Positions 1 through 64,000 of a stretch of 64,000 nucleotides of DNA are shown here, one piece after another. The stretch covers positions 1,982 through 65,981 of the forward strand of contig JBGQMY010000002.1 in NCBI GenBank assembly GCA_041500865.1, given 5' to 3'. Numbering within the stretch: the stretch's first letter is position 1; every line of letters begins with the position of its first letter. A program made the position numbers and the translations under genes. Source of the stretch: Candidatus Micrarchaeia archaeon. GTDB lineage: Archaea > Micrarchaeota > Micrarchaeia > Anstonellales > J096. Under the pieces are notes generated by a model. The model did no database searches, had not been told where the DNA came from, and saw only the letters and a list, made by a program, of their open reading frames with translations.

Positions 1-528
1 AAACCGGAAACGGAGGCAGGGAAAAGGCGCTCAGATGAAGGGGGAGAAAGATTCCTTGACAGCATGCTGCCGAAAGGCGAGACGCAGAAGCGGCTCAACA
101 GCCAGCTGCTGCTGGCAGCCCAGGACGGGCGCTATAATGAGATAAAAATCCTGCTTGAAACCGGCGCGGACGTGGAGGCAAGGAACCCCAGCGGCACGAC
201 CCCCCTGATTGTGGCGGTAAAGCATGGATATTCTGAAGTCTGCGCATTGCTGATTGGATGGAAGGCAAATGTCAATGCAAAGAGCAACAGCGGCGCGACT
301 GCGCTCATGCGGGCCGCATGGTTCGGACACACGAAAATCTGCGCGCTGCTGATAGAGAAAGGGGCGGATATTGGCGCAAGGGACACAGTTAATGGCTATA
401 TCGCTGCTGAAGCCGCTTTGAAGAGGGACACGGCCGCATTCCTCAAGTTCGCGGCATATGTTGATTCATCAATGGGCAAGGGCAGTTTCCGCATGTTTCT
501 GTCCGATGTCAGGGAGTGTGTCTCATGA
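1..528 (+). CDS. Ankyrin-repeat protein. The 5' end is probably upstream of the window. Member of the family with the conserved ..FLSDVRECVS tail.
   Basis: ANK consensus repeats (G.TPL..A...GH..v...Ll..GA). The frame is open from nt 1 with no stop. The upstream in-frame peptide KPETEAGKRLSDE matches the N-leader of the paralogs. The first ATG is at 64. Confidence 0.7.
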   Translation, partial: KPETEAGKRRSDEGGERFLDSMLPKGETQKRLNSQLLLAAQDGRYNEIKILLETGADVEARNPSGTTPLIVAVKHGYSEVCALLIGWKANVNAKSNSGATALMRAAWFGHTKICALLIEKGADIGARDTVNGYIAAEAALKRDTAAFLKFAAYVDSSMGKGSFRMFLSDVRECVS

Positions 529-557
529 ATCGGCTCCAAATAGGAAAAAAGGAGGCG

Positions 558-629
558 ATGCAAAAGCCAGACCTGTCCAACAAAAAGCCTGAACCTGAGG
601 CGGGAAAAAGGCTCGTTGATGAGAGCTAG
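558..629 (+). pseudogene. 23-aa remnant of an ankyrin-family N-terminal leader (MQKPDLSNKKPEPEAGKRLVDES*).
   Basis: The peptide matches the Lys-rich leader of the 52072 and 1579 paralogs and ends in TAG. A strong GGAGG sits 6 nt upstream. Confidence 0.35.
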
Positions 630-733
630 TGGCCTGGCGCATACATCACATTCGTGGCTTTTGCGCCAAATATTTTAGCGGACAAAAGAATATCCAATTC
701 ATTCTTTTCAATGTTCAAGGCATGCATCAGGAA

Positions 734-1492
734 CTAGCCGCTCGCCAGCTCAGTTATCATGTGGCCTTTCTTCCTTCCCAAATCCATGTACCTTACGCCC
801 AAGTCAAAGAAGAACACAAGGCTGGACCTTGTGCATATGACCTTGCCGTTTACGCAGTCCGACGGCTCGGCTGATTCAAAGGACTGGAGCGGGTTGTGGG
901 AAATGACCGGGTTTGCAACAAGGGCAGGGCCTGCGTAGTTGTCCCCCTTTATGTCTTCCATGCCTTTCCTCAATGCGCTGATGTTGTCCTTTTCAATCAG
1001 CTTGTCTGACGCGCTGGCGCTGTTGGCAAAGCCGTATGCCTTTTGCAGGTATTGCTCAATGCCATACGCCTCCTTCATTCCTCTCACGCGAGCCACTTCG
1101 GCATAATACCTTGCGCCCTGCTCATACGTCCTTATGCCTATCCTGTCTGCCCTCGTCACCCCGCACTTGACCTTGGAGCCGAAGACCGCAAGATAGACGG
1201 AATACTCAAAGTCCTTTATCTGCGCGAACTTCTCCTCGTAGCCGCGCTCGTCTGCGCAGGCGTACAGGTGGGTTATGTCCTTCCCCCTGCATGAGGGACA
1301 CTGGGAAACGCCAGGGGCCTGGTCCTCGCACCTGGAATACCTTTCCCCGTCAAAATAGCCCTTGCAGAACCTGTTTCCAGAAAAGCCCAAGTTCAGCTTC
1401 TTTCCGACGTTCAGTGTGAATGTGTCGACAGAGTCGCCTTCGCCCCAGTAGCTGAGCTCCCTCTTCAGGGCGTTGAACCCTATCATCTGCAT
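734..1492 (-). CDS. Hypothetical protein with a CPSC motif.
   Basis: Long ORF with no family recognised by eye. Confidence 0.45.
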   Translation of the reverse strand: MQMIGFNALKRELSYWGEGDSVDTFTLNVGKKLNLGFSGNRFCKGYFDGERYSRCEDQAPGVSQCPSCRGKDITHLYACADERGYEEKFAQIKDFEYSVYLAVFGSKVKCGVTRADRIGIRTYEQGARYYAEVARVRGMKEAYGIEQYLQKAYGFANSASASDKLIEKDNISALRKGMEDIKGDNYAGPALVANPVISHNPLQSFESAEPSDCVNGKVICTRSSLVFFFDLGVRYMDLGRKKGHMITELASG

Positions 1493-1578
1493 GGCCTTAG
1501 AGGGTCGGGAAGCATTTAAATACCGGAGCAGACCCCGTTGCCAACGCGTTTTTAACTTATTTGGCGCATAATTAAGCT

Positions 1579-2517
1579 ATGAAGCAGGAAGTGAAGCCGA
1601 TCCAAAAGAATGTGCCGGCAAAGAGACGGGTTAAACTCAAAGCAGACATCGCGCCAAGCGGGAAGCTGAAATTATCTGCAAAAAAGCAGGAGCGGCTTGA
1701 TGACAGGCTCGTTGAATCGGCAAGAGAAGGCAATATGGAAAATGTCAGGAGGCTGCTGAAGGCCGGCGCGGAGGTAAATTCAAGATACAACAGGAATACC
1801 GCGCTTATGAAAGCTGCACAATGGGGGCATGCGGAAATCTGCAGGCTGCTGATAAAGAGAGGCGTGGATGTAAACGCGCAGGACCATCATGGAGATACCG
1901 CGCTTATGAATGCCGCATGGGGCGGATACTCCGATATATGCAAGCTGCTGCTCGAAAATGGCGCAATTATGGCCATAAAGACATATGCGTATCACGGAAT
2001 CGAAGGCGAAAACGCGCTCCAGAGAGCGGCGAGAGGCATCGAATGGCACGACGACAAGGATGAGGCATGGCATTTCCTCAAGAACAGCGTCGATTTCGTG
2101 GCGGCTGCTTCAAAAGACAACATTGCGGAAATCAGGAGGCTGCTGAAGGCCGGCGCAGACATCGAGGCAAGGAACGAGTTTGGCTGGACGGCGCTAGTGC
2201 ATGCCGCAGCAGACGGGCGCAAAAACACATGCCTCCTGCTGATTGAGAATGGCGCAAACGTCAATGCAAGAGACGGCAACGGCAGAACCCCGCTGATGCA
2301 TGCGGCGCGCAACGGGCACACGGATATCTGCGCGCTGCTGATTGAGAATGGCGCAAAGGTCAAGTTAAAGGACAAGGCCGGCAACACCGCGCTCATGTGG
2401 GCCAAAGACCGCGGCAAAAAGGAGACTGCCGCATTCATTGTTACATCGTGGCTTTTCAAGGACATGGAAGCGTTCCGTCCGTTCTATTCCGCGTTCAGGG
2501 AATGCACAGGCGCTTGA
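1579..2517 (+). CDS. Ankyrin-repeat protein with Lys-rich N-leader and C-terminal tail ..FYSAFRECTGA.
   Basis: Several ANK repeats. TTTTTAACTT box 22 nt upstream of the ATG. Confidence 0.85.
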   Translation: MKQEVKPIQKNVPAKRRVKLKADIAPSGKLKLSAKKQERLDDRLVESAREGNMENVRRLLKAGAEVNSRYNRNTALMKAAQWGHAEICRLLIKRGVDVNAQDHHGDTALMNAAWGGYSDICKLLLENGAIMAIKTYAYHGIEGENALQRAARGIEWHDDKDEAWHFLKNSVDFVAAASKDNIAEIRRLLKAGADIEARNEFGWTALVHAAADGRKNTCLLLIENGANVNARDGNGRTPLMHAARNGHTDICALLIENGAKVKLKDKAGNTALMWAKDRGKKETAAFIVTSWLFKDMEAFRPFYSAFRECTGA

Positions 2518-2556
2518 CCGCAAGGGTTAAAACAAAGCGCTGCAAAAAGCCAAATC

Positions 2557-3390
2557 GTGAAAGGCTACATCTCCTTTGTGCTGGTTTTCCTCATCATCGC
2601 ATCCGTAATAGCCATGGACATAACCATAGTCAGCATAGGCAGGAGGGACGGCTCGTTTGTCTCACAGCAAAGCGCATTCTACTCGGCGCTGGATGCTAAC
2701 AGGAGGATAGAGGAGGCCGCAAGTGTCGGAAGCGCAGGCGGCATAAGCGCTTACATTGCCTACAAGGCAGCCGAGCTTGCTGCATCCGGCGGGGCTTCAG
2801 CCGTTAAGGGCCTGGCAGAAAGCATAGACACCAATGAAATGGAGAAATGGTCCGATGCCGGGGCGGTCATTGCGCTTGACATGATGGCAAACAGGAACGA
2901 GACCAGCCCCGATGGGCAGGGATTCTACTGCACATGGGCGAACAAGGGTGAGATAGACGACGCGATGTCAGCGACGGTGACGGATGGCACGCTTTACCTG
3001 CCAACCAGGACAATGGGGCTGAACCTCGGCAACTGCGCCTCATTTCCGCACACCATCATAAAGTCGTTTGCAAAAATCACCGATGATGACGCGGAACAGC
3101 TCAAGTCCGGGAACCTTAGCGCGCTGGACATAGAGGTCTCGCTGTATGATGAGGAAAACGAGACAAACGGATTCAGGCAGGGCTGGATGGCCCATCTTTA
3201 CTACGACGGCGAAGGCCGCATCGCGGGACTGTCGGAATTTCCGCCGGAAAGGGAAATGAAAATCCTGTCTGTCGAAAGCCCCGTCGTCAAAATATTCATC
3301 AACCAGAGCTACGGCTGGCAAAGCGTGCTTAACGACAGGTATAATATAACAATCAACGAGACGATGCTCTCCGAAGCGCTGGCTCAGTGA
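2557..3390 (+). CDS. Hypothetical secreted or membrane-anchored protein.
   Basis: N-terminal hydrophobic segment (FVLVFLIIASVIAM). No recognisable family. Confidence 0.45.
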   Translation: MKGYISFVLVFLIIASVIAMDITIVSIGRRDGSFVSQQSAFYSALDANRRIEEAASVGSAGGISAYIAYKAAELAASGGASAVKGLAESIDTNEMEKWSDAGAVIALDMMANRNETSPDGQGFYCTWANKGEIDDAMSATVTDGTLYLPTRTMGLNLGNCASFPHTIIKSFAKITDDDAEQLKSGNLSALDIEVSLYDEENETNGFRQGWMAHLYYDGEGRIAGLSEFPPEREMKILSVESPVVKIFINQSYGWQSVLNDRYNITINETMLSEALAQ

Positions 3391-4352
3391 AGCGCCTCAA
3401 TGTACTTCCCTGCCTCATGGCCTGCTATGGCGCCTTCCGCAGCCGCGGTTATAGCCTGCTTGAACGGGCTGCCCCTTACGTCGCCTGCAACGTATATGCC
3501 AGGGGTCTTGGTCTCCATCCTATCGTTGGCAATTATGTAGCCGTTGGCATCCAGTTCCACAAGCCCCTTGAGCAGGCCGGAGTTCGGCTCCATGCCGATG
3601 TAAACGAAAACGCCGTCGCATGCGAAATCGGATGTTTTTCCTGTCTTGGCGTCCTTAAGCCTAATGCCAGTTAGTTTTTCACTGCCCAAAATCTCAATGA
3701 CCTCGGAATCCCAGATGAACGACATCCTTGGGTTTGCGAAGGCGCGTTCCTGTATAACCTTGTCAGCCTTGAGCGCATCCCTCCTGTGTATCAATGTAAC
3801 TTTTTCAGCGAACCTTGTGAGGTATATGGCCTCGTCAACCGCGGAGTTTCCGCCGCCTATCACTGCGACGCGCTTGCTCTTGAAGAACGGCGCGTCGCAG
3901 ACTGCGCAGAAGCTCACCCCCTTGGCAAAGAATTTGTCTTCGCCCGGGACATTGAGCCTCTTGTATGTTGCACCGGATGCGAATATGACCGCCTTTGCCG
4001 TATAAGTCGCTTTTGGCGTTTCAACCTCCTTTGTTTTGCCCTTGTCCCTTATGGCGGAAACCGGCTCGGCCATCCTTATCATGGCGCCGAACGATTCAGC
4101 CGCCTTTCCCATGGATTCTCCGAGACCCTCGCCGCTTATGCTGCCGATGCCTGGATAGTCCTCAACTGCGCCGGTTGTAGCTATCTGGCCGCCTGGCACT
4201 GCGCCCTTGTCAAGGACAAGCGTCTTTAGCTTTGCCCTTGCGGCATACAGCGCGGCAGACAGGCCCGCGGGCCCTGCGCCTATTATGATGACGTCCCAGC
4301 CTGAATCGGCCTTCTGCAACGACTTTGCGAACGACATGTCAAATGCTCCCAT
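3384..4352 (-). CDS. trxB: Thioredoxin-disulfide reductase.
   Basis: FAD motif IIIGAGPAGLSAALYAAR, redox-active CAVCDA, NAD(P) motif VAVIGGGNSAVDEA. Confidence 0.9.
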   Translation of the reverse strand: MGAFDMSFAKSLQKADSGWDVIIIGAGPAGLSAALYAARAKLKTLVLDKGAVPGGQIATTGAVEDYPGIGSISGEGLGESMGKAAESFGAMIRMAEPVSAIRDKGKTKEVETPKATYTAKAVIFASGATYKRLNVPGEDKFFAKGVSFCAVCDAPFFKSKRVAVIGGGNSAVDEAIYLTRFAEKVTLIHRRDALKADKVIQERAFANPRMSFIWDSEVIEILGSEKLTGIRLKDAKTGKTSDFACDGVFVYIGMEPNSGLLKGLVELDANGYIIANDRMETKTPGIYVAGDVRGSPFKQAITAAAEGAIAGHEAGKYIEALH

Positions 4353-4398
4353 GATGGGGATTTGCCTGGAAACCTTTTAAACTGTTGTCCGCTTCCTT

Positions 4399-5025
4399 TT
4401 GGGCATGGACGAGGCAATGGCCGTTTTCTGGAAGATAGCGGCGGTGCTGATTGCGCTTAACGCGGTTATCCTGCTGCCGCTTGTTGCCGTGCCGATGTAC
4501 GTTGACCATAAGACGATAGCGACCGCGGTCTTCATGCTTTATTCGCCCACGTGCCACCAGTACATCTCAAGGAGCTACTGCTTCTTCGAGTCAAACGCAA
4601 GCTGGGGCTTCGGGGACTGCATAATCAACGGGTCGCACCCCCTGGTCATAACCGAATTCACGCCTTCAAAGATGAACTACAGCGGGGCTTTCGTTTTCAG
4701 CAGGGGCGAGATAGGCGTCAACAGGGCCGACGTTGTCTTTTACGATGACAGGATAGGGTTCAAGATGCCTGTCTGCGCAAGGGACTTCGGCATTTACCTG
4801 GGCTCCTTGCTCGGCATGGCGGCTTTCCTGCTTTTCAGGGACAGGATTAGGCCCATGGGCCTGCCTGTGTATATACTGTTCCTTGTGCCCTTGGTTATTG
4901 ACGGGTTCATGCAGCTCCTTACCGGCTATGAGTCAACCAACATGATAAGGCTTGTTACGGGATTAATTGCAGGCGGCGCGTCAGGGGTGGCGCTGCTCAG
5001 CATCATTTATCCAAGAAAGAAATAG
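4399..5025 (+). CDS. DUF2085-like polytopic membrane protein.
   Basis: CHQ...RSY motif typical of DUF2085 and several TM helices. TTTTAAAC box 20-27 nt upstream. Confidence 0.5.
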   Translation: MGMDEAMAVFWKIAAVLIALNAVILLPLVAVPMYVDHKTIATAVFMLYSPTCHQYISRSYCFFESNASWGFGDCIINGSHPLVITEFTPSKMNYSGAFVFSRGEIGVNRADVVFYDDRIGFKMPVCARDFGIYLGSLLGMAAFLLFRDRIRPMGLPVYILFLVPLVIDGFMQLLTGYESTNMIRLVTGLIAGGASGVALLSIIYPRKK

Positions 5026-5749
5026 CGCCAATGCACCCGCGGAAGTCTGAAAGGAACGGTTTTATGTTTTCTACTTCAATTATGTCTCCCAGCAGTTCGA
5101 TTGATTTTAGGAACTGCGCGGTTTGGATGCGCCCTTTGTTTTCGGCGTATTGCAAAGCCGTCCTTTTGCAATTGTCATTTATTGCAATCAGTTCCTTTGC
5201 GTTTCCGCCGGCTTTTGCGTATTCTTCTATCAGCAGGAGGCAGGCTTGGGTGTGCCCGTAGAATGCGGCGAGGTGCAGGGCAGTATAGCCTTCATTGTCC
5301 TTTGCGATTATGAGGTCCTTTGCATCCCCGCCGGCTTTTGCGTATTCCCTTATGAGCAGTTCGCAGGTTTCAATGTGCCCCTTCATTGCGGCCCAGTGCA
5401 GGGCTGTGTTGCCGTTTTTCTCCTTTGCGGCGATGAACTTATTTATGTTTCGGCCTGATTTTGTGTATTTTTCTATAATCAGGATGCAGGTTTCGGTGTG
5501 TCCGTAGCTTGCGGCATTATGCAAGGCAGTCCAACCATAACTATCCTTTGCGGCGATGCTTGCGCCGGTTTTTATGAGCCTCAATATCTTTGAGTTTTCG
5601 CCATCAGATGCGGCTTTGATGAGCAGATTGTCAAGCCTTCTTCCAATAAACAGCCTCTTTATCGGCTGCGCAGCCGATATCAGTACCTCTCTTGTGCGCT
5701 CCCAATGTCTTTGGGGTTTGTTTGCCTGCTGCTCTTGGCGCTGTGCCAT
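5003..5749 (-). CDS. Ankyrin-repeat protein. The likely start is MAQRQEQQANKPQ. C-terminus is ..FLSDFRGCIGAISFLDK.
   Basis: ANK repeats. The track start at 5767 is further upstream. The ATG at 5749 follows a TTTTAAAC box and a TTTGCCGCACAATA element shared with the 37867 paralog. Confidence 0.8.
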   Translation of the reverse strand: MAQRQEQQANKPQRHWERTREVLISAAQPIKRLFIGRRLDNLLIKAASDGENSKILRLIKTGASIAAKDSYGWTALHNAASYGHTETCILIIEKYTKSGRNINKFIAAKEKNGNTALHWAAMKGHIETCELLIREYAKAGGDAKDLIIAKDNEGYTALHLAAFYGHTQACLLLIEEYAKAGGNAKELIAINDNCKRTALQYAENKGRIQTAQFLKSIELLGDIIEVENIKPFLSDFRGCIGAISFLDK

Positions 5750-5769
5750 GCTGTTATTGTGCGGCAAAC

Positions 5770-5781
5770 GGTTTAAAACTT
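5770..5781. promoter_or_regulatory. Shared divergent TATA-like element (GGTTTAAAACTT) between the ankyrin gene (minus) and the malic enzyme gene (plus).
   Basis: A single TTTAAAA core lies 22-28 nt from both the ATG at 5749 (minus) and the ATG at 5800 (plus). Confidence 0.45.
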
Positions 5782-5799
5782 AACCTCACAAAGCCCCTC

Positions 5800-6930
5800 A
5801 TGGCATCAGAAAACCCGCTGGACATACACAAGGCGCTGAAAGGGAAGATAACCGTCAAAGGCAAAAGGGACATAAAGAGCATGGCAGACCTTGCCGTGCT
5901 TTACACGCCAGGCGTCGCCGAGCCGTGCAAGCTCATCGCAAAGGACAAGAAGCTAGTTTATGAATACACGATGAAAGGCAACACAGTTGCCATTGTCAGC
6001 GACGGCACAAGGGTGCTGGGCCTTGGCGACATCGGGCCTGAGGCCGCGTTGCCTGTCATGGAAGGCAAGGCGCTAATCATGCAGCAGTTCGGGAACATAG
6101 ACGCATTCCCGATATGCCTGGACACAAAGGATGCTGAGGAAATCATAAGGACGGTCAAGGCCATTGCACCTGTTTTCGGCGCGATAAACCTTGAGGACAT
6201 CGAGACGCCAAAGGTTTTCTACATTGAGGAAAGGCTCACAAACGAACTGGACATACCTGTTTTCCATGACGACCAGCACGGAACCGCCATGGTCGTGCTC
6301 GCAGGGCTTTACAACGCACTAAAAGTGACAGGAAAAGGCCAGGGCATCAAGATAGGCATAGTTGGCGCAGGCAGCGCAGGCTACGCAATTTCAAAATTAT
6401 TGAATGCGGCAGGGTTCAGGGATTTGGTTGTGTTTGACAGCCAAGGCGCGATCTACAAAGGCAGGCCCAATTTGGAGGAATACAAAAATGTGCTTGCGGC
6501 ATTCAATTCATCGGGCTTCAAGGGCAAATTAATTGAGTTCAAGGGCGCGGATTTCATAGTGTCTGCAGCATCGCCGGGCGCATTGCCGCTTGAAACTATA
6601 AAGGCTATGAAAAAGCCAAACATCGTGTTCTCATTGTCCAACCCAGTGCCGGAGATATCGTACCAGCAGTCAAAGGAGCTTGGCATAGACATTTTCGGCA
6701 CAGGCAGGAGCGATTACCCGAACCAAATAAACAATTCAGTATGCTTCCCGGGATTTTTGAGGGCATTATTGGACTTGAGAGTGAAAAAAATAACGAACGA
6801 AATGAAGATAGCGGCTGCAAAAGGCATAGCAGAAACGGTCCAAAATCCGAACAGGGAAAGGATAATCCCTGACGTTTTTGACAAAAGCGTTGTGCCTAAC
6901 ATCCTGCGCAAAGTGAAGGAAGCGGTTTAA
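5800..6930 (+). CDS. NAD(P)-dependent malic enzyme, small archaeal form.
   Basis: LYTPGVAEPC, GNTVAIVSDGTRVLGLGDIGPEAALPVMEGKA, and NAD motif GIVGAGSAG. The track ORF begins at 5692 but overlaps the ankyrin gene. The first ATG after the TATA box is at 5800. Confidence 0.85.
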   Translation: MASENPLDIHKALKGKITVKGKRDIKSMADLAVLYTPGVAEPCKLIAKDKKLVYEYTMKGNTVAIVSDGTRVLGLGDIGPEAALPVMEGKALIMQQFGNIDAFPICLDTKDAEEIIRTVKAIAPVFGAINLEDIETPKVFYIEERLTNELDIPVFHDDQHGTAMVVLAGLYNALKVTGKGQGIKIGIVGAGSAGYAISKLLNAAGFRDLVVFDSQGAIYKGRPNLEEYKNVLAAFNSSGFKGKLIEFKGADFIVSAASPGALPLETIKAMKKPNIVFSLSNPVPEISYQQSKELGIDIFGTGRSDYPNQINNSVCFPGFLRALLDLRVKKITNEMKIAAAKGIAETVQNPNRERIIPDVFDKSVVPNILRKVKEAV

Positions 6931-7481
6931 CGCACGGTTTTTTCCCCAATCAGCCTTGAAAGGGTCAATTCCTCGCGCTTCTTTGAAAGGAAGCCTGAAA
7001 CTGAGGTGTGCATCGCCCCCTTTATCAGCATGCTGATTGCCTCTTCTGCATACGCTATGGAATCCGTGGGCGCTATTATGCCCACAGTATTGCCGTAAAC
7101 CGCAATGTGGCAGTCAACCATCCTTTCTATCTCTTTCTTGACTGTGCCTTCCTTGCCTATGATGCGGCCCTTGACCCGATGGACCGAGTTTTCAGTGTTG
7201 CAGAACTCGTTGAGGTCGACAAGGTGGAACATGTAGTCCTTCTCTATTATATATAGCGCAATTTCCGGAGAAAAGCCCCTGCCAATGGCCTTTATGACGT
7301 TCTTGCCGAAGTATATCTTGTCAGATGCCCCTTCCATGAGCACGGTGCCGTCATTATGGATAATAAGTTTCAGGCCTAGATTCTTCTCAAGCATCTTCTG
7401 CGTGGCCCCGGCCTTGCCGATGAGCCAGCCAACCCTTTCCTCAGGAACCTTTATGATGTTTTGGTCCATCTTTTCACCCAC
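6927..7481 (-). CDS. KH-domain RNA-binding protein, Dim2/Pno1-like.
   Basis: Two KH-like GxxG segments (LIGKAGATQKMLE, IGKEGTVKKEIER). Next to the RIO kinase, as in the conserved archaeal rio-KH arrangement. Confidence 0.65.
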   Translation of the reverse strand: MGEKMDQNIIKVPEERVGWLIGKAGATQKMLEKNLGLKLIIHNDGTVLMEGASDKIYFGKNVIKAIGRGFSPEIALYIIEKDYMFHLVDLNEFCNTENSVHRVKGRIIGKEGTVKKEIERMVDCHIAVYGNTVGIIAPTDSIAYAEEAISMLIKGAMHTSVSGFLSKKREELTLSRLIGEKTVR

Positions 7482-7491
7482 AAGCCCTGCC

Positions 7492-8259
7492 TCATGAACT
7501 TTTATGGCGCTTTGGCTTGCCTTCCTTTTCGCCCACGAGCTTCTGCAGCAGCGCCTTGACCGTTTCGTCAGTCTCCAGCTCCAAGGCCCTTGCAGCGGCG
7601 TCAGAGATTTCCTTGTCCTTCTTGGCAGTCATGAGGGCAAGCGCGGCTATCTTCCGCACCTCAATGTCCCAGTCGTCCAGGAAGCCCGCGAATATTGACT
7701 TAACGTCTGAATCATTGGCATACTCGGCAAGCATGCCCAGTGCCATATACTGCTTCTCCCCTATGTCGTTCCTTGCGACCTCCTTTATCTGGCCAAGGAA
7801 TGCGGAAACGGTTTCCGGAGAGGCCTTCTTCAGCGCCTTCAGCATCTCAAGGCCGGCGTCCTCGTCGGCAATCAGCTCCCTGACAATGCCCTCGGCCGCC
7901 TTTACCTCCTCAATGAACCTTGAAAGCCCGACAGTCATGTATATGGAGCCGGACGAGTCCCTTATGAGGTTCTTTATGCAGTCGGTGCAGCCCAGGCGGA
8001 AAAGCAGCCTCAGGACGATGTATGCGAGCGTTCCCCTCGTGACCTGGGCGAACATGACTGACTTGCTGTCAGTCAGATGCTTGACCGCGATGTTCTGGAT
8101 GATGTGCGGGTCGTCCCCTTTTATCTTATCAATGGCGGCATCCTCGCCGCCTTCCACGTACGCCTTTACTGCAGACCAGAATATGTCCGACGTGTTCCTT
8201 TCGTGAAGAGCGTCCCTGAACCTCCATTTAGACTCGGATTCATTTGCCAAATCAGACAC
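7492..8259 (-). CDS. HEAT/armadillo-like repeat protein.
   Basis: Helical repeat pattern. Overlaps the RIO kinase gene by 8 nt. Confidence 0.45.
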   Translation of the reverse strand: MSDLANESESKWRFRDALHERNTSDIFWSAVKAYVEGGEDAAIDKIKGDDPHIIQNIAVKHLTDSKSVMFAQVTRGTLAYIVLRLLFRLGCTDCIKNLIRDSSGSIYMTVGLSRFIEEVKAAEGIVRELIADEDAGLEMLKALKKASPETVSAFLGQIKEVARNDIGEKQYMALGMLAEYANDSDVKSIFAGFLDDWDIEVRKIAALALMTAKKDKEISDAAARALELETDETVKALLQKLVGEKEGKPKRHKSS

Positions 8260-8974
8260 CAGACGATATTTCGCTGAACAGTTCCTGCGGATTGGACTTT
8301 AGACCGATTGATTTTTTAAAGAATGCTGAAAGGTTGGCAAGGTCCCGCATAAGGAACTCCTTTGCCTTGGGGTGCCTTATGCTCACGCCCTCGCTGAGGT
8401 CTATTATGTATGGCCTGTCGCCCAGCAGTATGTTGTACTCGCTCAGGTCGGAATGCACTATGCCGCCCTTCCACAGGCTCTTCACTGAGCGGATTATCGC
8501 ATAAAAGTCGTCCTCTATGACATCCGGCTTCACGTCAGCCATCTTCGCGAACGGAAGCCCGCCCTTCCCAAGGAATGTCATGACAACGACGTTGTCCTTC
8601 TGGCTTATTGGGCGGGGCGCGTCAACGCCCTCCTTTTCCGCAACAAGGAGGTTCTTGTACTCCTTTTGCGCGAAAAGCCGTATGATGTTGTAGCCTGTCA
8701 GCTTTGCCTTCTTGAACCTCGGGTCGCCCTGCAGGTAGTCCATCTTTTTTATGAACCTGGACGTCTCGTTCCTGTATATTTTTATGGCAACGTAATCCTC
8801 CTTCATCCTTGCCCTGTACACGTTGGCCTCCTTTCCCGGCGATATCAAATAGTCCATCTTGGTGAACGCGCCCTCCTCCATGAGCTTTCCGAGCGTAATC
8901 AAGGTCCGCTTGTCAAAGACCAGGTCCTCTATCTTCCATTTTTCACCTGTCCTCTGGTCCCCCTCGGTGCTCAT
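8252..8974 (-). CDS. RIO-type serine/threonine protein kinase, Rio1-like (no N-terminal wHTH).
   Basis: VAIKIYR ATP-binding lysine, IVHSDLSEYNIL catalytic loop, IIDLSEG metal-binding loop. Confidence 0.85.
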   Translation of the reverse strand: MSTEGDQRTGEKWKIEDLVFDKRTLITLGKLMEEGAFTKMDYLISPGKEANVYRARMKEDYVAIKIYRNETSRFIKKMDYLQGDPRFKKAKLTGYNIIRLFAQKEYKNLLVAEKEGVDAPRPISQKDNVVVMTFLGKGGLPFAKMADVKPDVIEDDFYAIIRSVKSLWKGGIVHSDLSEYNILLGDRPYIIDLSEGVSIRHPKAKEFLMRDLANLSAFFKKSIGLKSNPQELFSEISSGV

Positions 8975-10275
8975 GCTTTCACTTCCGAGACCATCTTTTT
9001 CATCTGCTGGAGCAGGTAATCAACTGGAAGGCCGCTGAACAGGAAGGCCGCGGCCCTGGCATGCCCTCCCCCTGACGCATTGTCCTTGTACTCGGAAACA
9101 AGCGCCTTCACAAGCTCGTTGGCCCTGACGCCCTTGTCATAGGCCTTGTGCCCGACCCTGAGTATCAGGGACTTTTCGGAGTATCCTATGACAACGACGT
9201 CCTCGTCCCCTGCCATCTCGTACGCCCTTGTCGTCATCTTGCCCCTGCCAGGGAACTCCGAGCGCTTGGCCGCCCTGTCAAGGTTCACAGTAATAAGCGT
9301 TATGCCGTTCCCAAGCATTTCCTTTTTCATGTTCTGGCTTATGGCGCTTGAGACGTTTTCAATATGCTCCTTTGCCTTTGCCAGTATGCTCTGGTACAGC
9401 GCATTGTCTCCCATCAGGTCCTTGTAGAACTCCAGCCTGTTGCCGAAAGACGAATATGATGCTACGAAATCAAAGACAAGCGCCCTTTCCCTGTCCTTTT
9501 CGGAAATTGGCATTATGCCGCTCTTGTCGCCTGCAAGCGATATGCCCACTGTGTCGGATGCGTCATAGCCAAGCAGCTTGACAGCCTCATATGCAAGGTA
9601 TCCGGCAGTGAACTTGCTGGCGTCCTCCTCAGGCCCATAGAGCCATGGGTTGAGCACGATGCCCACCCCCGCCAATGCCTGCGAGCAGGGATGGTGGTCA
9701 ATCGCCAGTATGCTTATGCCTGCTGATTTCACAAGGTCCAGCGCCTCCATGCTCTCGTCGTTGGTGCAGCAGTCAAGCAAAACCAAAGTCGGGAATGCCT
9801 CGAATTTCAGCTGCGCGATGTCGTTGAACGCGTCCTTGTTGCTGTAAACCGCGGAGTTGTGCTGCATCTTGAACCCGGAGATTGCCTGGGAGACTGAAAG
9901 CGCGGCAGATATGCCGTCTGCGTCCCCATGGAACCTCATTATGGTTTTTGGATGCATGATTGAAAGCGCCTTTAGGGCCTTTGCCGCCAGTTCAATTGCA
10001 GGCCTGCATTTCTCAAGCACAGGGGACTTGACAGTTGGGCTCCAGTCCCCTATTTTTATGCCGAGCATGCCAACGGCTTCTGCAAGCGTGGGGTTTTCCA
10101 ATTTTTCTATCTTGGACGGAATGACAATGTTATCCGATACCTCGCCGGTTATGCGGAGCAGGTCCAGCCTGCTGAACCGCTCATTGCTCTGCAGCGCGTA
10201 TTCGCATGCCCCGTCGGTTATGGAATGGCTTCCGGCATTTGCGCGCATTACGATTGCGTTAAGCTCTATCTCCAT
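8971..10275 (-). CDS. DHH/DHHA1 family phosphoesterase (RecJ-like or nanoRNase-like).
   Basis: DHH motif ILAIDHHP and DHHA1 motif GGGHARAAAF. Confidence 0.7.
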   Translation of the reverse strand: MEIELNAIVMRANAGSHSITDGACEYALQSNERFSRLDLLRITGEVSDNIVIPSKIEKLENPTLAEAVGMLGIKIGDWSPTVKSPVLEKCRPAIELAAKALKALSIMHPKTIMRFHGDADGISAALSVSQAISGFKMQHNSAVYSNKDAFNDIAQLKFEAFPTLVLLDCCTNDESMEALDLVKSAGISILAIDHHPCSQALAGVGIVLNPWLYGPEEDASKFTAGYLAYEAVKLLGYDASDTVGISLAGDKSGIMPISEKDRERALVFDFVASYSSFGNRLEFYKDLMGDNALYQSILAKAKEHIENVSSAISQNMKKEMLGNGITLITVNLDRAAKRSEFPGRGKMTTRAYEMAGDEDVVVIGYSEKSLILRVGHKAYDKGVRANELVKALVSEYKDNASGGGHARAAAFLFSGLPVDYLLQQMKKMVSEVKA

Positions 10276-11196
10276 CTACAGCTCCACCTTCAGGCCGTCA
10301 TAGCCAAGCAAAACGTTTCCCTTGAAGCGCTTCCTTGCCTCGTCCTCAAGCGCCTTTTCCCTGCCCTTGGCGTACCTTGGGCTTATGTGCGTCAGTATGA
10401 GCGTCTTTGCGCCTGACTTTGCGGCAAGCGCTGCCGCGTCCAATGATGTCGAGTGCCCCTTCCTGTGCGCATCCTTTTCCATGCCTGCGGAAAACGTGCA
10501 CTCGTGTATTATTGCGTCGCAGCCCTTTGCCAGCTTTTCCATGCCAGGGAACGGCGCAGTATCCCCGGTATAAAGGACCTTCAGGCCCTTTGTTTTGTAC
10601 GTAACTTCAGCGAGCCTTATCGTTTTTCCATTGATTATAAGCTTGCCCTTTTCCATTATCTCTGTGAACATCGGCCCTTTCAGCCCCATTGATTTTGCCT
10701 TTTTCTCGTTGAAGCGCACGCGCTCGTTTTCCTCAAACAGGAATCCGTAGCTGTCCTGCCTATGTTTCACTTTGAACGCGCTTATCGTGAAATCGCCGCC
10801 CTTGAGCAGCACGCCTTCCTTTATCGTTTTTACTTTTATGAAATCGGACTTTCTGGACATGATGTCCTCAAAGCCCTTTGGCGCGAAAATGCTGAACGTG
10901 TCGCCTTTTTCAATGGGCGATGCATGGCCTTCCGGGTAGCCGTAAAGCCCGAGCAGCCTCATGGTCTCAAGATAGCCGTAAAGCCCGAGGAAGTGGTCCA
11001 TGTGCAAATGAGTTATGAAGACATGGCGTATGCTGCCGAAGCCCAGCCTGTGCCTCATCAGCTCCCGCTGCGAGCCCTCGCCCATGTCCCAAAGGAACGG
11101 GAAGCCCTTCCAACTGAGGAAGATGCACGGCATCCCCCTTTCAGGGCTGGGCATGCCTGCGGACGTGCCTATTAATTGGATTGACATGCGTGCCAT
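10276..11196 (-). CDS. rnz: Ribonuclease Z (tRNA 3' endonuclease), short form.
   Basis: HxHxDH motif ITHLHMDHFLGL, N-terminal LIGTSAGMPSPERG, C-terminal LILTHISPRY. Confidence 0.85.
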   Translation of the reverse strand: MARMSIQLIGTSAGMPSPERGMPCIFLSWKGFPFLWDMGEGSQRELMRHRLGFGSIRHVFITHLHMDHFLGLYGYLETMRLLGLYGYPEGHASPIEKGDTFSIFAPKGFEDIMSRKSDFIKVKTIKEGVLLKGGDFTISAFKVKHRQDSYGFLFEENERVRFNEKKAKSMGLKGPMFTEIMEKGKLIINGKTIRLAEVTYKTKGLKVLYTGDTAPFPGMEKLAKGCDAIIHECTFSAGMEKDAHRKGHSTSLDAAALAAKSGAKTLILTHISPRYAKGREKALEDEARKRFKGNVLLGYDGLKVEL

Positions 11197-11308
11197 TGCC
11201 GCCTTATTGCATGTGACGGTTTAAAAATGGCGTTCCCTTGCCGGATGGCGCATCCGTCGGAATCACATATGCTTTTTAACCTTATCTTTCAAATCAAACC
11301 GTGGTAAC

Positions 11309-12397
11309 ATGCAGGAACTCATAAATTCGGTGCTCAGCGAGAACAGGGCGAGGACTCCGGAAGAGATTGCGCCGGCATCCTCCCAGGCAGGAAACCCTGC
11401 GGTAAATCTCGACGAGGTTCTAAGGAAGGTCAGGATAACCGTCATAGGCGTCGGGGGAGCCGGATGCAACGCCGTAACGAGGCTGTTCCTTTCAGGCATA
11501 GAGAGCGCAAGGACGATAGTCATAAACACCGATTCAAAGCACCTGCACACGATATCAAAGGCGCATGAGAAGTACCTGTTGGGCAAGACCATGACAAGGG
11601 GCATAGGCGCAGGCGGCGACGCCGGTGTCGGAAGGCGGTGCGCGGAGGCAGACGCAGAGGACCTGCGAAAGCTGATAGGCGAAAATGAGATAGTCTTCAT
11701 CGCCGCGGGCATGGGCGGCGGAACCGGGGCAGGCGCGTCTCCTGTAATAGCAAGGATAGCAAAGGAACAGGGAGCCATGGTCATAGGCATAGTGACGTTC
11801 CCGTTCAAGCTGGAGCGCATAAGGGTAAAGAAGGCGCAGGACCATATCAGGGATTTGCTGAAGGAAGTTGACACATTAATCGTGATTGACAACAACAAGC
11901 TGGCGGAATTCGCCCCTAACCTTCCGCTGGACGCGGCGTTCAAGCTCGCGGACAGCATCATGGCAAGGGCGGTCAAGGGCCTTACGGACAGCATAATGCT
12001 GCCCTCGCTGATGAACATAGACTATGCAGACGTAAGAAGCGTCCTGAAAAACAAGGGCATAGCCATGATATCGCTCGGAGAGGGAAACGGCGCCAACAGG
12101 GTGCAGGATGCCATAAAGAACACGCTCTCGCACCCGCTGCTTGAAGTAAACTACGAGGACGCCAAGGGCGCGATAGTGCACATAGAGGGAAGCGAAGGGC
12201 TGACGCTCGGGGAGGCCATAACGATAGGGAACGAGATAACCAAGAGCTTCGACCCTGAAGCGGAAGTCAAGATGGGCGCAAGGATAAACCAGTCCTTGGA
12301 CGACACCATAATAGTGACTGCGATAATCACCGGCGTAAAGTCGCCGTCCATACTCGCAAAGGAAGGGGGAGGCAGCGAGACGCCGCTGGTGCTTTGA
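11309..12397 (+). CDS. ftsZ: Cell division GTPase FtsZ (tubulin/FtsZ family).
   Basis: GVGGAGCNAV and the tubulin signature GMGGGTGAGASPVIA. Confidence 0.85.
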   Translation: MQELINSVLSENRARTPEEIAPASSQAGNPAVNLDEVLRKVRITVIGVGGAGCNAVTRLFLSGIESARTIVINTDSKHLHTISKAHEKYLLGKTMTRGIGAGGDAGVGRRCAEADAEDLRKLIGENEIVFIAAGMGGGTGAGASPVIARIAKEQGAMVIGIVTFPFKLERIRVKKAQDHIRDLLKEVDTLIVIDNNKLAEFAPNLPLDAAFKLADSIMARAVKGLTDSIMLPSLMNIDYADVRSVLKNKGIAMISLGEGNGANRVQDAIKNTLSHPLLEVNYEDAKGAIVHIEGSEGLTLGEAITIGNEITKSFDPEAEVKMGARINQSLDDTIIVTAIITGVKSPSILAKEGGGSETPLVL

Positions 12398-12417
12398 CAG
12401 TAAACGGTGAATGAAAG

Positions 12418-15414
12418 ATGTTCTCATTCGACAATGCGTTCATGCTAGCGATAATATTCTTTGCAAACATACTGCCTGGCATGCTGCTGGCGCTCGGCCT
12501 GCTCAAAGGCAACAAGGAATTGGGAATCATTGAAAAGCTGCTCATAGGCGCAACGCTCGGGTTCCTGCTTCCGGAGATGGTGCCGTTCCTGCTCTCAATC
12601 ATAGGAATCGGTTTTTCATACATGCTCGCGCTGGCATCAGTGGCGCTCATGTACGTTGCAGCCATAATATCAATCGCCTATGCGTATAAGGGAGAGAACG
12701 CAGCGGAACTTCTTAACTTCAAGAACATCAAGCTGGAGCCGCTTTCAATTGTGCTGTCCATACTGCTGATTCTGCTGCTGTTTTTCTCGTTCACCATAAG
12801 GCTCAGCTCCATAAGCCCCGTATACATGGAGCTGGACCCGTATTTCTATTCATACGGCGCGATATACATACTCGAGGACGGCGCAGTGCCGCTCCGCGAC
12901 AGCACGGCCTGGTGGCCCGAAAACGCAAGCTCGCACAGGGCCATGCCCAGCCTTATCTACCTGGAGTCCACATGGTACTCCTCCTACACCCACGGGGCTT
13001 CGGGGACAGTCAACTCGTATGTGCTCGCATACGCATCTAATTTCTATCCGCCGATAGCCGCGGCGCTGACCGTCTTCTTCATATACCTGTTTTTCAAGAT
13101 GGAATTCAACAGGGAGACCGGCCTTGCGATAGCGGCGCTTCTTTCACTGATACCAAGCTACCTTTTCAAGACGCTTTCCGGGGTTTTCGAGGCCCAGCCC
13201 ATGTCATTCCTTCTTTATACATCAATGCTGGCGCTCGCCTATGCATACCTTAAGACGAAGGACAAGGGGGCACTTGCGGCCCTTTCCCTGATATACATAC
13301 CTCTGCTGCTCGGGTCAACCGGCAGCGGGATAATGCCACTCATGCTTTCCGTAGTCATAACGATTCTGGTCGTGATGAACTTCGCAAAGTACCGCATGTC
13401 GGGCGGCAAGGACGAAAACCCGGCAAAGGACAACATGAGCTACCTCTGCCTTGCCGCGGCGCTCCTGGTGACATATACCGCATTCGCCATCCTGCAGGAC
13501 TATTACCAGGACGGGATGATAGGCTTCGGCTCAATAAGCTTCTTGGGGATAATCGCGCTGCCGTTTTTGCTTCCGCTTGCGCTCAAGTTCATTTATGAGG
13601 ACAAGGCAAAGATGGAAATGTTCATGAAGAACGAGTATACTGTCTATGCCGGCATATTGGTGCTGCTGATATTGTTCTTGGCGTCGCCGTTCGGCTCCGC
13701 CACATTGGACTATATAAAGCCGGCGTTCGCGGGCGGAAACTACAATTCTGTGCTTGAGCGCACGATTGCCGAGCACCAGCAGGCCGGGGACGATTTAAGC
13801 TCCGACTTGGGGGCGCTTGGCGGAACCATAAACATACCGGTGATAAAGGACATAATCGCATTCATCTCCGGCATTGTGAACTTCATGTACACCTTCGCAA
13901 TAGGGATAATCAATGCTGCATTTGGCCTTTATCTGCCCACAATAAACAAGAGCCCAAGCATAGCGGCTGTCGCAATGCTTGGTTTCATGGTGCTGACGCT
14001 CTATGAGATTGCCAAATTCCTCAAAAGCAGGGAAATACCGCTGCTTTTCGTGTTCGTGGCAGTGGTGTTCTATCCCCTGTCCATAGCCGGCCTGATAACG
14101 GCGAAGTTCACCATCTTTTTCACGTTTGCGTTCATATTGCTGATGGGATACGTGTTCGGGAAAATATATGGGATGGCAAGCGAGAGGCTCAAAAACTTCA
14201 AATTGGACAAGGAGGGCAGCCCGCTTCCAATAAGGCTTATCGTGTTTGCCGCGCTTTTCCTGATTCTAATCTATCCGGTGGTGCTTTCCTCCTTCTCAGT
14301 CAAGATGATGGCGCTTTCGCTGTCGCCGAAGTTCGGGGACAATCCCCATGCGTTTGACGCCAAGGCGGCCACGCTATGCAAGCTGATGGGGAACGACCAA
14401 GGCAGCGAGCCGTGCAAATACGCCGCAAACCCGGACCAGTACCTTTCAGAGATACAGAACCAGTATTCCTCGGACATGTGCTTCTATACGCTGCTTTACG
14501 ACAGCATAGTCAGCAACAAGAATGACGGGGACATGCAATCTGTCGCAAGCATAAGGTGCTCGGAGATATCGCCGCCTTGGATAACGGCGCTTGACTGGAT
14601 GGGCAAAAGCCTGCCGGCTGACGCCCGCGTCATGAGCTGGTGGGACTACGGCCACTGGACCAACTTCTTTGCCAGGAGGGCAAGCGTCATAAGGAACGAG
14701 CATGCGAGCATACCCATGATACAGGACGTTGCGCACGCCTTCATAATGGCGAACGAGACGGAAGCGATGGAGATAATGCAGAAATACGACTCGAAGTACC
14801 TGCTGGTGGACAGCGAGATTATACTCGGCTCCGGGAGTGTCTTCGGCGCCAAGTTCTACGCATTGAATTACCTCGCGTGCTCCAGGGACAACCTTACTGA
14901 TGTCTTTACGGCGCAGATGGGCTCGCAGTGCGAGTACGACAACCTGTGGGAGGAGATAGTTCCTACGACGGAGCCGTGCCTGATATCGCCGATTTCCCAG
15001 AAGTACGGCGTGGTTGCCAAGAAAAGGGTCGTGACGTCCGAGAACGGCATAGTCAAGAGCGTTGGCCTCGCACCCGCATACTGCATGGGAAACGTCACGC
15101 TGGCGAACGGCCAGCAGATGGCCGGAACGTATTACCTTGACAGGAAGGCGCCTTCCGGCGAGCTTATGCTCAACAGGGCCATACTGGAGCCGACCAGCCA
15201 GGGCAGCTACGTGCTGCTTTACACGAAAGACGTGGTATGGATGGTGAACGGCCAGCTGACGGACGGGTACGACGACAGGATAGGCAAGGGCAGGTTCTAC
15301 GACTCCATGGTGTACAAGGGGTTCGTGCTTGGCCAGCTGGACGGCTTCAGCAAGGTGTACGACAACGGGTACATCAAGATTTACGAGATAATGAACTACA
15401 CGCCCACAGGATGA
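12418..15414 (+). CDS. aglB: Archaeal oligosaccharyltransferase AglB (STT3 family).
   Basis: 998-aa polytopic N-terminal domain plus the WWDYGHW catalytic motif. Confidence 0.9.
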   Translation: MFSFDNAFMLAIIFFANILPGMLLALGLLKGNKELGIIEKLLIGATLGFLLPEMVPFLLSIIGIGFSYMLALASVALMYVAAIISIAYAYKGENAAELLNFKNIKLEPLSIVLSILLILLLFFSFTIRLSSISPVYMELDPYFYSYGAIYILEDGAVPLRDSTAWWPENASSHRAMPSLIYLESTWYSSYTHGASGTVNSYVLAYASNFYPPIAAALTVFFIYLFFKMEFNRETGLAIAALLSLIPSYLFKTLSGVFEAQPMSFLLYTSMLALAYAYLKTKDKGALAALSLIYIPLLLGSTGSGIMPLMLSVVITILVVMNFAKYRMSGGKDENPAKDNMSYLCLAAALLVTYTAFAILQDYYQDGMIGFGSISFLGIIALPFLLPLALKFIYEDKAKMEMFMKNEYTVYAGILVLLILFLASPFGSATLDYIKPAFAGGNYNSVLERTIAEHQQAGDDLSSDLGALGGTINIPVIKDIIAFISGIVNFMYTFAIGIINAAFGLYLPTINKSPSIAAVAMLGFMVLTLYEIAKFLKSREIPLLFVFVAVVFYPLSIAGLITAKFTIFFTFAFILLMGYVFGKIYGMASERLKNFKLDKEGSPLPIRLIVFAALFLILIYPVVLSSFSVKMMALSLSPKFGDNPHAFDAKAATLCKLMGNDQGSEPCKYAANPDQYLSEIQNQYSSDMCFYTLLYDSIVSNKNDGDMQSVASIRCSEISPPWITALDWMGKSLPADARVMSWWDYGHWTNFFARRASVIRNEHASIPMIQDVAHAFIMANETEAMEIMQKYDSKYLLVDSEIILGSGSVFGAKFYALNYLACSRDNLTDVFTAQMGSQCEYDNLWEEIVPTTEPCLISPISQKYGVVAKKRVVTSENGIVKSVGLAPAYCMGNVTLANGQQMAGTYYLDRKAPSGELMLNRAILEPTSQGSYVLLYTKDVVWMVNGQLTDGYDDRIGKGRFYDSMVYKGFVLGQLDGFSKVYDNGYIKIYEIMNYTPTG

Positions 15415-15471
15415 GCCTATCTCCAGCAAGGCGTAAGAACATTTTAAAACCCTTATTAACACAAAAGAAGC

Positions 15472-16506
15472 ATGCAAAAGCTTTCAGCATCAAGAAGGGA
15501 AAGGACAAACCAGCTCAGGCTGCTTCTTCCAAAAGGGAGCCTGAACACGCCTGGCAGGGGAGACACCTGCGGGATGATGAAAAAGGCCAAATATGACATA
15601 CTTGGATATGAGCCGGGCAAGGAAACCGAGCCCATAAGGATAGCGAACGACAGTGATATCCGCGTTATGCTCAGCAGGCCGCAGAGCGCGCCAACCGAGC
15701 TGATTCTGGGGATGGCGGATGCCGCAATTGTAGGCTCTGACTGGGTCAATGAAACGCAGGGCCTGAAAGGCAAACAGATAATTGAAATTCTTGACTTGGA
15801 ATATGGCAAAGCGGAGCTGGTGTTCGCATCATCAAAAAAATACCGCAGCCTGAACGCTTTTGTTGCAGCCATGGACAAGACCAATAAAGATATAGTGTGC
15901 TTTAGCGAATACGTAAATACCACAGCAGCCTTTCTGGCATCATGCGGCGCTTACAAGAGGATTTTTGGCAGCAGACAGCCCATGAAAGAGATAAGGGGCA
16001 CTGTGCTGGGCAGAAACAGCAAGGCCAAGGTTGTCATGAGCGACGGCGTCACTGAAGGGTATATTGCAAAAGGGGCGAACCTGGTCATGGACAATTCCCA
16101 GTCAGGAAGCACCATGGCAAGATACGGCCTTGAGGTTATTGAGGAAATCGGGACTTCGAGCGCGCGCCTTTATGCACGGGCAGGCGCATTGGCAGATTCC
16201 TGGCTTAAAGGCAAGATAGATGAGCTTTCAAGGCAGCTTGCCAGCGTAGTTGAGGGCAGCAGGAAATATTATGTTGTGTTAAACGTGCCCAGCGACCGCA
16301 TTGACAAAGTGGTTGAGTATGCGCGCTTGAACGGCCTGTTTGCGGATGAGCCAACCATCGTGAGCGGAAAGAAATTCTGCCAGATTAGCCTGCTGGTGCC
16401 AAAGGCCAACTGGCCCAAGATAAGCCAAGGCTTGGTAGAGCGGGGAGCCAGGAACATAATCCCGTTAGAACCCGGCTATGTGCTTGAAGGACTGCCCAAT
16501 ATTTAA
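15472..16506 (+). CDS. hisG: ATP phosphoribosyltransferase, long form with C-terminal regulatory domain.
   Basis: LRLLLPKGSL N-terminus, ADAAIVGSDW, and the PRPP-loop-like segment MDNSQSGSTM. ATTTTAAAAC box 22-30 nt upstream. Confidence 0.7.
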   Translation: MQKLSASRRERTNQLRLLLPKGSLNTPGRGDTCGMMKKAKYDILGYEPGKETEPIRIANDSDIRVMLSRPQSAPTELILGMADAAIVGSDWVNETQGLKGKQIIEILDLEYGKAELVFASSKKYRSLNAFVAAMDKTNKDIVCFSEYVNTTAAFLASCGAYKRIFGSRQPMKEIRGTVLGRNSKAKVVMSDGVTEGYIAKGANLVMDNSQSGSTMARYGLEVIEEIGTSSARLYARAGALADSWLKGKIDELSRQLASVVEGSRKYYVVLNVPSDRIDKVVEYARLNGLFADEPTIVSGKKFCQISLLVPKANWPKISQGLVERGARNIIPLEPGYVLEGLPNI

Positions 16507-16566
16507 TAATGGGAATATCTGCCAATCCCCTTCCTTTTTTAACCCTTTGCGAGCTACAATAGAGGC

Positions 16567-16690
16567 GTAGGGATGGCGGAGCCCGGTCAAACGTGCCAGA
16601 CTCAAGGCGGAAAAAGACAAGGCGTAAATAAAGACACGTGAGACATCTGGTGCCCTAGCGGCTACGTGGGTTCAAATCCCACTCCCTACA
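16567..16690 (+). tRNA. tRNA-Leu(CAA), class II, with a 38-nt intron at the canonical 37/38 position (16607..16644).
   Basis: Acceptor GTAGGGA/TCCCTAC. Anticodon stem CCAGA/TCTGG is restored after removing the intron. Loop CTCAAG with CAA at 16603-16605. Long variable arm. T-arm GTGGG-TTCAAAT-CCCAC. Discriminator A. TTTTTTAACC box about 22 nt upstream. CCA is not encoded. Confidence 0.75.
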
Positions 16691-16896
16691 CAATCCTTTT
16701 TCTTCAGAGAAGAAAAAGCCTTGGGAAAAAGAAGCTACTTTTGTCTTTTAGAAAAAGAAAGCTCTTGCGGAAAGAAAACTGTATTTGGTGTCTGTGGACA
16801 CAAGTTCCTCCCTATCCCCTGATTTTTGGGCTCTATTGAGCCAATAGTTGTTTTTTGCTAAAGCCTTTTCCAAAGAACAAATCGTCGTTTTTTGCT

Positions 16897-16919
16897 GGAG
16901 CTTTTTAAGAAAAAGCTCC
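16897..16919. terminator. Perfect hairpin GGAGCTTTTT-AAG-AAAAAGCTCC, preceded by a T6 tract.
   Basis: 10-bp stem and 3-nt loop lying between tRNA-Leu and the 3' end of the convergent 1,500-aa gene. A near-identical copy is at 62257-62279. Confidence 0.45.
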
Positions 16920-16970
16920 GCGGAAAGAAAATTGTTTTGGCGCCGACTGACGCCATAAACGGTCTGGCGA

Positions 16971-19900
16971 TTAGCCCTTTGGCTTTTTCGGCTCTCTTGC
17001 GGCCACCCGTTTGTTGTAATCATCTATGACTTTTTGCTTGGTTTCGCGCAATGCCGCCTTTCTGGCTTCTTCATCAGCACTTTTCTGCATTTGTGATGCC
17101 GTTTCAGGCGCCTGTCCCAACGCCTGCTGTTCGGATTGCTTTGATGGCGGCTTTTCTGGGCCGCCTTCTTTGAAGACGACCCCGGTCTCTTTCTCTTGAG
17201 GCCGCTTTTCAGCGGGCGGCGGCTCTGCGGGAGGCGTTGGCCGCCCGCCAGGCCCGGATGGGGGCAGTTCTCCATAAAGCATCGGCGCCGGCCTCCCCCT
17301 CCCCCCAAAATATGTGTCATACGTATCAAGCGCGCCCGTGGTGACCTTGCCAATGAAATTATGATAATCCTCCAATGCCGCATAATCTGCCTTGGTGCCA
17401 TTCTTATCCTTAATCCCATCGTCAGATAATTCCTTGGAATATTCCTCTTTCGCACCAATTGCGAAATAATTGCGCAGGCAATCCTTATCATAGTCTTTGC
17501 TGATGAACGCCCTATGGAAAGTCTCATCCGAAGCTCCGGTCATGATGTCTGCAGCCGGGCTTGAATTTGCGATGTTCTCCAGCAGTCCGCTAAAATCAAA
17601 AAAAGACGCCGAAGTGAGATTTCTCCTGTTTCTTGTCTCATAAATGCGGTTTTTCATATCATCTTCAGTTACCTTGATAAGGTTCTTCTTTTCATCCTCA
17701 TAAAGATCAGAGACTACGAAGGAAAGCGACGAAAGCGCCAACGCCCCGGAAGGCGCGCCGCTGACTCCCCCGCCGCCTGCCGGCTTCGGGAACTGCCCCT
17801 GCTGCTCCAGCGCGCTCTTCATTATACTGGATTCATCCGCAGAAAGCTTGTCGAGATTGAACTGCTTCAGGATTTTATTTTCCCTGTCGTCCGGGATGGC
17901 AGTGCCATTCTTGTCGACCAGGTCAAACTTCTTTTGGTCAGGACTAAAGACAAGGAAGACATTTTCCCTGCCCTCATCCAGCTGGAACTTCTCCAACTTC
18001 TCATAAAGCTCCTTATGGGATTTCAGGTTATCCGTAGACGCCTTGGAAGTTAGCATGCCTTCCATTGAATCAAAAAGCTGCGCGACGACACCGGCTCTTG
18101 ATTCGACTCTTGATTCTGCCCCCCCGACCCGGGCGGACATGGCATCCCTAACATCCTGATATGGAATTACATCATTGGAACTGAAATAAGGCAGCACTTT
18201 TTCCTTTATGCTGTTCTTGGATGTCTCGTTGAATGCAGCATATATCTTCGTGAAACTCTCTGATGCATCTTTCATATTAAGCTCTGCCTTCACATCATTC
18301 CCTGTTATGCGCTCCCCGGAAGAATTGTTGATCTTAGTCCCTCCCTCATCTATGCCATTGAATACGAGGTCGGTGCCTCTGAGGCTATCCTTAATCGCGC
18401 CTACGTTTACATTTCTAAATTTGTCCAGTTCTGTGATAAGCTGGGATCTGTCATTTTCACCCATAGACTTGGTTGCGTCCTCAAGGGAAACTGCCTTGCC
18501 AGTTGCCTTGTCTCTCACCAAGAAATTGCCTTCAGAATCCGCTCCTGAGAATGAATAACCTGCCACGGCAGTGCCGAATATTGTATTTATATTTTTAAAG
18601 GTATCTGTTCCCAATGCTGAGGACGCTTTGGAGAAATCCGCCCATGAGTCCTCGTTCATCCTAGCCTTTGCCTGGTCCATGGTTAGCTTCTCTTTGCTTA
18701 CTTTGTCAACTATGACAATATCGCCATTCCTCCCATTGAAACCTTCCAGCGCCATGCCGTTCCTGTCCAATACATCGGCAAGCTTTCCCATAGGGACGAT
18801 TTGGGCTGCGGCAGCTCCTGCTTCAAGGTCTTTTTGATGCGCTATGCCGAGCGCTTTTTCAATTATGCCGGATGATGCCTGGATTGCCTCAGTCCTCTTC
18901 AGCGCCAAGTTCTCTGCTGTAAAGCTGCTCTCAGGCTTCGCGCCATTTGCCATGTCTGTTAGGGTTATCATAGAATAGGCATTGTTCTCAATGCCGTATT
19001 CCGATATTACCTTGTCTTTATTTTCACCGCTGATTTCCTTGCCATTCTTGGTTATTTTTATTTTATCGGATATTTCCATTCCGCTGGCGCCGGGAACCGC
19101 CGTTATGGTGTAGCCGTCATTTACCATGCCCAAAAGGCCGTTGACAACCTGCAGCTTTGCGCTGTTCGCGCTAACGTCTGTCCTTAGTTCCCTCTCCATT
19201 TTCAGCTGCTCAACCATATATGTTGCATTGGCCTGGTTGACATATTCAGGATGATCCGGGAACATTGCTTTCAGCACATTCTGCGGGGCATTGGCGTCTG
19301 TCCCAATCGCATTGAAATCCAACAAAAGCTTGTCGGCTCTGTCTTCCTCGCCGCTCAAGCGCAGCGACAGTGCTATCGCTGCCACTTTGTTTCCTATGGA
19401 ATTCTGGGCTATCTGGCTTATCTTAACTTGGAATTCTCTTTCCGGCTGCAGGATATTGCCCTCAAGATAATGCACCGGCAAATGCGATTCCCTCATCAGC
19501 TCCATCTGGTCATTCAGCATGGTGCCGTAGGCTATCTTCATGCCTATGAAATCCGAAAGCTGGTCCTTAAGTTTCTCGTCCTTAATGCCGCTTAGCCTGT
19601 TGTCCTTGCCGCTTTGGAGGTCTTTCATCTCTGAAAGCGTGAGGGAATCCTTGCTGAGCGCGGCAAAAAGGGCCTTGGCGGTGCCGGAGAGGCCCTCGTT
19701 CTGCTCTATCCTGGATTTCAAGGATGATATGTCATCCCAAAGCTTCGTCATCCCTTGCTTGTTTTCAGCTACTTTCTTGTCTGTCGCAGGGAAGCATTTC
19801 AGGACAAAGCCCGGCATCACGGAATCCCTTTCCTTGATTAGCTTCTCGTTCTCCTTTTCGAGCTTTTTTATGTCCTTGTTTGACGGATTGTTTTCCCTAA

Positions 19901-21470
19901 GCCTGGCAATCACGCCTTCCTTTTCCTTTATTTGGGCTTCCAAAACAAAATATTTGGCTATCGCTGCATCATAGTTCTTGTTGAAATACTCCAGGCTGAA
20001 ACCGGGCCTGTTTTTCAGATTTGATAAAAGTTTTTTCTTGATGTTATCCTTTATCGTCTTGTCCATGGCTGCCTTATCCTGCCTATTTATCTCCTTTTTG
20101 ATTTCTTCTTTGCTTATTGATTTGACGTCCATAGCATTGATTCCGAATGTCTTTAAGACCAGCGATAATGAGGCGCCGATTGCGCCCAGCGAAATGCCGC
20201 CAAGGCCCTTGAGGATGCTTAAGCCCGCCCCTGATTTAGCCCAGCCCGCTTTCATCTCCTGCCCAAACTTTTTGAAGTCAGTGACCTGCACAGTTACCGG
20301 ATTTCCCTTCTTGTCTATTTTCTGGGCGCCGGTTTTGGTAAGCACGGGCACCTTCACCTGGGACTTTTGTACTGCCGCCTCTATTCCCAGCATCTTGCCT
20401 CCTTGTTCTGCTATTTTCTTGCCGGTAACCCAGCCTGTGGCACTGCCTAATGCATTTGCAACTTTTACAAAGCCTATGGCAAATTTCTGAGAGCCAGTCG
20501 GCTTTCCGCCCTTGGCTTTTTCTGCCTCGCCCTTGACCGCGGCCTTCCTGATGCCGCCCTTGTCGCCAGCCAGCCCCTCATTCACACTTTTGGCCGCGCC
20601 GTATACTGACGCCGTCTTGCTGACCACGCTTCCCAGCACGCTCTCGTGCTGGCTCATCGCAGCCCCGACAGACGACTGTATCGCCTGCGTATTCGGCTTT
20701 ATGTAGTTTCTCTGCGCCCTGTCCATGCTGAACCAGAAGAACGGGTTAACGCCCATGTAGAACATGCTGGCTATCAACAAGCCTACTAAAATGGAAATCG
20801 GCAGGCATATGCTCAATTGGTCCGTTGAAAGCACCCTTGTGCCAGAAGCGCGGGTAAGGACCATTGACGACGACAGGAATAGGTTGGCTGGGTCCCAATT
20901 GCCAGTCCCGGTGAGATTGAACACCTTTGCGGTCTGTCCCCAGTTTCCCGATACAGGATTGCCCGCTGCGTCCTTGCATGCATCAATGCCCGTATATGAG
21001 GTCATGCCTATGCCGTTAGGGGGCGGAGCTGGAGGTCTGGGATAGGACGGCTTGTAGCCGATGTTGCCGTTGTCGTCAAAAACCACGAGGCAGTCGTCTA
21101 TGGCGCACGTCAGCGACGCGTTGGAATAGCAGAAGACCGCTACAAACGTCGTTTTGTTCATCATCGCCTTTGAGGCGCTGAACGTGGCAGTTCCGCTCCC
21201 GTCCGTTATCGTCCTGCACAGGTACTCTTTCCTGAATCCCGTGGTGTTGAACGGCTGGATGAATATTACCGCGTCCTTTACAGGGACGTCATGGCCGTTG
21301 ATTGTGGCAAAAAGCGAAACATTGTAATTTGTGGAATTGTCGGGATTGGTCCCAACCAGCTTTATGGATATGCTTGAGACCTCGGCCTTGTCGTAATAGT
21401 CCAAGGGGACGCAGGCGCTGAAAACCATTCCGAAGACAAGCAGCAGCGGGAGAATGTGCCTCATGCCCAT
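16971..21470 (-). CDS. About 1,500-aa membrane protein with an N-terminal signal and Cys-containing ectodomain, one TM helix, a long Lys/Glu-rich coiled-coil region and a Pro-rich C-terminus.
   Basis: MGMRHILPLLLVFGMVFSAC signal peptide, TM segment ICLPISILVGLLIASMFYMGV, heptad-like K/E-rich sequence, C-terminal PPSGPGGRPTPPAEPPPAEKRP. The track start at 21545 overlaps a TTTAAAAACA box at 21491-21500. The ATG at 21470 lies 21-30 nt after it. Confidence 0.55.
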   Translation of the reverse strand: MGMRHILPLLLVFGMVFSACVPLDYYDKAEVSSISIKLVGTNPDNSTNYNVSLFATINGHDVPVKDAVIFIQPFNTTGFRKEYLCRTITDGSGTATFSASKAMMNKTTFVAVFCYSNASLTCAIDDCLVVFDDNGNIGYKPSYPRPPAPPPNGIGMTSYTGIDACKDAAGNPVSGNWGQTAKVFNLTGTGNWDPANLFLSSSMVLTRASGTRVLSTDQLSICLPISILVGLLIASMFYMGVNPFFWFSMDRAQRNYIKPNTQAIQSSVGAAMSQHESVLGSVVSKTASVYGAAKSVNEGLAGDKGGIRKAAVKGEAEKAKGGKPTGSQKFAIGFVKVANALGSATGWVTGKKIAEQGGKMLGIEAAVQKSQVKVPVLTKTGAQKIDKKGNPVTVQVTDFKKFGQEMKAGWAKSGAGLSILKGLGGISLGAIGASLSLVLKTFGINAMDVKSISKEEIKKEINRQDKAAMDKTIKDNIKKKLLSNLKNRPGFSLEYFNKNYDAAIAKYFVLEAQIKEKEGVIARLRENNPSNKDIKKLEKENEKLIKERDSVMPGFVLKCFPATDKKVAENKQGMTKLWDDISSLKSRIEQNEGLSGTAKALFAALSKDSLTLSEMKDLQSGKDNRLSGIKDEKLKDQLSDFIGMKIAYGTMLNDQMELMRESHLPVHYLEGNILQPEREFQVKISQIAQNSIGNKVAAIALSLRLSGEEDRADKLLLDFNAIGTDANAPQNVLKAMFPDHPEYVNQANATYMVEQLKMERELRTDVSANSAKLQVVNGLLGMVNDGYTITAVPGASGMEISDKIKITKNGKEISGENKDKVISEYGIENNAYSMITLTDMANGAKPESSFTAENLALKRTEAIQASSGIIEKALGIAHQKDLEAGAAAAQIVPMGKLADVLDRNGMALEGFNGRNGDIVIVDKVSKEKLTMDQAKARMNEDSWADFSKASSALGTDTFKNINTIFGTAVAGYSFSGADSEGNFLVRDKATGKAVSLEDATKSMGENDRSQLITELDKFRNVNVGAIKDSLRGTDLVFNGIDEGGTKINNSSGERITGNDVKAELNMKDASESFTKIYAAFNETSKNSIKEKVLPYFSSNDVIPYQDVRDAMSARVGGAESRVESRAGVVAQLFDSMEGMLTSKASTDNLKSHKELYEKLEKFQLDEGRENVFLVFSPDQKKFDLVDKNGTAIPDDRENKILKQFNLDKLSADESSIMKSALEQQGQFPKPAGGGGVSGAPSGALALSSLSFVVSDLYEDEKKNLIKVTEDDMKNRIYETRNRRNLTSASFFDFSGLLENIANSSPAADIMTGASDETFHRAFISKDYDKDCLRNYFAIGAKEEYSKELSDDGIKDKNGTKADYAALEDYHNFIGKVTTGALDTYDTYFGGRGRPAPMLYGELPPSGPGGRPTPPAEPPPAEKRPQEKETGVVFKEGGPEKPPSKQSEQQALGQAPETASQMQKSADEEARKAALRETKQKVIDDYNKRVAAREPKKPKG

Positions 21471-21629
21471 GGTTCGCTTTTGCCTGGCCTTGTTTTTAAA
21501 CATAGCGCCTAAGGAAACCGAGGTTCCCTTGAAGCATTTTTCCAAAAGGCTTCAGCGAAAAACGTTGGCCCAACCCCCCCTTCTTACTAAGCTGTTGCAT
21601 CTGGGGTATTTTTGCCAAACCACAAGATT

Positions 21630-22589
21630 TCAGCTTGCTTTTCCAAGCGCATAAAGCCTTTCCAGCCTTTTTACGGTAAGCGGATGCGTCATAAGCAGTT
21701 CACTAAGCCCGCCCTTGCCCTTCTCCTTTTCCAGTATTTCGGCAAAGGACGAACCGCGCCCCAGCATCAGCGCAATCTCGTTTATGGTCCCGCGCTCATT
21801 TGCTGAAGGCGAGGCTATGTAGAAGGAGTTCATGCTTTTGTTCTGGGCCTGCGCCTGCGGGGCCGCGTTCGCGTAGCTTATCCTTGTCAGCGCCATCATC
21901 AGCGCCTTCGGGTTTGCGGTCGCATAGGCGGAGAACTCGTCCGCATAATACTCCCTTGTCCTTGATATGGCAAGCACTATGAGCTGGCCCAAAAAGCTTG
22001 CCACGTTCGCGCCTATTATCGTGGCCAGGAACGAACTCTGGCCGTTGTTGTCCTTTCCGCCGAAGAAGATGATGAAGGCATAATAAAGCAGTATGGGAAG
22101 CGCGCCGGCAAACGTCATCACAAGCACGTCCCTGTGCCTTATGTGGCCCATCTCATGGGCGATTACAGCCTCAATCTCGTCCGGGCCGAGCATCCTCAAA
22201 AGGCCGGTATGCACGGCTATGGCAGAGCTGGACTGCGTCCTGCCGAAGGCAAAGGCGTTCGGATAGGGGTTGTCAACCAGGTACAGTTTCGGCACAGGCA
22301 CGCCCGCAATGCCGGCATACTTCGCCAGTATCGCCCTTATCTCAGGCAATTCGCCTTCCTTCACTTCCTTTGCCTTAGTGGACCATTTTATTATCCAAGG
22401 CCCTATGTACCATTGGACAAGGAGGAATGCGAACGAGATTATAATCCAGACTAGTATCGAGCCGCTGCCCGAGAATCCCGCATAGACCAGTATGAGGCCC
22501 AAAACGGATGCGACTATGCCGAAGACCAGCATGGTGACAAGCATCATCCTGAGCGTAAGCCCGAACGTACTGTATTGTGTGGATGCCAT
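21630..22589 (-). CDS. htpX: HtpX-like M48 zinc metalloprotease (membrane).
   Basis: HEMGHIRHRD zincin motif and four TM segments. The track start at 22640 would overlap the giant gene. The ATG at 22589 has its own TTTTAAAAT box and a GGAGAG near -8. Confidence 0.8.
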   Translation of the reverse strand: MASTQYSTFGLTLRMMLVTMLVFGIVASVLGLILVYAGFSGSGSILVWIIISFAFLLVQWYIGPWIIKWSTKAKEVKEGELPEIRAILAKYAGIAGVPVPKLYLVDNPYPNAFAFGRTQSSSAIAVHTGLLRMLGPDEIEAVIAHEMGHIRHRDVLVMTFAGALPILLYYAFIIFFGGKDNNGQSSFLATIIGANVASFLGQLIVLAISRTREYYADEFSAYATANPKALMMALTRISYANAAPQAQAQNKSMNSFYIASPSANERGTINEIALMLGRGSSFAEILEKEKGKGGLSELLMTHPLTVKRLERLYALGKAS

Positions 22590-22636
22590 GGTTATCTCTC
22601 CTTGCCTGGATTTTAAAAATGAAATGGTTGAAAAAA

Positions 22637-22790
22637 TCAACCCTTGAATTTGTACTGCCTGCCGCTGCCGCCCCCTTCCCTCAGGAAGAAATAGTATATG
22701 GCGACTATTATGGCTGCTATCGCCACGATGGCCAATAGCGCCGCGGCCAGCACGCCGACCCAGTCAAGCGGCTTTGGCGGCTGCGCCTGT
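22637..22790 (-). other. C-terminal membrane anchor of the giant protein. TM helix plus basic tail, no PGF motif.
   Basis: LDWVGVLAAALLAIVAIAAIIVAIYYFFLREGGGSGRQYKFKG. Confidence 0.65.
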
Positions 22791-25700
22791 GCGCAAAGTC
22801 CCGCGCTCATGTTGCAGCTGCCTGAGCAGCAGTCGCTGTCAATCTTGCATGCCCCGTTGTCTGCGGCGCACGTGATATTGGCCCCTGAGACATTCTGGGT
22901 CACGTTGGTTGGATGGGTCGCGTTTCCTCCCTGCTGAGCCGCTGCCCTGGCCATTGCGCCAATCACGGCAAACGCGTTGTTGCCTGAGACGTTGTTCAGC
23001 ATTATGGAGACATTGAGGCTGCCGTCGCCATTCACGTCAACGGTCCTGTTCTCGCCCACATAAACGGTGATTGTGCCAGTGAGGCTGTCCACCTGGTATG
23101 CCGCATACTCGGCGCCGACGTCAATCAGGGTGACGTTGATGTACCTGGTGGAGCCGTTGCTTACATACGGGATTTGGCTTGTCTGGTTCCTGGACATGCC
23201 GCCCTGGGTGCCGTTCCCGGCAGTCTGGTTCTGCTGGCCTCCTGCTGCCGCGCAGCTGAACGACACTGTCAGCGAGGCGCTGTCGTAGCCGTCCTTGTCC
23301 GCATACACGACGTACGTGCCGCTTGCGAGGTTGCTGAAGGTGTATCCCGAGGTATATGCCGTATGCCTGTCGTCCGAGTTTATGTAGACGGTAACCCCGC
23401 TAAGCGCCGTGCCGCTGCTGGCTACAGTAACCCTCACGTTGGCAGTTCCGTCGCTGTTGCATGACGTGTAGTTGGATATCGCCATTGAAGGCAGCGCCGC
23501 CCCGCCTCCGCCGCCCCCTCCGCCCCCTCCGCCTCCGCCACCGCTTGTCTTTACGGTAACGGTCCTAGACAGCGAGGATGACGAGTAGTTCTCGGTCGCG
23601 TTGTACACCAGCTTCACTGTGTGAGTTCCTGTCGCAGACCAGGACGTGCTGTTGTAGATGTTGCCGTTGCCTGAGCGCGAGAACGCGCTGTCCAGCCATA
23701 TCTCTATGTGGCCGTTGGCCGGCGTTGTGACAGTGCCGTTGAATGTGACTGTGGCGCCGGTGTTGACGGTTATTCCGCCAGCAACCCCATTGACGGTAAG
23801 GCTTATGCTGGGCGCCGCCTTGGCTATTGTTAAATTATTTGAGGCGGATGCGCCTGTGTAGTTCTCAGTCCCGCTTATGTTGCACACAAAGAGGTATGCC
23901 CCTGCCGGCAGGTTGGCTATGCTTTCGGCGTAGCCTAGACCGCTTGCCATGAACGTGCCGTTCCTGTAAATGGATACGTTAAGGCCGGCTTGGCCGCTGC
24001 ATGAAACGTTTATGTTGCTGTTGTTCCATGTCGGCGTCCATCCTGCTGACGAGGAGAACGTGAGCGCAGTTGACACTTGCGCTATTGTCAGCGTGTTTGA
24101 TGCGCTGCCGTTCGTGTAGTTCTCGTTGCCGCTTGTGTTGCACACATATTCGTATGTGCCTGCAGAAAGGTTCTGCGGGTCGCTCGCAAAGCCCATGCCG
24201 CTGTCAACAAGCGTGCCGTTCCTGTAAAGCTCCATGTTCACCTGCGCGGCTCCCGTGCAGTTGACTATAGTTCCGTAAGGCCAGGTTCCGCTCCATGATG
24301 GTGAAGCTGCCAATGCGGCACTCGGGTCTGCCATAAGCACGGTTATGCTCATGTTTGGCATAGAGTCGTTCAGGTTGCTCCACGTGTCATTGGCAGTCCA
24401 CCTGTAAGTATATTCTCCTGCCGCGAGGTGGCCGGTGTCGTACTCGAACTGGCTGCCTGCCTGGCTTGTGAATGGCGATTGGACCAAAGAGCCGCTGAAG
24501 TTGTTCTCAACAAGCACTGTGTCAAGTCCCGTTTCATCCGTCCAGGTTGCGTTCAGCAGGTATGAGAGGTTGGGCCTGTATGTGTCGTTGATGTTTGCGC
24601 TTGGCTCCAATGCGGTATAATTCGGCGCATTTGATTCAGGCGTGAGGTTCATGGCAAAGAACACTGTGTCGTTGGCCGTGTTGCCTGCCGAGTCGTTTGC
24701 AATCACCGTAATGGTGTGGTTGCCGTCGCTTATGCCAAGGAGCGAACTGATGTTGGAGCATCCGGCAAGGCCGATTGCCGCGCCTCCGTCAACCATGTAT
24801 CTGCAGTATGCAAGGTTCGCATCCGATGCAGTGTAGTTCAGGTCGATGTTGGCCGTGGTGTATATGGTTATGTTGTCTGGCGACTGGATTGCGACTATTG
24901 GCGCAGTGGTGTCAACCGTGAAGGTGCGCCCAGAACTGACTGTTGTGCCTGCGCTGTCGTTGGCCCAGGCCGTCATGTTGTATATTCCGTCGTCAAAGTC
25001 AAGGGTAAATGGGGCACCTGGAGGAGTATAGATTACATTGGTTCCGTTGGTGTAGAACCATACCGTATCCAAGTTCGTGTCATTCGCGCTTATGTTTATC
25101 AGTATTGTGCTGGTGTTGTAGTAATAGCTTAGCAAAGGCGACACTATCGTTATGGTCGGGCTTACCGTGTCGACCGTGAAGTTGTCGGTTCCGCTGACTG
25201 CTATGTTGTTTGCTGCGTCAGAGCAGCTGACATTCCAAAGGTGGCTGGTTTCGGTAGCGTTGTATGACAATGACGCGGGCGTGTTGTTATGCGCATTGAC
25301 ACTGCCTGCAGCCGAGCCGTCAACATAGACGACGCATGTCATGTTTTCCGAAATCGCGTCAACCGCGGTGAACGACAGGCTTACCAGCGATGAGGCCGGG
25401 AAGCTGTTGTTCTCCGGAGCCACAAGGGTTATGCCGGGCGCAGTCGTGTCTATCACTATTATCCTGGTCTCTGTTTTATTGAAGTTGCCGGCCAGGTCGG
25501 ACACCGAGGCATTGAGGTAATACACACCGTCGCTAAGGTTGTTGAAAGTGTGCGCTAATACTAAAATGCCGCTGGCGCTTCCGTTAAAGGTGTCATAGAG
25601 GCCAGCGGGAGTGTAAAGCGTAATTATGCCATTCATGGTGTTGGTATCATTCATAATCAGATTCACGTCTATATTAGGTATCGGGGTTCCCGTTGACGAA

Positions 25701-28700
25701 TTGGTCGTAGGCGAGGCAAACCATATCTGCGGGACAGTCCTGTCAACGGTCACGTTCCTGGTCTCTGTGCTGTTGGAGCGGCCGACCATGTCGTACGCCG
25801 TTGCGTTGAAGTAATACGTGCCTTCTGCAAGGCCGCTGAAGTTCGCAAGGAAGCTGCTTGAGTTGGACCATGTCTGGTTCCTGAGCGCACCGCTCGCGTT
25901 GTACAGCCTGACGGTCACGTTCGCGAAGCTTGAATCATTAACACTGACGTTCGCGATTATGCTGTTCGCAAACGAGGACGAGTTCGTTGACGGCGTTGCA
26001 AAGCGTATCGCCGGGTTTGTCGTGTCCACCGTGAAGTTCACGCTGGCTGTCGAGACGTGGCCGACCATGTCGGTTGACCACACCGTAAGGGTGTTGGCTC
26101 CCTCCGTGAAGGTCCTGTTTACAGGAACCATGTAGGTCTCATTGGCCGTCCCGTTGTAGAACCAGGTCGTGTTCAGGTCTGCATCAGTCACGTTTATGCT
26201 CACAAGCACCGTTGAGTTGCTGTATGCCGTGGCTGCCGGGGATATTATCGTTATGCTTGGCGCTATGGCGTCAAGCGTGACGTTCCTTGTCTCGGTCTTG
26301 TTCGTCCTGCCTGCCCTGTCGTAGACTGTTGCGTTGAAGAAGTACGTGCCATCCCCAAGCCCAGTGACGTTAAGGAATGCCGGGCTGGCAGTTGAGGTCT
26401 GGTTCCTTACCAGCGCGCCTGTTGAGTTGTATACCCTTATCGTGACGTTGGCGAGGTTGGTGTCATTCGCGCTTACGTTTATCTCTATAAAGTTGTTCAA
26501 CGAGGCTGTCACGTTAGTGGTTGGCGCAACAAATGATATTTCGGGGTTTATCGTGTCAACGGTGAATGTCCTGTTCGTTGAGTTGATCCTCCCTGCGGAG
26601 TCGTTCACCCAGGCATACATGCCATAGGTGGCATCGCTGAAGTTCCTGGCAAACGGCGTTCCATTGTATGTTTCATTGTCCGTGCCGTTGTAGAACCAGA
26701 CCGTGTCCTTGTTGGCGTCTGTTGCGCTTATGTTCACCAGTATCGTTGCATTGGTGTAATAAGCCAATGACGGCGACATTATCGCTATTGCCGGGTTTAT
26801 CGTGTCAACAGTGAAGTTCCTTGTTTCGCTCACGACCGTGTTGTTCGCGTCGTCCGTGCAGTTGACATACCATGTGCGGAGCGCGTTGCTGAAGTTCCTT
26901 GTCAGGTTGTACTGCGATGCGTTTGAAACCGCTACTGTTGCGTTGAGCGTGCCGTTTATGTAGATTTTGCACGTTATGCTTGTGTCAACATTGTCATCCG
27001 GCGTGAATGAGAGAGTCACATTGGTAGTTGGAGAGAAGCTGCCTGCGGCTGGCGCATTGAGCGTTATGTTTGGCGGCACTGAGTCAACAGTGAAATTGAC
27101 GCTTGCCGTTGATACGTGCCCGACCATGTCGTTCGCCCAAGCCGTGAGCGTGTTTGCTCCCTGCTGGAATGTCCTTGTGACGGGCGTTCCGTTGTAGGTT
27201 TCGTTGTCCGTTCCGTTGTAGAACCAAGTCGTGTTAAGGTCGGCGTCAGTGGCGCTTATGTTGACCCATATCGTCGCATTGGTGTAATACCTTGCCGTCG
27301 GGCTTATTATTGCCAGGGTTGGCGCGACCGTGTTGAGCGTGACGTTCCTTGTCTCGGTCTTGTTGATCCTGCCTGCCCTGTCGTATGCCGTTGCGTTAAA
27401 ATAATAGACGCCGTCGCTGAGGTTGGAGTAGTTTGCGAACACCGTAGCGGACGATGAGCTGAACGTTGAGTTCCTCAGCCCGCCGGTTGAGTTGTATAGC
27501 CTTACCGTGACGTTCGCGAAGTTGCTGTCATTAACTGAGACATTCGCCAAGACATAGTTATTCAGCGAGAATGAGACATTCGTGGTTGGCGCGACAAACG
27601 CTATTGCCGGGTTTACCGTGTCGACTGTGAAGTTCCTTGTCTCGGTCTTGTTGAGGTTCCCTGCGCTGTCAAACGCCGTTGCGTTGATGTAATAGATGCC
27701 TTCGGCAAGCGACGTCTCGTTGGCAAACAGGTTTGTCAGGGTCCCTGACGTGTTGAAATACAGCCCAGTGGAGTTGTAGAAGAATATCGTTACGTTCCTG
27801 AAGTTTGCGTCGCTGGCCGTGACGTTCACAAGGGCGCTGTCCCTGTTCAGGTATGCGCTAGAGTTTTCCGTAGGCGACTTGAAGATTATTGTCGGCTTTA
27901 TCGTGTCGACCGTGAAGTTCCTGGTTTCGCTGACTGCCGAGTTGTTCGCGTCGTCCGTGCAGTTGACATACCATGTGCGGAGCGCGTTGCTGAAGTTCCT
28001 TGTCAGGTTGTACTGCGACGCGTTTGAAACCGCGGCCGTTGCGTTGAGCGTGCCGTTTATGTAGATTTTGCACGTAATGCTGGTATCCACGTTGTCATCC
28101 GGCGTGAATGAAAGCGTCACGTTTATTGTATTTGAGAATCCTCCTGCAGCAGGCGCATTGAGCGTTATGTTTGGCGGGATTGAGTCTACGCTGAAGTTAA
28201 CGCTGGCTGTCGACAGATGCCCAATCAGGTCGTTTGACCACACAGTAAGCGTGTTTGCCCCTTGCTGGAATGTCCTTGTGACCGGGGTGCCGACAGCATA
28301 AGTCTCGTTGGCCGTGCCGTTGAAGAACCACGTTGAGTTGTCAGAGTCGGTTACGCTTATGTTCACCAGTATGGAGGCGTTGTTGTATAGCTTGCTCGTA
28401 GGCGATATTATGGTTATGCTTGGCGCTGTCGCGTCAATCGTGATGTTCCTTGTCTCTGTTTTGTTTGCCAGCCCTGCCAGGTCATATACGGTTGCGTTGA
28501 AATAGTACAGGCCGTCGCTGAGGTTGGTATAATTTACAAAGACGCTGCCTGGGCTGCTTGAGAACGTTGAGTTTCTCAGCCCGCCGGTCGCGTTGTAGAG
28601 CCTTATCGTGGCGTTGGCGAAGTTCGTGTCGCTGGAGCTAATATTTATTGCAACATAGGCGTTGAGCGAATACGCCGAGGAGTTCGGCGTCGGAGTTGTG

Positions 28701-31700
28701 AATGTTATTGCCGGGTTTATTGTGTCAACAATGAACGTCCTGTTTGTTGAGTTTGTCCTGCCGACTGTGTCGTTGGCCCATGCGGTCATGTTGTACACGC
28801 CGTCCGTGTAGTTAAGCGTTACTGGTCCCGCGTATGTCGTGTTTGCAGTGCCCGTCCCGTTGTAGAACCGCACCGTGTCCAGGTTTGCGTCGCTTGCGCT
28901 TATGTTTATCAGCATGTTGGTCCCGTTTGCGTAATATGCCTGCGAAGGCGACACTATGGATATCGCCGGGTTTGTCGTGTCCACAATCACGTTCCTGACC
29001 CCGGTTGCGTTGGGATTCCCCGCAAGGTCGGAGCAGTTTGCGAAGTAGACGTGGGTGCCGTCGCTGAGGCTGGCCAGCGTGTAGTTGGCCGTCGTGTTTC
29101 CGTCGGAGTTGTGTATCTGCATCGCATATGAGGATGGCAAGGCCGGAATCCTGATGTTGCCGAGGATGTAATTGGCTGACATTCCATAAGTGTTGTCGCC
29201 GTAGCAGGTGGAGTTGCCGTTTGACAACAGATAGCAGGTATGGAAGACGCCTGCTGAAAGCGCAATGGCTTTTCCTCCTGTGTAGTTGGTTGCTTCACCT
29301 GGACCGTTGCCATTGAAGCCGTAGCATGTTGAGTTGCCGTTGCTGAGAAGGTAGCAGGTGTCCAGGTTGCTTGCAGAGACTGCAATGGCGTCGCCACCCG
29401 TGTAGCTGGTTGTTTCGCCATTGCCGCTGTCATAGCCGTAGCATACGGAGTTGCCGCTGCTGAGCACGTAGCATGTGTGGTCCTGGCCTGCAGCAACCGC
29501 GATGGCGTCGCCGCCGGTGTAGTTGGTTGCCTGGCCGGCGCTGCCTACGCATGGCGTGTAACCAAGGCAGTTGGCGTCGCCGTAGCATACGGAGTTGCCG
29601 CTGCTGAGCAGGTAGCAGGTGTCGTAGTCAGTTGCAGAAACTGCGACGGCGTCGCCGCCTGTATAACTGGTCGACTGGTTCGAGCTGTCGTCGCCGTAGC
29701 ATACGGAGTTGCCGTTGCTGAGCACATAGCATGTGTGCTTATATTCCGTTGAGACCGCGATGGCGTTGCCGCCTGTGTAGTTTGTCGACCTGCCGTCGGT
29801 GTTGGAGCCGTAGCATACGGAGTTGCCGTTGCTGAGCACATAGCATGTGTGGTATTCGCCCATGGCAACCGCGATGGCGTTGCCTCCTGTGTAATTTGTT
29901 GCCTCACCGTTGCCATTGAAGCCGTAGCATTTGGAGTTGCCGTTGCTGAGCACATAGCATGTCTGATAAGTGCCTACCGAAATCGGCGCGTTTGAGGACG
30001 CCCTTCTCTGCGCGTCCATTGTGAGCGTGCATGACTGCAGGTTCTCGCTGGAGCTGACGTTTATGGCGATGCTGCCGTTGAGATATGCTGAGGTGTTGGG
30101 CGTCGGGCTCACGAAAGCCAATGCTGGCGCCACGTTGTCTATGCTGATGTTATAGGTGCTGGAGTAGAACCTGCCGTATTCCATCAGCTCCCCGCTTCCG
30201 TCCGCAGCATATGCCACGTCTATTGTAAAGAACGAATACGTGCCGTTGTCTCCGGTCGCATAGACCTTCCAGGTGGCGTTGCACACCTTGCCCTGAGTCA
30301 TGTTGCTGTAGCAGCTGAGGTTGGACGGGTTTGACGAAGTCGTGTAGAACGGCCTTGCCCCAACGGTCGTTGGAACGACGCCCTTGTCAAGCGTTGAGCC
30401 AAGTGCATTGACCCTCGGATATGTGTAGTTGAGCGTTCCTGCGGTGTCAACAATGGGCTTTCCGCCTGTCTTCAGCATCGAATCCACCTCAACCGGAGCC
30501 GGCATCCTGCCGTAGCTCTGGACAAAGAACTGGTTTATGAGCGCGATGGCGCCCGAAACGTGCGGGGTCGCCATTGACGTGCCCTGCTTCGGCGTATGAG
30601 TGCCTGCGAAATCTGTTGCGATTATGCCCACGCCAGGAGCAAGCACGTCAAGCGTCCTGTCCCTGTTGGTAAAGCCCGCTATTGCGTCCGAGTCGTCTGT
30701 TGCGCCCACTGAAATAGCAGTGGAGATGCATGCCGGCGAGCCTATTCCGGGCACGTCAGAAAATGGGTCGGAAGCCCCGGATCCGTGGTGTTCGTTGCCT
30801 GATGCGATGACAACCGAGATGTTGCTATTGCGGGCATTGTATAGATAAGGCGTAAAGGCGTCATCATTGTCGCAAACCTTGCCGTCGCAGCTGCCATAAT
30901 TGCAATCGCTGCCGCCTATGCTTATTGATATGACGCTTATGTTATATAGGCTGGCGTTGTTTATGCACCATTCTATGCCTGCTTCGATATCGGCTTCGGG
31001 GCAGACGTCGCCGGTGCTGTCGCAGACCTTTACCATCGCGATTTTTGCGCCAGGCGCAACGCCCCTGTAAACAGAGTCGATTGAGCCGACAATGCCGGAC
31101 ACGTGCGAGCCGTGGCCGTTGTCGTCAATGAAGTTAGTGTCGTTGTTGTAGAAGTCGTATCCCCCTACAATCTTGCTGCAGTTGTGGCTCGTTATTATGT
31201 CTGCAAGCGTGCAGCTCCCGAAGTCCGGATGCGCGTAGTTTATGCCTGTGTCAAGTATGCACACTGTCTGGCCTGTGCCGTTTATGTTCCGGCCGTTTAT
31301 TGACATGTTCCATAGCTCAGTCGCATTTATGAGCGGAACTGAAACGTCAAGCATGGTATGGAAAGTCCTTGCGATGCGGACAGATGCGACGTTCGGGTTG
31401 GCCATGAGGCTCTTTATGCCCGCAAGCGTCGCAGTCCCCGAGAAGCTGTTCACTGTGGAATACCTGTACTTAACCTTGAAGTCGCCCGAAGAAAGCGTTG
31501 AAATCACGGCAGACTGCACCGAATATACGTTTTCCCTTGTCTTGAGGCTTGCAGCCGGCTCCTTGAGCGTCACGATTACTTCAACCGGGCCGTTCTTTGC
31601 CGCGGAAAGGATGTCCTTGGGCGTCTCGTTTGCGCCCGCCATTATCGGGTCAAGGACCGCGGCAACAGCCCCGCACGGGCCGCCGACGCAGGTCACGGAT

Positions 31701-34700
31701 GCGCTGATGTTGAACGTGGCGTTGTCTTTCATGCTGCTCCTTGTCACGTTGGTTATGTTCGCAACCAATATGCCCTGTTGCTGGACATAGAGATTATACG
31801 TCCCGGCATCACCGTAAAGCTCATCGACCTCAACGTAGTACGTGGCGGTTTCCGGTGCCGTGAACCAGATTTCGCTGTTCCTGTTGATTGCGAATATTAT
31901 GTCATCGCTATATCCCAGTATTGTGCCGGTTGAGTTGTAAAGCTGCATCTGCGTGTCCGTGATTGAGATGGCCGTAAGGTTCTTGGTCCATATGAAATAT
32001 GTATATCCATTTATCGCGTTGAATTTCACGAAGTCTATATCCGTCGGGGTGTTGAACGTGTGCGTCTGCGGCACGCCGGTCGTATTTATCCAATTCGCGC
32101 TGGCGTTGTCGTTGTCCGGCTCGTATGCGTCCGGGCTCAATGGCGCTATGGTGAAGGTTGTCCTTGATGTCGCGTTGTTGCCAGGTTCCGGATATGCGAA
32201 GTCGTATGCAGTCACATTTAACCTGTAGTCGCCCTGGGTGAGCGTCGTTGTGTTGCGCAGGCACCTCAACGTTTCGCCGTTCGGGGCCAATGCGGTGCAG
32301 TTCGCGGTGTTGCTGGTGACGCTCCCGTTTGTCGCATTGTAAACGTATGTCGTTGCGTTTATTGATATCAATATCAGGCTGGGCGCAGTCCCTGTGCCGT
32401 TGACAGTGATGTTCATTATGAAAGACGTTATGTTGGTTGAATAGCCGTCTGCTGGCTTTACGAGGGTTATCACAGGGCTGACGTTCTCCGTGACATTGTA
32501 GCCTGAGAATCCGGAGACGTTGAACGTCAGCGTCCCCGCAACCGCGTAAGTGGCGCCAGAAAGCGAGCAGTTTGTGCCGAGTGTGCGGCATCCTGCATAT
32601 CCGGCAAGGGAGCATATGCCGTTGGAGGATGAATTTATTGAGCATGAGGTTCCGTTGACGTAGCAGTACCCGGTATGCAACTGGCACGTGCCAGTGATTG
32701 GATATGTGGAGCATTTTTGGGTTGTGGCATTGACCGAGCACGTTCCGCCGTTCAGGGTGCTGGAGTTGTAGGTTGTCCAGCTTGCCACATGGACAGAGGA
32801 CTGCTTTGGCGAATCGTCGGCGTATATGCCTGGCTGGGAAACGAACGGCAGGTTGTAGAGCCTCACTGTCGCGTTCGTGTCCAGCTCCACGAAATAGTCC
32901 GTGTCTATGAAAATCCTTGACTGCTCGAACGTGTCGGGCGCCCCTATGTCCACGGTTATCGCAGAGCCAAGGTTGCTGAGCTTGTCCGCGCCAGACCACG
33001 TGGAAATGTTGACGGAGGTGAGGTTTATCAGCGCTGCGCTTGAAAAGTTCGTGCTTGGGCTCAGGCCTCCGCTTGCGCAGGACTCGTTCATCTGTATGTC
33101 TATGATGAAGTTGACCCTGCTGAAGTCAAACACCTTGGTGAAGTTGGTCGTGAGGTTGCCGAAGCGGGTGCACGGGTTGCCAGTCATGTTTGGCACGCCT
33201 ATGTCCTGGAGTATGATTTCAACGGGAGTCATGTTCCATTGGCTGAATTCATCCGTGGCGATTACCCATACCATCCTCTGATTGACGGGGCCGGGCTGTG
33301 CGTACTGGCCTATGCTGCAAGAGCCGTTCCACAGGCCCGTGGCATGGTTGAAAGTCAAATTCAGGATGCCGCCGCAGGCGCTCGCATTGACGTCCGAGAA
33401 GTTAGCGACGACGGATGTGATGTTGCCCTCGCCGGTCGCGTTAACAGAAAGGTTGATTATGGCGTCGTATGGCGAGAAAAAGTTGTCAGGGTTGAGGATT
33501 TGGACGTCCGAGACCGGAAGCTGGCTGCTGAGGTTTGCCAAGACGCCCCATGCCATGGCATGGGCGTTGACATGGTCATCGGCCTCAAAGCCAATCCGGT
33601 ATTCGCCGTCCGGGTCTGCGCGCACAAGCGGGATGTTGGATGACGAATTTACCGGATAGATGGTTATGTTGGAGTTGTTGAACGGGACTTTCTGCGCTGT
33701 GCTCAGGTTGAGGTATATCCTCTGCGGCATGAATTTGGTCTGGTTGTTGGCATTTATGATGCTGGTGGTGCTGAGATTGCAGCCGTCCATGCCGCACCAT
33801 TGCTCGCTCGCTATGCCCAATAAGGTTGCATTCTGGCCGTTGGACATGGACGTATTGTAGATGAGCCACCAGTTGTAGGGCTTTGTGCAGTTGTTATCCT
33901 CCCCGCAGGAGAAAATGAAAGTGCCGTTGCAGTCCCAGGGCGCGGTGTCGTTGATTTTCAGGCAGCCTGGCACTGATGCAGTGGGGCTGTCGTTGCCAAG
34001 CGCGAGAAAGTAAAAATTGTAATAGGCCGAGACGTTCTCGCCATTGAGCGTGTAGGTCTCCTGGCTCCATGTCGTGTTGTAGGCGCCGCTGGCTGGAAAG
34101 TCCCAGTTGGTCCCCTGTGTCTCGTTGCCGGACTGGCCCCACCCGGTCACTACATAACTGTAGTTGTCCAGCACGAAGGGCGTGACGCTCCACAGATACT
34201 TGTCGGTGATGTTCGCCCTCAGGAACCACGTCCTATGATAATAGAGGGAATAATTAAGGTCCATCTTGGAAACCGAAGGCGGGCTGTTGTCCACCGTGAT
34301 GTTGGGAAGCATGTCATAGCCGTATCCGCCTGGTGAAGACGCATTGAGCACTAGCGAGTAGTTTTCGCACTCGCCGGCACAATTTAACGACGTGTCCCAT
34401 GAGCAGATAGGGGAAGGGTCCGTTTCATTGCTTACGGACGCTGTGCCGTTGCATATCGTTGCGTTGTAAGCGCCGTTCCTGTAGAGCGACAGCGCCCAGC
34501 TGGTCATGTTGGGGTCGTACGCTATTCCCTCGACATCCACAACGCCGCCCACGAACTGCATTATCACGCCGCTTATGTTGTCATAGTTCCCTGTTGGGTT
34601 GGTTATTTTGACATCTGGGTTGCCGCCGTTTTCGGATATGTAGACCGGAACTGTCGCGCTGACCGTGACATTGGCGACCGAACTGCCGTAAGATGCGTTT

Positions 34701-35827
34701 GATGATGCATTGAATAAATACTCATTATAGGCCACGACCTGTCCGATGCCGTTGCCGTATATCGCCTGGTAAGTCGTCATCCACGGAGTCAGGCCGCTGG
34801 CATCGGTTGTCGCGTTCCATGCCTGCGCCCCAAGGCCGTTTGTGGCTGTGACGTTCGCGGCATTTACAGGAGCCGTTCCGTTGGAGACGTTTGCGCGGAC
34901 ATACCAGCCGATTGTGAAGTTGCTGGCCGCAACAGAGCCAAGTTGGCCAAGGCTAAGGCCGCTGATGTTGATGAACGAGTTGTTGCTTGAGGACGTGTTT
35001 GAATAAACTTGCCATGTCGTTACGTTGGCGAGGGAAACGTTGGCAATAATGTTGCTTGTCGCATAAGTAAGATGGAAGGCATGCGTAACGTTTGATATTG
35101 AGCCTCCTGTCACGGCATTGCTGCTGTCCACGGAAAATTGGATGCCGTACGTAACTTTTGATATGTAGTTGCCGCTGACTGTGTTGCTATTTGAGTTGGT
35201 GTCAAGCGCTATGCCAATCGGCGACGTGTTATTGATGATGTTGTTGGCTATTAGGTTGCTCGAGGCGCCTGGAATGTAAATGCCGAGCGTTGTGCCTGAG
35301 ATGTTGTTGTTCGTTATGTTGTTGCTTGTTGAGCTGCCGCTGGAGACGTATATTCTTATGCCGTAGCCGTAATTGTATGGGTCGTTGACTGTGGTGTTCG
35401 CGATTGTGTTGCCGGTTATGGTGTTGTTGGCATTGGTGCCTGAAACATATATGTTGATGCCGCTCTGGCTCCTGGTTATGGTGTTGTTCTGGATGGTGCT
35501 GTTGGCCACGCCGCCTGACGTGCGGATGCCGTCGCTGAAGTTCCAGATGTTGCAGTTCTTTATTGTGACGTTGTTCTTGTCAGGGATATAGACGCCATAC
35601 CTTCCGTTATCGGGGGTGACGCCGATTATGGAATATCCGCCGCAGTCAATCACGATGTTGCTTGCATTCACATATACGCAAGCGGTGCCGGTTGAGGCAT
35701 TGGCGACCATGTCGCTTGACATCGTCAGGCTGGCATTGAGGCTTTCTGAGCAGTTCGTTGCGAAGGCCAGAGACGCAAAAACGAAAATCCACGCAATAGC
35801 GTAGCGTATGCTTAGATTACATTGCAT
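22637..35827 (-). CDS. Giant cell-surface protein of about 4,396 aa. It has a signal peptide, parallel beta-helix, subtilisin-like S8 peptidase, RCC1-like propeller, about 25 Ig-like repeats, a Gly14 linker and a C-terminal TM anchor.
   Basis: Single uninterrupted ORF. Strongly Asn/Thr/Ser-rich with hundreds of N-x-S/T sequons. The ATG at 35827 is preferred over the track start at 35860 because the TATA box overlaps 35851-35857 and the paralog starts with the same MQ.NL motif. Confidence 0.85.
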   Translation of the reverse strand: MQCNLSIRYAIAWIFVFASLAFATNCSESLNASLTMSSDMVANASTGTACVYVNASNIVIDCGGYSIIGVTPDNGRYGVYIPDKNNVTIKNCNIWNFSDGIRTSGGVANSTIQNNTITRSQSGINIYVSGTNANNTITGNTIANTTVNDPYNYGYGIRIYVSSGSSTSNNITNNNISGTTLGIYIPGASSNLIANNIINNTSPIGIALDTNSNSNTVSGNYISKVTYGIQFSVDSSNAVTGGSISNVTHAFHLTYATSNIIANVSLANVTTWQVYSNTSSSNNSFINISGLSLGQLGSVAASNFTIGWYVRANVSNGTAPVNAANVTATNGLGAQAWNATTDASGLTPWMTTYQAIYGNGIGQVVAYNEYLFNASSNASYGSSVANVTVSATVPVYISENGGNPDVKITNPTGNYDNISGVIMQFVGGVVDVEGIAYDPNMTSWALSLYRNGAYNATICNGTASVSNETDPSPICSWDTSLNCAGECENYSLVLNASSPGGYGYDMLPNITVDNSPPSVSKMDLNYSLYYHRTWFLRANITDKYLWSVTPFVLDNYSYVVTGWGQSGNETQGTNWDFPASGAYNTTWSQETYTLNGENVSAYYNFYFLALGNDSPTASVPGCLKINDTAPWDCNGTFIFSCGEDNNCTKPYNWWLIYNTSMSNGQNATLLGIASEQWCGMDGCNLSTTSIINANNQTKFMPQRIYLNLSTAQKVPFNNSNITIYPVNSSSNIPLVRADPDGEYRIGFEADDHVNAHAMAWGVLANLSSQLPVSDVQILNPDNFFSPYDAIINLSVNATGEGNITSVVANFSDVNASACGGILNLTFNHATGLWNGSCSIGQYAQPGPVNQRMVWVIATDEFSQWNMTPVEIILQDIGVPNMTGNPCTRFGNLTTNFTKVFDFSRVNFIIDIQMNESCASGGLSPSTNFSSAALINLTSVNISTWSGADKLSNLGSAITVDIGAPDTFEQSRIFIDTDYFVELDTNATVRLYNLPFVSQPGIYADDSPKQSSVHVASWTTYNSSTLNGGTCSVNATTQKCSTYPITGTCQLHTGYCYVNGTSCSINSSSNGICSLAGYAGCRTLGTNCSLSGATYAVAGTLTFNVSGFSGYNVTENVSPVITLVKPADGYSTNITSFIMNITVNGTGTAPSLILISINATTYVYNATNGSVTSNTANCTALAPNGETLRCLRNTTTLTQGDYRLNVTAYDFAYPEPGNNATSRTTFTIAPLSPDAYEPDNDNASANWINTTGVPQTHTFNTPTDIDFVKFNAINGYTYFIWTKNLTAISITDTQMQLYNSTGTILGYSDDIIFAINRNSEIWFTAPETATYYVEVDELYGDAGTYNLYVQQQGILVANITNVTRSSMKDNATFNISASVTCVGGPCGAVAAVLDPIMAGANETPKDILSAAKNGPVEVIVTLKEPAASLKTRENVYSVQSAVISTLSSGDFKVKYRYSTVNSFSGTATLAGIKSLMANPNVASVRIARTFHTMLDVSVPLINATELWNMSINGRNINGTGQTVCILDTGINYAHPDFGSCTLADIITSHNCSKIVGGYDFYNNDTNFIDDNGHGSHVSGIVGSIDSVYRGVAPGAKIAMVKVCDSTGDVCPEADIEAGIEWCINNASLYNISVISISIGGSDCNYGSCDGKVCDNDDAFTPYLYNARNSNISVVIASGNEHHGSGASDPFSDVPGIGSPACISTAISVGATDDSDAIAGFTNRDRTLDVLAPGVGIIATDFAGTHTPKQGTSMATPHVSGAIALINQFFVQSYGRMPAPVEVDSMLKTGGKPIVDTAGTLNYTYPRVNALGSTLDKGVVPTTVGARPFYTTSSNPSNLSCYSNMTQGKVCNATWKVYATGDNGTYSFFTIDVAYAADGSGELMEYGRFYSSTYNISIDNVAPALAFVSPTPNTSAYLNGSIAINVSSSENLQSCTLTMDAQRRASSNAPISVGTYQTCYVLSNGNSKCYGFNGNGEATNYTGGNAIAVAMGEYHTCYVLSNGNSVCYGSNTDGRSTNYTGGNAIAVSTEYKHTCYVLSNGNSVCYGDDSSNQSTSYTGGDAVAVSATDYDTCYLLSSGNSVCYGDANCLGYTPCVGSAGQATNYTGGDAIAVAAGQDHTCYVLSSGNSVCYGYDSGNGETTSYTGGDAIAVSASNLDTCYLLSNGNSTCYGFNGNGPGEATNYTGGKAIALSAGVFHTCYLLSNGNSTCYGDNTYGMSANYILGNIRIPALPSSYAMQIHNSDGNTTANYTLASLSDGTHVYFANCSDLAGNPNATGVRNVIVDTTNPAISIVSPSQAYYANGTNMLINISASDANLDTVRFYNGTGTANTTYAGPVTLNYTDGVYNMTAWANDTVGRTNSTNRTFIVDTINPAITFTTPTPNSSAYSLNAYVAINISSSDTNFANATIRLYNATGGLRNSTFSSSPGSVFVNYTNLSDGLYYFNATVYDLAGLANKTETRNITIDATAPSITIISPTSKLYNNASILVNISVTDSDNSTWFFNGTANETYAVGTPVTRTFQQGANTLTVWSNDLIGHLSTASVNFSVDSIPPNITLNAPAAGGFSNTINVTLSFTPDDNVDTSITCKIYINGTLNATAAVSNASQYNLTRNFSNALRTWYVNCTDDANNSAVSETRNFTVDTIKPTIIFKSPTENSSAYLNRDSALVNVTASDANFRNVTIFFYNSTGLYFNTSGTLTNLFANETSLAEGIYYINATAFDSAGNLNKTETRNFTVDTVNPAIAFVAPTTNVSFSLNNYVLANVSVNDSNFANVTVRLYNSTGGLRNSTFSSSSATVFANYSNLSDGVYYFNATAYDRAGRINKTETRNVTLNTVAPTLAIISPTARYYTNATIWVNISATDADLNTTWFYNGTDNETYNGTPVTRTFQQGANTLTAWANDMVGHVSTASVNFTVDSVPPNITLNAPAAGSFSPTTNVTLSFTPDDNVDTSITCKIYINGTLNATVAVSNASQYNLTRNFSNALRTWYVNCTDDANNTVVSETRNFTVDTINPAIAIMSPSLAYYTNATILVNISATDANKDTVWFYNGTDNETYNGTPFARNFSDATYGMYAWVNDSAGRINSTNRTFTVDTINPEISFVAPTTNVTASLNNFIEINVSANDTNLANVTIRVYNSTGALVRNQTSTASPAFLNVTGLGDGTYFFNATVYDRAGRTNKTETRNVTLDAIAPSITIISPAATAYSNSTVLVSINVTDADLNTTWFYNGTANETYMVPVNRTFTEGANTLTVWSTDMVGHVSTASVNFTVDTTNPAIRFATPSTNSSSFANSIIANVSVNDSSFANVTVRLYNASGALRNQTWSNSSSFLANFSGLAEGTYYFNATAYDMVGRSNSTETRNVTVDRTVPQIWFASPTTNSSTGTPIPNIDVNLIMNDTNTMNGIITLYTPAGLYDTFNGSASGILVLAHTFNNLSDGVYYLNASVSDLAGNFNKTETRIIVIDTTAPGITLVAPENNSFPASSLVSLSFTAVDAISENMTCVVYVDGSAAGSVNAHNNTPASLSYNATETSHLWNVSCSDAANNIAVSGTDNFTVDTVSPTITIVSPLLSYYYNTSTILINISANDTNLDTVWFYTNGTNVIYTPPGAPFTLDFDDGIYNMTAWANDSAGTTVSSGRTFTVDTTAPIVAIQSPDNITIYTTANIDLNYTASDANLAYCRYMVDGGAAIGLAGCSNISSLLGISDGNHTITVIANDSAGNTANDTVFFAMNLTPESNAPNYTALEPSANINDTYRPNLSYLLNATWTDETGLDTVLVENNFSGSLVQSPFTSQAGSQFEYDTGHLAAGEYTYRWTANDTWSNLNDSMPNMSITVLMADPSAALAASPSWSGTWPYGTIVNCTGAAQVNMELYRNGTLVDSGMGFASDPQNLSAGTYEYVCNTSGNENYTNGSASNTLTIAQVSTALTFSSSAGWTPTWNNSNINVSCSGQAGLNVSIYRNGTFMASGLGYAESIANLPAGAYLFVCNISGTENYTGASASNNLTIAKAAPSISLTVNGVAGGITVNTGATVTFNGTVTTPANGHIEIWLDSAFSRSGNGNIYNSTSWSATGTHTVKLVYNATENYSSSSLSRTVTVKTSGGGGGGGGGGGGGGAALPSMAISNYTSCNSDGTANVRVTVASSGTALSGVTVYINSDDRHTAYTSGYTFSNLASGTYVVYADKDGYDSASLTVSFSCAAAGGQQNQTAGNGTQGGMSRNQTSQIPYVSNGSTRYINVTLIDVGAEYAAYQVDSLTGTITVYVGENRTVDVNGDGSLNVSIMLNNVSGNNAFAVIGAMARAAAQQGGNATHPTNVTQNVSGANITCAADNGACKIDSDCCSGSCNMSAGLCAQAQPPKPLDWVGVLAAALLAIVAIAAIIVAIYYFFLREGGGSGRQYKFKG
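23487..23530 (-). repeat. Low-complexity tract encoding Gly14 (CCGCCTCC-type repeats).
   Basis: Direct reading. A slippage-prone homopolymeric codon run in the linker before the last three Ig-like domains. Confidence 0.8.
23560..29100 (-). repeat. Intragenic tandem array of about 25 Ig-like (CARDB/PKD-like) roughly 100-aa domains. Several units are near-identical at the DNA level (approximate).
   Basis: Recurrent motifs NFTVDT(I/V)NPAI and TETRN(V/I)T(L/V)D. Segment 26.9-27.2 kb nearly duplicates 28.07-28.3 kb. Confidence 0.7.
29150..29980 (-). other. RCC1-like beta-propeller repeats in the giant protein (approximate).
   Basis: About 7 tandem units with period about 50 aa: HTCYVLSNGNSVCYG..N..G..T.YTGG.AIAV. 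The nucleotide-level repeats are visible. Confidence 0.6.
30500..31320 (-). other. Subtilisin-like (S8) serine peptidase domain of the giant protein (approximate).
   Basis: Catalytic Asp in VCILDTGIN (about 31258), His in DDNGHGSHVSGIV (about 31105), Ser in GTSMATPHVSGAIALI (about 30572). The D-H-S order is correct. Confidence 0.8.
35000..35760 (-). other. Right-handed parallel beta-helix (PbH1/NosD-like) repeat region of the giant protein (approximate).
   Basis: Repeats of the NNTITGNTIANTT / NNITNNNISGTTLGIYI type. Confidence 0.55.
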
Positions 35828-35848
35828 GGATGGGCTTTGGCTGCGCGC

Positions 35849-35873
35849 CTTTTTAAACATTAATGACGTTGGG
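35849..35873 (-). promoter_or_regulatory. Promoter of the giant gene. The TTTAAAAAG TATA element (minus sense) is 24-30 nt upstream of the ATG at 35827. The block is conserved with 37342-37363.
   Basis: Plus-strand CTTTTTAAACATTAATGACGTTG is 22/23 identical to the block upstream of the 458-aa gene. Confidence 0.6.
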
Positions 35874-35911
35874 CGACGATTAAGGCATAATTAAAGTAGA
35901 AACGTGTTGGT

Positions 35912-35922
35912 AAATCAAAAAA
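35912..35922 (-). terminator. T8 tract about 25 nt downstream of the stop of the 458-aa gene.
   Basis: Minus strand reads TAA..GGGGGGCTTTTCGCTGAACCTTTTTTTTGA. Oligo-T is the usual archaeal terminator. Confidence 0.4.
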
Positions 35923-35944
35923 AAGGTTCAGCGAAAAGCCCCCC

Positions 35945-37321
35945 TTATTTCCTTGCGGAGGGGGAAGGCCGGCCCCGCTTCGCGGCATACAGCAGCAGGG
36001 CAACAACCGCAACGATGACAATTGCCGCAACAAATATCATGACGGCTGATGCCCTGCCGGCCGCGCCGGTGTTGGAGGTTGCGTTCGCCTGCGCTGCCGT
36101 AGCATTGGTTACGTTGGTTTTGGCTCCGACCTGGCCGGTTACGTTTCCATGCGTTATTGTTACATTGTTCATACCTGGGCTTCCGGCGCCGCTCCCGCTG
36201 CCTTCGGTGTAGTTGACTGTTAAGTTTCCTGTTATGTTGCTCAGGACGGTGTTGTTGGTTTCATTGTCGGGATGTATGCCGTCCCCGTCGTCGTCATGGG
36301 TCTCATTCTCATGCACGGTTGCATTGGCGCCGTATGGGCACAGGATTGACAGCCCGTTTGTGTCGTTCGGGCCCGGCAGGGACGGGTCATTCAAGCCCTT
36401 TCCGATTCCGGCATCGCGCAGCGCCAGGGCAGGAAAGGGGACTGCGTTCCCTTCCTTGCCGCGGCATTCTGCAGAGCCGTTGCTGAAAAGGACGCACCTG
36501 AATGAGCCGCCTGCCGCTGCAAGGCTGCTGTTGAGGACAAGGATGGCCTGGCGCCTGCCCGCTTCGGGTGATGGCACGGTGCTCGTGATGTTGAGGCGCT
36601 TGTCAAAGCTCTCCGTCCTGGAGATATAATTGATGCCAAGGAAGCAGGAGCGCGTGTCATTGTCCAATATCAGGTTTACTGTCACATTGGCGTACGGCAG
36701 GCCGAATGGGCACAGGGGCGCCAGCATGGATGAGATGTTCGGGTCAGGCTTGGAGCCAGGCGAACCTTTTTCCAGCAGATGCGAAATGCCGGAGATGAGC
36801 TGGTCGGGGGCAGGCTTTCCATCCTGTTCCGCGCCGTTGCATTTTGCGGTGCCGTTGGGGTCTATCGGCGGGTGTTCCTGCTGGCCTGAGCCTTGGCTGC
36901 CGCCCCCATCTTGATTGCCTGCTCCGGAGCCGTTGGTGAAAAGCTGGCACGTGAATGAGCCGCCCCCTTCGGAAAGGCTTTTGTTGAGCATCATGACGAA
37001 TTGCTTGCTTTCATCGCTGATTGAGGCATTGGGCTCGCCTCCTGTGATGTTAATTAGTTTATCAATTTCCAGCTGGCTGGAGACGTAATTGACGTCAAGT
37101 GCGCAGTAATGGGCATCGTAGTCCGCTATAAGGCTTATTGTGACATTGGCGTAGTTCATTGGGCCATTGGGACCGGTGCCGTTTTGGTCGCCGCCGTTGT
37201 GCTGGCCGCCTGTGCCGTTCTGGTCGTCTCCGCCCGGAGGCCCTGACGGCTCTGCGAACGCCATTGAGGCAAAAACAAGCATCCACGCGATGGCGCAACA
37301 CACGACAAGATTAGACTGCAT
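35945..37321 (-). CDS. 458-aa secreted surface protein with two internal Cys-containing repeat domains, many N-glycosylation sequons and a C-terminal TM anchor. Paralogous signal peptide and anchor to the giant protein.
   Basis: N-terminus MQSNLVVCCAIAWMLVFASMAFAEP versus giant MQCNLSIRYAIAWIFVFASLAFATN. C-terminus VMIFVAAIVIVAVVALLLYAAKRGRPSPSARK. Two roughly 130-aa repeats (YANVT..L..D.D...C.L..NY.S......DK..NIT ... GGSF.C.LF.NGS). Confidence 0.7.
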   Translation of the reverse strand: MQSNLVVCCAIAWMLVFASMAFAEPSGPPGGDDQNGTGGQHNGGDQNGTGPNGPMNYANVTISLIADYDAHYCALDVNYVSSQLEIDKLINITGGEPNASISDESKQFVMMLNKSLSEGGGSFTCQLFTNGSGAGNQDGGGSQGSGQQEHPPIDPNGTAKCNGAEQDGKPAPDQLISGISHLLEKGSPGSKPDPNISSMLAPLCPFGLPYANVTVNLILDNDTRSCFLGINYISRTESFDKRLNITSTVPSPEAGRRQAILVLNSSLAAAGGSFRCVLFSNGSAECRGKEGNAVPFPALALRDAGIGKGLNDPSLPGPNDTNGLSILCPYGANATVHENETHDDDGDGIHPDNETNNTVLSNITGNLTVNYTEGSGSGAGSPGMNNVTITHGNVTGQVGAKTNVTNATAAQANATSNTGAAGRASAVMIFVAAIVIVAVVALLLYAAKRGRPSPSARK

Positions 37322-37341
37322 ACGGAGTTTTGGCGTTGCTA

Positions 37342-37363
37342 CTTTTTAAACATTATGACGTTG
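37342..37363 (-). promoter_or_regulatory. Promoter of the 458-aa gene, conserved with 35849-35873.
   Basis: CTTTTTAAACATTATGACGTTG. TATA is 23-30 nt upstream of the ATG at 37321. Confidence 0.6.
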
Positions 37364-37399
37364 CGGGTTAATAGATGTCAGTATATGTTTGAAACGCCG

Positions 37400-37867
37400 T
37401 CATCCGGCAACGCACTCGCTGAAGGATACTATGAATGAGTTGGATGCTTCCTTTCTCATCAGATCATACAGTAATGGCATGGATTCTAGGATATTTCTGA
37501 TTTTGTCGTGCCTTGATTGCGAGGCCATGCTTAATGGGGTCCAGCCGTCATTGTTCTTTGCCTCGATGCTTGCTCCTTTTCCGAGCAGCAAGGCGCAGGT
37601 TTGGGTGTGTCCGTTCCTTGCGGCATGCATGAGCGGAGTCATGCCGCTGCCGCCTTTTGCCTCTATGCTTGCGCCAAGCTTCAGCAGCGTTTCAATGCCT
37701 GTATTGTCGCCGCTCTCTGCGGATTCCAGCAGTTCATTGTTGAGCCGCCTTTGCCCTTCTGCCGATAATGCCGGATTCTTCAATGCCGGCTTTTCGCTGG
37801 GCATGATGTCTGCTTTCAATTTAACTGGTTCTGTTGCCGGATTGTTTTGGAGCGTCTTTTCCTGCAT
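37400..37867 (-). CDS. Ankyrin-repeat protein. Likely start MQEKTLQNNP. C-terminal tail ..FIVSFSECVAG.
   Basis: ANK repeats. The track start at 38020 is upstream. The ATG at 37867 is preceded by TTTGCCGCACAATA (shared with the 5749 paralog) and a TTTTTAATT box. Confidence 0.75.
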   Translation of the reverse strand: MQEKTLQNNPATEPVKLKADIMPSEKPALKNPALSAEGQRRLNNELLESAESGDNTGIETLLKLGASIEAKGGSGMTPLMHAARNGHTQTCALLLGKGASIEAKNNDGWTPLSMASQSRHDKIRNILESMPLLYDLMRKEASNSFIVSFSECVAG

Positions 37868-38090
37868 GTATCTATTGTGCGGCAAAGCAATTAAAAACAG
37901 CGCGCAGCGCCCTAAATGCCTTCTTTTGAACCCAAGGGCCTTTTCTTTCCCCAAGTGCTTTCTTTTTCCAATGCGCATCAGCGCCAAAAGCAGGGGGGCG
38001 GGAGGAGCTTGGAACTGCACAGTTTCGTGGGCCGTCTTTTATGCCAAAGGCAAAACAATGTGGGTATTGCCTGCTGGCCCACGACACTGT

Positions 38091-38106
38091 GGGGGGTGGA
38101 GCCCCC
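38091..38106. terminator. GC-rich hairpin (GGGGG-TGGAG-CCCCC) immediately 3' of tRNA-Thr.
   Basis: Read directly from the sequence. Confidence 0.35.
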
Positions 38107-38115
38107 TTGGTTCAG

Positions 38116-38189
38116 AGCCTCAGGTGGGATTTGAACCCATGACCTCTCGCTTACGAGGCGAGCGCTCTACCAGGCTGAGCTACTGAGGC
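38116..38189 (-). tRNA. tRNA-Thr(CGU), 74 nt, no intron.
   Basis: The reverse complement gives GCCTCAG-TA-GCTC-AGCCTGGTA-GAGC-G-CTCGC-CTCGTAA-GCGAG-AGGTC-ATGGG-TTCAAAT-CCCAC-CTGAGGC-T. Anticodon CGT. One A-C mismatch at 49-65. TTTTTAAAA box about 30 nt upstream, shared with the divergent ZIP gene. Confidence 0.75.
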
Positions 38190-38246
38190 GCTGAATCCAT
38201 ATAATCCGGAAACACATTTTAAAAACGTTGGTTTCAAGCGACATAC

Positions 38247-38993
38247 ATGATTGCAGAGGCGCTTGTTGCCACGTTCGTCGTAAGCATGATATCCCTTGTC
38301 GGCGTTGCTCTCCTTGTTTTGAAAAAGGAGGCGCTGGACAATGCCCTTTTCTACATACTGAGCTTTGCGACAGGCACGATGCTTGGCGCGGCGTTCCTTG
38401 ACCTGCTGCCCGAATCCGTAGGAGGCATAAAGGCAACTGCCGCTTTCGCGATGGTCCTTGCCGGCATCATGCTGTTCTTCATATTGGAGCGCTTTGTGCA
38501 CTGGCACCACGCGCACCACAGCGACCATCCGGCAAATGAGAAGCCGCTTGCATACCTTTCGCTGCTCGGCGATGCGCTCCACAACTTCTTTGACGGGGTC
38601 GCGATAGCCGCAAGCTTCGCCGCATCGTCCGCAACAGGGATTGCGACCACAATAGCCATAATAATGCACGAGATACCGCAGGAGCTGGGCGATTTCACGT
38701 TGCTGCTGTATGGCGGCTTTTCCGTCAAAAAGGCGCTTTTGTCCAACCTGCTTGTGGCGTTTACGGCGTTTTTGGGCGTGTTCGCGTTCTTCTGGCTGGC
38801 ATCCTATATTGAGAACCTGGACTTTTACGGCATGGCGCTTGCCGCAGGCAGCTTCATATACATAGCCGGAAGCGACCTTATCCCGGAATTGCACAAGGAA
38901 ACCAAGACCGGCAGGTCCATCATCCAGCTTGTTGCGGTTGTTGCAGGGATATTGACCATATGGCTGCTGATATCCGCGCTGGGCGCAGCATGA
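38247..38993 (+). CDS. zupT: ZIP-family divalent metal transporter (ZupT-like).
   Basis: HNFFDG and HEIPQELGDF ZIP signature motifs. 8 TM segments. Confidence 0.8.
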   Translation: MIAEALVATFVVSMISLVGVALLVLKKEALDNALFYILSFATGTMLGAAFLDLLPESVGGIKATAAFAMVLAGIMLFFILERFVHWHHAHHSDHPANEKPLAYLSLLGDALHNFFDGVAIAASFAASSATGIATTIAIIMHEIPQELGDFTLLLYGGFSVKKALLSNLLVAFTAFLGVFAFFWLASYIENLDFYGMALAAGSFIYIAGSDLIPELHKETKTGRSIIQLVAVVAGILTIWLLISALGAA

Positions 38994-39057
38994 AGCGGAA
39001 AATGGGCATTCCAAGTCTGCGAAGCATTTAAAAACACAATCAGGCAATCCCATAAGC

Positions 39058-41070
39058 ATGAAAAAGCTATTCGCGCTACTTGCAGTTTTGTTCATAACGG
39101 CCTCTTTCGGCATCAGCATGGACCAGTACCTACACAATGGGGAAAACCTGACGGGCAGGAACTTCAACGTAAGCGGGACAAACTACACCCTTTACTCCAT
39201 AGGCGGCAGCGAGACGTTCCTGGTTGACAAGGACAAGGACGTGCTCATAACGGACGGGAGCCAGATAAGCTCCGTCATAAAAAGCTATTATACCGCAGCA
39301 TACATGCTGACCCCGAAGGACAAGGCGGACATACTGGCGCTGCTTGATGCGTTCAACGCATCGAGGAATGACGGCCAGATAGGGACTGCGGGAAGGTCCG
39401 GCATGGAGGAGTACGAATGCAGGAACCTGATGGCGGTCGGCGTCAGCAACCAGATAAGGAACGGGGACCCGGACTTCAACCTGCAGCTCATAAGCGACAA
39501 CCTGGACCACATGGCGATATACATATCCAACGACTGGATACAGGGGGGGACGTACGGCGACGCCAACGAGCTGAAGAAGGTGATGTCGTCGTTCTTCAAC
39601 GCCACGTTCAAGCTGGACAAGGAGCTGATGACGACAAGGGCGGCGATAGACGGCATAAGCGAGAATGATGCGTATTCCACGCTTGAGGGCGCGAAGCAGA
39701 GCATAGACAGGATGTACGCCTACAAGACTGCGCTTGAGAAGACCTTGCTCAGGCTGCCGAAAACCTATGGCGAATGCCCCGACTGCCTGGGCATATGCTA
39801 CTATATAGAGATGAACGTGACCGCGCTGGACCAGGCCAAGGCGAAGGTGGCCGCTGCGGAGGCCAAGGCAAAGAACCTGAGCGACACGTCCACGATAGCG
39901 GACCGCATAACGAAGACGACGGAGGAAAGGATACAGTTCGTGAAGGACAAGGACCTCGCGTCATACTACAGCATAAAGATGAGCTCCATCGCGAGCTACT
40001 GGGACAGCACGTTCCCGGCAATCAACGCAAGCCTTGCGCTGATAGACAACCCGTCGCTTGACAGCAAGGTATCCACCATAAATGGGAACATTGCCTCAAT
40101 GAACGCATCCATCCAGGCGCTGTCGCTGGACGGAATCGACAAGAAGTTCAATGAAACGAGCGGCCTGATAGCCGGCGCGCAAAGCACGGCGCTGGAGGAT
40201 GTCCAGCTTTACGGCGCGCTGCTCAACGCCTCGGCGGAGGCGGACAGGGTTGCGCTGCTTTCAAAGGACAACAGCGTAATAGCCGCGAAGCAGCAGCTTG
40301 ACGCGCTGATGACAATCCCGGTAGGCTATGGCACCGCGGTCCAGCTCATTGCGAATTACACGGCGCTGGCAAACCAGTCGGCCAACGTGACAAGCAGGGA
40401 CCTGGGCCTGAGCGACCAAGGCAGCTTGATTGCCGCAAGGACGATAAACGGGTTTTACATCCCGCTCAACCTTGTGGAAAGGGGCTCCATAAAGCCCTAT
40501 GACAATTATGCGATAATGTCGGCGCCGGCCCTCATAGCGATAAGCCTGTGCGCGCTGATAGCGATGTTCACGATAAGCTCCTACAGCGGGGCGAAAAGGA
40601 GCTACAGCAAGGGCAGGGTCGTGATGCTGTCGCTTGCGCCCGGCATTGTGCTGATGATGGTCGTTGTCGCGCTCTCAAGCGCCATGTACCTTTTCACGTC
40701 CAGCATCGAGGACTCCAAGGGCCCGCTCATGTTCATGGACTACACGCATGGCAAGCCGGTCTACATAGTGGCCAACACCGCGGACGCGAATTCCGCCATG
40801 GCGAAGTGCGCCAGCGAGATAGGGGCTGCGATGAACAAGAGCGGCGCTTATGTCACTTTTGCCACGTATGACGGCGCAGTTTGCACCCTCAACGGCAAGA
40901 AATACGCGACAGACTGCGCAAACAAGATAAATGACGCAACCATATCGCTTTCAAGCGGCAACTATTCCATAAACTCAAGGCTTTTCCTGGTCCCGACGCT
41001 TGAAGTCAAGGGAAGCGACGCAGACTTCGCCAGGTGCGCCATAGCAAAGCTCTATGAGCTGGAAAAATGA
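39058..41070 (+). CDS. Hypothetical 670-aa secreted or membrane protein. Signal peptide, coiled-coil stretches and C-terminal TM segments.
   Basis: MKKLFALLAVLFITASFGIS signal. Hydrophobic segments near residues 500-560. No known motif. Confidence 0.5.
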   Translation: MKKLFALLAVLFITASFGISMDQYLHNGENLTGRNFNVSGTNYTLYSIGGSETFLVDKDKDVLITDGSQISSVIKSYYTAAYMLTPKDKADILALLDAFNASRNDGQIGTAGRSGMEEYECRNLMAVGVSNQIRNGDPDFNLQLISDNLDHMAIYISNDWIQGGTYGDANELKKVMSSFFNATFKLDKELMTTRAAIDGISENDAYSTLEGAKQSIDRMYAYKTALEKTLLRLPKTYGECPDCLGICYYIEMNVTALDQAKAKVAAAEAKAKNLSDTSTIADRITKTTEERIQFVKDKDLASYYSIKMSSIASYWDSTFPAINASLALIDNPSLDSKVSTINGNIASMNASIQALSLDGIDKKFNETSGLIAGAQSTALEDVQLYGALLNASAEADRVALLSKDNSVIAAKQQLDALMTIPVGYGTAVQLIANYTALANQSANVTSRDLGLSDQGSLIAARTINGFYIPLNLVERGSIKPYDNYAIMSAPALIAISLCALIAMFTISSYSGAKRSYSKGRVVMLSLAPGIVLMMVVVALSSAMYLFTSSIEDSKGPLMFMDYTHGKPVYIVANTADANSAMAKCASEIGAAMNKSGAYVTFATYDGAVCTLNGKKYATDCANKINDATISLSSGNYSINSRLFLVPTLEVKGSDADFARCAIAKLYELEK

Positions 41071-41549
41071 GGGTCTTGATGGACGCGAAGGACGCAGCCG
41101 TTGTCTTAGGGGCGATAATACTGGCCGCATGCCTTTACTGGTATTTTTATTACTACACGGCAAGCAGGGACTACTTCTTCGGCAGGGCGGACGTTTCTTA
41201 CGCTGACGCGAACGCGCAGCTGCAGTCCGCCGGGTCGGTATGCATCGTGGAGAACATAAGCGGCGTGCCTGACCCGGCAAGGATGAACATCATGAACTGC
41301 GGCATAGACTTCGCGGCATCGCTGGGCGGCATAAAGGGCGTGGACGCATACGTGCTTGAGGGCGAGAACTGCACCAGCATGTCAGGGCTGCAGGCAATCT
41401 CCGGCTGCGCAAGGGAAATCCACACCAAGGGATGCTACATCCTCTATATAGGGAGCAACGAAACCGGGCCGAGGACTCTGGACGGCCTTACATACGTCCC
41501 GGTAGGCAGTGTTTACCAGAACATGAGCTGCTCAATAAAGGTAAGCTGA
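41067..41549 (+). CDS. Small Cys-containing membrane or secreted protein. Its start overlaps the upstream gene by 4 nt (ATGA).
   Basis: TM helix VVLGAIILAACLYWYFYYY and 8 Cys. Start/stop overlap suggests an operon with the 39058 gene. Confidence 0.4.
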   Translation: MRVLMDAKDAAVVLGAIILAACLYWYFYYYTASRDYFFGRADVSYADANAQLQSAGSVCIVENISGVPDPARMNIMNCGIDFAASLGGIKGVDAYVLEGENCTSMSGLQAISGCAREIHTKGCYILYIGSNETGPRTLDGLTYVPVGSVYQNMSCSIKVS

Positions 41550-41603
41550 ACCAATCAAGGCTGCATGGCAATTATAAGAACTGCGCAATGCAGATAAAGC
41601 TAA

Positions 41604-42827
41604 TCAGTATTTCAGTATCGCTCCTATCCCGCCGAAGCCGTTCAGGAACTGCTGGCCTTCGGAGGTGTTCACGCTTATGACCTCGACGCGGATGCCCGCC
41701 TTCCTGCAAATCTCTATGATGTATTCTGCTATTGGCGCAACATCGATTTGGTTCATCAATGAGCCGCATTTTGGGCATGTTATGGTCTTTTCAGAAAGGT
41801 CTTTCTCAAAAGTTCTTGATTCTTCGGTATCGCAGGACGGGCACTTGTAATGAACGACTGAGAACGGCGCCTCTTCCGAAACAAGGACAAGCGATGCCCT
41901 TTTCGTGGCTATGGCGTCCAGCGTCTGGGAAAGGCCGTAGACCGCCTTCTCCGACTTTATTATGGTCTTCATGAATTCGTCAAAGAACTTTTTCTCCTTC
42001 ACGGCCTCCTGGCCCGCTATCAGGTCGCCTGCCTTTGCCAAAACCTCCCTTGCCCCGTGCTCGTCAACATAGCCGGTGTCAACAACGCCAAGCACTTTCA
42101 GCTGGTAATTGAACGTGTTCTGCTTCAAAAAATACTCCTTTATCGGCCCTGGCCCTCCAACAATCACGCCTTTCACTTTGCCGAGAAAAAGGGAATCCAT
42201 TGCTTCCCCGACTTTCTTGTGGTAATATTCCTTGCCTTCCTCAATAAGACGGGAATATCTGTTGGCGGATTGGCCCCCGCCCTTAATCTTTGAATGGCCC
42301 AGATTGTGAATCTTGTCAACAACGCGCAATTCAGTTCCCTGCAATATCGCAAGCGTTGCGTCGCTGCCGTCAAGCACGACGATGCCGTATGCGTCCCTGT
42401 TGTTTATCATCTTCTCGAGCGGCTCAAGCCAGAAGATGGAGTCGCATCGGTACATGTTGGTCTCAAGCCTGTTTATGGGCTCGAAGTAGAACGTCTTCAT
42501 ATCCGTTCGTGAAGGGTCGTCCGAAAGGTTGCCGGAAAATATCACAAGGCCGTTTTTTGGCGTCTTGCGGAATCCTTTCAGCACATTGACAATCCGCTCA
42601 AGCGCGTCCTGCACGTTGTTGCGCGTCTGCTTGCTCTTTATGTTGCCTGCCTGGTTGATTTCCTCCCTTATCCTGCCAGAAACCTCGTTTATTGGATAGT
42701 CGGCTGAAACGTAGACTGAAACAAGCTGGGTTCCGGCGCCCCGGTATGCCTTGAGCTTCCTTAGCGTCTTTCGGAACTCATAAAGCTGGTCTGAGGCTAT
42801 CTCCGGCTCCGGCATGGAATCACTCAA
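41604..42827 (-). CDS. prf1: Peptide chain release factor aRF1 (eRF1 family).
   Basis: NIKS motif (GNIKSKQTR), GGQ motif (KIKGGGQSANRY), C-terminal FGGIGAILKY. A CxxC..CxxC insert lies in the C-domain. Confidence 0.9.
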   Translation of the reverse strand: MSDSMPEPEIASDQLYEFRKTLRKLKAYRGAGTQLVSVYVSADYPINEVSGRIREEINQAGNIKSKQTRNNVQDALERIVNVLKGFRKTPKNGLVIFSGNLSDDPSRTDMKTFYFEPINRLETNMYRCDSIFWLEPLEKMINNRDAYGIVVLDGSDATLAILQGTELRVVDKIHNLGHSKIKGGGQSANRYSRLIEEGKEYYHKKVGEAMDSLFLGKVKGVIVGGPGPIKEYFLKQNTFNYQLKVLGVVDTGYVDEHGAREVLAKAGDLIAGQEAVKEKKFFDEFMKTIIKSEKAVYGLSQTLDAIATKRASLVLVSEEAPFSVVHYKCPSCDTEESRTFEKDLSEKTITCPKCGSLMNQIDVAPIAEYIIEICRKAGIRVEVISVNTSEGQQFLNGFGGIGAILKY

Positions 42828-42831
42828 AAAA

Positions 42832-43389
42832 TCAAAGCGTCGTCTTAAGCATCCGCCTTATCTCCTTTATGGCCTTCTCTATCTTGTCAAGCGACTTCGC
42901 GCCTGCTATGATGATTTTGCCGTTCTTGAAAGCCAAAAGCGAAACGCCGAGCTCCCTTATCTTGATTATGGCGCCGGGGAACTGCTCAGGCTCGTACTCT
43001 ATGTCAGGCAGCATCATGGCAACCTTGAACAGGTCCAGGTCCATGTGCAGGTCCGCGCTGGCGACGATATTCGTCAAGTCGTATTTCGGGTCCTCAAGGT
43101 CGTAATTTTTCCTTTTTTCGGCATACGGCTTGAGCAGGCCGTAAACCTTCCTTATGGCCTTTGCTATGAGCTCCCTTGTCCTGCACCCGACCACGACGAT
43201 TTTGCCGTTCTTGAAAATCAGGATTGTGGCTTTAGGCTCGTTGAACTTGAGTATTGCGCCGGGAAACTGCTCAGGCTCGTACTCTATGTTCTTGAAGTTT
43301 GTCGTTAATTCGTAAAGGTCAAGCGTTAGCCCAAGGTCTGTTGACGCGACCAGGTTGGTGACAGTATAAATTTCCTTCTGCTCTGCCAT
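42832..43389 (-). CDS. tbp: TATA-box-binding protein.
   Basis: Two direct repeats (TNLVASTDLGLTLDL.. / TNIVASADLHMDLDL.., each followed by ..YEPEQFPGAI..). The ATG at 43389 (MAEQKEIY) is preferred over the track start at 43464. TTTTAAAT box about 30 nt upstream. Confidence 0.9.
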   Translation of the reverse strand: MAEQKEIYTVTNLVASTDLGLTLDLYELTTNFKNIEYEPEQFPGAILKFNEPKATILIFKNGKIVVVGCRTRELIAKAIRKVYGLLKPYAEKRKNYDLEDPKYDLTNIVASADLHMDLDLFKVAMMLPDIEYEPEQFPGAIIKIRELGVSLLAFKNGKIIIAGAKSLDKIEKAIKEIRRMLKTTL

Positions 43390-43399
43390 TATTATCACC

Positions 43400-44900
43400 A
43401 TTCTTTTAATGGTTTTTATATCATTTAAAAGGGCAAGGTTTATAAAGTGACATCCTCCCAGCACTCTCTAAAGTGCTTGGGTTCCAGCCTCTATTTCAAG
43501 GCGTTTAGTTCCTGCTTCAGCGAAATGTCTTGCAGTTTCATTGCAGAAACCACAGAGGGCATATCTCCACAGGCGTGACTTTCCGCCAGTCCGGCGGTAG
43601 CTCGCTTGAGTATGTTCATTGCCGCGTTCACGTCCCTGTCCTCTGAATATCCGCAATTGAGGCATTTATATGTCCTTACCCCCAATGGCATCTCCTGGAC
43701 GTGCCCGCACTTATTGCATTCCCTTGACGTATTCTCTGGATTCACCTCTATTAGCTCGCAACCAGCGCTTCGAGCCTTGTATGCGAGCATTCCCCTGTAC
43801 GTGCTCCAGCCTGCGTCCGATATCGACTTCGCAAGGCAATGGTTCTTCACCATGTTCTTGACCTTTAGTTTTTCGACCGCTATCTTTCCGTATGAGTTGA
43901 CCTGCTTCCTTGAAAGCTTGTGAAGAAAGTCAAACTTCTGGTTGACGATTCTCTCTTCCAATCTCGCTTTTCTCCGTCTTGCTCTTCTTCTGTTCCTGCT
44001 GTTTGGCTTTTTTCTTGAGACCCTGCGGCTAAGCAGTTTGAGCCTTTTCTCTGATTTCCTTAAGAACTTAGGAGGATTTATCTTTTCGCCATTTGAAAGG
44101 GTTGCGAAACTTGTCAAACCAACGTCTATGCCTATCGCTTCCTTGTTATTGCTTTCAAACGCCTTTTCAGGCACTTCGTTTGAGAATCCGACATACCACT
44201 TTCTTGATGGATACTGTTTTATGACGCATGTTTTTATCGTGCCTTTCGGCGGTCTGTGCATAACGATTGGTATGTTTCCTATGTTTGAGAGATGAAGCCT
44301 TTTGCTGTTTTTGAACTTGAATCCTGACTGGGGATATGTTAGAGAACATGCATGCTTCTTTATCCTTGGAAATCCGACCTTTATCCTTTTTCCTGCTTTC
44401 TTCCCTTTAACGCGCCTGAAGAACGCCTTGTACGAGTCTCCCAACCTCTTTGATACATTCTGTGCTACTTGGGAATAAAGTTCCTGGAATTGCGGCTGCT
44501 CCCTCTTTAACTGTATGATATGCTTGTTCATATCAATCTCCGAAAGCGTTTTCCCTGTTTCCTTGTAATACGACTTTGACTTTTCAAAAAGTAGGTTATA
44601 CAGTTCCTTTGCCAGCTGCATCTGCCTGTTTAAGCGGAAAACCTGTTTCCCAGACGGATATATTCTATACTTATATCCTAGCATGCTTGCATCTTTCTGG
44701 CCTCGTTTATAAACGTGGGCAGACCTTATTGCCAGAACCCTATTTGTGCACTTTTCATCCCGCTTTTGGAAGGCATAGACATTCTTAGTGTACCGAAAAA
44801 CCGAGTTTTGTTGTGACAATGACGATAAGTCAATTCATTCCCGGGTTAAAACCCAGGAATTTCTTGTCCAGCATGTTTAAAAATATTTCTCTCTAACTTC
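43400..44900 (-). mobile_element. Solo IS200/IS605-family (IS1341/ISC-type) element carrying only tnpB. The ends are approximate.
   Basis: tnpB ORF with no tnpA (Y1 transposase) nearby. Hairpins at both flanks (43457-43481 and 44833-44861). Inserted between tbp and rpl21e. Confidence 0.5.
43491..44684 (-). CDS. tnpB: TnpB (OrfB) RNA-guided nuclease/transposase accessory protein of the IS200/IS605 family.
   Basis: N-terminal YKYRIYPSGKQ, RuvC-like core, C-terminal zinc finger CNKCGHVQEMPLGVRTYKCLNCGYSEDRDVNAAMNI. The track start at 44819 is a TTG. The first ATG (MLGYKYRIYP) is at 44684. Confidence 0.85.
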   Translation of the reverse strand: MLGYKYRIYPSGKQVFRLNRQMQLAKELYNLLFEKSKSYYKETGKTLSEIDMNKHIIQLKREQPQFQELYSQVAQNVSKRLGDSYKAFFRRVKGKKAGKRIKVGFPRIKKHACSLTYPQSGFKFKNSKRLHLSNIGNIPIVMHRPPKGTIKTCVIKQYPSRKWYVGFSNEVPEKAFESNNKEAIGIDVGLTSFATLSNGEKINPPKFLRKSEKRLKLLSRRVSRKKPNSRNRRRARRRKARLEERIVNQKFDFLHKLSRKQVNSYGKIAVEKLKVKNMVKNHCLAKSISDAGWSTYRGMLAYKARSAGCELIEVNPENTSRECNKCGHVQEMPLGVRTYKCLNCGYSEDRDVNAAMNILKRATAGLAESHACGDMPSVVSAMKLQDISLKQELNALK

Positions 44901-44938
44901 TCTCTAAAAGGAATACATACAATACAGGTGTTCAGCAT

Positions 44939-45217
44939 ATGGCAAAACGAAGCAGGGGTACGCTAAGCAGCCACACGAGGAATCTCTCAAAAAAGAAGAC
45001 ACTGACAGTGAACGACTACATCAAGGGATTTGCCGTCGGAGACAGGGTGACGATAGACCAGCACGCGATGTTCAGCGGCGCGATGCCCCACATGAGGTAC
45101 AAGGGCAAGGCAGGCACCGTGCTTGAGGTAAGGGGCAAGAGCTACGTGGTTGAGATAGCCGATGGCGGGATAAGGAAGAAGATAATATCCAGCCCGGTTC
45201 ATATAAGGAAGGTGTGA
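44939..45217 (+). CDS. rpl21e: Large-subunit ribosomal protein L21e.
   Basis: MAKRSRGTLSSHTRNLSKK... with GDRVTIDQH and KGKAGTV, a typical L21e. Confidence 0.85.
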   Translation: MAKRSRGTLSSHTRNLSKKKTLTVNDYIKGFAVGDRVTIDQHAMFSGAMPHMRYKGKAGTVLEVRGKSYVVEIADGGIRKKIISSPVHIRKV

Positions 45218-45528
45218 TTATGGAAAAGAAGGGCGAAAAACCCGTAACGTCGGCAGAGGTTGCCTCGCACGTTGAAAAAGAGCTGTCTGGCGAGCCGACG
45301 TACATGGAGGACATGGTCATAAAGCACGGAAAGGAGATGCTGCCGCGCAAGACCGCGAATGAGAAGGCAGGGGAGCTTGGGGCGCTCGTGGGCGCAAAGG
45401 CCGCAGTGAAGATAGCGGACGTCAATCCGATTTCCGTTGAGACGGTCAAGGCAATACTGGCCGGCATCGGCGAGAAGGCGGACGAGAAGACGCTGGAAAA
45501 GATAATGGGCATAATGAGAGGCAAGTAA
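45214..45528 (+). CDS. rpoF: Probable RNA polymerase subunit Rpo4/F (RpoF).
   Basis: About 100-aa acidic helical protein in the conserved archaeal rpl21e-rpoF-DUF655 neighbourhood. Its start overlaps the rpl21e stop by 4 nt. The sequence alone is weak evidence. Confidence 0.45.
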   Translation: MIMEKKGEKPVTSAEVASHVEKELSGEPTYMEDMVIKHGKEMLPRKTANEKAGELGALVGAKAAVKIADVNPISVETVKAILAGIGEKADEKTLEKIMGIMRGK

Positions 45529-45529
45529 A

Positions 45530-46081
45530 ATGGAAGAGTACGCCTTCGTGATAGACTACATACCGTACGGGGACAGGAGCTCAGGCTCGTCCGTAGTCCA
45601 GCTCGTGGGCGAAAAGTTCTTTGTCCTGCTTGACGCGGTCGTCAAGGAAAACGTGCCCATAGCGGTGGGCGACAAGGTCTACGTGGGCAAGGACCTGGAC
45701 AAAAGGGACAAGATAAAGAAGATAAGGGAAAGGATATTCCACGACCGGCTGACTGTTTCCGCGACCCAGAACATGGTTGATGTCTTGAAGAGGATGGTGC
45801 TTGCCGACAGCGCGAAATACGTCGATTTCATAAACCACTGCGGACCGATATCCATAAGGGTGCACCAGCTCGAGCTGATACCCGGCATAGGCAAGAAGAA
45901 CATAAAGCTCATACTTGAGGAAAGGGAGAAGAAGCCGTTCGAGTCTTTTGACGACATAAGGGTGCGGGTGCACTCATGGCTTGACCCGGTCGGAAGCATA
46001 GCGGAAAGGATAAGGAACGAGATAATCGGCAGCGAGAGGTACAACCTCTTCGTGACGCAGCCGCCGAAGGAAGCAATCTGA
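45530..46081 (+). CDS. DUF655-family conserved archaeal protein (OB-like plus HhH, putative RNA/DNA binding).
   Basis: HhH motif LIPGIGKKNIKLILEER. Position after rpl21e-rpoF as in many archaea. Confidence 0.55.
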   Translation: MEEYAFVIDYIPYGDRSSGSSVVQLVGEKFFVLLDAVVKENVPIAVGDKVYVGKDLDKRDKIKKIRERIFHDRLTVSATQNMVDVLKRMVLADSAKYVDFINHCGPISIRVHQLELIPGIGKKNIKLILEEREKKPFESFDDIRVRVHSWLDPVGSIAERIRNEIIGSERYNLFVTQPPKEAI

Positions 46082-46112
46082 TTTTTAAACACTTATTCAC
46101 ACAGTAAGCGCA
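46053..46112 (+). repeat. Copy 1 of a roughly 60-bp direct repeat (3' end of the DUF655 gene plus the TTTTTAAACA promoter plus the ankyrin ATG).
   Basis: GTGACGCAGCCGCCGAAGGAAGCAATCTGATTTTTAAACACTTATTCACACAGTAAGCGCATGG. Confidence 0.8.
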
Positions 46113-46732
46113 TGGTCCAAAAAGAAATGCCAGAAAAGGGGAAACTGGTTTTAGGCGCAAGTAAAAAGCCCGCCGCGAAGGCAGGAAAACCGGCTTACAA
46201 AGCGGATATCCTGCCAAGCGGAAAAATGGCGTTATCCAAGAAAGAGCAGAAACGGTTCGATGACAATCTCCGGAATGCCGTCATATATGAAAACGTTTTT
46301 GGTGTATTGCGGTTCATCAAGTCAGGCGCAGACATGAATGCAGGGGACGACTGTGGCCTGACGGCGCTCATGCTCGCCGCATCCAAAGGAAACGCCCAAA
46401 TCTGCAAACTGCTGGTTAAGAAGGGCGCGGATGTTGACGTGAGGGACAACACAAACCGGACGGCGCTCATGGTTGCCGCACAGCGGAAGCATGCCGACAT
46501 CTGCAGGCTGCTGGTTGAAAATGGCGCTGAGGTGCTGGCAAGGGACTGGCATGAAAGAACTGTGCTGCATTATGCTGCAGCAGGAAGGCTAAGCGGCATA
46601 TGCACGCTGCTGATCAAGAAAGGCGCGGACGTGAATGCAACGGACAGGGATAAGAGGACCGCGCTCGATATCGCCCTAGAATCCGGCCACACGGAAATCG
46701 CCGACCTTCTGCAAAAGAAGATGAAAAAGTGA
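46112..46732 (+). CDS. Ankyrin-repeat protein with Lys-rich leader and no C-terminal FREC tail.
   Basis: ANK repeats. TTTTTAAACA box 28 nt upstream. Confidence 0.8.
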   Translation: MVQKEMPEKGKLVLGASKKPAAKAGKPAYKADILPSGKMALSKKEQKRFDDNLRNAVIYENVFGVLRFIKSGADMNAGDDCGLTALMLAASKGNAQICKLLVKKGADVDVRDNTNRTALMVAAQRKHADICRLLVENGAEVLARDWHERTVLHYAAAGRLSGICTLLIKKGADVNATDRDKRTALDIALESGHTEIADLLQKKMKK

Positions 46733-46812
46733 GGCATATGCAGAGACTGCGGCGTACCTCAAGTCCTTGGAAACCAAGAAAGAATAGAAATGTCCGTTTT
46801 CAGGACATTTGT

Positions 46813-46872
46813 GACGCAGCCGCCGAAGGAAGCAATCTGATTTTTAAACACTTCTTCACACACTAGGCGCAT
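46813..46872 (+). repeat. Copy 2 of the roughly 60-bp direct repeat. It carries a relic of the last 10 codons of the DUF655 gene together with the promoter.
   Basis: TGTGACGCAGCCGCCGAAGGAAGCAATCTGATTTTTAAACACTTCTTCACACACTAGGCGCATGG, about 57/60 identical to 46053-46112. Confidence 0.8.
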
Positions 46873-47290
46873 GGCTCAGGAAACAAGGACGGCAAAAAAG
46901 AAACTGCTTTCATGCGCAAAGAAACCGGCGCATGAATTAGCGACAGAAGGGGCAAGGAAGACGCTCAGCGCGGATATGCAGGCACGGATAGAAAAATTGC
47001 TTGTTGGGCTGGTCGCACAGGGAGATAAGGACGAGCTGACTAATCAGATAGCAAGGCTGGAAAAGGCAGGCGTTGACGTAAAGCAGATAATAAACGCAAG
47101 CGACACGGACGGCAGGACTGCGCTGATGCATGCCGCAGCAGAGGGCCGTACCGAAACATGCAAACTGCTCATAAGCAAAGGCGCCGACATAAACAAAGGG
47201 GACAGTTTTGGCTGGACCGCGTCCATGGTTGCCGGACATTACGGGCGTAAGGAAACTGAGGCATACCTCAAGTCCGTTGAATCCAAGTAA
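46871..47290 (+). CDS. Short ankyrin-repeat protein (tandem paralog).
   Basis: ANK repeats DGRTALMHAAAEGRTETCKLLISKGADIN. Confidence 0.8.
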   Translation: MAQETRTAKKKLLSCAKKPAHELATEGARKTLSADMQARIEKLLVGLVAQGDKDELTNQIARLEKAGVDVKQIINASDTDGRTALMHAAAEGRTETCKLLISKGADINKGDSFGWTASMVAGHYGRKETEAYLKSVESK

Positions 47291-47349
47291 AGATGGCCTG
47301 GCAGCCGGGCCCACTCAGCTTTTTAATCCATTAAGCCCAATTGCTTTCA

Positions 47350-49626
47350 ATGCTCAAAACGCTAAGGCTTGCCAATTGGACATCCCACAGGAACAGCGCG
47401 ATATCCTTTGGCAAGGGGGCAAACATCTTCGTCGGCGTCATGGGCTCCGGAAAGTCCAGCGCGCTTGAGGCCATGTCCTTCGCGCTGTTTGGCGCCATCC
47501 CAGAGGGCAGCAGGCGCAAGGCCAAGCTGTCCGACCTGATAAGGTTCGGGGAGGACGCCGCCTCGGTTGAGCTTGAGATGGAGATAAACGGCAATGTTTA
47601 CCGCGTAATAAGGAGGATAAACCGCAAGGAAGGCTCGGAGGCGCAGCTTTACCGCGGGGACGTGCTGGTGGCGCAATCGCCGTCCACAGTCAACAGGCAG
47701 CTGGAAGGCCTGCTAGGCATGAACTACGACCTGTTTTCAACCATAATATATTCGGCGCAGAACAGGATTGACGCATTCATCAACCTGCCGCCAAAAGGCA
47801 GGAAGGAGGCCATTGACGAGCTGATAGGGCTGAACGGCATACTCAAGGTTGAGGACAATGCCAACAAAATCCTCAACAGGCTGAGGCTCATTGCAAAGGA
47901 AATAGCGCCGCTAATGCCGACTGAAACGGAAATGGGGAACAGGGAGAGGGAACTGTCGGCGCTAAAAGATTCGATTTCAAAATGGAAAGAGGAGCAGGAT
48001 AGGCTGGAAAAGGGGGCTTCGGAGGCAAAGGCAAGGCTTTCGGAAACGGCAAAGGCGTACGAGGCTGTTTCGCTCAAGAGAAAGGAGCACGAGGGCCTGA
48101 ACGCACGCATAAGCTCGTCAAAAGGCCGTTTGGGCGCGCTTGAATCGTCATACAACCCGTCGCTTGGCGCGGAAAAGGAAAGGGAACTGCTGGCCTCGAT
48201 TGAACTGCTGAAGAAAAGCAATGCTGAATTTGAGGCGCATGAGAAATCACTGCTCAAGGATTCAAACGCCATACGGGAAAGGATTGCAAACGCAAAGGCT
48301 GCGGATGAAAGGCGCAAGAAGGCGCAAGAAGACGTCTCAAGGCTTGACGCCCTGCTGGGTAAGCTGGGCAGCAAGGAAGATGCCTCAAAAGCCATTGCAT
48401 TGGCTGAGAAAGGCATAAGAGAGTCAAACGAGAGGATGGGCATGCTGGGCGCGGCGGCAAGGGACGCAAGGCACGGGCTCATGGAGATAGGGGGTGCGGG
48501 AAGCAAGTGCCCGGTCTGCATGTCAGAGCTTTCAGGCGACGCAAAATCGCGCATAGAAAATGAATGGAAGGCAAAGCTGGCAGAATCGTCAAAACTGATG
48601 AAAGGGGAGGAATCAAGGCTGCTGGGCCTTTCAAAGGGGCTTGAAACGTACAGGGAAAGGCTCAAGAGGATTGACGCCTGCGCCGCAAAGCGCGAGGCCC
48701 TTGTTCCGCAGGCCGAGAACGTTCCGCATGACGCAGGCAAGGATGCCAACGCGCTTGACGTTGCCGAAAAGTCCATGGAGGAAAACCGCAAAAAAATCAG
48801 TGAAAACGTTTCAAGGTTGGCGGCAAGCGAAAGCTCGCTGAACGACGCCAGAAAGAACATCGCGCTGTCAAGGGAGATTGTGGCTACGCGGGCTGCGCTT
48901 TCGGAGCTTGAAAGGCGGATTTCTTCGCTTGGCTATTCCGAGGGCGATTACAGGAAGGCGGAAGACTGCTACAGAACCGCTTCCTCGGCTGCAGAAAGGG
49001 CAGGGGCCGGGCTGGAGAAGGTGAGGGCGGAAATCGCCATAAGCTCAAGGCTGAGAACCGACCTTGAGGCATTGCTGAAAAGGCATGCGTCCGAAAGGGA
49101 AAGATACGCCAGGATAGAGTCTGCACTGTCGGACGTCTCGCTCTTCAAGGAAACGCTCAACCGCATGCAGTTGATCTTAAGGAACAGCATCATCGGGGAC
49201 ATAAACGTCGGGATAAACGAGGTGTGGAGGTACGCGTACCCCTACAACGACTACGGGATGGTGAGGCTCATAGGCGACGGGGACTCGTACAACTTCGAGG
49301 TCTTCGCAAACGGCGAATGGAGGGACATCTCGCTTGTGGCAAGCGGGGGCGAGAAGACCATGTCCGCCATAGCGCTTCGCATAACGCTTGCCATGGTCCT
49401 TGCCCCGCAGCTGAGCTGGATTGTTCTGGACGAGCCGACGCACAACCTTGACGAGAACGGCATAGAGAAGCTTTCGTCCCTGATAAGGGAGAGGCTTCCG
49501 GGCCTCATAGAGCAATTCGTCATTGTCACGCATGACAACAGGCTCATGTCATCCGGGAACGGAAACGTGTTCCAGTTCCTGCGAGAGAAGAGCGGCAACG
49601 ACCCTACGTCAGTGGAAAAAGTCTGA
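47350..49626 (+). CDS. rad50: Rad50/SbcC-like SMC-family ATPase. Short for Rad50 at 758 aa.
   Basis: Walker A GVMGSGKSS, long coiled coil with CPVC zinc-hook at its apex, signature SGGEKT, Walker B ..WIVLDEPT, His-loop VIVTHD. The track start at 47341 is a TTG. The ATG is at 47350. Confidence 0.8.
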   Translation: MLKTLRLANWTSHRNSAISFGKGANIFVGVMGSGKSSALEAMSFALFGAIPEGSRRKAKLSDLIRFGEDAASVELEMEINGNVYRVIRRINRKEGSEAQLYRGDVLVAQSPSTVNRQLEGLLGMNYDLFSTIIYSAQNRIDAFINLPPKGRKEAIDELIGLNGILKVEDNANKILNRLRLIAKEIAPLMPTETEMGNRERELSALKDSISKWKEEQDRLEKGASEAKARLSETAKAYEAVSLKRKEHEGLNARISSSKGRLGALESSYNPSLGAEKERELLASIELLKKSNAEFEAHEKSLLKDSNAIRERIANAKAADERRKKAQEDVSRLDALLGKLGSKEDASKAIALAEKGIRESNERMGMLGAAARDARHGLMEIGGAGSKCPVCMSELSGDAKSRIENEWKAKLAESSKLMKGEESRLLGLSKGLETYRERLKRIDACAAKREALVPQAENVPHDAGKDANALDVAEKSMEENRKKISENVSRLAASESSLNDARKNIALSREIVATRAALSELERRISSLGYSEGDYRKAEDCYRTASSAAERAGAGLEKVRAEIAISSRLRTDLEALLKRHASERERYARIESALSDVSLFKETLNRMQLILRNSIIGDINVGINEVWRYAYPYNDYGMVRLIGDGDSYNFEVFANGEWRDISLVASGGEKTMSAIALRITLAMVLAPQLSWIVLDEPTHNLDENGIEKLSSLIRERLPGLIEQFVIVTHDNRLMSSGNGNVFQFLREKSGNDPTSVEKV

Positions 49627-51996
49627 CAGGCTGGACTGCTTTCCGGCGTTGGCCAATTCCTGCTCGCTTACCTTTAATTCTTTCAGCAGCTTCAAGACCG
49701 ACGGTATGATTTGGTTGTTGACGTAATATTCTGCATCGTAGTTCGTCGCGGTGTCCAGCGGCTCGGCCTTGTCGGAGATGTTCCTGCCGTTTTTTGTCAC
49801 GACGTAACTGATTAGCGTCCCCATGCCGACCTTTATGCCCTTTGCCATCATCTTCTTTGCAGCGCCAAGCTCCGGGCTTATGATTTCATAGTCCCTTATG
49901 TCCTTGTTGAGCTGCGTGTGAATCACAAGCTCTTTCAAAGGCACCTTGTTGCCCCTGAGCCTGGTTATGACGTCCTTGACGTAGTTTACGGCCTTGTCCT
50001 TGTTGCCTTCCCTCAGGATTATGTCCAAAACCGCCCTTTGCGTCTCCCTGGCTATCTTGCTCCAGTCCCGCCTTACCAATTCAAACCCCCTTATCTTGAT
50101 TTTCCCGTTCTTGGAAAGCATGGCGTATTTCTTTTTCGCGCCTGACTCGTTGCCCTTCTTTGTGACGAATACGCCCCGTGCGTAGAAGTCCTCCAATTCC
50201 AGCTTCATGTCCCCGGGAAGCTTCGCGTTCATGTGGTCCAGGAAGTCCAGGACGTCCTTTTCCGTTTTCTTGTTCATGAGGATAAATAAGGAATCCGTGT
50301 CCATGTAAAGCACGTTGAACCCGAGCCTTTCAGCCTCCGCTTCCGCAGCCTTTATGTGCGCCCTCCCCCACGCCGTGACGCTGGATGCGCATTCCCTGGA
50401 ATACCACCTGCTCTTCGGGTATCCCAAATAGCCGTAAAACGAGTTGGCGATTATCTTCAGCGCCTGGACCCTTGCCTTGAGCCTGTCATGCTCCTGCGTG
50501 CCTGGCTTGGCCTTCTTGGCCTCGCCCTTCAGCGAAATCCTGAGATCCAGCACCTCCTTCAAAACTGCCGGCACAAGCCCCAGCTTGCCATTTGCGAACT
50601 TCGTACCTGAAGGGGAGACGTGCACGTTGTCGCCTGTCTCCCTTATCTCGTACGGGTCCACGTTGTACGTCGTTATGATTGAGGGATACAGGCCCCTGAA
50701 GTCCAGCACCGCGATGTTGTCGTATATGCCCGGCTCGGGCAGCTTCACGTATGCGCCCTCAATCGGGTTTGCGAGCCTTTTGTCCACTTCCTGCTCATTG
50801 GGCTTTTTCGGTATCAGTATGCCGTTCTTCCTTGCGTAGAACATCAGCATGTTCTCAACGAACTGGCCGGTCGTCCCCAACGACGCGTCAAAGATGAACG
50901 TCTTTGAAAGCTTTGATATCTCCATCTCCAGCGGCAGCAAGGCCATGCCCAGTTCGTACGTTGACTGCGCGTCCATCAATGAATATTTCACAAGGTCTTC
51001 CGTCTTTTCGGGGTTGTCCCACAGCTCCCAGATGGCTGCCCTGTCCACCATGAGCTTTTCCTTTCCCAAAACTGCCTTGTAGACGTCGTAGAGCGTGAAC
51101 TTCTCCGCGTCAAATACGCCTATCCTCCCGAACATCTTGGCCATCGGGTACAGGTCCAGGTGTATCCTCCCGGTCATGTCGTACCCCTTGACGTTGCCCC
51201 TGCTGATTTTCCTCATTTTCCCCCTTTCGCGGGAAAGGCTTGCGCCCCTGATTTTCAGCGCAGCCGCCCTTTCAAGCAGATAAGGGATGTCGAACACCGA
51301 TGAGTTATAGCCAATGACCATGTCCGGATCCTTCAGCTCGACAGTCTCAAGGAACCTGGATATGAGCGCCTCTTCCGAAGACACTTTTATTACGTTTTCG
51401 CCTTTCCCCTTGGTGGAGATGACCTTGTTCTCCTCCCAGTCTGCATAGCTTACCATGATGATTGGGTCCTTCCTTGAGTCGGGCATTATGCCGGGGTTGT
51501 AAACCTCCATGTCAAAGGCAAGCGACTTCCATTTGGCTTCAGGGTTCTCGTCGACCATCGTTATGCCGTTAAGGCTGTCCCCGTCAGCGTCTATCTCCAC
51601 CATTGAGAACGGGATAAGGTGCAGGTCTATCACCGCCCTTTTTTCGTACGGTATGTCGTACTCATAGCAGGATGCGTTGGAGAGCCTCCTGAAATAGTCC
51701 TTCAGCTTTGGGACGTCGCTCGGCAGGTGGCAATACACTTTCAGCAGCGTCTTTTCGCTTTTCTCGCTGAGCTGGACAGGCTCCACCGTCTTGACCCTGA
51801 TGAGCCTGCTTTCCTCTTCCTCGACCTGCGCGGCCATGATTTCCGTTGGATTGATGTTCTCGACGTAGAAATACGGGTCGTATTTGAATTTTACTGCCGT
51901 GTTTGTCCCGTCGGTCTTCAGGTGCAGGACAACGAAGCTCTGCTCGCCCTCGACCTCATGCCCGACGTCAAACAGCACGCCCTTCTTTATTGCCAT
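49609..51996 (-). CDS. polB: Family B DNA polymerase.
   Basis: Exo I LAFDMEVYN, motif A DFRGLYPSII, motif C LYMDTDSLFI, KKKY-like GAKKKYAML. Confidence 0.9.
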   Translation of the reverse strand: MAIKKGVLFDVGHEVEGEQSFVVLHLKTDGTNTAVKFKYDPYFYVENINPTEIMAAQVEEEESRLIRVKTVEPVQLSEKSEKTLLKVYCHLPSDVPKLKDYFRRLSNASCYEYDIPYEKRAVIDLHLIPFSMVEIDADGDSLNGITMVDENPEAKWKSLAFDMEVYNPGIMPDSRKDPIIMVSYADWEENKVISTKGKGENVIKVSSEEALISRFLETVELKDPDMVIGYNSSVFDIPYLLERAAALKIRGASLSRERGKMRKISRGNVKGYDMTGRIHLDLYPMAKMFGRIGVFDAEKFTLYDVYKAVLGKEKLMVDRAAIWELWDNPEKTEDLVKYSLMDAQSTYELGMALLPLEMEISKLSKTFIFDASLGTTGQFVENMLMFYARKNGILIPKKPNEQEVDKRLANPIEGAYVKLPEPGIYDNIAVLDFRGLYPSIITTYNVDPYEIRETGDNVHVSPSGTKFANGKLGLVPAVLKEVLDLRISLKGEAKKAKPGTQEHDRLKARVQALKIIANSFYGYLGYPKSRWYSRECASSVTAWGRAHIKAAEAEAERLGFNVLYMDTDSLFILMNKKTEKDVLDFLDHMNAKLPGDMKLELEDFYARGVFVTKKGNESGAKKKYAMLSKNGKIKIRGFELVRRDWSKIARETQRAVLDIILREGNKDKAVNYVKDVITRLRGNKVPLKELVIHTQLNKDIRDYEIISPELGAAKKMMAKGIKVGMGTLISYVVTKNGRNISDKAEPLDTATNYDAEYYVNNQIIPSVLKLLKELKVSEQELANAGKQSSLSDFFH

Positions 51997-52071
51997 TGCA
52001 TGGGTATCCCTGGATAGGCTTAAAACGGTTGCGCAACGGCTTTTTTAACCTCTTTTGTCCATAATGGAGGC

Positions 52072-52824
52072 ATGGCGCAAAGGCTCAGAGAGTCTAAGAT
52101 TAAAAAAGCAGCCAAACGGCCAGACCTGGCCAGCAAAAAGCTGCCGACTGAGGAAAGGAAGCCCAGCCAAAAGGAGCAGAATCGGCTTGATGCCAATCTC
52201 TTGATAGCGGCCGCGAATGGCTTGCTAGATGATGCCAGGAGGATGCTGAAGGCTGGGGCGAATATAGAGGCAAGGGACAAGAACGGATGGACCGCGCTTA
52301 TGTATGCTGCACAGCATGGGCACACCAAAACCTGCAAGCTGCTGCTTGAAAAGGGCGCAGGAATCAAAGTGCAGGAGCGGCTTGATGCCCGCCTCCTGAA
52401 AGCGGCAGGGGAAGGCAGGACAGGAAAAGTCGGAAGGCTTCTGAAGAAAGGCGCAAGCATCGAGGCGGGGGACAGCATCGGCTGGACCCCGCTCATGATG
52501 GCCGCGTATGGGAACAACATGGAAACCTGCGCGCTGCTGGTTGAAAAGGGCGCGGACGTCAACGCAAAAAGCAGGGAAAGCTGGAATGCGCTCATGCTGG
52601 CCGCGTGTTGGGGATATACGGAAATCTGCGCCTTCCTGCTGGAAAAGGGCGCAGACGTGAATGCAAGCGACTATGATGGCAAAACCCCGCTAATAGTTGC
52701 AAGGGAAAACGGAAAAACAGAAACAGCCGAACTCCTGAAGATTTATTCGATGGCAAAGATAATGGACAGGGAAACGGCGGTTACGTTCATTTCCAGCTTC
52801 CGCGAGTGCATAGGTGGTGCCTGA
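52072..52824 (+). CDS. Ankyrin-repeat protein with Lys-rich leader MAQRLRESKIKK.. and tail ..FISSFRECIGGA.
   Basis: 5-6 ANK repeats. GGAGG lies 3 nt before the ATG. Confidence 0.85.
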   Translation: MAQRLRESKIKKAAKRPDLASKKLPTEERKPSQKEQNRLDANLLIAAANGLLDDARRMLKAGANIEARDKNGWTALMYAAQHGHTKTCKLLLEKGAGIKVQERLDARLLKAAGEGRTGKVGRLLKKGASIEAGDSIGWTPLMMAAYGNNMETCALLVEKGADVNAKSRESWNALMLAACWGYTEICAFLLEKGADVNASDYDGKTPLIVARENGKTETAELLKIYSMAKIMDRETAVTFISSFRECIGGA

Positions 52825-53487
52825 ATGGCGCAAAAGCTCAGGGAGCCAAAAATCATCCATAAGATAAGGGAATTCTTCCATAAGCCTGAGCCTGACAATT
52901 CGGCAACGCTGCAGGAGCGGCTCAATGCCGACCTTTTGAAGGCTGCCGCAGGAGGCCAGACAAAGGAGGTTGAAACGCTGCTGGAAAAAGGCGCAGAATG
53001 GTGGGCGACGAGCGAAAGCGGCTTTACCGCGCTGATGTTTGCAGCAGGCAGGGGCCACGCAAGGGTCTGCGGGCTCCTGGTTGAACATGGCGCAAGCATT
53101 GACTCAAGGGCATTGAACGGCTCAACCCCGCTGATGCTTGCAGCAGGGAACGGGAAGTCGGAAACCTGCGCCTTGCTCATTGAAAAAGGCGCTGCCGTGA
53201 ACGCAGTCAACGAGGACAGCAGCAACGGCTGGACAGCGCTGCATTGGGCGGCAATCAACGGGCACACCAAGGCATGCGCAGTCCTGGTTGCAAAAGGGGC
53301 CAAGATAATGGGGGAAAATGGCTTGCATGAGATTCCTGAACTTTTGGCTGAGAGGCAGGACAAAAGGGAGACGGCCGCGTTCCTCAGGCCCATCAGGGAG
53401 ATGTGGTACTCGGCCGGCAACCTGGACGGCGCAAACGGCTTTGCCATATCCATATCGTTTTTCGGCAAATGCATCAAGGCGGCATAA
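52825..53487 (+). CDS. Ankyrin-repeat protein with tail variant ..FFGKCIKAA. The ATG overlaps the upstream stop (TGAATG), so the two are likely cotranscribed.
   Basis: ANK repeats. MAQKLREPKI leader. Confidence 0.8.
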   Translation: MAQKLREPKIIHKIREFFHKPEPDNSATLQERLNADLLKAAAGGQTKEVETLLEKGAEWWATSESGFTALMFAAGRGHARVCGLLVEHGASIDSRALNGSTPLMLAAGNGKSETCALLIEKGAAVNAVNEDSSNGWTALHWAAINGHTKACAVLVAKGAKIMGENGLHEIPELLAERQDKRETAAFLRPIREMWYSAGNLDGANGFAISISFFGKCIKAA

Positions 53488-53505
53488 TCCCATCTGATGC
53501 AGAAA

Positions 53506-54144
53506 TCAGTAATATTTCAGGTCAAAATCTCCTAAGCTGTCGAATACCACCTGGATGCGCATATCACAGGCGTCCCTAAGCTCCTTGGAGCTGCCGTCAA
53601 ACGTATGAAGATTTACAATCCTCAGATTGAATCTCTTTATCATGTGCGCCATTGGAACAAAATCGGCATCCCCTGAAAAAAGGATTACTGCTTCGGCTTC
53701 CTTATTCATGGCTTTTTCTATTGCATCTATGGCAATCATAACATCAATGCCTTTCTCTTTTGTATTGTTTACCAAGCCCAATCTTGACAGGAATGCCCTT
53801 AATTTTGACTTGCATGCATCCATCAAACCCACTTCATCTGAGGCAGAGGATATCTTCTCATCCGATATCTCATCATAATACTGCAATTTCCTTATTTTGA
53901 TAGCTAGTTTTGGGCTGGCGCGCCTGAGCCTTTCGTGGAAACGCTGCTGTTTGGAATAGCCTTCCGGGTCTTTGCGGGAGTTCTTTACCGCGTCATAAAA
54001 TATGATCTCTTTTATTTTGAACTTTGAGCTGAGCTTTTCAAAAAGCTCTGAGTATTCTTCTCCATCAAAAGGCAGCACACCCATGTTTTTCAGGGAATGG
54101 TATGCATTTGAGCCGTCTATCAAAAGAATTGCGGACAAGACCAT
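53506..54144 (-). CDS. NYN/LabA-like (PIN-fold) domain protein.
   Basis: LLIDGSNAYH, KGIDVMIAIDAIE, FSGDADF motifs. The internal ATG (MVLSAILLIDG) is preferred over the track start at 54198. Confidence 0.6.
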   Translation of the reverse strand: MVLSAILLIDGSNAYHSLKNMGVLPFDGEEYSELFEKLSSKFKIKEIIFYDAVKNSRKDPEGYSKQQRFHERLRRASPKLAIKIRKLQYYDEISDEKISSASDEVGLMDACKSKLRAFLSRLGLVNNTKEKGIDVMIAIDAIEKAMNKEAEAVILFSGDADFVPMAHMIKRFNLRIVNLHTFDGSSKELRDACDMRIQVVFDSLGDFDLKYY

Positions 54145-54240
54145 AGAATCACTTAAGCCCACGTTTGCAGCATTTCTACTGCAACCGTGGGGACTCAATC
54201 TTAAGTATTATTTATGTCCAAACATTTAAAAACAAGCAAG

Positions 54241-54648
54241 TTATTTCGCTTTCCTGAACTTGAAGCCGTAGTTTATGACGCCGTCAGGGTCGTACTGCTG
54301 TATCTTGCGGAAAACCATCTCGACCTTGTCGCCCATCTTTATCCTGTCTTCCGTGATGTCGACGATTTGGCCAAGGACCTTCGCGCCTTCTTCCAATTCT
54401 ATTATCGCGATGATGTAGGGCGTTGCGGTCTCAAATCCGACCGGCCCCGAATAAACGGTTGAATAGCTGTATATCTTTCCCTTTCCGGAAAACGTGTAAG
54501 GCGTTATCTTTCCTTTTCTTCTGCAGTGCGGGCAGACTTTCCTTGGCGGAAAATAATAGTTTTTGCAGTTGCTGCACATCGTGCCTTCCATCCTGTAGCG
54601 CTCGGGTATCCTTCTCCAGTTGATAGGTATGCTTTCCCTCATGGACAT
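54241..54648 (-). CDS. DUF35-family Zn-ribbon/OB-fold protein.
   Basis: CSNCKNYYFPPRKVCPHC rubredoxin-like ribbon followed by an OB-fold segment. No thiolase or HMG-CoA synthase partner gene in the window. Confidence 0.6.
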   Translation of the reverse strand: MSMRESIPINWRRIPERYRMEGTMCSNCKNYYFPPRKVCPHCRRKGKITPYTFSGKGKIYSYSTVYSGPVGFETATPYIIAIIELEEGAKVLGQIVDITEDRIKMGDKVEMVFRKIQQYDPDGVINYGFKFRKAK

Positions 54649-54652
54649 TCAC

Positions 54653-55861
54653 CTAGAAAACCGCGTAAACCTTGCCCCTCTTGTCAACCGTCAAAACAGT
54701 CTCTCCGGAAAACTTGAACGTCTTTGACTTCGCCTTTTCAAGCCTTATGCTCATGCCTTCCTTAATCAGCGCGCCCCTGTTCTCGAAAAGGTAGATTATG
54801 CCCTCCTTGCCTTCGGGGTCGGCCACGGTCAGCCTCGTATAGACTTCCCTTGCGTTCTTGGTCCTGTCATACTGCCGGTGCTCAACTTTCTTGACAAGCA
54901 GATAGTCCGTAGTTATGTTCTTCCACCCGTCCTTTATGTTGCTTATGTCGGTCAGCTTGACTTCCTTGAAGTTCCTCCTTGCGAGCTTGAAAGCCACGTC
55001 GACCTGGTGGTCCAAGAACTTTTTCAGCGTGTCCCTCTGGTGCTCAATCAGATGTTCGTCGTCCGAAATCATCATTGAGTCGTATGCCATCCTTATTATG
55101 GACGGCTCGCCCTCCTCCATGACCTTCTTTTCTTCTTCGGTAAACAGGTTGTCCTTTGTCATGTCCTCGGCTTCCCTGCCTATGAGGTCTGCCGCGTCCG
55201 CTGAAGGCGCCGCGAACCCGGCCTCCGCTATGCCGATGTCCTCCTTTTTCGGCGCTTCCTGCGCAGCCCCCTGTTTTGGCTCCCCTTGTTTTTCCTGGGC
55301 CGGCTTTTCGTGATGGGCCTGCCTCTCCTCCTTTGCTTCCGGCTTTTCCTCATCCTTCTGCACGGAATACAGGTTCATGACATGCGTCAAAAGATTCTGG
55401 AACGTGCTCTTGTCCTTGTGCATGAACGCCAGCTCGAACAGCTTCGGCTTGAGCTGTTCCGCCTTTTCCTTGCCCATTGATTTCTCGAACTCCTTCTGCA
55501 GCGGGTCAAGCATCTTCTCCTTCTGCTCCTTCTCGGCCTCCAGCATGGGCTTGTGCTCCGGCTCCTCCTTCCTTCCGCCCGAGAAGTCCACGCCCCTGAA
55601 CAGCTCCGTCATCGGGAGCATGTCCGGCTTGTTTTGCCTCATCCTTGCCAGCCCTTCGTTGGCCGTCTTCACGACTTCCTTGTTCTTGTCGTTGGAAAGC
55701 TCCAGCATTGCCAGCGTGGCGCCTGGGTCGTTGATTTCAGCCAGCTTCCTTGCCGTCGCAATCCTTACCTTGGGGTTTGAGTCGAATGTCAGCGAAATGA
55801 GGCGCGCAACCTCCTTCTGGTCGTATTCCATGCCATCAGCCAATATTGGGTTTAAGGGCAT
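54653..55861 (-). CDS. Hypothetical protein. N-terminal HEAT-like repeats, acidic/Lys-rich central region and a C-terminal beta-rich domain.
   Basis: PKVRIATARKLAEINDPGATLAMLELSNDKNKEVV repeats. No catalytic motif. Confidence 0.4.
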   Translation of the reverse strand: MPLNPILADGMEYDQKEVARLISLTFDSNPKVRIATARKLAEINDPGATLAMLELSNDKNKEVVKTANEGLARMRQNKPDMLPMTELFRGVDFSGGRKEEPEHKPMLEAEKEQKEKMLDPLQKEFEKSMGKEKAEQLKPKLFELAFMHKDKSTFQNLLTHVMNLYSVQKDEEKPEAKEERQAHHEKPAQEKQGEPKQGAAQEAPKKEDIGIAEAGFAAPSADAADLIGREAEDMTKDNLFTEEEKKVMEEGEPSIIRMAYDSMMISDDEHLIEHQRDTLKKFLDHQVDVAFKLARRNFKEVKLTDISNIKDGWKNITTDYLLVKKVEHRQYDRTKNAREVYTRLTVADPEGKEGIIYLFENRGALIKEGMSIRLEKAKSKTFKFSGETVLTVDKRGKVYAVF

Positions 55862-55947
55862 GGGTTTTTATAGCTAATCCGGTTTTTTGGGGGGTTTTTG
55901 TGTGTTTTATATAGTGTTTAAAAAAGGTTCCGTGCCATAGCCAGACT

Positions 55948-56586
55948 ATGGAGAGCATGCAGAGGCTTGTTCCGCTTAGAAACGAAGTGTCAAACCAGAG
56001 GTATGGCACCTACCTGAGCGCCAGGCAGATGCTCAAGAGCAAGGGCGGGCTTCCGCGCATGGCATTCTGCTCAAAGGGCGTTCTTGACGATTACTGCGAC
56101 AGCGGAGGGGCGCTGCCTTTTTGGCTGAACGAGATTGTTGCGCATGGCTCGCACAGGTGGAGCAAGGGCGCCGAACTGATGGGCGGGCTTGAGGACTACT
56201 CATTCGGCTGGAAGGTGCCCTTTTCCTACCTGAAGGATCCTTCAATAATCTTTGGCGACGCGTTTGCGCCGGGCGCAGTGCTCATAATAGCGCCCAAGAT
56301 GCTTGAGATCGGCAGGAAAAAGGTCATTGTGCATCCGCAAACGATAGCCGTATCCATTGTGGAGTCCGGCAAAAGCCTGATAACCGTCAAGCTGGGCGGA
56401 GTAACCATACGCATCATGGGCAGCATGGTCCCGTGCGTAAGGCCTGCCAGGATGGAGCTGAACGGCTGCGTTTCGCTGCCAAGGACAAGGTTTTCAGGCA
56501 CCCATGTCGCATATATGCAGGGGGCGGACATCTCGCCTGCCTTGGCCATCGGCTCCAATGAAGGGAAGCCCATTGTTATGCCTTAA
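55948..56586 (+). CDS. Hypothetical protein.
   Basis: ORF of 212 aa. No recognisable family. Confidence 0.35.
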   Translation: MESMQRLVPLRNEVSNQRYGTYLSARQMLKSKGGLPRMAFCSKGVLDDYCDSGGALPFWLNEIVAHGSHRWSKGAELMGGLEDYSFGWKVPFSYLKDPSIIFGDAFAPGAVLIIAPKMLEIGRKKVIVHPQTIAVSIVESGKSLITVKLGGVTIRIMGSMVPCVRPARMELNGCVSLPRTRFSGTHVAYMQGADISPALAIGSNEGKPIVMP

Positions 56587-56600
56587 AAGGATTCTGGCTG

Positions 56601-57209
56601 TCACATTAGGGGCGGGATGCCCATCGCGCTGCTGTAAATGAATTCCTTTTGCGGCGGAAATGACTGCATTGCGCTCATCTCGCGCATCTTTTCCGCCAGC
56701 TTGGTTGCGCCGGAAAGCCTGAACTGCTCGTATGCAAGCCCGAACAGCTCGGTCTTCGCGTATGCCAGCCCCAGCATCCTGCGCTCGTGTATTGTCATGC
56801 CGTTTCCTACCGCAAGGTATTCGTCTATCGCCTTGCTGTACCTCTTGGAGGCGTAGAACAGCATTGCGGCGGCATTGTGCATGCCATCCATGCTGAATAC
56901 GTGGCCTATGAATGAGAGCGCTGACGGTTTTGTGAAGCCATACTGCAACAGGGCGTCAACGGCGTTTGTTTCGGAACCCATCATCAGCGAGGCCAATGAT
57001 ATGCCGAGCAGGTCCCCGCTTTTCTTGTATGCCGCAATCGCCTCAACAAGCTTCCTTGACTTCAGCAGCAGGTCGGCAGTGCCAGCAGGGCCGATGAACA
57101 TCTTTGTGTAGGCCTTTTTCGCGATATGGCCGACCATCGGCTCGGTGTTTATTATGAGCTTCCTGATGCCTTCCCTGAAATGGCGCTTTTCCTGTGTTTT
57201 GTTTTGCAT
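56601..57209 (-). CDS. Hypothetical protein, paralog A of a tandem pair (shares an IAKKAY-containing N-region with 57258..57809).
   Basis: ..MVGHIAKKAYTKMF.. versus ..IAECIAKKAYERMY.. Confidence 0.4.
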   Translation of the reverse strand: MQNKTQEKRHFREGIRKLIINTEPMVGHIAKKAYTKMFIGPAGTADLLLKSRKLVEAIAAYKKSGDLLGISLASLMMGSETNAVDALLQYGFTKPSALSFIGHVFSMDGMHNAAAMLFYASKRYSKAIDEYLAVGNGMTIHERRMLGLAYAKTELFGLAYEQFRLSGATKLAEKMREMSAMQSFPPQKEFIYSSAMGIPPLM

Positions 57210-57257
57210 GGTTATGTTTTATGGCAAAAGGAATAAAAAGCTTGTTTTTGGCCTTTG

Positions 57258-57809
57258 CTATGCCCTGGCCCTGCGCGCACGCTTCTTTTTTTGCTGCTTT
57301 ATCCTGTATATTTCGGTATCGGCGTCGCCGATCCTGCGCTGCTTCTTTTCTAGCATTGGCCCAAATGCCCTAGGCGGGACGATGTTGGCCCTGCGCAGGT
57401 ACCAGAATTCCGGGCGGCCTGCCATCACCACGCCGTCCAGCAGGACCACCTTCCTTATGAACAGGGCCGCGGCCCCCTTGGAAAACAGGTATTTCTCATT
57501 CAGGGTCTTTATGGCGCCGTCGGTGTCGCCCATCCTGAGCTGGGCGATTGACATGCCTAGCCAGTTTCCCCTGTCCTGGTATAGGCCCTTGGCAGCCTCG
57601 AACTCCCCGCGCCTCATCGAGAAGTCACCGGACTTCAGTTTCTTGGCCGTGTACATCCTTTCGTATGCCTTTTTTGCTATACATTCTGCTATCGGCGGCC
57701 TGCTTATGATGAATCTCCTTAGGCGGTTAGTCAGTACGTTACCCTTCCAGTGCCTTCTTGCCCTGGAGTCGGGGAGCCGTTGCGGAATCATAGTTATATT
57801 TAGTGGCAA
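57258..57809 (-). CDS. Hypothetical protein, paralog B, with a strongly basic C-terminus (KQQKKKRARRARA).
   Basis: See paralog A. Confidence 0.4.
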   Translation of the reverse strand: MPLNITMIPQRLPDSRARRHWKGNVLTNRLRRFIISRPPIAECIAKKAYERMYTAKKLKSGDFSMRRGEFEAAKGLYQDRGNWLGMSIAQLRMGDTDGAIKTLNEKYLFSKGAAALFIRKVVLLDGVVMAGRPEFWYLRRANIVPPRAFGPMLEKKQRRIGDADTEIYRIKQQKKKRARRARA

Positions 57810-57882
57810 AGAGTATAAAAACCTTCTTTGGCTAATGCGGGGGATTCTAAAAGGTTTTTAACTGTTTGTCCCATATTGTTTT

Positions 57883-58326
57883 ATGCTTTCCGAATCGCGG
57901 TATGTGAAATCGGACATTGTCTTGCGCGAGATGGCGATAGACTCGTCTGTCAAGCTGTCGCGGGAAAGCCTTTTGCGGTGGCTTGCCCTGTCCTTGGGCC
58001 TTGTTGAAAGGAACGAAAGCAGGACTAATGTCATTCCGTTGCTTGACGTCTTGGTTGACGCGCATGTTTCCTCTGAGGGCTTGGAGCTGATGGAGCTGTA
58101 CAAGCGCGTGAACAAGAAATCCGCGATGGACGACAAGACCGTTTATTATCATGTTAATAGGCTGAAGAAGATGGGCCTTGTTTCGAAAAAAGGGAATCTT
58201 TATTATTTGGGCGACGGGTTTGAGAAGGACCTGAACACGATAATCGAAAATGCGTACAAGACTCGCATGGACGGCGCGTTTAGCTCTATTCGCGAAGCGG
58301 TCAATAGTTTGCAGAGCCGGAAATAG
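57883..58326 (+). CDS. Putative winged-helix transcriptional regulator.
   Basis: C-terminal wHTH-like segment TVYYHVNRLKKMGLVSKKGNLYYL. Confidence 0.45.
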   Translation: MLSESRYVKSDIVLREMAIDSSVKLSRESLLRWLALSLGLVERNESRTNVIPLLDVLVDAHVSSEGLELMELYKRVNKKSAMDDKTVYYHVNRLKKMGLVSKKGNLYYLGDGFEKDLNTIIENAYKTRMDGAFSSIREAVNSLQSRK

Positions 58327-58328
58327 CC

Positions 58329-58676
58329 TCAATACAGTTTTCCGCCGATTGGAACTTCCCTTTCAGGCTGGATTAAGACGCATTCCTTGTCTTGGCCAGG
58401 AACCCCCAATGTCAAAACTTCCGATAAAAACGGGCCAATCTTTCTTGGCGGAAAATTGACGACGCAAAGGACCAGTTTGCCTTTCAGGCTTTCCTTCTTG
58501 TAATTTTTCACTGCCTGCACGCTTGACGCCTTTATCCCGATTTCGCCGCCCAAGTCGATTTTCAGCTTATATGCGGGCTTTTTCGCTTCAGGAAAATCCT
58601 CAACCTCTATGATTTTCCCAACACGGATATCCAGCTTCTGAAAATCATCGGATGTTGCCATATGGACAATAATCAA
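58329..58676 (-). CDS. tRNA-binding domain protein (CsaA/Trbp111/EMAP-II-like OB fold).
   Basis: FQKLDIRVGKIIEVE..HP.ADKLY-type motif. The sequence ends ..GGKLY. Confidence 0.75.
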   Translation of the reverse strand: MIIVHMATSDDFQKLDIRVGKIIEVEDFPEAKKPAYKLKIDLGGEIGIKASSVQAVKNYKKESLKGKLVLCVVNFPPRKIGPFLSEVLTLGVPGQDKECVLIQPEREVPIGGKLY

Positions 58677-58725
58677 TAGTTAAGATTAAAAACTGGCTTT
58701 TCATTAGTTGTGGAAGGTGATGTTC

Positions 58726-58812
58726 ATGGCAAAAAAGAAGGAAAAGAGCAGGCACGAGAACAAATACGCGAGCTTTTCAAAAAAGGCAAAGAACAAGCAG
58801 TCCGAGAAATGA
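58726..58812 (+). CDS. Possible 28-aa Lys-rich micro-protein MAKKKEKSRHENKYASFSKKAKNKQSEK.
   Basis: ATG preceded at 6 nt by GGAAGGTGA. Not in the ORF track because it is under 60 aa. It lies in the divergent intergenic region. Confidence 0.3.
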   Translation: MAKKKEKSRHENKYASFSKKAKNKQSEK

Positions 58813-58885
58813 TTTCTTAGAGGCTGCCGATGGTTTGCAGGGCCGGAAGGCTTGCGATTAAATACCTATCTGAAGAAACAAAAGC

Positions 58886-59968
58886 ATGGCTAAAATCGGT
58901 GCATTGCTTGTTTTGGCGATATGCCTAGCTTCATTCGCCCATGCTGATGCCGTCCCGCTGCCATTTAGCTGGTCCAGCTATGTGGGCGAAAGCCAATGGA
59001 ACGTAATCGCCACCGAAGACGACAGCTCCTGCGGAGGCCACATCAGCCACACCCAGTATACCATGACCATGCAGCACAACCTGACCTTCGCGGTGATGGG
59101 AAACGTCGGCCATGGCAACGTCAGCGGAACGTTTGAAGGCAACACGCTCCACATCAAGAGCAGGGTCGTGCCGGACTCGGGCGGAGAATCGACGCTGTCC
59201 GCATACGACGTTGTGTTCAGCTCCGACTGCTCAAGCTTCACCACCATGTATTCCTGGGACTACAGGGGCCGCGGCTCGTGCAGCGGCACCACCAAACTGG
59301 ACGGGACAAGCACCAAGACCAGCTGCCCCGCGCCCACGGTCGTGCCCGTGATTCCGGAGGTCGCGCCGCCAACGACGGAGTCGCTGAGGGGCGAGATTAC
59401 CGATGCGCGCGAAGACCTCCAAACCACACTGGAGTCGCTTAAGATGATGAACGGCTACCAGGCGGCAGTCAACGCGGATAACAATGCGCTCCCGGAGTTC
59501 TCCGATGAGATGAAAGCCAAGGCCAACGAGGAAAAAGCCCGGTATGATGCGCTTGAGCCAAAGGTCGAAGCCAGGTACAAGGCCATACTTGACAAGGACC
59601 CGAACAACTTCTGGGCGAACTGGGACATGGCGGAGCTGAGGAAGAAGCAGGGGAAATACGACGAGTTCTTCGCGTACGTTGACACTGCGGCAAGCAACAA
59701 GAACCAGTTCGAGGGCACGAAAAACGTCGAGCTTGAGACGAATATCGCGCATGATTTGGGCCTGTCGAAGTTCCCGACGGTTGACAACAGCAGGGTGGTC
59801 AAGACAATCAGCGACGAGACCGGCAGATGGACCGGCGGGATGATTTACAACGTGAATGTGCCTGCCAAGGACAAGGGCACGATTGACACGCTGCTTTACA
59901 CCGTGCTTTCCGAAAGGGCCTATAACTTCGTCAACCGGGTCGCAGGCCTTCCTGGTGATAACAAATGA
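58886..59968 (+). CDS. Hypothetical secreted protein with signal peptide.
   Basis: MAKIGALLVLAICLASFAHA signal, Cys-containing N-domain, helical C-domain. Confidence 0.5.
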   Translation: MAKIGALLVLAICLASFAHADAVPLPFSWSSYVGESQWNVIATEDDSSCGGHISHTQYTMTMQHNLTFAVMGNVGHGNVSGTFEGNTLHIKSRVVPDSGGESTLSAYDVVFSSDCSSFTTMYSWDYRGRGSCSGTTKLDGTSTKTSCPAPTVVPVIPEVAPPTTESLRGEITDAREDLQTTLESLKMMNGYQAAVNADNNALPEFSDEMKAKANEEKARYDALEPKVEARYKAILDKDPNNFWANWDMAELRKKQGKYDEFFAYVDTAASNKNQFEGTKNVELETNIAHDLGLSKFPTVDNSRVVKTISDETGRWTGGMIYNVNVPAKDKGTIDTLLYTVLSERAYNFVNRVAGLPGDNK

Positions 59969-60399
59969 AAAACACGTGTTTGGGCTTTGCGTTGGCGATA
60001 GCCATGATATTCGCCGCAGGCTGCTGCGGCTTACTGCCCCAGCCGGCTGCTTCCAATGCGACGGTCGTCCACAATGCGACAAACCAGACGCCCGTGTGCG
60101 GCAAGGAGTGTTTCGTTTCCGCCGCGAATGCGTGCAGGAACGCCAGCATGCTGTTTGCCAATGATGCCGGCACCTTCAATTATTCCGTTAATCCAAGGTG
60201 CATTTTCACAAAGACGCTTTTAACCCTTAATTCCAGTGAGACGCAGGAAATGAAGAACCTTCTGCAGGGAAAGAACATGACTTGCGCATACGAAAAGGGG
60301 AAATTCGACCAAAGGCTGGTGGATTCCCTCATATTCGGCATGGAATACTGCGAAGGCGGCCTTAAAGAGGCGCTTGGCGAGCTGATTGTGTTTTCCTGA
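59965..60399 (+). CDS. Hypothetical small secreted Cys-rich protein. Lipobox-like AAGCC. Its start overlaps the upstream stop.
   Basis: MKNTCLGFALAIAMIFAAGCCG. Confidence 0.45.
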   Translation: MKNTCLGFALAIAMIFAAGCCGLLPQPAASNATVVHNATNQTPVCGKECFVSAANACRNASMLFANDAGTFNYSVNPRCIFTKTLLTLNSSETQEMKNLLQGKNMTCAYEKGKFDQRLVDSLIFGMEYCEGGLKEALGELIVFS

Positions 60400-60403
60400 A
60401 AGA

Positions 60404-60592
60404 TTAGCTTCTTGTGTATTCAATTTTGTATTCGTTCAGCATGTCCGCGACTTCGCGCTCGTCAAACGTGTGCACTTCTACTGTGTCGCCTTTCACAAGG
60501 ACCTTGTCCCCAAGCCTCTGGGACATGGCTTTGAGTATGTCGCCTTTTTTCGAGTTGGTTTCATACTCATCAAGGATATACTTCACTTTCAT
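60404..60592 (-). CDS. Hypothetical 62-aa protein.
   Basis: ORF only. Confidence 0.25.
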   Translation of the reverse strand: MKVKYILDEYETNSKKGDILKAMSQRLGDKVLVKGDTVEVHTFDEREVADMLNEYKIEYTRS

Positions 60593-60645
60593 GTAGTCAT
60601 TCGTGCATGGAACTGTTTATAATAGCCTTGCAGGGCCAGAAGCGG

Positions 60646-61221
60646 CTATGCCTTTAGCAGATTTTCCACGGTTTTCCTTGTTTTCCAATTCACTTTCTTC
60701 AGGTAACTTTCCAGCACGTCCTTCCTGAGCCTTTTTTTCATCTCCAAAATGACATCCGGATGGATAGGCTCCCTGAAACATACAAAATCTATGACCGTCT
60801 TTTCCAAATCCGAGACAGGGACTGCAATTCCATGGTATTGGACAATATCATAGCCAAAAAACATTTTCGGCGATATCCTCCTGACTATTACGTTTGTTCC
60901 CATGACCTGCCTTGTCCCTTGCCTGGTTTTTCTAGGGGTTATTATCACGGGGTTTGTCTCCTGCTCCCATATGCCCCTGATGGACAGGGCGTCCTGCAAT
61001 CCATAGTAAAACGGGGAGAACGCGAATCCCGAAGCGCTTGAATCATTGAGGAACGTGTATACGCCTCTCCCGATCCTGTTAAGCCCGCCTTTTTTCACCA
61101 GATTGGAGAGGATGAGCGAGACGTATCCCCTGCTGGCCTTTTTTCCAAATGCAGCGACAACGTCCCGTGCCTTGAAGAAGGGCCTTTCCGAAAAATGTTT
61201 CTTTATCTCCTTTGTTTTCAT
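60646..61221 (-). CDS. AbiEi-like antitoxin/transcriptional regulator (type IV TA).
   Basis: N-terminal AbiEi_4-like segment ARDVVAAFGKKASRGYVSLILSNLVKKGGLNRIGRGVYTF. Its C-domain resembles that of 63731..64000. Overlaps the upstream gene by 4 nt. Confidence 0.6.
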   Translation of the reverse strand: MKTKEIKKHFSERPFFKARDVVAAFGKKASRGYVSLILSNLVKKGGLNRIGRGVYTFLNDSSASGFAFSPFYYGLQDALSIRGIWEQETNPVIITPRKTRQGTRQVMGTNVIVRRISPKMFFGYDIVQYHGIAVPVSDLEKTVIDFVCFREPIHPDVILEMKKRLRKDVLESYLKKVNWKTRKTVENLLKA

Positions 61222-61862
61222 ACCGAAAACCTCGACCTTAAGACATCCTTAATCTGTTTTATTGACGGCACTGCGCCGGAATATACGATTGCGCTTAGGC
61301 TGTCCTTGTCTATCGGCTCGATGTCCAGGGCTTTTTTGATGATATCCTTTGCTTCGTCCGGGCTGGCGATTGACGAAAGGAAGTATACGTCGTAAATGTC
61401 CCGCATCAGTTTCCTTGAAATGTAAGCCTCGGCCTTTTCCATCAGCATGGGCCCGGGCATTATGGAGAAGATGTCCATTTTTCCCCCGTCTGCGCGCTCA
61501 TACGGGATTGGCATGATGGATTCTTTTTCAGGCATCCTGAAATTCGCCTCGAACCTCACTTCAGAAACCCCGTCGCTTATCTTTGAGAAGATTGTGTTTC
61601 CGGTGTCCTTGTATTTCACTATTGAAAGGCCTGCCCTTGCCATCGCGTCCCTGAACCTTTTTTCCGACCATTCCCCCTTTTTGAGGTAGAAGTCAACGTC
61701 CTCCGAAAACCTGTTCGCCCCATGGCACCGCCAGATTGCTGTTCCGCCGTGCATGACCGCAGACGGCGCGATTTCGTATATGGCGTCCACTAGCCTGTCC
61801 TGCAGAAGCGCGATGTCCCTGTGGGCCTTGCGCTTTAGCCTGTCGTAGAGCGGAATTTCCAT
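61218..61862 (-). CDS. AbiEii/DUF1814-like nucleotidyltransferase. Short at 214 aa.
   Basis: HGGTAIWRCHGANRFSEDVDF matches the GGTA...R.S.D.DF NTase motif. It is upstream of its AbiEi-like partner, which inverts the usual order. Confidence 0.55.
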   Translation of the reverse strand: MEIPLYDRLKRKAHRDIALLQDRLVDAIYEIAPSAVMHGGTAIWRCHGANRFSEDVDFYLKKGEWSEKRFRDAMARAGLSIVKYKDTGNTIFSKISDGVSEVRFEANFRMPEKESIMPIPYERADGGKMDIFSIMPGPMLMEKAEAYISRKLMRDIYDVYFLSSIASPDEAKDIIKKALDIEPIDKDSLSAIVYSGAVPSIKQIKDVLRSRFSV

Positions 61863-62256
61863 GATTTATATAATAAACGAATATTATATAAAACTATCGT
61901 TTTGGTTTATTATATAATAGGGGCATATTACTGGAAACTGGTTCTCCAGCGCCCTTAAAATAAAAGATTGGGGGAGGGGTTTAATCCCCCGCGGCCTTTT
62001 TCATTCCGCCTTGCCAGCTTCCATATCCTTGGGGACACTCGGCACGCCCTTTGCCAGGCCTTCCGCCATCTTCATGACTGTTTCGGCCTTTGCGACTTCG
62101 CCAGCTACTTCCATTGCCTTCGGAACTCTTTTTCTTGCCATCCAAATCACCAGATAAGCCGTCCGGGGGCCTGGTTAAAAACCAAGGCAGACCCCGTTGC
62201 CAAAGGGCCTTTCTTTTGCGAAAGAAAGCCCCTGGGGAAAGAAAGCGTTTTTTGCT

Positions 62257-62279
62257 GAAGCTTTTTCGCAAAAAGCTTC
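62257..62279. repeat. Hairpin GAAGCTTTTT-CGC-AAAAAGCTTC with flanking repeat units. Second copy of the element at 16886-16919.
   Basis: CGTTTTTTGCTGAAGCTTTTT is 20/21 identical to 16886-16906. Perfect 10-bp stem. Confidence 0.6.
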
Positions 62280-62464
62280 CTGGGTTCAAAAGAAGGCATT
62301 TAGGAAAAAGCCCTGGGGAAAGAAAGCGCTTTGCTCCGCAGCGCAAGCCGTGAAACGACATTTATCCAATAAACCAAACTATGCTTTTCTATCATTTTGG
62401 TTGATTGGGTAAGGGGCTCTTAGCTCTTTTTTGTTCGAATATGAGGGAAACCTTAAAAGTACAT

Positions 62465-62830
62465 TCAGTATTTCATGTCAGAAAGCGCCGCGCTCTCCCA
62501 TAAGGCAAATTCTTTTTTCATCGCTTTTACTTCTTTTGTGGATATGGGGAATAATTCTTTCAACCTTGATATGCCCACTACAATCGCTCTCCTCATTTTA
62601 GGGCTTGGGTTGTATATCCAGGTTATGCCCTTGACGCTTACGGCTATCTTGTTGCTTTCTTCCAGGTAAATCAGGATCGCCTTCAGCATGTTTTGGCTGA
62701 CTTTTTTTGGAAGCAGCTTCTTGGTTTGCGCTATTGTCACGACGCTGCCTTTTGCGCCCTTTATCGCTTTCTCAACCAATATGACCGTGTCCAGGTCCGG
62801 CGAATGCTGTCTTTTTTTCATTTTAATCAC
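62465..62830 (-). CDS. Hypothetical 121-aa protein.
   Basis: ORF downstream of the AbiEii gene. No recognisable motif. Confidence 0.3.
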   Translation of the reverse strand: MIKMKKRQHSPDLDTVILVEKAIKGAKGSVVTIAQTKKLLPKKVSQNMLKAILIYLEESNKIAVSVKGITWIYNPSPKMRRAIVVGISRLKELFPISTKEVKAMKKEFALWESAALSDMKY

Positions 62831-62840
62831 CAGTTATCTG

Positions 62841-63734
62841 TTAGGATGGGTACATGCCGCGTATCTTATCCTGTATCATCGACACAAGGCGGTTTGCGTT
62901 TTCCTCCTTGAGTATGCTTTTGTCTATGAAGATAAGGCGGTCTTCCTCAGTTATCCTTATGTCTGCCTTTGCGCCCAAAAACCCCTGGAGCTTTGCCCAA
63001 TAGCTGCGCCCCTTTATCGCATCCAGCTTCTTCCTTAGGCAGGACTCGTTGGAAAGCACACGGCCTAAAACGCCTTTCCGCTCCATCTCCAGCAAATCCA
63101 CTATGTCCCTGTTGACCGGCGCCCACCCCTCATCCGAGCCCCTTGTGCACAGCGCCCTTATTTTTTCCGCGCAAAGCTCCTCCATGGAAAGCACGCGGGC
63201 CTGGGCAGAACAAAGGGCTGGATATAAAGAAGGATATATCCTTGAATACGGATCTTCCGGAACCGGCGCTATCGGCGAAAAAGGCATATGCACAAGATCG
63301 AAGCACGGGCTTTCATCTATGCAGCTTACCGAAAGCTTTACCGGCCTTTTGAGGTATCCCGCGGAATCCATAAGCTTGAGAATGAATATCCTGCCGCCTT
63401 CCCTGTGCTTCTCCGCTCCGGCCGGCCCTGAGTTGTCTATCGCAAAACCAAGGTCCACGGCAAACCTCTCCAGGCCTTCGTGGAATCCTTTATAGCATTT
63501 CCTTGCATTTTCGCTGCCGAAAAGCGAGAAGTCGAGGTCAAAGCTGAACCTGTATGCCGGCATCGAGAAGCATTTTATTATCGCGGTCCCGCCCTTCAGC
63601 GCGAAATCAAACTTTTTCTGTATCTCCGGCAAGGTTGCGGTGAGGATAAAGTCCACGTATATGTAATCGTCCGGGAAATTCTCTTTCCTTAGCCTGAGGG
63701 AAAGCTCGTGCATTGACTCGAAATCAAGCCTCAT
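62841..63734 (-). CDS. AbiEii/DUF1814 nucleotidyltransferase toxin.
   Basis: KGGTAIIKCFSMPAYRFSFDLDF NTase motif. 297 aa. 4-nt overlap with the upstream AbiEi-like gene. Confidence 0.7.
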   Translation of the reverse strand: MRLDFESMHELSLRLRKENFPDDYIYVDFILTATLPEIQKKFDFALKGGTAIIKCFSMPAYRFSFDLDFSLFGSENARKCYKGFHEGLERFAVDLGFAIDNSGPAGAEKHREGGRIFILKLMDSAGYLKRPVKLSVSCIDESPCFDLVHMPFSPIAPVPEDPYSRIYPSLYPALCSAQARVLSMEELCAEKIRALCTRGSDEGWAPVNRDIVDLLEMERKGVLGRVLSNESCLRKKLDAIKGRSYWAKLQGFLGAKADIRITEEDRLIFIDKSILKEENANRLVSMIQDKIRGMYPS

Positions 63735-64000
63735 TTGCCCATCCTCATTGCAAAAGGCATCATCTTGATGGCCGCCTTGCTCGGATACCCGGACATAATG
63801 GTCTTTAGCAGGCTCTCCTTGCTTATTTCGTATTTTAATGAACGCTCCATCTCCTCCTTTGACACATTTCCGTTTAGATGCAGGTATATATAGTCCGCAA
63901 CCGTCCGCTCAATGCTGCTGACATTATACGGTATTCCGCGGTAATCCTTTCTCATTATCCCCAGCTCCATTTTAGCAGCCGTTTTCACGAAAACGGCCTT
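63731..64000 (-). CDS. AbiEi-like antitoxin, C-terminal part. The 5' end lies beyond the window edge.
   Basis: The frame stays open to nt 64000. The track start at 63988 is a GTG. The C-terminal segment GIPYNVSSIERTVADYIY resembles GIAVPVSDLEKTVIDFVCF of 60646..61221. Confidence 0.5.
   Translation of the reverse strand, partial: KAVFVKTAAKMELGIMRKDYRGIPYNVSSIERTVADYIYLHLNGNVSKEEMERSLKYEISKESLLKTIMSGYPSKAAIKMMPFAMRMGK

Follow-up and report, generated by a model that had tools for sequence, protein, structure and literature searches.

Several ankyrin (ANK) genes scattered over a 64-kb stretch of archaeal DNA (hereafter the window, meaning the whole stretch analysed) encode proteins with a short conserved tail and a near-terminal Cys. 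This raises the question of whether the tail is a CaaX-like lipidation, targeting or export signal, as had been proposed from the sequence, or a structural part of an ANK protein.

The ANK genes and their genomic setting

The window carries archaeal housekeeping genes (AglB, RIO1, KH, eRF1, FtsZ and PolB), and the nearest named relatives of its eRF1 are from Micrarchaeota (DPANN; 52-59% identity); it belongs to the chromosome of an uncultured DPANN archaeon, to which Micrarchaeota are the nearest named group. The archaeon probably has a symbiotic lifestyle. Its genome also encodes giant surface proteins, including a 4,407-aa subtilase/Big_13/RCC1 protein. ANK genes occupy ~8% of the window. 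The original prediction of at least eight dispersed ANK genes was borne out, all eight intervals being open reading frames (ORFs) with strong Pfam ankyrin matches that pass the Pfam cut-offs (Ank_2, E = 1.5e-11 to 2.7e-54), and so was that of a conserved Cys tail in six of them (1-528, 1579-2517, 5003-5749(-), 37400-37867(-), 52072-52824 and 52825-53487). With a decayed ninth copy, the features are as follows.

1..528, + strand: ank1, family member, 5' end cut by the window start (Pfam Ank); tail, codons 418-525, + strand, reads ...DTAAFLKFAAYVDSSMGKGSFRMFLSDVRECVS (tail HMM, 48.3 bits)
525..737, + strand: decayed ninth copy; leader MNRLQIGKKEAMQKPDLSNKKPEPEAGKRLVDES, in-frame TGA at 627-629, tail ..FVAFAPNILADKRISNSFFSMFKACIRN followed by a stop, zero ANK repeats (frame translations)
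1579..2517, + strand: ank2, 312 aa; leader with the VKLKADIAPSGK motif; tail ..FYSAFRECTGA; TTTTTAA box at 1549-1555
5003..5749, - strand: ank3, 248 aa; tail ..FLSDFRGCIGAISFLDK (Pfam Ank, tail HMM); TTTTAAA box at 5772-5778
37400..37867, - strand: ank4, 155 aa; leader with the VKLKADIMPSEKPAL motif; tail ..FIVSFSECVAG; TTTTTAA box at 37891-37897
46112..46732, + strand: ank5, 206 aa; tail-less sub-family (Pfam Ank); TTTTTAA box at 46082-46088
46871..47290, + strand: ank6, 139 aa; tail-less sub-family, ends ..KETEAYLKSVESK; TTTTTAA box at 46841-46847
52072..52824, + strand: ank7, 250 aa, mosaic member; tail ..FISSFRECIGGA; TTTTTAA box at 52042-52048
52825..53487, + strand: ank8, 220 aa; tail ..ISISFFGKCIKAA; start abuts the ank7 stop

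The box lies exactly at −30 to −24 from the ATG in five genes and at −29 to −23 in the sixth, a fixed distance implying that the boxed genes would be individually promoted and leaderless; ank8, whose start abuts the ank7 stop and which has no box of its own, is therefore probably co-transcribed with ank7. In the syntenic relatives (L011, L013 and L008), ANK genes are found at matching positions with the Cys kept; as the surrounding housekeeping genes are syntenic, too, a phage or plasmid origin was rejected.

Comparison of individual members with their relatives gave identities of 61% overall between ank1 and P0083 (Cys kept), 73% between ank6 and its orthologue L011_2645, and 78% between ank8 and its orthologue L011_9477, in which the two F and the C of the tail motif are kept; P0139, recovered by the tail profile, is identical to ank2. 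The tail of the 525-737 remnant resembles those of P0047, P0148 and P0192. Residues 1-93 of ank7 are similar to one L011 paralogue and residues 99-250 to another, the ~60 nt upstream of ank6 are near-identical to the ank5 upstream region, and in ank5 the old C-terminus (AETAAYLKSLETKKE, followed by a stop) persists in another frame directly after the stop codon. Tandem arrays comprise 6 copies in L015 and 5 in L016. The family may thus have originated by tandem duplication, gain and loss of repeats, and recombination between paralogues.

To delimit the family, members were selected by their tails, a search with the full-length ank7 protein being dominated by generic ANK proteins. Among 1.84 billion protein representatives, the tail profile had 78 matches, 77 of them located right at the C-terminus of a short protein; these 77 cluster representatives place the tail well beyond this genome. 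In a Pfam scan, 66 of 67 family members matched Ank_2 or other ankyrin families and none (0/67) matched another domain type. As a chance control, 3,997 six-frame ORFs of at least 30 aa from the window and related loci (about 190 kb of related DNA) were scanned; the tail and leader HMMs matched only family ANK ORFs, with the exception of a 94-aa leader-only ORF in L011, and in a loose motif scan the tail turned up in ANK ORFs only. A metagenome scan identified three loci; the ank7 search of genome contigs returned only unrelated bacterial ANK genes, and the viral contig scan no tail-bearing gene.

Searches of PDB and Pfam with the tail or leader alone yielded chance-level matches only: tail segments matched nothing in Pfam at E ≤ 10 except for one chance match (GIP1_N, E = 0.23), and the tail profile nothing in PDB below E = 0.9. 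Literature searches for DPANN archaea or Micrarchaeota together with ankyrin turned up seven papers, each with a passing mention only. The family is real and undescribed; its leader, its repeat framework with a core Cys and its C-terminal hairpin (see below) are in none of Pfam, NCBIfam and PDB, and the tail profile is therefore a defined, searchable marker (77 clusters in 1.84 billion representatives).

Leader, repeat core and C-terminal hairpin

The proposed Lys-rich leader proved real, and is more precisely Lys/Arg-rich: the proteins start with MAQ(R/K)L.ES.. or MQE(R/K)KPLQ.., and the leader continues as K(A)DI(L/A)PSEKPALS.EEQKRLN, running into the N-cap. Its mean net charge is ~+5 over the first 40 residues, and it is predicted to be disordered in AlphaFold2 models of ank4 and ank7. 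A related leader is retained in the tail-less sub-family, and no hydrophobic N-terminal signal, Sec or Tat, was found in the family proteins.

The number of ANK repeats per protein ranges from 1 to 7. Within the repeats, framework positions L6, A9, C18, L21 and A26 have an entropy of at most 0.5 bits, compared to 3.3-3.9 bits at positions 3, 8, 11 and 12, of which 3, 11 and 12 correspond to positions that are randomised in DARPins. Cys occupies core position 18, a buried helix-2 residue within a 'TCALL' framework, in 99 of 104 family repeats (95%) vs. 4% of 455 repeats from unrelated ANK matches. Thus, the description of a variable repeat core between conserved ends holds for repeat number and for the canonical binding-surface positions, but the framework is about as conserved as the tail. 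Between orthologues, identity in the tail does not exceed that in the core (53% in the tail vs. 83% in the core for the ank8 pair).

The tail follows the consensus ETAAFL..(15-20 aa)..F-[LMI]-x-S-F-x-[ED]-C-[IVLTA]-small-small-COOH. The Cys is invariant (97 of 97 distinct tails) and is directly preceded by E or D in 83 of the 97. Spacing to the C-terminus is less regular: three residues follow the Cys in 63 of the 97 distinct tails (65%) and 1, 2, 4, 5 or 9 in the other 34. In the six window tails, in coordinate order, the numbers are 2, 3, 9, 3, 4 and 4, the nine residues of ank3 making it the family outlier, and the spacing varies even between orthologues (CIKAA vs. CLAT). Position +1 after the Cys is I, V, T, L or A in all tails; the a2 position is S, A or G in 75 of 96 tails (78%), which is atypical for CaaX; and the last residue is mostly A, G, Q or S, with endings such as CIAA, CVAA, CVSS and CASQ.

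In the AlphaFold2 model of ank7 (67-sequence alignment; mean pLDDT 91), helices are predicted at residues 216-231 and 233-248 with pLDDT 85-95, and the Cys (residue 246 of 250) falls inside the latter at pLDDT about 85-91; in the ank4 model (13-sequence alignment), the ANK core exceeds 90 and the tail helix, 144-154, reaches only ~55. The models support an ANK solenoid of paired helices with pLDDT >90 across the core. The top Foldseek matches in PDB are DARPins (E ~1e-12) and are uninformative on the tail.

The tail as originally delimited has to be divided: the ETAAF segment belongs to the final ANK repeat, as its helix 2, and only the helix that follows is extra. Hence, of the two outcomes that were to count against a conserved Cys tail, the first, a standard terminal capping repeat confined to this genome, applies at most to the ETAAF half, the tail being shared by other genomes, and the second, loss of the Cys in orthologues, is contradicted by its retention there and in every distinct tail. 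The extra helix is not a degenerate additional ANK repeat, given that aligning its Cys with core position 18 leaves T4, L6, A9, A10 and G13 all unmatched. Neither is it a membrane-seeking amphipathic helix: its hydrophobic moment (0.46) and mean hydrophobicity (0.19) fall in the 'globular', not the 'surface-seeking', range. Conserved hydrophobic positions −10, −7, −6, −3, 0 (Cys) and +1 line up as one stripe along the helix, and this periodicity, together with the pLDDT values, suggests that the last helix packs intramolecularly with the Cys buried. The invariance of the Cys, however, counts against a pure packing role, in which an occasional A, S or V would be expected; the other stripe positions, unlike the Cys, tolerate I, L, M, V or Y. 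The ANK fold does not need the hairpin, as shown by the tail-less sub-family (ank5 and ank6), which ends in ...ETAAFLKSMES(K/R) in related genomes, too.

Possible roles of the family and its cysteine

Given this architecture, conservation pattern and set of predicted helices, and the size and distribution of the family, we put at about even the chances that its members form a diversifying set of soluble ANK binders particular to this lineage, in which the hairpin is a cap or docking module and the Cys a packing or contact residue, not a lipidation site; the role as a binder repertoire, and any host link, are what we infer from these results. The proteins are small (about 140-310 aa), soluble, heavily duplicated and specific to the lineage, and consist of up to three parts. 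The first is a predicted disordered Lys/Arg-rich leader of ~45 aa, with ..PSEKPALS.EEQKRLN leading into the N-cap; the second, one to seven ANK repeats that combine a strongly conserved framework, with its unusual core Cys, and hypervariable canonical target-binding positions. The third, in most members, is a predicted C-terminal alpha-hairpin that starts from the extended helix 2 of the last repeat (ETAAFLKSME.L) and, after a short turn (GKE), returns as a 13-16-residue amphipathic helix with the Cys motif. Such a hairpin could serve as a family-specific C-terminal cap or docking module, with the invariant Cys on its hydrophobic packing or contact face. The proteins may then act as diversified binders, adaptor- or effector-like, the constant leader and hairpin supplying a common function, e.g. 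stability or binding of one shared partner, and the variable ANK groove selecting the target.

An unlikely alternative is that the basic leader, the C-terminal hairpin or both export the ANK proteins from the symbiont into the host cell, much as ANK effectors that use type IV secretion systems (T4SS) are directed by signals at their termini. ANK expansions are typical of host-associated microbes, the genome is DPANN-like and encodes giant surface proteins, both termini are common to all paralogues while the binding surfaces diverge, and the leader is predicted to be disordered; a DUF87 HerA/VirB4-like ATPase, ~5 kb from an ANK array in L008, can also be counted in favor of this alternative. 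However, the window contains no T4SS genes, neither it nor the syntenic loci show a secretion apparatus linked to the family, the neighbours of the ANK genes are housekeeping genes, and the proteins lack a Sec or Tat signal. Moreover, secretion signals are usually compositional, as opposed to an invariant F..SF.EC motif, the tail-less sub-family has a related leader, and translocation leaves the invariant Cys unexplained.

Quite unlikely, in our judgment, is the prenylation or other lipidation of the near-terminal Cys by the machinery of the archaeon or its host, which would anchor the ANK protein to a membrane. The invariance of the Cys, the C-x-x-x-COOH arrangement of 63 of the 97 tails and the constant I, V, T, L or A at +1 all fit such a modification, as does the last residue, mostly A, G, Q or S, in endings such as those listed above; among X residues, A, S and Q are of the farnesyltransferase type. 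Several features of the tail are difficult to reconcile with it: 35% of tails have 1, 2, 4, 5 or 9 residues after the Cys, with spacing differing between orthologues; a2 is A, S or G, not aliphatic, in 78%; the Cys appears to lie within a confidently predicted helix and its hydrophobic stripe, not in a flexible accessible peptide; and the conserved 8-residue motif before the Cys is not required by CaaX enzymes. A core Cys is already a habit of the family (95% of repeats), and no non-ANK carrier of the tail was found, which sets it apart from true sorting signals. The common lack of isoprenoid lipid synthesis in DPANN archaea also argues against prenylation.

With respect to the enzymes, Rce1 homologues without a known physiological substrate occur in archaea (Haft, bioRxiv 10.1101/2023.06.07.544157), which speaks for lipidation. 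Against it, neither the 64-kb window nor ~100 kb of related loci yielded a gene for a prenyltransferase, Rce1/CPBP or ICMT. A neighbouring M48 peptidase, encoded at 21630-22640, was considered as a Ste24-type CaaX protease but rejected as such, being HtpX-type. On account of the variable spacing, the small a2 residue, the location of the Cys in a predicted helix and the restriction of the tail to one ANK family, the originally proposed CaaX-like lipidation, targeting or export signal was not upheld, and there is little support for reading the tail as a CaaX box or sorting signal. There is a slim chance that the tail is nonetheless a true modification or targeting signal, with an S-lipidated or processed Cys, and that the family comprises effectors delivered to, or anchored at, a host-interface membrane; if so, Archaea would have their first natural CaaX-like substrates, and the family would offer a molecular handle on the manipulation of hosts by DPANN symbionts.

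It is very unlikely that the terminal Cys with its preceding Glu or Asp forms an intermolecular disulfide, metal bridge or redox switch that dimerises the protein or ties it covalently to a partner: the Cys is absolutely invariant, E or D precedes it in 83 of 97 tails, and its position at the chain end would be accessible if the helix frays, but the proteins have no export signal and so reside in the reducing cytoplasm, the motif contains a single Cys with no CxxC or His partners, and this Cys is in register with hydrophobic residues.

Relation to known systems

The family resembles Legionella pneumophila AnkB and other host-prenylated effectors in combining an ANK interaction module, a host-associated microbe and a near-terminal Cys followed by an aliphatic residue, with the C-x-x-x-COOH spacing present in 65% of tails. 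It differs from AnkB-type CaaX effectors in the spacing of 1-9 residues, the small a2 and the position of the Cys in a conserved predicted helix, as well as in the archaeal carrier and the lack of prenylation machinery in the window and related loci. Matches to the NCBIfam models of the Dot/Icm proteins AnkY, AnkH and AnkG (60-74 bits) are far below the cut-offs (500-600) and thus reflect generic repeats only.

The MYXO-CTERM/CGP-CTERM sorting signals are likewise short C-terminal motifs with an invariant Cys on many proteins of one lineage. In signals of this type, a transmembrane helix and an Arg cluster come after the motif with the Cys, and the carriers are otherwise unrelated proteins (bioRxiv 10.1101/2023.06.07.544157); the surface-attachment role of the signals suggests that the carriers are exported. 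Here, in contrast, only 1-5 residues follow the Cys (9 in ank3), the proteins lack a signal peptide, and all carriers belong to one ANK family.

As a model of how the family could function, the best parallel is offered by the animal ASB ANK-SOCS-box and poxvirus ANK/PRANC (F-box-like) adaptors, which also join a variable ANK target-binding module to a constant helical C-terminal motif of ~35-40 aa in multi-copy, rapidly diversifying families. There is no sequence relationship, the tail matching neither SOCS_box, PRANC or F-box in Pfam nor any entry in PDB; in addition, the tail has two helices, not three, and Archaea lack the Elongin/Cullin or SCF partners.

ANK expansion in host-associated microbes is already a known theme, and the CaaX idea is unsupported by the tests run. 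Nevertheless, DPANN archaea have, to our knowledge, very few proteins known as candidates for host interaction, and a hypervariable binding surface on recombining paralogues is the pattern of effector or adaptor repertoires in bacterial symbionts and large viruses. The ANK expansions of Wolbachia, Rickettsiales and sponge symbionts similarly consist of many paralogues that differ in repeat number, and DARPins, the best structural matches, share the hypervariability at the randomised positions. From both, the present family is set apart by its DPANN lineage and by its own leader, core-Cys 'TCALL' framework and C-terminal hairpin. The proteins are small, soluble, and easy to express and test.

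Ankyrin genes and their constant ends

All eight open reading frames (ORFs) proposed as ankyrin-repeat (ANK) genes do translate to ankyrin-repeat proteins, with Pfam Ank_2 matches at E-values between 1.5e-11 and 2.7e-54, and their lengths sum to 5,139 nt of the 64,000 nt (~8% of the window).

ANK genes of the window and their TTTT(T/A)AA boxes
1-528, +, ank1 (5' end cut by the window start), with tail
525-737, +, decayed ninth copy directly after ank1: leader, in-frame TGA (627-629) and tail ending ..FFSMFKACIRN*, all ankyrin repeats deleted
1579-2517, +, ank2, with tail; box 1549-1555
5003-5749, -, ank3, with tail; box 5772-5778
37400-37867, -, ank4, with tail; box 37891-37897
46112-46732, +, ank5, tail-less; box 46082-46088
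46871-47290, +, ank6, tail-less; box 46841-46847
52072-52824, +, ank7, with tail; box 52042-52048
52825-53487, +, ank8, with tail; start abuts the ank7 stop, no box of its own

As originally predicted, six genes have a common C-terminal tail, in whose alignment only two columns are invariant, one of them the near-terminal Cys; ank5 and ank6 stop directly after the last repeat. The N-terminal leader is likewise common to the family: these regions align, are Lys/Arg-rich (mean net charge ~+5 in the first 40 residues vs. ~0 in the remainder of the protein) and follow a pattern whereby MAQ(R/K)L.ES.. or MQE(R/K)... leads into a basic stretch, K(A)DI.PSEKPALS.EEQ.RLN and the N-cap. Of the 3,997 six-frame ORFs taken from the window plus related loci, the tail and leader HMMs matched only these ANK ORFs, apart from one 94-aa leader-only ORF in the related locus L011; within the window, a six-frame scan with a loose motif gave no further ORF that carries the tail.

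An HMM iterated on family members extracted 315 repeat matches (104 near full length); the repeats number one to seven per protein. Framework positions are conserved to a degree similar to the tail motif (L6, 101/104; A9, 98/104; L21, 102/104; A26, 98/104), and positions 3, 8, 11 and 12 are the most variable (3.3-3.9 bits); positions 3, 11 and 12 are equivalent to the target-contact sites that are randomised in DARPins. Position 18, a buried helix-2 position ('TCALL'), is Cys in 99 of the 104 repeats (95%), compared to 4% Cys and 55% Val among 455 unrelated repeats (113 ANK proteins from the ank7 search). As a result, core cysteines line up as a ladder over the length of the solenoid. Judging from these sequences, the use of Cys in the hydrophobic core is a hallmark of the family, which weakens the case for a chemically special tail Cys.

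The C-terminal tail and its cysteine

Conservation in 97 distinct tails, numbered from the Cys (0)
-7, F, 94/97
-6, L/M/I/Y, 84/87 (first 87 tails)
-3, F, 93/97
-1, E or D, 83/97
0, C, 97/97
+1, I/V/T/L/A, 97/97
+2, S/A/G, 75/96
Residues after the Cys: 1 in 1 tail, 2 in 20, 3 in 63, 4 in 6, 5 in 6, 9 in 1

The final residue is A, G, Q or S in most tails. The conserved hydrophobic positions (-10, -7, -6, -3, 0 and +1) show the 3-1-3-3-1 spacing of a single alpha-helix face, Cys included. In the AlphaFold2 model of ank4 (13-sequence alignment), the ANK core is very confident, residues 1-30 are disordered, and a long helix (121-139) is followed by a terminal helix (144-154) with pLDDT of only ~55. 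The ank7 model (67-sequence alignment) has a mean pLDDT of 91; helix 216-231 is the extended helix 2 of the last repeat, and helix 233-248 of 250 holds F..SF.EC, with pLDDT of 95, 91 and 85 in the last three 10-residue blocks. These models suggest that the two C-terminal helices pack as a hairpin against the last repeat. For the terminal helix, the hydrophobic moment is 0.46 at a mean hydrophobicity of 0.19, which lies under the boundary usually drawn for surface-seeking helices in the Eisenberg plot. With respect to the possibility that the tail is merely a standard terminal ankyrin cap without conservation elsewhere, only the 'ETAAF' part belongs to the last repeat, and the tail is conserved beyond this genome.

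In the best-supported reading, for which even chances seem fair, the family represents a diversified set of soluble ANK-type binders. The ANK module would be the variable target binder, the C-terminal alpha-hairpin a family-specific cap and/or docking element with the Cys as part of its hydrophobic contact face, and the disordered basic leader a second constant element. The closest functional analogy is with ANK-SOCS-box and poxvirus ANK-PRANC proteins, which also join a variable ANK module to a constant short helical box; comparison of the tail with Pfam and PDB sequences found no membership in either group.

That the termini hold a translocation signal is improbable. No hydrophobic signal sequence was found in the leaders. 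As to a sorting signal, the known Cys-containing CTERM type requires both a transmembrane helix and a basic cluster downstream of the Cys and sits on otherwise unrelated proteins, inferred to be exported from their surface-attachment role (Haft 2023, bioRxiv 10.1101/2023.06.07.544157); none of these features occurs in the ANK family.

Lipidation of the near-terminal Cys in the CaaX manner, part of the original prediction of a lipidation, targeting or export role, was not borne out, and we regard it as quite unlikely. The Cys is invariant, 65% of tails have CaaX spacing, the +1 residue is aliphatic, endings such as CIAA, CVSS and CASQ occur, and archaeal Rce1 homologues exist without known substrates (Haft 2023, bioRxiv 10.1101/2023.06.07.544157). 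However, the spacing is wrong in one third of members, differs between orthologues and shrinks to a single residue in one member; the +2 (a2) residue is small; the motif reaches eight residues upstream of a Cys that falls in the hydrophobic stripe of a helix predicted to run on until only two residues are left; core Cys is habitual in the family; the tail is confined to ANK proteins; and neither the window nor the related loci examined hold a candidate enzyme. The gene for a lineage-specific modifying enzyme may lie in another part of the genome, or in a host. Least probable is a reactive or bridging Cys. The observation behind the original prediction is confirmed and extended, and its functional interpretation is only partly supported.

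Diversification and distribution of the family

Among 1.84 billion cluster representatives, a 36-position tail profile built from 14 tails matched 78 proteins at E <=1e-3. Of these, 77 are small proteins of 41-312 aa in which the match reaches the C-terminus or stops a few residues before it; the remaining protein (P0161, 767 aa) is a false match. Ank_2 was found in 66 of the 67 full-length members scanned against Pfam, and no recurring non-ANK domain was detected in these 67, the only match of another kind being a weak one to Shigella_OspC in one member. Orthologues retain the Cys, the loss of which had been named as grounds for rejection: ..FISSFRECIGGA vs. ..FLSVFNECIGGV for ank7, ..ISISFFGKCIKAA vs. 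..FISSFGKCLAT for ank8, and ..FLSDVRECVS vs. ..FLSDFRECIES for ank1 and its database relative P0083. Between orthologues, the tail shows no higher conservation than the core: identity in tail and core is 53% vs. 83% for ank8, with an indel in the tail, and 69% vs. 64% for ank1/P0083.

Synteny with the window extends to three related genomes or contigs, whose family genes occupy the same places, and two short metagenome contigs hold tandem arrays.

Related loci
L011 (JGI 3300027896), seven ANK genes: four lie upstream of the Rad50-like gene, two follow PolB and one follows a dCMP deaminase gene
L013 (GCA_041500405.1), same ANK gene pattern as L011
L008 (GCA_041478675.1), 20 kb with seven ANK genes interrupted by a Fic gene
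L015, 214-4058, tandem array of six members (~4 kb)
L016, 63-3013, tandem array of five members (~4 kb)

In one member of the L015/L016 arrays, which ends ..FDICT, the Cys is the penultimate residue. The Fic-domain gene of L008 (10648-11565) lies within the family array, and a DUF87/HerA-VirB4-like ATPase gene (4054-5634), beside a weak CdvB_HTH protein, lies ~5 kb off. No family members were found in a scan of viral contigs.

Ank7 has a mosaic structure joining two paralogues that L011 encodes as individual genes (7846-8394 and 8395-8937): residues 1-93 resemble the N-terminal part of the latter (29/40 identities in the leader), and residues 99-250, opening with a second, internal N-cap (~99-125), match the former. 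Just past the ank5 stop, another frame (that of 46692) reads AETAAYLKSLETKKE* at 46733-46790 (+). This represents the C-terminus ancestral to the tail-less sub-family and, since it survives out of frame, a frameshift appears to have truncated ank5. The ~60 bases upstream of ank5 and ank6 are near-identical. In six genes, the TTTT(T/A)AA box lies 23-30 nt upstream of the ATG (exactly -30 to -24 in five, -29 to -23 in one). Archaeal leaderless genes are arranged in this way, and the fixed distance implies leaderless transcripts and promoters duplicated along with the genes.

Taken as sequences, these genes constitute one homologous, lineage-restricted family in which two constant end modules enclose a repeat module varying in length and binding face; tandem duplication and recombination would have expanded it in an archaeon whose genome is small. 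The family appears to be undescribed: leader and tail matched neither Pfam nor PDB sequences, NCBIfam gave only repeat-level matches for ank7, far below the cut-off, and no paper on it turned up in a literature search (DPANN/Micrarchaeota and ankyrin). ANK expansions confined to one lineage are a known theme among host-associated microbes; the family is of moderate interest as a candidate set of host-interaction proteins in a DPANN archaeon, with laboratory tests readily feasible.

Source organism and other genes of the window

Archaeal housekeeping genes of the window encode AglB/STT3, RIO1 kinase, a KH/Pno1-like protein, tRNase Z, FtsZ, HisG, aRF1, TBP, L21e and family-B DNA polymerase; a Rad50/arcadin-like ATPase gene is also present. 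A protein identical to ank7 occurs on the 93.7-kb contig JBGOZM010000002.1 of an NCBI metagenome-assembled genome (GCA_041480205.1) and on one JGI contig. The closest relatives of the aRF1 are 69-88% identical; the next-best matches (52-59%) include Candidatus Micrarchaeota, Micrarchaeia, Anstonellales and Bilamarchaeaceae entries, and because of these names the source is taken to be a deep-branching DPANN archaeon, probably of the Micrarchaeota.

Other features of the window
16567-16690, +, tRNA gene of 124 nt (Rfam, 44 bits)
16971-21545, -, ORF of 1,524 aa without any Pfam match
21630-22640, -, HtpX-type M48 peptidase, next after the giant ORF on the same strand
22637-35860, -, giant ORF of 4,407 aa with subtilase S8, Big_13 and RCC1 repeats; weak match to Por_Secre_tail
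43491-44819, -, TnpB/OrfB_IS605
60646-61862, -, AbiEi/AbiEii pair
62841-63734, -, second AbiEii toxin gene

Giant surface proteins are typical of DPANN-type episymbionts; the 4,407-aa ORF and the 1,524-aa ORF, which may encode another large surface protein, fit this type. A similar giant S8 protein occupies the syntenic place in L013. The M48 peptidase, considered as a CaaX-processing enzyme, was rejected as HtpX-type. The tRNA gene, detected by Rfam and missed by ARAGORN, presumably contains an intron and, from the CAA in its anticodon region, may be a tRNA-Leu. The mobile and defence genes (TnpB and AbiE) lie among the housekeeping genes.

Follow-up and report, generated by a model that had tools for sequence, protein, structure and literature searches.

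What occupies the 280 nt of non-coding sequence behind the tRNA-Leu gene of this Candidatus Micrarchaeia archaeon, and is it confined to that place? The window analysed here, a 64,000-nt stretch of one contig, is very compact: non-coding sequence makes up 3.4 kb of it, and the three loci that carry the repeats described below are the largest of its 25 intergenic gaps. The gap in question (locus 1, 16691-16970, exactly 280 nt, as had been proposed) runs from the 3′ end of a plus-strand class II tRNA-Leu(CAA) gene (16567-16690) to the stop of a 1524-aa minus-strand open reading frame (ORF) at 16971. The tRNA matched the Rfam tRNA model with 44.1 bits over model positions 1-71, with a 41-nt insert in the anticodon loop; it was missed by ARAGORN because of this intron, which lies at the canonical position and holds no copy of the element defined below.

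Three repeat loci in the window

The preliminary description of the gap, which drew no link to the tRNA gene directly before it, had placed units of approximately 24 nt near 16718, 16763 and 16918, and we located them within 1–2 nt of these points, at 16720-16743, 16764-16788 and 16918-16940. Its perfect hairpin was equally found, with 10-nt arms (16897-16906 and 16910-16919) that are 100% complementary around a 3-nt loop, and the block containing it (16886-16919) does recur at 62246-62279, the first 21 nt being 95% identical and the stems differing by a compensatory pair (GGAGC/GCTCC versus GAAGC/GCTTC). Two further units suggested near 62229 and 62311 proved to be the 18-mer CCCTGGGGAAAGAAAGCG, present exactly at 62230 and 62311. 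The loci are not a CRISPR array, as the preliminary description also concluded: their repeats diverge, are spaced 41, 165 and 90 nt apart and are located behind tRNAs. Beyond the two loci described there, a third lies at 37911-37968 on the minus strand (locus 2), approximately 150 nt behind tRNA-Thr(CGT) (38115-38189, minus strand), and a weaker version of the hairpin block is present at 21531-21564, also on the minus strand. These two tRNA genes are the only ones in the window, and two of the three repeat loci trail them; locus 3 (62203-62350) is antisense relative to both flanking genes and lies within an AbiE and restriction–modification island.

In the window, GGAAAGAAA occurred 6 times against 0.86 expected, a count reached in 0 of 100 shuffles, and GCTTTTTNNNAAAAAGC occurred twice against 0.01 expected. 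Loci 1 and 2 share inverted arms of 31 nt (16748-16778 and 37941-37971, 90% complementary), and the hairpins at the window loci folded better than shuffles (z −2.4 and −1.9). A coding reading was rejected, as loci 2 and 3 have the shared blocks in different frames; a small ORF (62001-62141) had no homologue except itself. Strain polymorphism at locus 1 was set aside because three assemblies of the contig are identical there.

Element E, a hairpin with a purine tail

The repeats are copies of one element of approximately 42 nt, which we call E. Its hairpin has an outer stem of 4 bp, then a C·C mismatch and an inner stem CTTTCTT(T)/(A)AAGAAAG capped by a small loop; a linker of 2 nt leads on to the tail GGAAAGAAA. 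The 24-nt unit is accordingly present as sequence but is not the natural unit, which is the hairpin with its purine tail, the 24-mer comprising the tail and the sequence after it; likewise, the perfect hairpin exists not as an independent feature but as the stem of one E copy. The inner stem and purine tail are invariant, the C·C mismatch is conserved and the outer stem covaries freely. Covariance across copies, which had been suggested as a check, was found in 116 distinct copies, where the four outer pairs are Watson–Crick in 75–96% with 3–4 pair types each, a level that 0 of 1000 permutations reached; C occupies the 5′ mismatch position in 111 of the 116. In an alignment of copies (A3), 99.5% of cells were paired and 48 cells had changed on both sides versus 12.9 in shuffles (0/500), pairing fell to 48–65% in slid registers, and column 1, the base before the stem, was not conserved.

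On direct reading, the tail mirrors the 3′ arm exactly, the strand here being composed of purines only. Pairing of the tail with the 5′ arm is possible only in a minority of copies, in which GGG follows the tail (L018, L071, L072 and L112), and a switch of this kind was rejected. A promoter role was also rejected: the hairpin apex lies approximately 27 nt before an ATG in some 9 copies, the apex loops are variable and often contain GC, and there is no BRE. In Rfam 15, tRNAs alone matched, the next-best hits staying below 19 bits with E-values above 0.4; C/D boxes were not seen on direct reading, and a C/D-box or other known RNA was dismissed. We found no published description of E.

As MAFFT misplaced gaps on the raw copies, we aligned 32 equal-length copies, all from other genomes, and built from them a covariance model (R1). 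Applied to the window, R1 gave six matches with E-values ≤ 0.005 (2e-17 to 5e-3), none of them outside the three loci and each in the expected orientation: three in locus 1, one (degenerate) in locus 2 and two in locus 3, the copies inside any one locus lying on the same strand. A match in hisG (E-value 0.012) covered the tail only and was taken as chance, and there were no further E copies within 10 kb beyond the window.

The full consensus stands in locus 3 at 62203-62244 (plus strand; 53.2 bits, E-value 2e-17), reading AGGG-C-CTTTCTTTT-GCG-AAAGAAAG-C-CCCT-GG-GGAAAGAAA. All features of E are present in this copy, which is predicted to fold into a hairpin with a 1x1 internal loop; the matches at 16896-16930 and 16690-16730 have the tail and a stem with variant arms. 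Behind it on the same strand, 62246-62304 comprises a T6 block, the palindrome GAAGCTTTTT-CGC-AAAAAGCTTC (62257-62279) and a module C (62281-62304); we read this segment, whose T6 block and palindrome also occur in two other genomic loci (L004 and L005), as an E variant with the tail GGGTTCAAAAGAAGG. A short and degraded plus-strand copy follows (62293-62350; 18.3 bits, E-value 2e-4 for 62293-62325), with the tail CCCTGGGGAAAGAAAGCG and then a hairpin GCTTTGC..GCGCAAGC.

Locus 1, with all its modules on the plus strand, opens with the divergent copy 1 (16690-16730; 17.3 bits, E-value 5e-4), which starts 0–1 nt past the tRNA-Leu 3′ end and has the hairpin CTTTTTCTTC-AGA-GAAGAAAAAG (16696-16718, inverted repeat I3), the tail GGGAAAAAGAAG, whose region is the first 24-nt unit, and a leader, ATCCTTTTTCTTCAGAGA, shared with a relative (L011). 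In copy 2 (16731-16777; 23.4 bits, E-value 2.7e-6), the 5′ arm is degraded and the 3′ arm and tail are intact (GAAAAAGAAAGCTCTTGCGGAAAGAAAA); its linker and tail form the second unit, a GC hairpin comes next (16788-16801), and it shares 97% identity over 37 nt with copies from the metagenome-assembled genome (MAG) JBGQMB01 (L011 and L014). Direct reading then gives a module D (16803-16842), AGTTCC..TCCC..CCCCTGATTTTTGG with a T5 run and the hairpin GGCTC-TATT-GAGCC, which has a counterpart in locus 2, contains a terminator-like match (16829-16842) and whose hairpin recurs in L006. A degenerate T6 block, GTTTTTTGCTAAAGCCTTTTC (16850-16870; family D1, 78% identical to 16875-16906 and 90% to 62247-62267), precedes the T6 block CGTTTTTTGC and copy 3 (together 16886-16940; 32.4 bits, E-value 1.2e-9 for 16896-16930), which account for the reported hairpin block and third unit. 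Copy 3 has the perfect 10-bp hairpin (16897-16919, inverted repeat I6) and the tail GCGGAAAGAAAA, is followed by a GC hairpin (16939-16954) and is 91% identical over 46 nt to a sequence behind the tRNA-Leu of JBGQMB01 (L024, 6945-6990).

Locus 2 retains, on the minus strand, an E remnant (37941-37968; 14.7 bits, E-value 0.005) of 3′ arm, linker and tail without the 5′ arm, together with module C, TGGGTTCAAAAGAAGGCATTTAGG (37911-37934); a 28-nt block of the locus is 93% identical to 16751-16778, and a 24-mer is exactly that of 62281-62304. The weak copy at 21531-21564, a T-block and hairpin module that spans the listed start (21545) of the 1524-aa ORF, is 85% identical over 34 nt to 62246-62279 and scores only 7.4 bits with R1, and its membership of the family is uncertain.

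A T5 run (16696-16700) lies directly behind tRNA-Leu, further T5–T6 runs occur at 16823, 16854, 16888, 16902, 62248 and 62262, and loci 1 and 3 have equivalent runs on the opposite strand. Together with the A/T-tract hairpins, these runs would provide oligo-T signals on both strands, and we think, judging from the sequence, that locus 1, where the 1524-aa gene converges on tRNA-Leu, and the 62.2-kb gap probably serve as two-way transcription stop zones. The initial idea was right in that the window copies are small, repetitive and intergenic, contain hairpins and resemble terminators.

Element E is widespread in DPANN archaea

A scan of a genome collection gave 31 matches, of which approximately 22 were DPANN archaea with the hairpin and 8–9 were bacterial matches without it, and a metagenome scan found E on more than 120 contigs among the matches listed. 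The family is widespread in DPANN archaea, is common to genomes labelled as different phyla and is far from genome-specific, occurring in relatives inside tRNA and rRNA genes. IMG/VR viral contigs contained 0 matches for the 24-mer and 0 for the E pattern, on which ground a viral origin was rejected. Strict copies number 1–9 per genome, with a single one on an 833-kb chromosome and on a 918-kb contig, and a maximum of nine, in eight loci of one MAG. The strict pattern skews the sample towards intact copies; within the 8-kb loci there were almost no copies degenerate by substitution only, and degraded copies, which were found by the model alone, differ by indels.

We tallied the context of 134 distinct copies among the matches listed. 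Approximately 40% (53) are within tRNA, 16S or 23S genes, where they occupy the 5′ edge of intron-like inserts, 16 (approximately 12%) in tRNA trailers and 21 (approximately 16%) at stops of coding sequences. Listed trailer copies are sense in 12 cases, 10 of these starting 0–3 nt past the tRNA, and antisense in 1, and at the 3′ ends of coding sequences 25 sense copies face 4 antisense-only ones. Element E is almost always in sense, directly after the 3′ boundary of a functional segment, be it the last base of a tRNA, a stop codon or the edge of a 5′ exon. Runs of T5 or longer are rare in insert copies (6% and 4%), whereas 3′-flank copies have them in 19% of arms and in 25–38% of downstream sequences (Mann–Whitney p = 0.004 and 8e-5).

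In relatives, the inserts occupy the D-, anticodon- and T-loops of tRNAs as well as 16S (L073) and 23S rRNA (L072, L094 and L106), there in sense orientation; the 23S insert of L072 measures 48 nt, that is, E plus 10 nt. Excision of the insert in silico yielded a canonical tRNA-Thr(TGT) in L033 and a canonical tRNA-Ala(CGC) in L022. For insert borders we kept explicit splices alone, brute-force deletion followed by ARAGORN being insensitive or, with the intron option, far too permissive. Because energy folding (minimum-energy, five pre-tRNAs) gave no clear bulge–helix–bulge at the borders, splicing of the inserts is something we infer; the 5′ edge of the 23S insert in L072 allows a helix–bulge–helix to be drawn.

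Several features point to mobility. An identical T-loop insert of approximately 55 nt is present in three different tRNAs from one Guaymas sample (L029, L031 and L068), the first two belonging to the same genome assembly and L029 having an E-type D-loop insert in addition. Tandem E arrays have periods of 55 nt (L113 and L110) and 65 nt (L146), direct repeats of 8–27 nt abut E in L004, L049, L084, L146 and L109, and at the syntenic tRNA-Leu trailer L006 the module set is different and one E is inverted. Abutting repeats occur in only 5–6 of 119 copies, the distribution being otherwise similar to the control save for its long-repeat tail. The position of E in tRNA-Thr(TGT) varies by genome: the D-loop, 37/38 or the leader. 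Among approximately 120 loci in the matches listed, the neighbours of E are ribosomal proteins, RpoD and tRNA synthetases, and no gene for a transposase, reverse transcriptase or homing endonuclease is seen repeatedly near it. A link to the TnpB element of the window (43491-44819) was considered and rejected, its ends being unrelated to E.

Interpretation and comparison with known systems

We consider it probable, with considerable room for doubt, that E is mobile without being autonomous, a hairpin or mini-intron element represented in the window by extragenic copies in oligo-T terminator zones. Element E would be the core of a mini-intron or REP-like hairpin family that inserts with fixed polarity and persists only at harmless sites: behind genes it would be harmless by position, and within stable RNAs it would be removed by the archaeal splicing endonuclease, which in the Micrarchaeum host lineage is described as having broad specificity. 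Counter to this reading, no mobility gene recurs near E in approximately 120 loci among the matches listed, and most copies lack a flanking duplication; locus 3 is antisense to both its neighbours, and locus 2 lies 150 nt from its tRNA. The strong sense bias, and an inner stem and tail that stay invariant across deep lineages, would be compatible as well with an RNA signal of the host that a conserved protein recognises.

Such a cis-acting signal, in which a conserved DPANN protein binds the hairpin and tail and marks or protects RNA 3′ ends or aids pre-tRNA or pre-rRNA processing, so that E spreads by usefulness, strikes us as unlikely, if well worth weighing. It would explain why drift is confined to the outer stem while the C·C mismatch is kept, why copies exactly abut tRNA 3′ ends, 5′ exon ends and stop codons, why they are enriched beside highly expressed genes (ribosomal proteins, RpoD, tRNAs and rRNA) and why no mobility gene was seen nearby in those listed loci. 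It sits poorly with a copy number so patchy that an 833-kb chromosome and a 918-kb contig each hold one strict copy and the 10 kb beyond the window none, with the changing position of E in one tRNA species between genomes, with the tandem arrays and flanking duplications, and with the inverted E and different module set at the syntenic locus. Independent small ncRNA genes, each copy with its own promoter, are improbable. Their stable hairpins, better than shuffles, and a TATA-like box, GGTTAAAAACC, approximately 25 nt before the canonical copy at 62203 would suit such genes, but the box (62179) is equally well placed for a minus-strand small ORF, many copies lie within other RNA genes, and others abut the 3′ ends of upstream genes in sense with no space for promoters; no Rfam family matched. 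The proposal of a family of structured ncRNAs in its own right is not supported.

The resemblance between loci could also be one of composition only, the loci being ordinary archaeal two-way terminators with low-complexity A- and T-tracts. The T5–T6 runs on both strands of loci 1 and 3, the intergenic position and the terminator-like match at 16829-16842 agree with this, yet blocks of 24–37 nt are 92–100% identical between loci and between genomes, R1 matches reach 2e-17, covariation extends over 116 copies, motif counts are far above shuffles and the same sequence lies inside tRNA and rRNA genes. As a full explanation this reading is already contradicted and has next to no probability; it survives only as a local function of copies. 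Hardly more credible are scars or attachment sites of tRNA-targeting integrative elements, with 16.7-37.9 kb as a possible island between inverted copies. Two loci do lie at tRNA 3′ ends with inverted 31-nt arms, and locus 3 is in the island named above; against this, the repeat does not duplicate the 3′ part of a tRNA, the genes checked included no integrase, GC content is flat over 16.7-37.9 kb, and E also occurs at stop codons and within tRNA and rRNA genes, in hundreds of unrelated contexts. We likewise give little credence to a DNA-level non-B structure, an inverted repeat plus purine mirror repeat (AAAGAAAG..GAAAGAAA) that could form a cruciform or triplex and act as a protein landing or a recombination or replication pause site: the exact mirror symmetry of tail and 3′ arm and the tandem duplications beside E, an expected product of fragile palindromes, are in its favour, but a triplex does not need outer-stem covariation, and the sense bias and the copies within transcribed RNA genes speak for RNA or for polar insertion.

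If E is a mobile element, a bolder version, which we advance only tentatively, is that it is the mobile core of an unrecognised archaeal mini-intron class, moving among tRNAs, rRNAs and gene ends across DPANN archaea by a polar, possibly RNA-level route, in which excised hairpin RNA would be re-ligated at cleaved or processed 3′ ends and then copied into DNA, or via a trans-acting enzyme dedicated to E that recognises its C·C hairpin and purine tail. The extragenic copies of the window and the intragenic ones elsewhere would then be two fates of one insertion process, and E would offer a sequence-defined handle on the origin of archaeal introns and split tRNA genes. Debate over the gain of tRNA and rRNA introns in archaea has run for decades on mostly circumstantial evidence, namely, similar introns within Thermoproteales. 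Element E is seen in all relevant states (tRNA loops, 16S and 23S, tRNA 3′ ends, stop codons, tandem arrays and occasional flanking duplications) and is sharply defined by its invariant core and covarying stem, which makes the question of intron gain testable. It explains why tRNA finders miss many DPANN tRNAs, and DPANN genomes would be better annotated for tRNA and rRNA if it were masked by means of a covariance model; in the window, three unexplained gaps become interpretable features.

Bacterial REP/BIME sequences are repetitive extragenic palindromes with a GTAG head, non-autonomous, mobilised by RAYT transposases, present in hundreds of copies per genome and thought to act as terminators or RNA stabilisers. 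Like them, E is a short imperfect palindrome (20–40 nt) with a conserved mismatch that lies behind genes in mosaic clusters with linker modules. Unlike them, it has no conserved GTAG head and, in approximately 120 loci among the matches listed, no RAYT-like gene; it keeps one dominant orientation where REP/BIME alternate, and is low and patchy in copy number, common to deep lineages rather than species-specific, and found also inside tRNA and rRNA genes. With IS200/IS605-derived MITEs and palindrome elements E shares its small size, its non-coding nature, an imperfect hairpin that a single-strand transposase could read and polar insertion. The MITE label of the preliminary description does not apply in its classical sense, as E has no terminal inverted repeats besides the hairpin, no fixed or regular target duplication, no conserved target tetranucleotide and no associated transposase, and the sole IS605-family gene in the window, that of TnpB, has ends unrelated to E. 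Archaeal oligo-T terminators resemble the window copies, which have T5–T6 on both strands in 3′ gaps, and intron copies avoid such runs; terminators do not require a conserved 42-nt sequence, a covarying stem or a purine tail, and E also occurs where termination would harm. Transposed bulge–helix–bulge tRNA introns are known from Thermoproteales (Fujishima et al. 2010, as summarised in PMC4090602), and highly disrupted tRNAs are described for Ca. Micrarchaeum ARMAN-2 (PMC3239211). The insert positions of E (D-loop, 37/38 and T-loop at approximately 58-60) are known intron sites, and near-identical inserts recur in different tRNAs of relatives (L029, L031 and L068); removal of the insert restores a canonical tRNA in relatives only (L033 and L022), the window copies lying 3′ of tRNA bodies. 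Element E differs from those introns in its defined, deeply conserved core of hairpin and tail, always at the 5′ edge of the insert, and in its presence in tRNA trailers, at stop codons, in tandem arrays and in 16S and 23S genes, with all copies in the window being extragenic.

The repeat element in the window

A covariance model of E, the approximately 42-nt hairpin-plus-tail repeat element analysed here, was trained solely on copies from other genomes and returned six matches in the window: 62203–62244 (53.2 bits, E-value 2e-17), 16896–16930 (32.4 bits, E-value 1e-9), 16731–16777 (23.4 bits), 62293–62325 (18.3 bits), 16690–16730 (17.3 bits) and, on the minus strand, 37942–37961 (14.7 bits). 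The strand of all six was the one inferred beforehand; the model gave no credible further match in the rest of the window, and the next 10 kb of the same contig (L158) contained zero copies. The window repeats are members of the E family and are real and non-random, with 6 occurrences of GGAAAGAAA (0.86 expected) and 2 of the palindrome core (0.01 expected).

All sequences quoted in the preliminary description were found, to within 1–2 nt. Its 280-nt noncoding gap (16691–16970) was recovered, as were its perfect hairpin (16897–16919; 10 bp and a 3-nt loop without mismatch), which is the stem of the second-best E copy in the window, and the recurrence of block 16886–16919 at 62246–62279, with a compensatory stem change. 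The 24-nt units that it reported represent the linker, tail and following T-run of these E copies, and its two-locus picture was incomplete: a third locus lies at 37911–37968 (minus strand), downstream of tRNA-Thr, and the hairpin block has a further, weak copy at 21531–21564, also overlooked. Because the Rfam tRNA model places a tRNA-Leu(CAA) with an approximately 41-nt canonical intron at 16567–16690 (plus strand), for which default ARAGORN made no call, locus 1 starts at the 3′ end of a tRNA that the earlier reading of the gap had missed.

The anatomy of E rests on 134 distinct instances among the matches listed, representing 116 distinct sequences. From 5′ to 3′, E comprises a single unpaired base, an outer stem of 4 bp, a mismatch of C facing an invariant C (111 of 116, among the matches listed), the inner stem CTTTCTT(T)/(A)AAGAAAG which continues into a small, variable apex, then the 3′ strand that closes the outer stem, a 2-nt linker and the tail GGAAAGAAA, the inner-stem core and the tail having been set by the search pattern. 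The tail mirrors the 3′ arm and, in many copies, pairs with a CTTTCC run downstream of it to give a second hairpin. Outer-stem pairs were 75–96% Watson–Crick with 3–4 pair types each (116 sequences, among the matches listed), and none of 1,000 permutations paired as highly. In a gapless alignment of 32 sequences, 99.5% of cells were paired, both sides had changed in 48 cells versus 12.9 in shuffles, and sliding the register by 1–3 columns reduced pairing to 48–65%. This covariation and the collapse upon register shift show that the hairpin is under selection as a structure, whether as RNA or single-stranded DNA.

Gene setting and candidate terminators

The window lies within the 93.7-kb contig JBGOZM010000002.1 of an archaeal MAG (GCA_041480205.1), and its contig was also assembled in JGI sample 3300053059. 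It encodes AglB, FtsZ, RIO1, eRF1, numerous ankyrin genes and giant ORFs, and its promoters look archaeal, with TTTTTAAACA-type boxes approximately 25 nt upstream of start codons. The window is very compact (3.4 kb intergenic across 25 gaps in 64 kb); its three largest intergenic gaps are the three repeat loci, two of which trail its only two tRNA genes, the second being tRNA-Thr (38115–38189), upstream of the minus-strand locus 2. Directly 3′ of tRNA-Thr and ahead of the E remnant is a 16-nt inverted repeat, CACAGTGTCGTGGGCC / GGCCCACGAAACTGTG (38018–38091, minus-strand reading; one mismatch, approximately 42-nt loop).

The giant ORF at 22637–35860 (minus strand; 4407 aa) has numerous internal repeats with periods of approximately 114–120 nt and 528–1101 nt; that at 16971–21545 (minus strand; 1524 aa) has no Pfam match. 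At least five ankyrin-repeat genes produce a 99-nt periodic DNA repeat family (148–365, 1846–2354, 37400–37867, 46310–46626 and 52240–53192), and a 22-nt promoter block (46082–46103 and 46841–46862) is common to the genes at 46112 and 46871. The exact 17-mer GCAGACCCCGTTGCCAA occurs twice on the plus strand (1528–1544 and 62187–62203), each copy approximately 10 nt upstream (minus strand) of a TATA-like box that precedes by approximately 25 nt the minus-strand start of gene 734–1492 or of the small ORF 62001–62150; the pair may be a shared regulator site. Locus 3 sits in a defence-type island (60646–63734, continuing through L158 1–10000) with two AbiEii genes, one adjoining an AbiEi-like gene and the other an unannotated 121-aa ORF, followed by a TaqI-like restriction enzyme, two DNA methylases and a HATPase_c_3 protein.

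Oligo-T is an established terminator signal of archaeal RNA polymerase. Among the matches listed, T5+ runs occurred in the arm of 6% and in the next 45 nt of 4% of copies within RNA genes, versus 19% in the arm and 25–38% downstream for copies behind tRNAs or CDSs (p = 0.004 and 8e-5), an avoidance that fits oligo-T terminators in E hosts. The window copies belong to the T-rich group, with T5–T6 runs on both strands because their stems are T-tract/A-tract palindromes. Such runs make it plausible that these copies are terminators: locus 1 would act as a bidirectional stop zone separating tRNA-Leu from the 1524-aa gene that converges on it, and locus 3 would stop transcription from gene 62465–62830 ahead of the next promoter.

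Distribution and placement in relatives

A genome scan with AAAGAAAGCNNNTGSGGAAAGAAA, one genome per species, gave 31 loci, approximately 22 of them in DPANN archaea (Micrarchaeia/Micrarchaeota, Aenigmatarchaeota, Burarchaeum and unnamed archaea), where a complementary arm precedes the motif; the 8–9 bacterial matches are without this arm and apparently arose by chance. MAG JBGQMB01 from the same study carries nine copies at eight loci and a complete 833-kb chromosome carries one. In metagenomes, the hairpin-plus-tail pattern matched at least 120 contigs, and IMG/VR gave zero matches. No Rfam family matched E and a literature search found no description of the motif; E constitutes a large, structured and apparently undescribed family of DPANN archaea. 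The same repeat modules occur in relatives labelled Candidatus Micrarchaeia. In one relative (L006), HisG is 77% identical and the order AglB–HisG–tRNA-Leu–large ORF is retained, and the tRNA trailer holds like kinds of module, rearranged and with one hairpin unit inverted. The syntenic tRNA-Leu there has an approximately 95-nt intron positioned as in the window.

E in relatives has a defined distribution and polarity, and its intragenic copies are inserts. Among the matches listed, context classes assigned by ARAGORN, simple rules and inspection put approximately 53 copies within tRNA or rRNA genes and 16 in tRNA trailers; another 21 are at a stop codon or overlap one, and the remaining 44 lie elsewhere. 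Within the same matches, 12 ARAGORN-supported trailers are sense (10 of the 12 begin 0–3 nt past the tRNA end) and one, between converging tRNAs, is antisense; at CDS 3′ ends E is sense in 25 and antisense only in 4. Intragenic E always forms the 5′ edge of the insert, and in tRNAs the insertion points fall past the D-loop GG region, past position 37 and past the T-loop TTCRA. In splice tests, L033 minus its 88-nt insert became a canonical tRNA-Thr(TGT) and L022 minus 48 nt a tRNA-Ala(CGC). Rfam located sense copies inside 23S genes (L072, L094, L106) and a 16S gene (L073), with E-type mini-inserts at L072 1022–1069 and approximately 1955–2035, L106 approximately 813–951 (reverse complement), L073 909–942 and L094 5618–5652. 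By 23S gene comparison, the 48-nt L072 insert is E plus 10 nt and one approximately 80-nt insert opens with an E variant; the approximately 139-nt L106 insert starts with E at the 5′ end and closes with an E-like sequence in inverted orientation. In L106 the 23S gene is followed directly by one for archaeal RNase P RNA. A class II tRNA in L029 (QMVF01000111) has E-type inserts in both D-loop and T-loop and received no ARAGORN call even with both deleted by hand.

Probable mobility and intron precedents

Several observations suggest that E is likely mobile. tRNA-Thr(TGT) has it in three different places, differing by genome, and in one Guaymas sample an approximately 55-nt T-loop insert is common to three different tRNAs; the T-loop insert carriers L029 and L031 belong to one genome assembly. 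Metagenome contigs carry arrays of two or three complete units directly 3′ of stop codons, with tandem periods of 55 nt (L113 3557–3703, L110 1363–1454) or, for two copies in L146, 65 nt. Abutting direct repeats of 8–27 nt flank 5–6 copies (L004, L049, L084, L146, L109), as around the single copy at L004 17149–17272, and repeat the 5′ beginning of a gene (ATG included) or of a tRNA; the flanking duplicates in L118 and L104 have diverged yet specify the same N-terminal peptide (MASLR.., MAQ..). Most copies have no abutting direct repeat. Under the main rival, E would be an RNA signal of the host, recognised by a conserved protein; this accounts for its invariance and polarity but leaves both its patchiness and the insertion footprints unexplained.

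ORFs near E include no recurrent transposase-like ORF; the genes that do recur there encode ribosomal proteins, RpoD and tRNA synthetases. The window does encode a TnpB (OrfB_IS605 and Cas12f1-like TNB domain; 43491–44819, minus strand, flanks to approximately 45071) in a low-GC patch (0.415), with a hairpin, TTCCTGGGTT-TTAA-CCCGGGAA, upstream and no TnpA seen with it. A link between this element and E was rejected, as its ends are unrelated to the E family.

Direct repeats at intron borders elsewhere have been interpreted as insertion footprints (PMC11782384). Intragenic E copies are likely spliced out, given host biology: Micrarchaeum tRNAs are heavily disrupted at such positions and are processed by a broad-specificity endonuclease (PMC3239211). 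In Thermoproteales, the occurrence of similar introns at many positions was interpreted as intron transposition (PMC4090602).

Follow-up and report, generated by a model that had tools for sequence, protein, structure and literature searches.

The window analysed here, i.e. the whole stretch of 64,000 nucleotides, carries a gene for a giant protein that is an unusually large mosaic of modules found separately in relatives, and not a new kind of system. New here are the particular fusion and its size; the orphan core aside, every module occurs in relatives as well. We propose, with moderate confidence, that the product is a Sec-exported, heavily N-glycosylated and membrane-anchored surface protein for contact-dependent binding and proteolysis of another surface. 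The source organism is of the DPANN type and probably related to the Micrarchaeota.

The giant gene and its product

The gene is a single ORF (22637..35860, minus strand) of 4407 codons from the first ATG with no internal stop, which bears out the claim of an earlier note on this DNA that one 13.2-kb ORF encodes about 4,400 aa. The first ATG (M1) falls inside a TATA-like box and was therefore rejected as the start; M12 (start codon at 35827-35825, minus strand) is the true one. In two public records, the gene callers also placed the start at M12, yielding products of 4396 and 4395 aa. Counted from M12, the protein comprises 4,396 residues, with a mass of ~462 kDa without glycans and a pI of 4.4. 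In HMM searches, the S8, RCC1-like, beta-helix and Big_13 regions matched above the Pfam cut-offs. The features, in the direction of transcription, are:

35849..35871 (-): promoter-like element CAACGTCATTAATGTTTAAAAAG, with a TATA-like TTTAAAAA whose centre lies ~26 nt before the M12 ATG
35759..35827 (-): signal peptide, aa 12-34 (MQCNLSIRYAIAWIFVFASLAFA), hydrophobic segment present
34901..35683 (-): right-handed parallel beta-helix (NosD / Beta_helix type), aa ~60-320, from Pfam
32804..34735 (-): orphan conserved core, aa 376-1019, family or structure match absent
32567..32740 (-): cysteine-rich segment, aa 1041-1098, 8 Cys at 7-10-residue spacing, read from the sequence
32144..32479 (-): isolated Big_13-like Ig domain, aa 1128-1239, repeat HMM E=2.6e-6
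31823..32035 (-): probable PPC (pre-peptidase C-terminal-type) domain, aa 1276-1346, PF04151 4.3e-4, below cut-off
31376..31579 (-): putative I9-type subtilase propeptide, aa 1428-1495, mid-chain, PF05922 17 bits, below the 21.2 cut-off
30524..31279 (-): peptidase S8 catalytic domain, aa 1528-1779, PF00082 5.2e-39
30146..30463 (-): post-S8 domain, aa ~1800-1905, phmmer matches in 39 of 120 S8 relatives
29999..30130 (-): N-terminal half of a split Big_13, aa 1911-1954, repeat HMM from model position 1, E=6.9e-6
29141..29998 (-): seven-bladed compact RCC1-like (BLIP-II/CRINKLY4-type) beta-propeller, aa 1955-2240, from Pfam, AF2 and Foldseek
28973..29101 (-): C-terminal half of the split Big_13, aa 2254-2296, repeat HMM positions 43-92, E=6e-9
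24641..28972 (-): 16 contiguous Big_13 Ig-like domains, aa 2297-3740, repeat HMM, each E 1e-24 to 2e-34
23546..24628 (-): about four beta-sandwich domains (X25 / Big_3_5-like), aa 3745-4105, PF22058 6e-7 and, below cut-off, PF16640 2e-5
23501..23542 (-): Gly14 tract, aa 4107-4120, mixed GGN codons, read from the sequence
23264..23437 (-): CarboxypepD_reg-like (transthyretin-like) domain, aa 4142-4199, PF13620 2.4e-5, below cut-off
22793..22870 (-): six-cysteine C-x6-C-x5-CC-x3-C-x6-C motif of knottin-like spacing, aa 4331-4356, read from the sequence
22640..22762 (-): C-terminal TM helix, aa 4367-4393, and 14-residue basic cytoplasmic tail (REGGGSGRQYKFKG), from a hydropathy scan and coordinates

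Archaeal promoter geometry suggests that CAACGTCATTAATGTTTAAAAAG is the promoter element of the giant gene. The same promoter-like element stands at 37342-37363 and, together with a homologous signal-peptide coding region, precedes a neighbouring 458-aa gene, whose leader is identical to the giant protein's signal peptide at 15 of 23 residues. The signal peptide that the earlier note had assigned is thus confirmed as a hydrophobic N-terminal segment. This leader and the one C-terminal TM helix predict a topology with nearly the whole chain outside the cell.

Integrity of the reading frame

The gene is real and intact, and not an assembly artefact. Its ORF is identical in the JGI contig and in Logan contigs, and the NCBI assembly differs from it by a 3-nt indel that keeps the frame. 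A chimeric or repeat-collapsed ORF, or a pseudogene, which does not exist as one gene would be in line with some properties of the data: the organism's sequence is available as short-read metagenome assemblies only, with the exact repeat number lacking long-read confirmation, one short-read assembly stops inside the Ig-like array at window position 26387, and a 77-nt patch at 26644-26720 differs between two assemblies. We nevertheless hold such an artefact to be extremely improbable, because the repeats have diverged, the longest exact internal DNA repeat measures only 78 nt and a second assembly keeps the frame. At the DNA level the repeats are ~80% identical, and dS values of 0.8-1.5 with dN/dS of 0.12-0.28 in repeat pairs indicate purifying selection. 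Moreover, a promoter-like element and a signal peptide of its own mark the beginning of the ORF, and a TM anchor marks its end. ORFs on the opposite strand and in the other frames were searched for family matches and gave none, which speaks against an artefact as well; coding in these alternative frames was rejected. Frameshifts smoothed over by the assembly, which the earlier note had named as a possible refutation, did not show in a comparison of separately recorded assemblies: apart from the 3-nt indel, the frame held across 13.2 kb.

The N-terminal head

The beta-helix, which forms the distal tip of the protein, was recognised at aa ~64-215+ by two Pfam models, PF05048 (NosD; 4.2e-18, 66 bits vs a cut-off of 23.6) and PF13229 (Beta_helix; 4.6e-14, 52.8 bits vs a cut-off of 25.9), so that its earlier assignment from the letters alone was correct. 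The adjoining orphan core of ~645 residues makes up about 15% of the chain. Its sole detectable homologue is in P0130, a 1,472-aa anchored protein (35% identity over 685 aa); a sequence search against the PDB gave no match for the core, and an AF2 model from the two-sequence alignment was discarded (pLDDT 31.6).

The subtilase cassette

The probable PPC, putative I9, S8 and post-S8 regions form a cassette. The S8 domain scores 134.7 bits with PF00082 (cut-off 21.8) and aligns with Tk-SP (PDB 3afg; 4.9e-31) such that the catalytic motifs coincide. Both results uphold the S8 peptidase with intact D/H/S residues that the sequence had suggested. D1537 (ILDTG), H1583 (GHGSH), S1762 (GTSMATPH) and the oxyanion Asn N1689 (SGNE) are all intact, and on these grounds the domain is apparently active. 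The weaker matches on its N-terminal side have counterparts in relatives: homologues of the S8 domain carry an annotated PPC at the equivalent position, PF05922 is annotated in homologues of the cassette, and the alignments obtained in the PDB with the pro-forms of Tk-SP (3afg) and subtilisin E (3whi) reach into their propeptides. The post-S8 domain had no match in Pfam; it is common to the closest DPANN S8 proteases. In subtilases, an I9 propeptide directly ahead of the catalytic domain serves as intramolecular chaperone and inhibitor. With the putative I9 propeptide in a mid-chain position here, the usual maturation of a subtilase would entail a cut near residue ~1510.

A compact propeller nested in an Ig-like domain

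RCC1_2 (PF13540) matched the propeller in seven stretches (4.6e-28, 96.7 bits vs a cut-off of 22), and the only PDB matches by sequence were to BLIP-II (1.6e-10). In the AF2 model of aa 1955-2240 (pLDDT >90), there are seven blades of three strands and ~40 aa each, and every blade has two conserved Cys. Foldseek placed 3qi0, 1jtd and 7a0j on top (E~1e-14, TMt 0.77 to BLIP-II and CRINKLY4). The RCC1 propeller of about seven blades described before thus stands as far as seven RCC1-like blades are concerned, but not as canonical RCC1; it is of the compact BLIP-II/CRINKLY4 type and nested in a Big_13 domain. Canonical RCC1 (PF00415, Ran-GEF type), with four-stranded blades of 51-68 residues, was rejected in view of the ~40-aa, three-stranded blades, and PF00415 itself stayed below its cut-off of 21.7 (E=0.046, 14.7 bits). 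Propellers of the BLIP-II/CRINKLY4 type are a protein-binding fold. A Big_13 split around a propeller was also found in P0148, P0149, P0238, P0172, P0132, P0267 and P0277, and up to about seven occurrences of the nested module are seen in further metagenomic giants. It is a recurrent composite module, which may help to annotate other giant proteins.

The Ig-like stalk and the membrane anchor

The Big_13 array has a super-repeat of ~367 aa (1101 nt) and matches PF19077 (3e-44, 150 bits). An HMM built from the protein's own repeats detected the 16 contiguous full domains, the one split by the propeller and the one at aa 1128-1239. About 25 Ig-like repeats had been counted before; this total is roughly right if the other beta-sandwich domains (~6-8) are included, but only ~18 domains belong to a statistically supported single repeat family. 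The internal repeats within aa 3745-4105 are 46-54% identical.

A Gly14 linker ending in a C-terminal TM anchor had likewise been proposed. Both elements are present, but they are not adjacent, as the Gly14 tract, likely a flexible hinge, precedes the TM helix by 246 residues. The six-cysteine motif lies just outside the membrane and gave only faint Conotoxin/UPF0506 matches in Pfam. No match to PGF-CTERM or other sorting-signal models was obtained with the giant protein.

N-glycosylation sequons

The giant protein contains 300 N-x-S/T sequons, which is 2.8 times the expectation from 1000 shuffles (107 +/- 8, maximum 137), whereas the reversed motif occurs 134 times. Each Ig-like repeat carries 6-11 sequons, in agreement with the several per repeat seen at first reading. 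Within the window, only proteins with export signals show an excess. Among the S8 relatives, the median density is 3.9 sequons in 100 aa (observed/expected 2.6), some reaching 6.5-7.9. Sequon saturation is therefore general for secreted proteins of the lineage and not special to the giant protein. The gene for AglB, which the earlier note had placed at 12418, was confirmed at 12418-15414, but it is not specifically linked to the giant gene; the two are 7 kb apart on opposite strands with three genes and one tRNA in between. An exported, sequon-rich protein in a genome encoding AglB has the capacity for N-glycosylation and is presumably glycosylated.

Relatives and mosaic origin

DPANN archaea account for almost all of the closest relatives of the S8 cassette. 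Secreted S8 proteases of Woesearchaeota, Aenigmarchaeota, Micrarchaeota and Nanoarchaeota (e.g. P0001-P0040) have a cassette that is 40-47% identical, with the triad intact; these proteases often end in Big_13/PKD tails and are enriched in sequons in the same way. They differ in their size of 1,000-1,500 aa and in the place of the cassette, which follows right after the signal peptide and usually starts ~50 aa into the protein, with the S8 domain 150-260 aa from the ORF start in most relatives. In the giant protein, by contrast, the cassette starts ~1,270 residues in and ~2,450 more residues follow it. Among the 120 closest of these proteases, none has the propeller or the orphan core.

Three modular proteins from metagenomes, P0149 (2,125 aa: beta-helix, Ig, propeller, Big_13), P0148 and P0130, share the module vocabulary and the sequon density of the giant protein; the propeller is likewise nested in Big_13 in P0149 and P0148 (63-64% identical), and P0130 also has a C-terminal TM anchor. 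All three lack the S8 cassette and are two to three times shorter. P0060 combines a beta-helix with an S8 domain.

A fusion of S8 and propeller was found in none of the closest relatives of either module (120 for S8, 150 for the propeller), nor in 80 metagenome loci. A metagenome scan with the S8-to-propeller segment returned S8 relatives only, with propeller, beta-helix and core absent within 10 kb. It should be noted that the homology collection had no exact entry for the 4407-aa or the 4396-aa product; proteins of such size seem to be absent from it, and the giant protein therefore gave no self-match in the S8 or propeller searches. HtpX and orphan genes lie next to the giant gene. This HtpX has its nearest matches in Micrarchaeota, and a synteny search with it in GTDB genomes led to distant Micrarchaeota only (37-43% identity), which lack a giant gene at its side; neither a full-length orthologue nor a syntenic giant gene was found beside HtpX in the nearest available Micrarchaeota genomes. 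The domain combination had been called unusual for one chain. This is justified for S8 plus propeller, which was not found among the nearest relatives, but the modules and partial combinations do occur.

Proposed function and alternatives

DPANN archaea depend on physical cell contact, and the molecules behind this contact are mostly unknown. The domain types suggest a role of the giant protein in cell-cell or host attachment, with host dependence assumed from the affiliation of the homologues. According to our proposal, the single C-terminal TM helix would hold the protein in the membrane. Outward from there, the cysteine-knot-like motif and small beta domains would be followed by the Gly14 hinge and a stalk built from about 20 Ig-like domains that would measure several tens of nm when extended, with a glycan coat that would shield it from proteolysis. 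The working head would comprise the nested propeller, the PPC-I9-S8-postS8 cassette, the 645-residue orphan module and the NosD-type beta-helix tip, and would most likely bind and cleave the envelope of a host or partner cell or an external protein. Maturation at I9 near ~1510 would split off the N-terminal head as one fragment and leave the protease and stalk as another, anchored in the membrane.

This cut also permits a bolder, rather unlikely variant, a self-cleaving machine of two pieces. Cleavage at the I9/S8 junction would sever the ~1,500-residue head of beta-helix and orphan core from the protease-propeller-stalk part, yet the head would stay latched via I9. The latched I9 would keep the protease inhibited until contact with the target, possibly sensed by the nested propeller, releases or degrades the latch, so that head release and switch-on of the protease would coincide. 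The model for such a latch is PCSK9, in which the prodomain remains bound to the protease.

Alternatively, the protein could be a nutritional cell-envelope proteinase, whose S8 domain digests environmental proteins for an auxotrophic small cell, with no partner cell involved. Here, the Ig-like array would be no more than a spacer that raises the enzyme over the S-layer, and substrate polymers would be bound by the remaining modules. The closest relatives of the cassette, which are ordinary secreted S8 proteases of 1,000-1,500 aa with Ig-like or PKD domains, fit this explanation, as does the similarity of an S8 domain with beta-sandwich spacer and C-terminal anchor to lactocepin PrtP, C5a peptidase and pyrolysin. 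We consider it possible but doubtful: beta-helix and orphan core put about 1,500 residues distal to the protease, for which feeding offers no obvious reason, as little as for the protein-binding propeller, and in most relatives the S8 domain sits 150-260 aa from the ORF start. Feeding and contact-dependent proteolysis are compatible with each other. A main S-layer or sheath glycoprotein with vestigial enzyme-like domains would share the signal peptide, the acidic pI of 4.4, the dense sequons and the C-terminal membrane anchor, which are typical traits of archaeal S-layer glycoproteins. Such an identity was rejected and is very unlikely, given that S-layer domain and PGF-CTERM models (Pfam, NCBIfam) remained unmatched and that 462 kDa is far above the usual 40-200 kDa of S-layer proteins; that of Micrarchaeum has 101 kDa (bioRxiv 10.1101/2021.04.28.441871). 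The intact triad and oxyanion Asn also speak against a vestigial enzyme.

The gene is a clear example of a giant surface protein from an archaeon whose subtilase is unambiguous and apparently active. The putative mid-chain propeptide entails a concrete prediction of autoprocessing that can be checked by proteomics, and the gene shows how such giants are built, by fusing cassettes that relatives keep as separate proteins of 1-2 kaa. The value lies in cataloguing and hypothesis generation, not in a new principle.

Comparison with known systems

Giant, C-terminally anchored, Ig-rich proteins are known from cultivated DPANN symbionts and were proposed to act in host interaction (PMC6642349, PMC10266531). 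The SPEARE proteins of Nanohaloarchaeota (SVXNc_0300, BNXNv_0298) resemble the giant protein in their DPANN origin, their length of thousands of residues, the Sec signal and the mostly extracellular location (PMC6642349, PMC10266531), and also in Ig-like arrays, beta-propellers, a TM helix near the C-terminus and the proposed role in host interaction. Their defining feature is a conserved ATPase domain at the cytoplasmic C-terminus, first called a restriction enzyme and later VirB4/TraG-like; they also carry laminin-G domains, and a VirB4-like gene lies next to their own. In the giant protein, Pfam and NCBIfam gave no match to this ATPase domain, and whole-protein and segment Pfam scans none to laminin-G; the neighbours are HtpX and orphan genes instead of a VirB4-like gene. 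Membership in the SPEARE proteins was rejected because only a 14-residue cytoplasmic tail follows the TM helix and the defining domain is absent. Furthermore, the serine-protease assignment of SPEARE is disputed, whereas the S8 match reported here is unambiguous.

For single modules, solved structures offer a parallel. Tk-SP (PDB 3afg), an archaeal subtilase, has catalytic motifs that align with those of the giant protein. BLIP-II (beta-lactamase inhibitor protein II) and the CRINKLY4 ectodomain, the best structural matches of the propeller (TM ~0.77, normalised to target), are seven-bladed with three-stranded blades of ~40 residues; the identity is only ~20%, however, and here the propeller is nested in an Ig-like domain of an archaeal giant. 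The paired blade cysteines recall the cysteine-rich repeats of CRINKLY4.

In overall design, lactocepin PrtP, streptococcal C5a peptidase and pyrolysin likewise present a subtilase on a beta-sandwich spacer with the C-terminus anchored to the cell, and C5a peptidase doubles as an adhesin. Such bacterial and archaeal cell-envelope proteinases have 1,100-2,000 aa, with the prepro-S8 part at the N-terminus and a PA domain inserted in the catalytic domain. Whole-protein and segment Pfam scans detected no PA domain in the giant protein, which in contrast to these enzymes carries a large head ahead of the protease, has its cassette from aa ~1270 onward and is over twice as long.

Reading frame, gene start and assembly

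Over 22637..35860, the span given in the earlier note, the giant gene runs on the minus strand as a single ORF without a stop (4407 codons from the first ATG). Its GC content (0.52-0.57) and composition resemble the remainder of the window, and neither the opposite strand nor the alternative frames over it hold an ORF with a family match. The gene callers behind both public records take M12 as the start, for products of 4396 and 4395 aa. The sequence supports this choice: the M12 ATG (35827) lies ~26 nt downstream of the centre of a TATA-like TTTAAAAA (window 35850-35857), within which the first ATG falls. Such a spacing points to an archaeal mRNA with a short leader or none.

That the giant is an assembly artefact is unlikely. 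JGI contig Ga0534157_0000083 and two Logan contigs of SRR29605729 are 100% identical to the window where they cover it. In NCBI assembly GCA_041480205.1 there are 8 substitutions and a lone indel of 3 nt, and the frame is retained (4395 aa). All its differences from the window and the JGI contig are confined to a single 77-nt patch within the Ig array (window 26644-26720, aa 3047-3073), which may reflect gene conversion or strain variation among repeats; the Logan assembly is broken within the repeat array at window 26387, ~260 nt from this patch. No exact DNA repeat in the coding sequence is longer than 78 nt, paralogous repeat blocks share ~80% DNA identity, and six block comparisons gave dS values of 0.8-1.5 with dN/dS of 0.12-0.28. 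The copies are old and maintained as coding sequence, which makes a repeat collapse improbable.

Domain architecture

Features of the giant protein (aa numbered from the first ATG) and of flanking genes
aa 12-34, signal peptide
aa ~60-320, right-handed beta-helix (NosD/Beta_helix)
aa 376-1019, conserved module (orphan core)
aa 1041-1098, cysteine-rich stretch
aa 1128-1239, single Big_13-like domain (repeat HMM)
aa 1276-1346, probable PPC domain
aa 1428-1495, probable I9-type propeptide (under the Pfam cut-off)
aa 1528-1779, Peptidase_S8 (E=5e-39; D1537, H1583, N1689, S1762)
aa ~1800-1905, post-S8 domain
aa 1955-2240, RCC1-like propeller (with its Big_13 halves: window 28973-30130, minus strand)
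aa 2297-3740, 16 contiguous Big_13 domains with a 367-aa super-repeat
aa 3745-4105, about four other beta-sandwich domains
aa 4107-4120, Gly14
aa 4142-4199, CarboxypepD_reg-like domain
aa 4331-4356 (window 22793-22870, minus strand), six-cysteine motif C-x6-C-x5-CC-x3-C-x6-C of knottin-like spacing, just outside the membrane anchor
aa 4367-4393, TM helix, then a 14-residue basic tail
window 16971-21503, minus strand, gene for a 1,510-aa orphan protein, downstream of HtpX
window 35945-37321, minus strand, gene for a 458-aa exported protein with a C-terminal TM anchor, upstream of the giant

The mature chain has ~462 kDa and a pI of 4.4. Judged by its sequence, the giant contains a bona fide S8 subtilase; the D/H/S residues proposed earlier are all present, and so is the beta-helix. 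PDB alignments of the S8 region reach into the propeptides of the archaeal subtilase Tk-SP and of subtilisin E, backing the I9 call, and the post-S8 domain recurs in 39 of the 120 closest S8 relatives. For the orphan core no match was found in Pfam, NCBIfam or the PDB. A word-index search of 5.8 billion proteins retrieved a single homologue (P0130; 35% identity across 685 residues), which is a sequon-rich, C-terminally anchored protein of 1,472 aa.

The earlier call of an RCC1 propeller with about 7 blades holds for the blade number (seven RCC1_2 repeats in Pfam), but the canonical RCC1 model stays under the Pfam threshold and the propeller is of the same type as that of BLIP-II, its only sequence match in the PDB (1.6e-10). 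A 29-sequence alignment yielded an AF2 model of seven three-stranded blades with pLDDT above 90 over the propeller; in structure it comes closest to BLIP-II and the CRINKLY4 ectodomain. Each blade carries two nearly invariant cysteines, pairs that would fit a disulfide-stabilised extracellular fold. Positions 1-66 of the repeat HMM match directly before the propeller and positions 43-92 directly after it, so that a single Big_13 domain apparently holds the propeller within one of its loops; as the flanks are of low confidence in the AF2 model, this nesting is supported by sequence alone. The same split surrounds propellers in the metagenomic proteins P0148, P0149, P0238, P0172, P0267 and P0277, and repeatedly in P0132, which points to a recurrent composite module. 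P0148 and P0149 have, at that same position of Big_13, another insert that is unlike the propeller and ~150 aa long.

At the C-terminal end, the Gly14 linker and the TM anchor are both present, yet the helix begins only at aa 4367, well after the linker.

Glycosylation capacity

The giant contains 300 N-x-S/T sequons, as against 107 +/- 8 in shuffles (maximum 137), and 134 copies of the reversed motif; 60% of its Asn residues lie within sequons. Each Big_13 repeat holds 6-11, in line with the several per repeat noted before, and AglB is indeed encoded in the window. Of the proteins encoded in the window, two exported ones show the strongest excess, the giant (6.8 per 100 aa) and its 458-aa neighbour (5.9 per 100 aa; 27 sequons, 5.9 expected), cytoplasmic proteins having about 0-1. 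Sequon enrichment is a general trait of the family and not peculiar to the giant: the median among DPANN S8 relatives is 3.9 per 100 aa (observed/expected 2.6), and P0034, P0006, P0130 and P0172 reach 6.5-7.9.

Relatives

The nearest relatives of the S8 cassette (PPC, I9 propeptide, S8 and post-S8 domain) are 40-47% identical proteases of 1,000-1,500 aa, labelled Woesearchaeota, Aenigmarchaeota, Micrarchaeota, Nanoarchaeota and similar, in which the cassette starts ~50 residues into the protein. In 80 related metagenome loci, the distance between ORF start and S8 is mostly 150-260 aa, the largest ORF has 3,741 aa, and no propeller, beta-helix or orphan core was found within 10 kb. Three loci (L149, L135, L156) place S8 ~1,690 aa into an ORF of ~2,230 aa with only 287 residues remaining beyond the domain, so a subtilase cassette in mid-chain is a recurrent arrangement in this family. 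L149 has three S8 matches within the single locus.

The best 150 relatives of the propeller among 1.84 billion representatives include many giants (maximum 7,013 aa), the number of matched stretches reaching about two dozen. None of these 150 has an S8 domain and none of the best 120 S8 relatives a propeller, which agrees with the earlier view that the domain combination is unusual. P0149 combines beta-helix, Ig, propeller and Big_13, P0060 beta-helix and S8; a full-length orthologue was not found. Since relatives carry the cassettes separately, the giant reads as a fusion of cassettes.

Genomic neighbourhood

The minus-strand order is 458-aa exported protein, giant, HtpX (M48) and 1,510-aa orphan protein. 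A 23-nt promoter-like element before the giant (window 35849-35871) is near-identical at 37342-37363 before the 458-aa gene, and the two signal peptides are homologous (15/23 residues identical). This looks like one duplicated promoter-plus-leader cassette that drives two otherwise unrelated surface proteins. HtpX has its closest matches in Micrarchaeota (42-43% identity), and in the nearest Micrarchaeota genomes no giant gene was found beside it. The orphan protein, with no match in Pfam, NCBIfam or the PDB, has an N-terminal leader, a sequon-bearing ectodomain of ~230 aa, a TM helix (~243-265) and a cytoplasmic part of ~1,250 residues in which K, E and A abound.

Archaeal markers in the window are AglB, a promoter of archaeal type and a tRNA that probably contains an intron. 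Rfam reports this tRNA as a match of 124 nt (window 16567-16690, plus strand) while ARAGORN does not, as would fit an archaeal tRNA with an intron. The source is likely a DPANN archaeon, probably one related to Micrarchaeota. Precomputed Pfam annotation of matching public contigs gives several ankyrin-repeat proteins (1579-2517, ~5003-5767, 37400-38020, 46112-46732 and others), one encoded directly upstream of the surface-protein pair; such proteins are uncommon in archaea and recall the effectors of symbionts. NCBI contig annotation places an IS605 OrfB/TnpB-like gene at 43491-44684 (minus strand), between the genes for ribosomal protein L21e and TBP; the JGI contig terminates within it (window 44291).

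Proposed function and known systems

The giant carries export and anchor signals, identified domains, intact catalytic residues and a sequon excess. The chain would be extracellular, its N-terminus being the distal end. A glycan-shielded stalk would consist of about 20 Ig-like domains, with the Gly14 as a hinge near its base. The head would combine carbohydrate- or surface-binding modules (beta-helix, orphan core), a protein-binding propeller and the protease. As the probable I9 propeptide sits mid-chain, standard subtilase maturation is predicted to cut near aa ~1510, which would separate the head from a protease-stalk piece that keeps the anchor. The protein likely serves in contact-dependent adhesion and proteolysis on another cell's surface. 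The earlier observation stands with corrections, its interpretation in part only.

The main rival is a purely nutritional envelope proteinase. In its mode of working the giant would resemble the cell-envelope proteinases, except that its protease lies mid-chain. An S-layer protein is an unlikely reading. The giant proteins of Nanohaloarchaeota (SPEARE) resemble this one in size, topology and Ig/propeller content, but they have a defining cytoplasmic ATPase domain, laminin-G domains and a VirB4 neighbour (PMC6642349, PMC10266531). The giant has none of the three and stands outside that family, the absence of the ATPase domain ruling out membership. In giant bacterial proteins, N-terminal S8 domains have been proposed to cleave those same proteins (bioRxiv 10.1101/2023.11.21.568195). 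The giant belongs to an already known kind, that of the giant modular surface proteins of DPANN archaea, here joined with an envelope subtilase.
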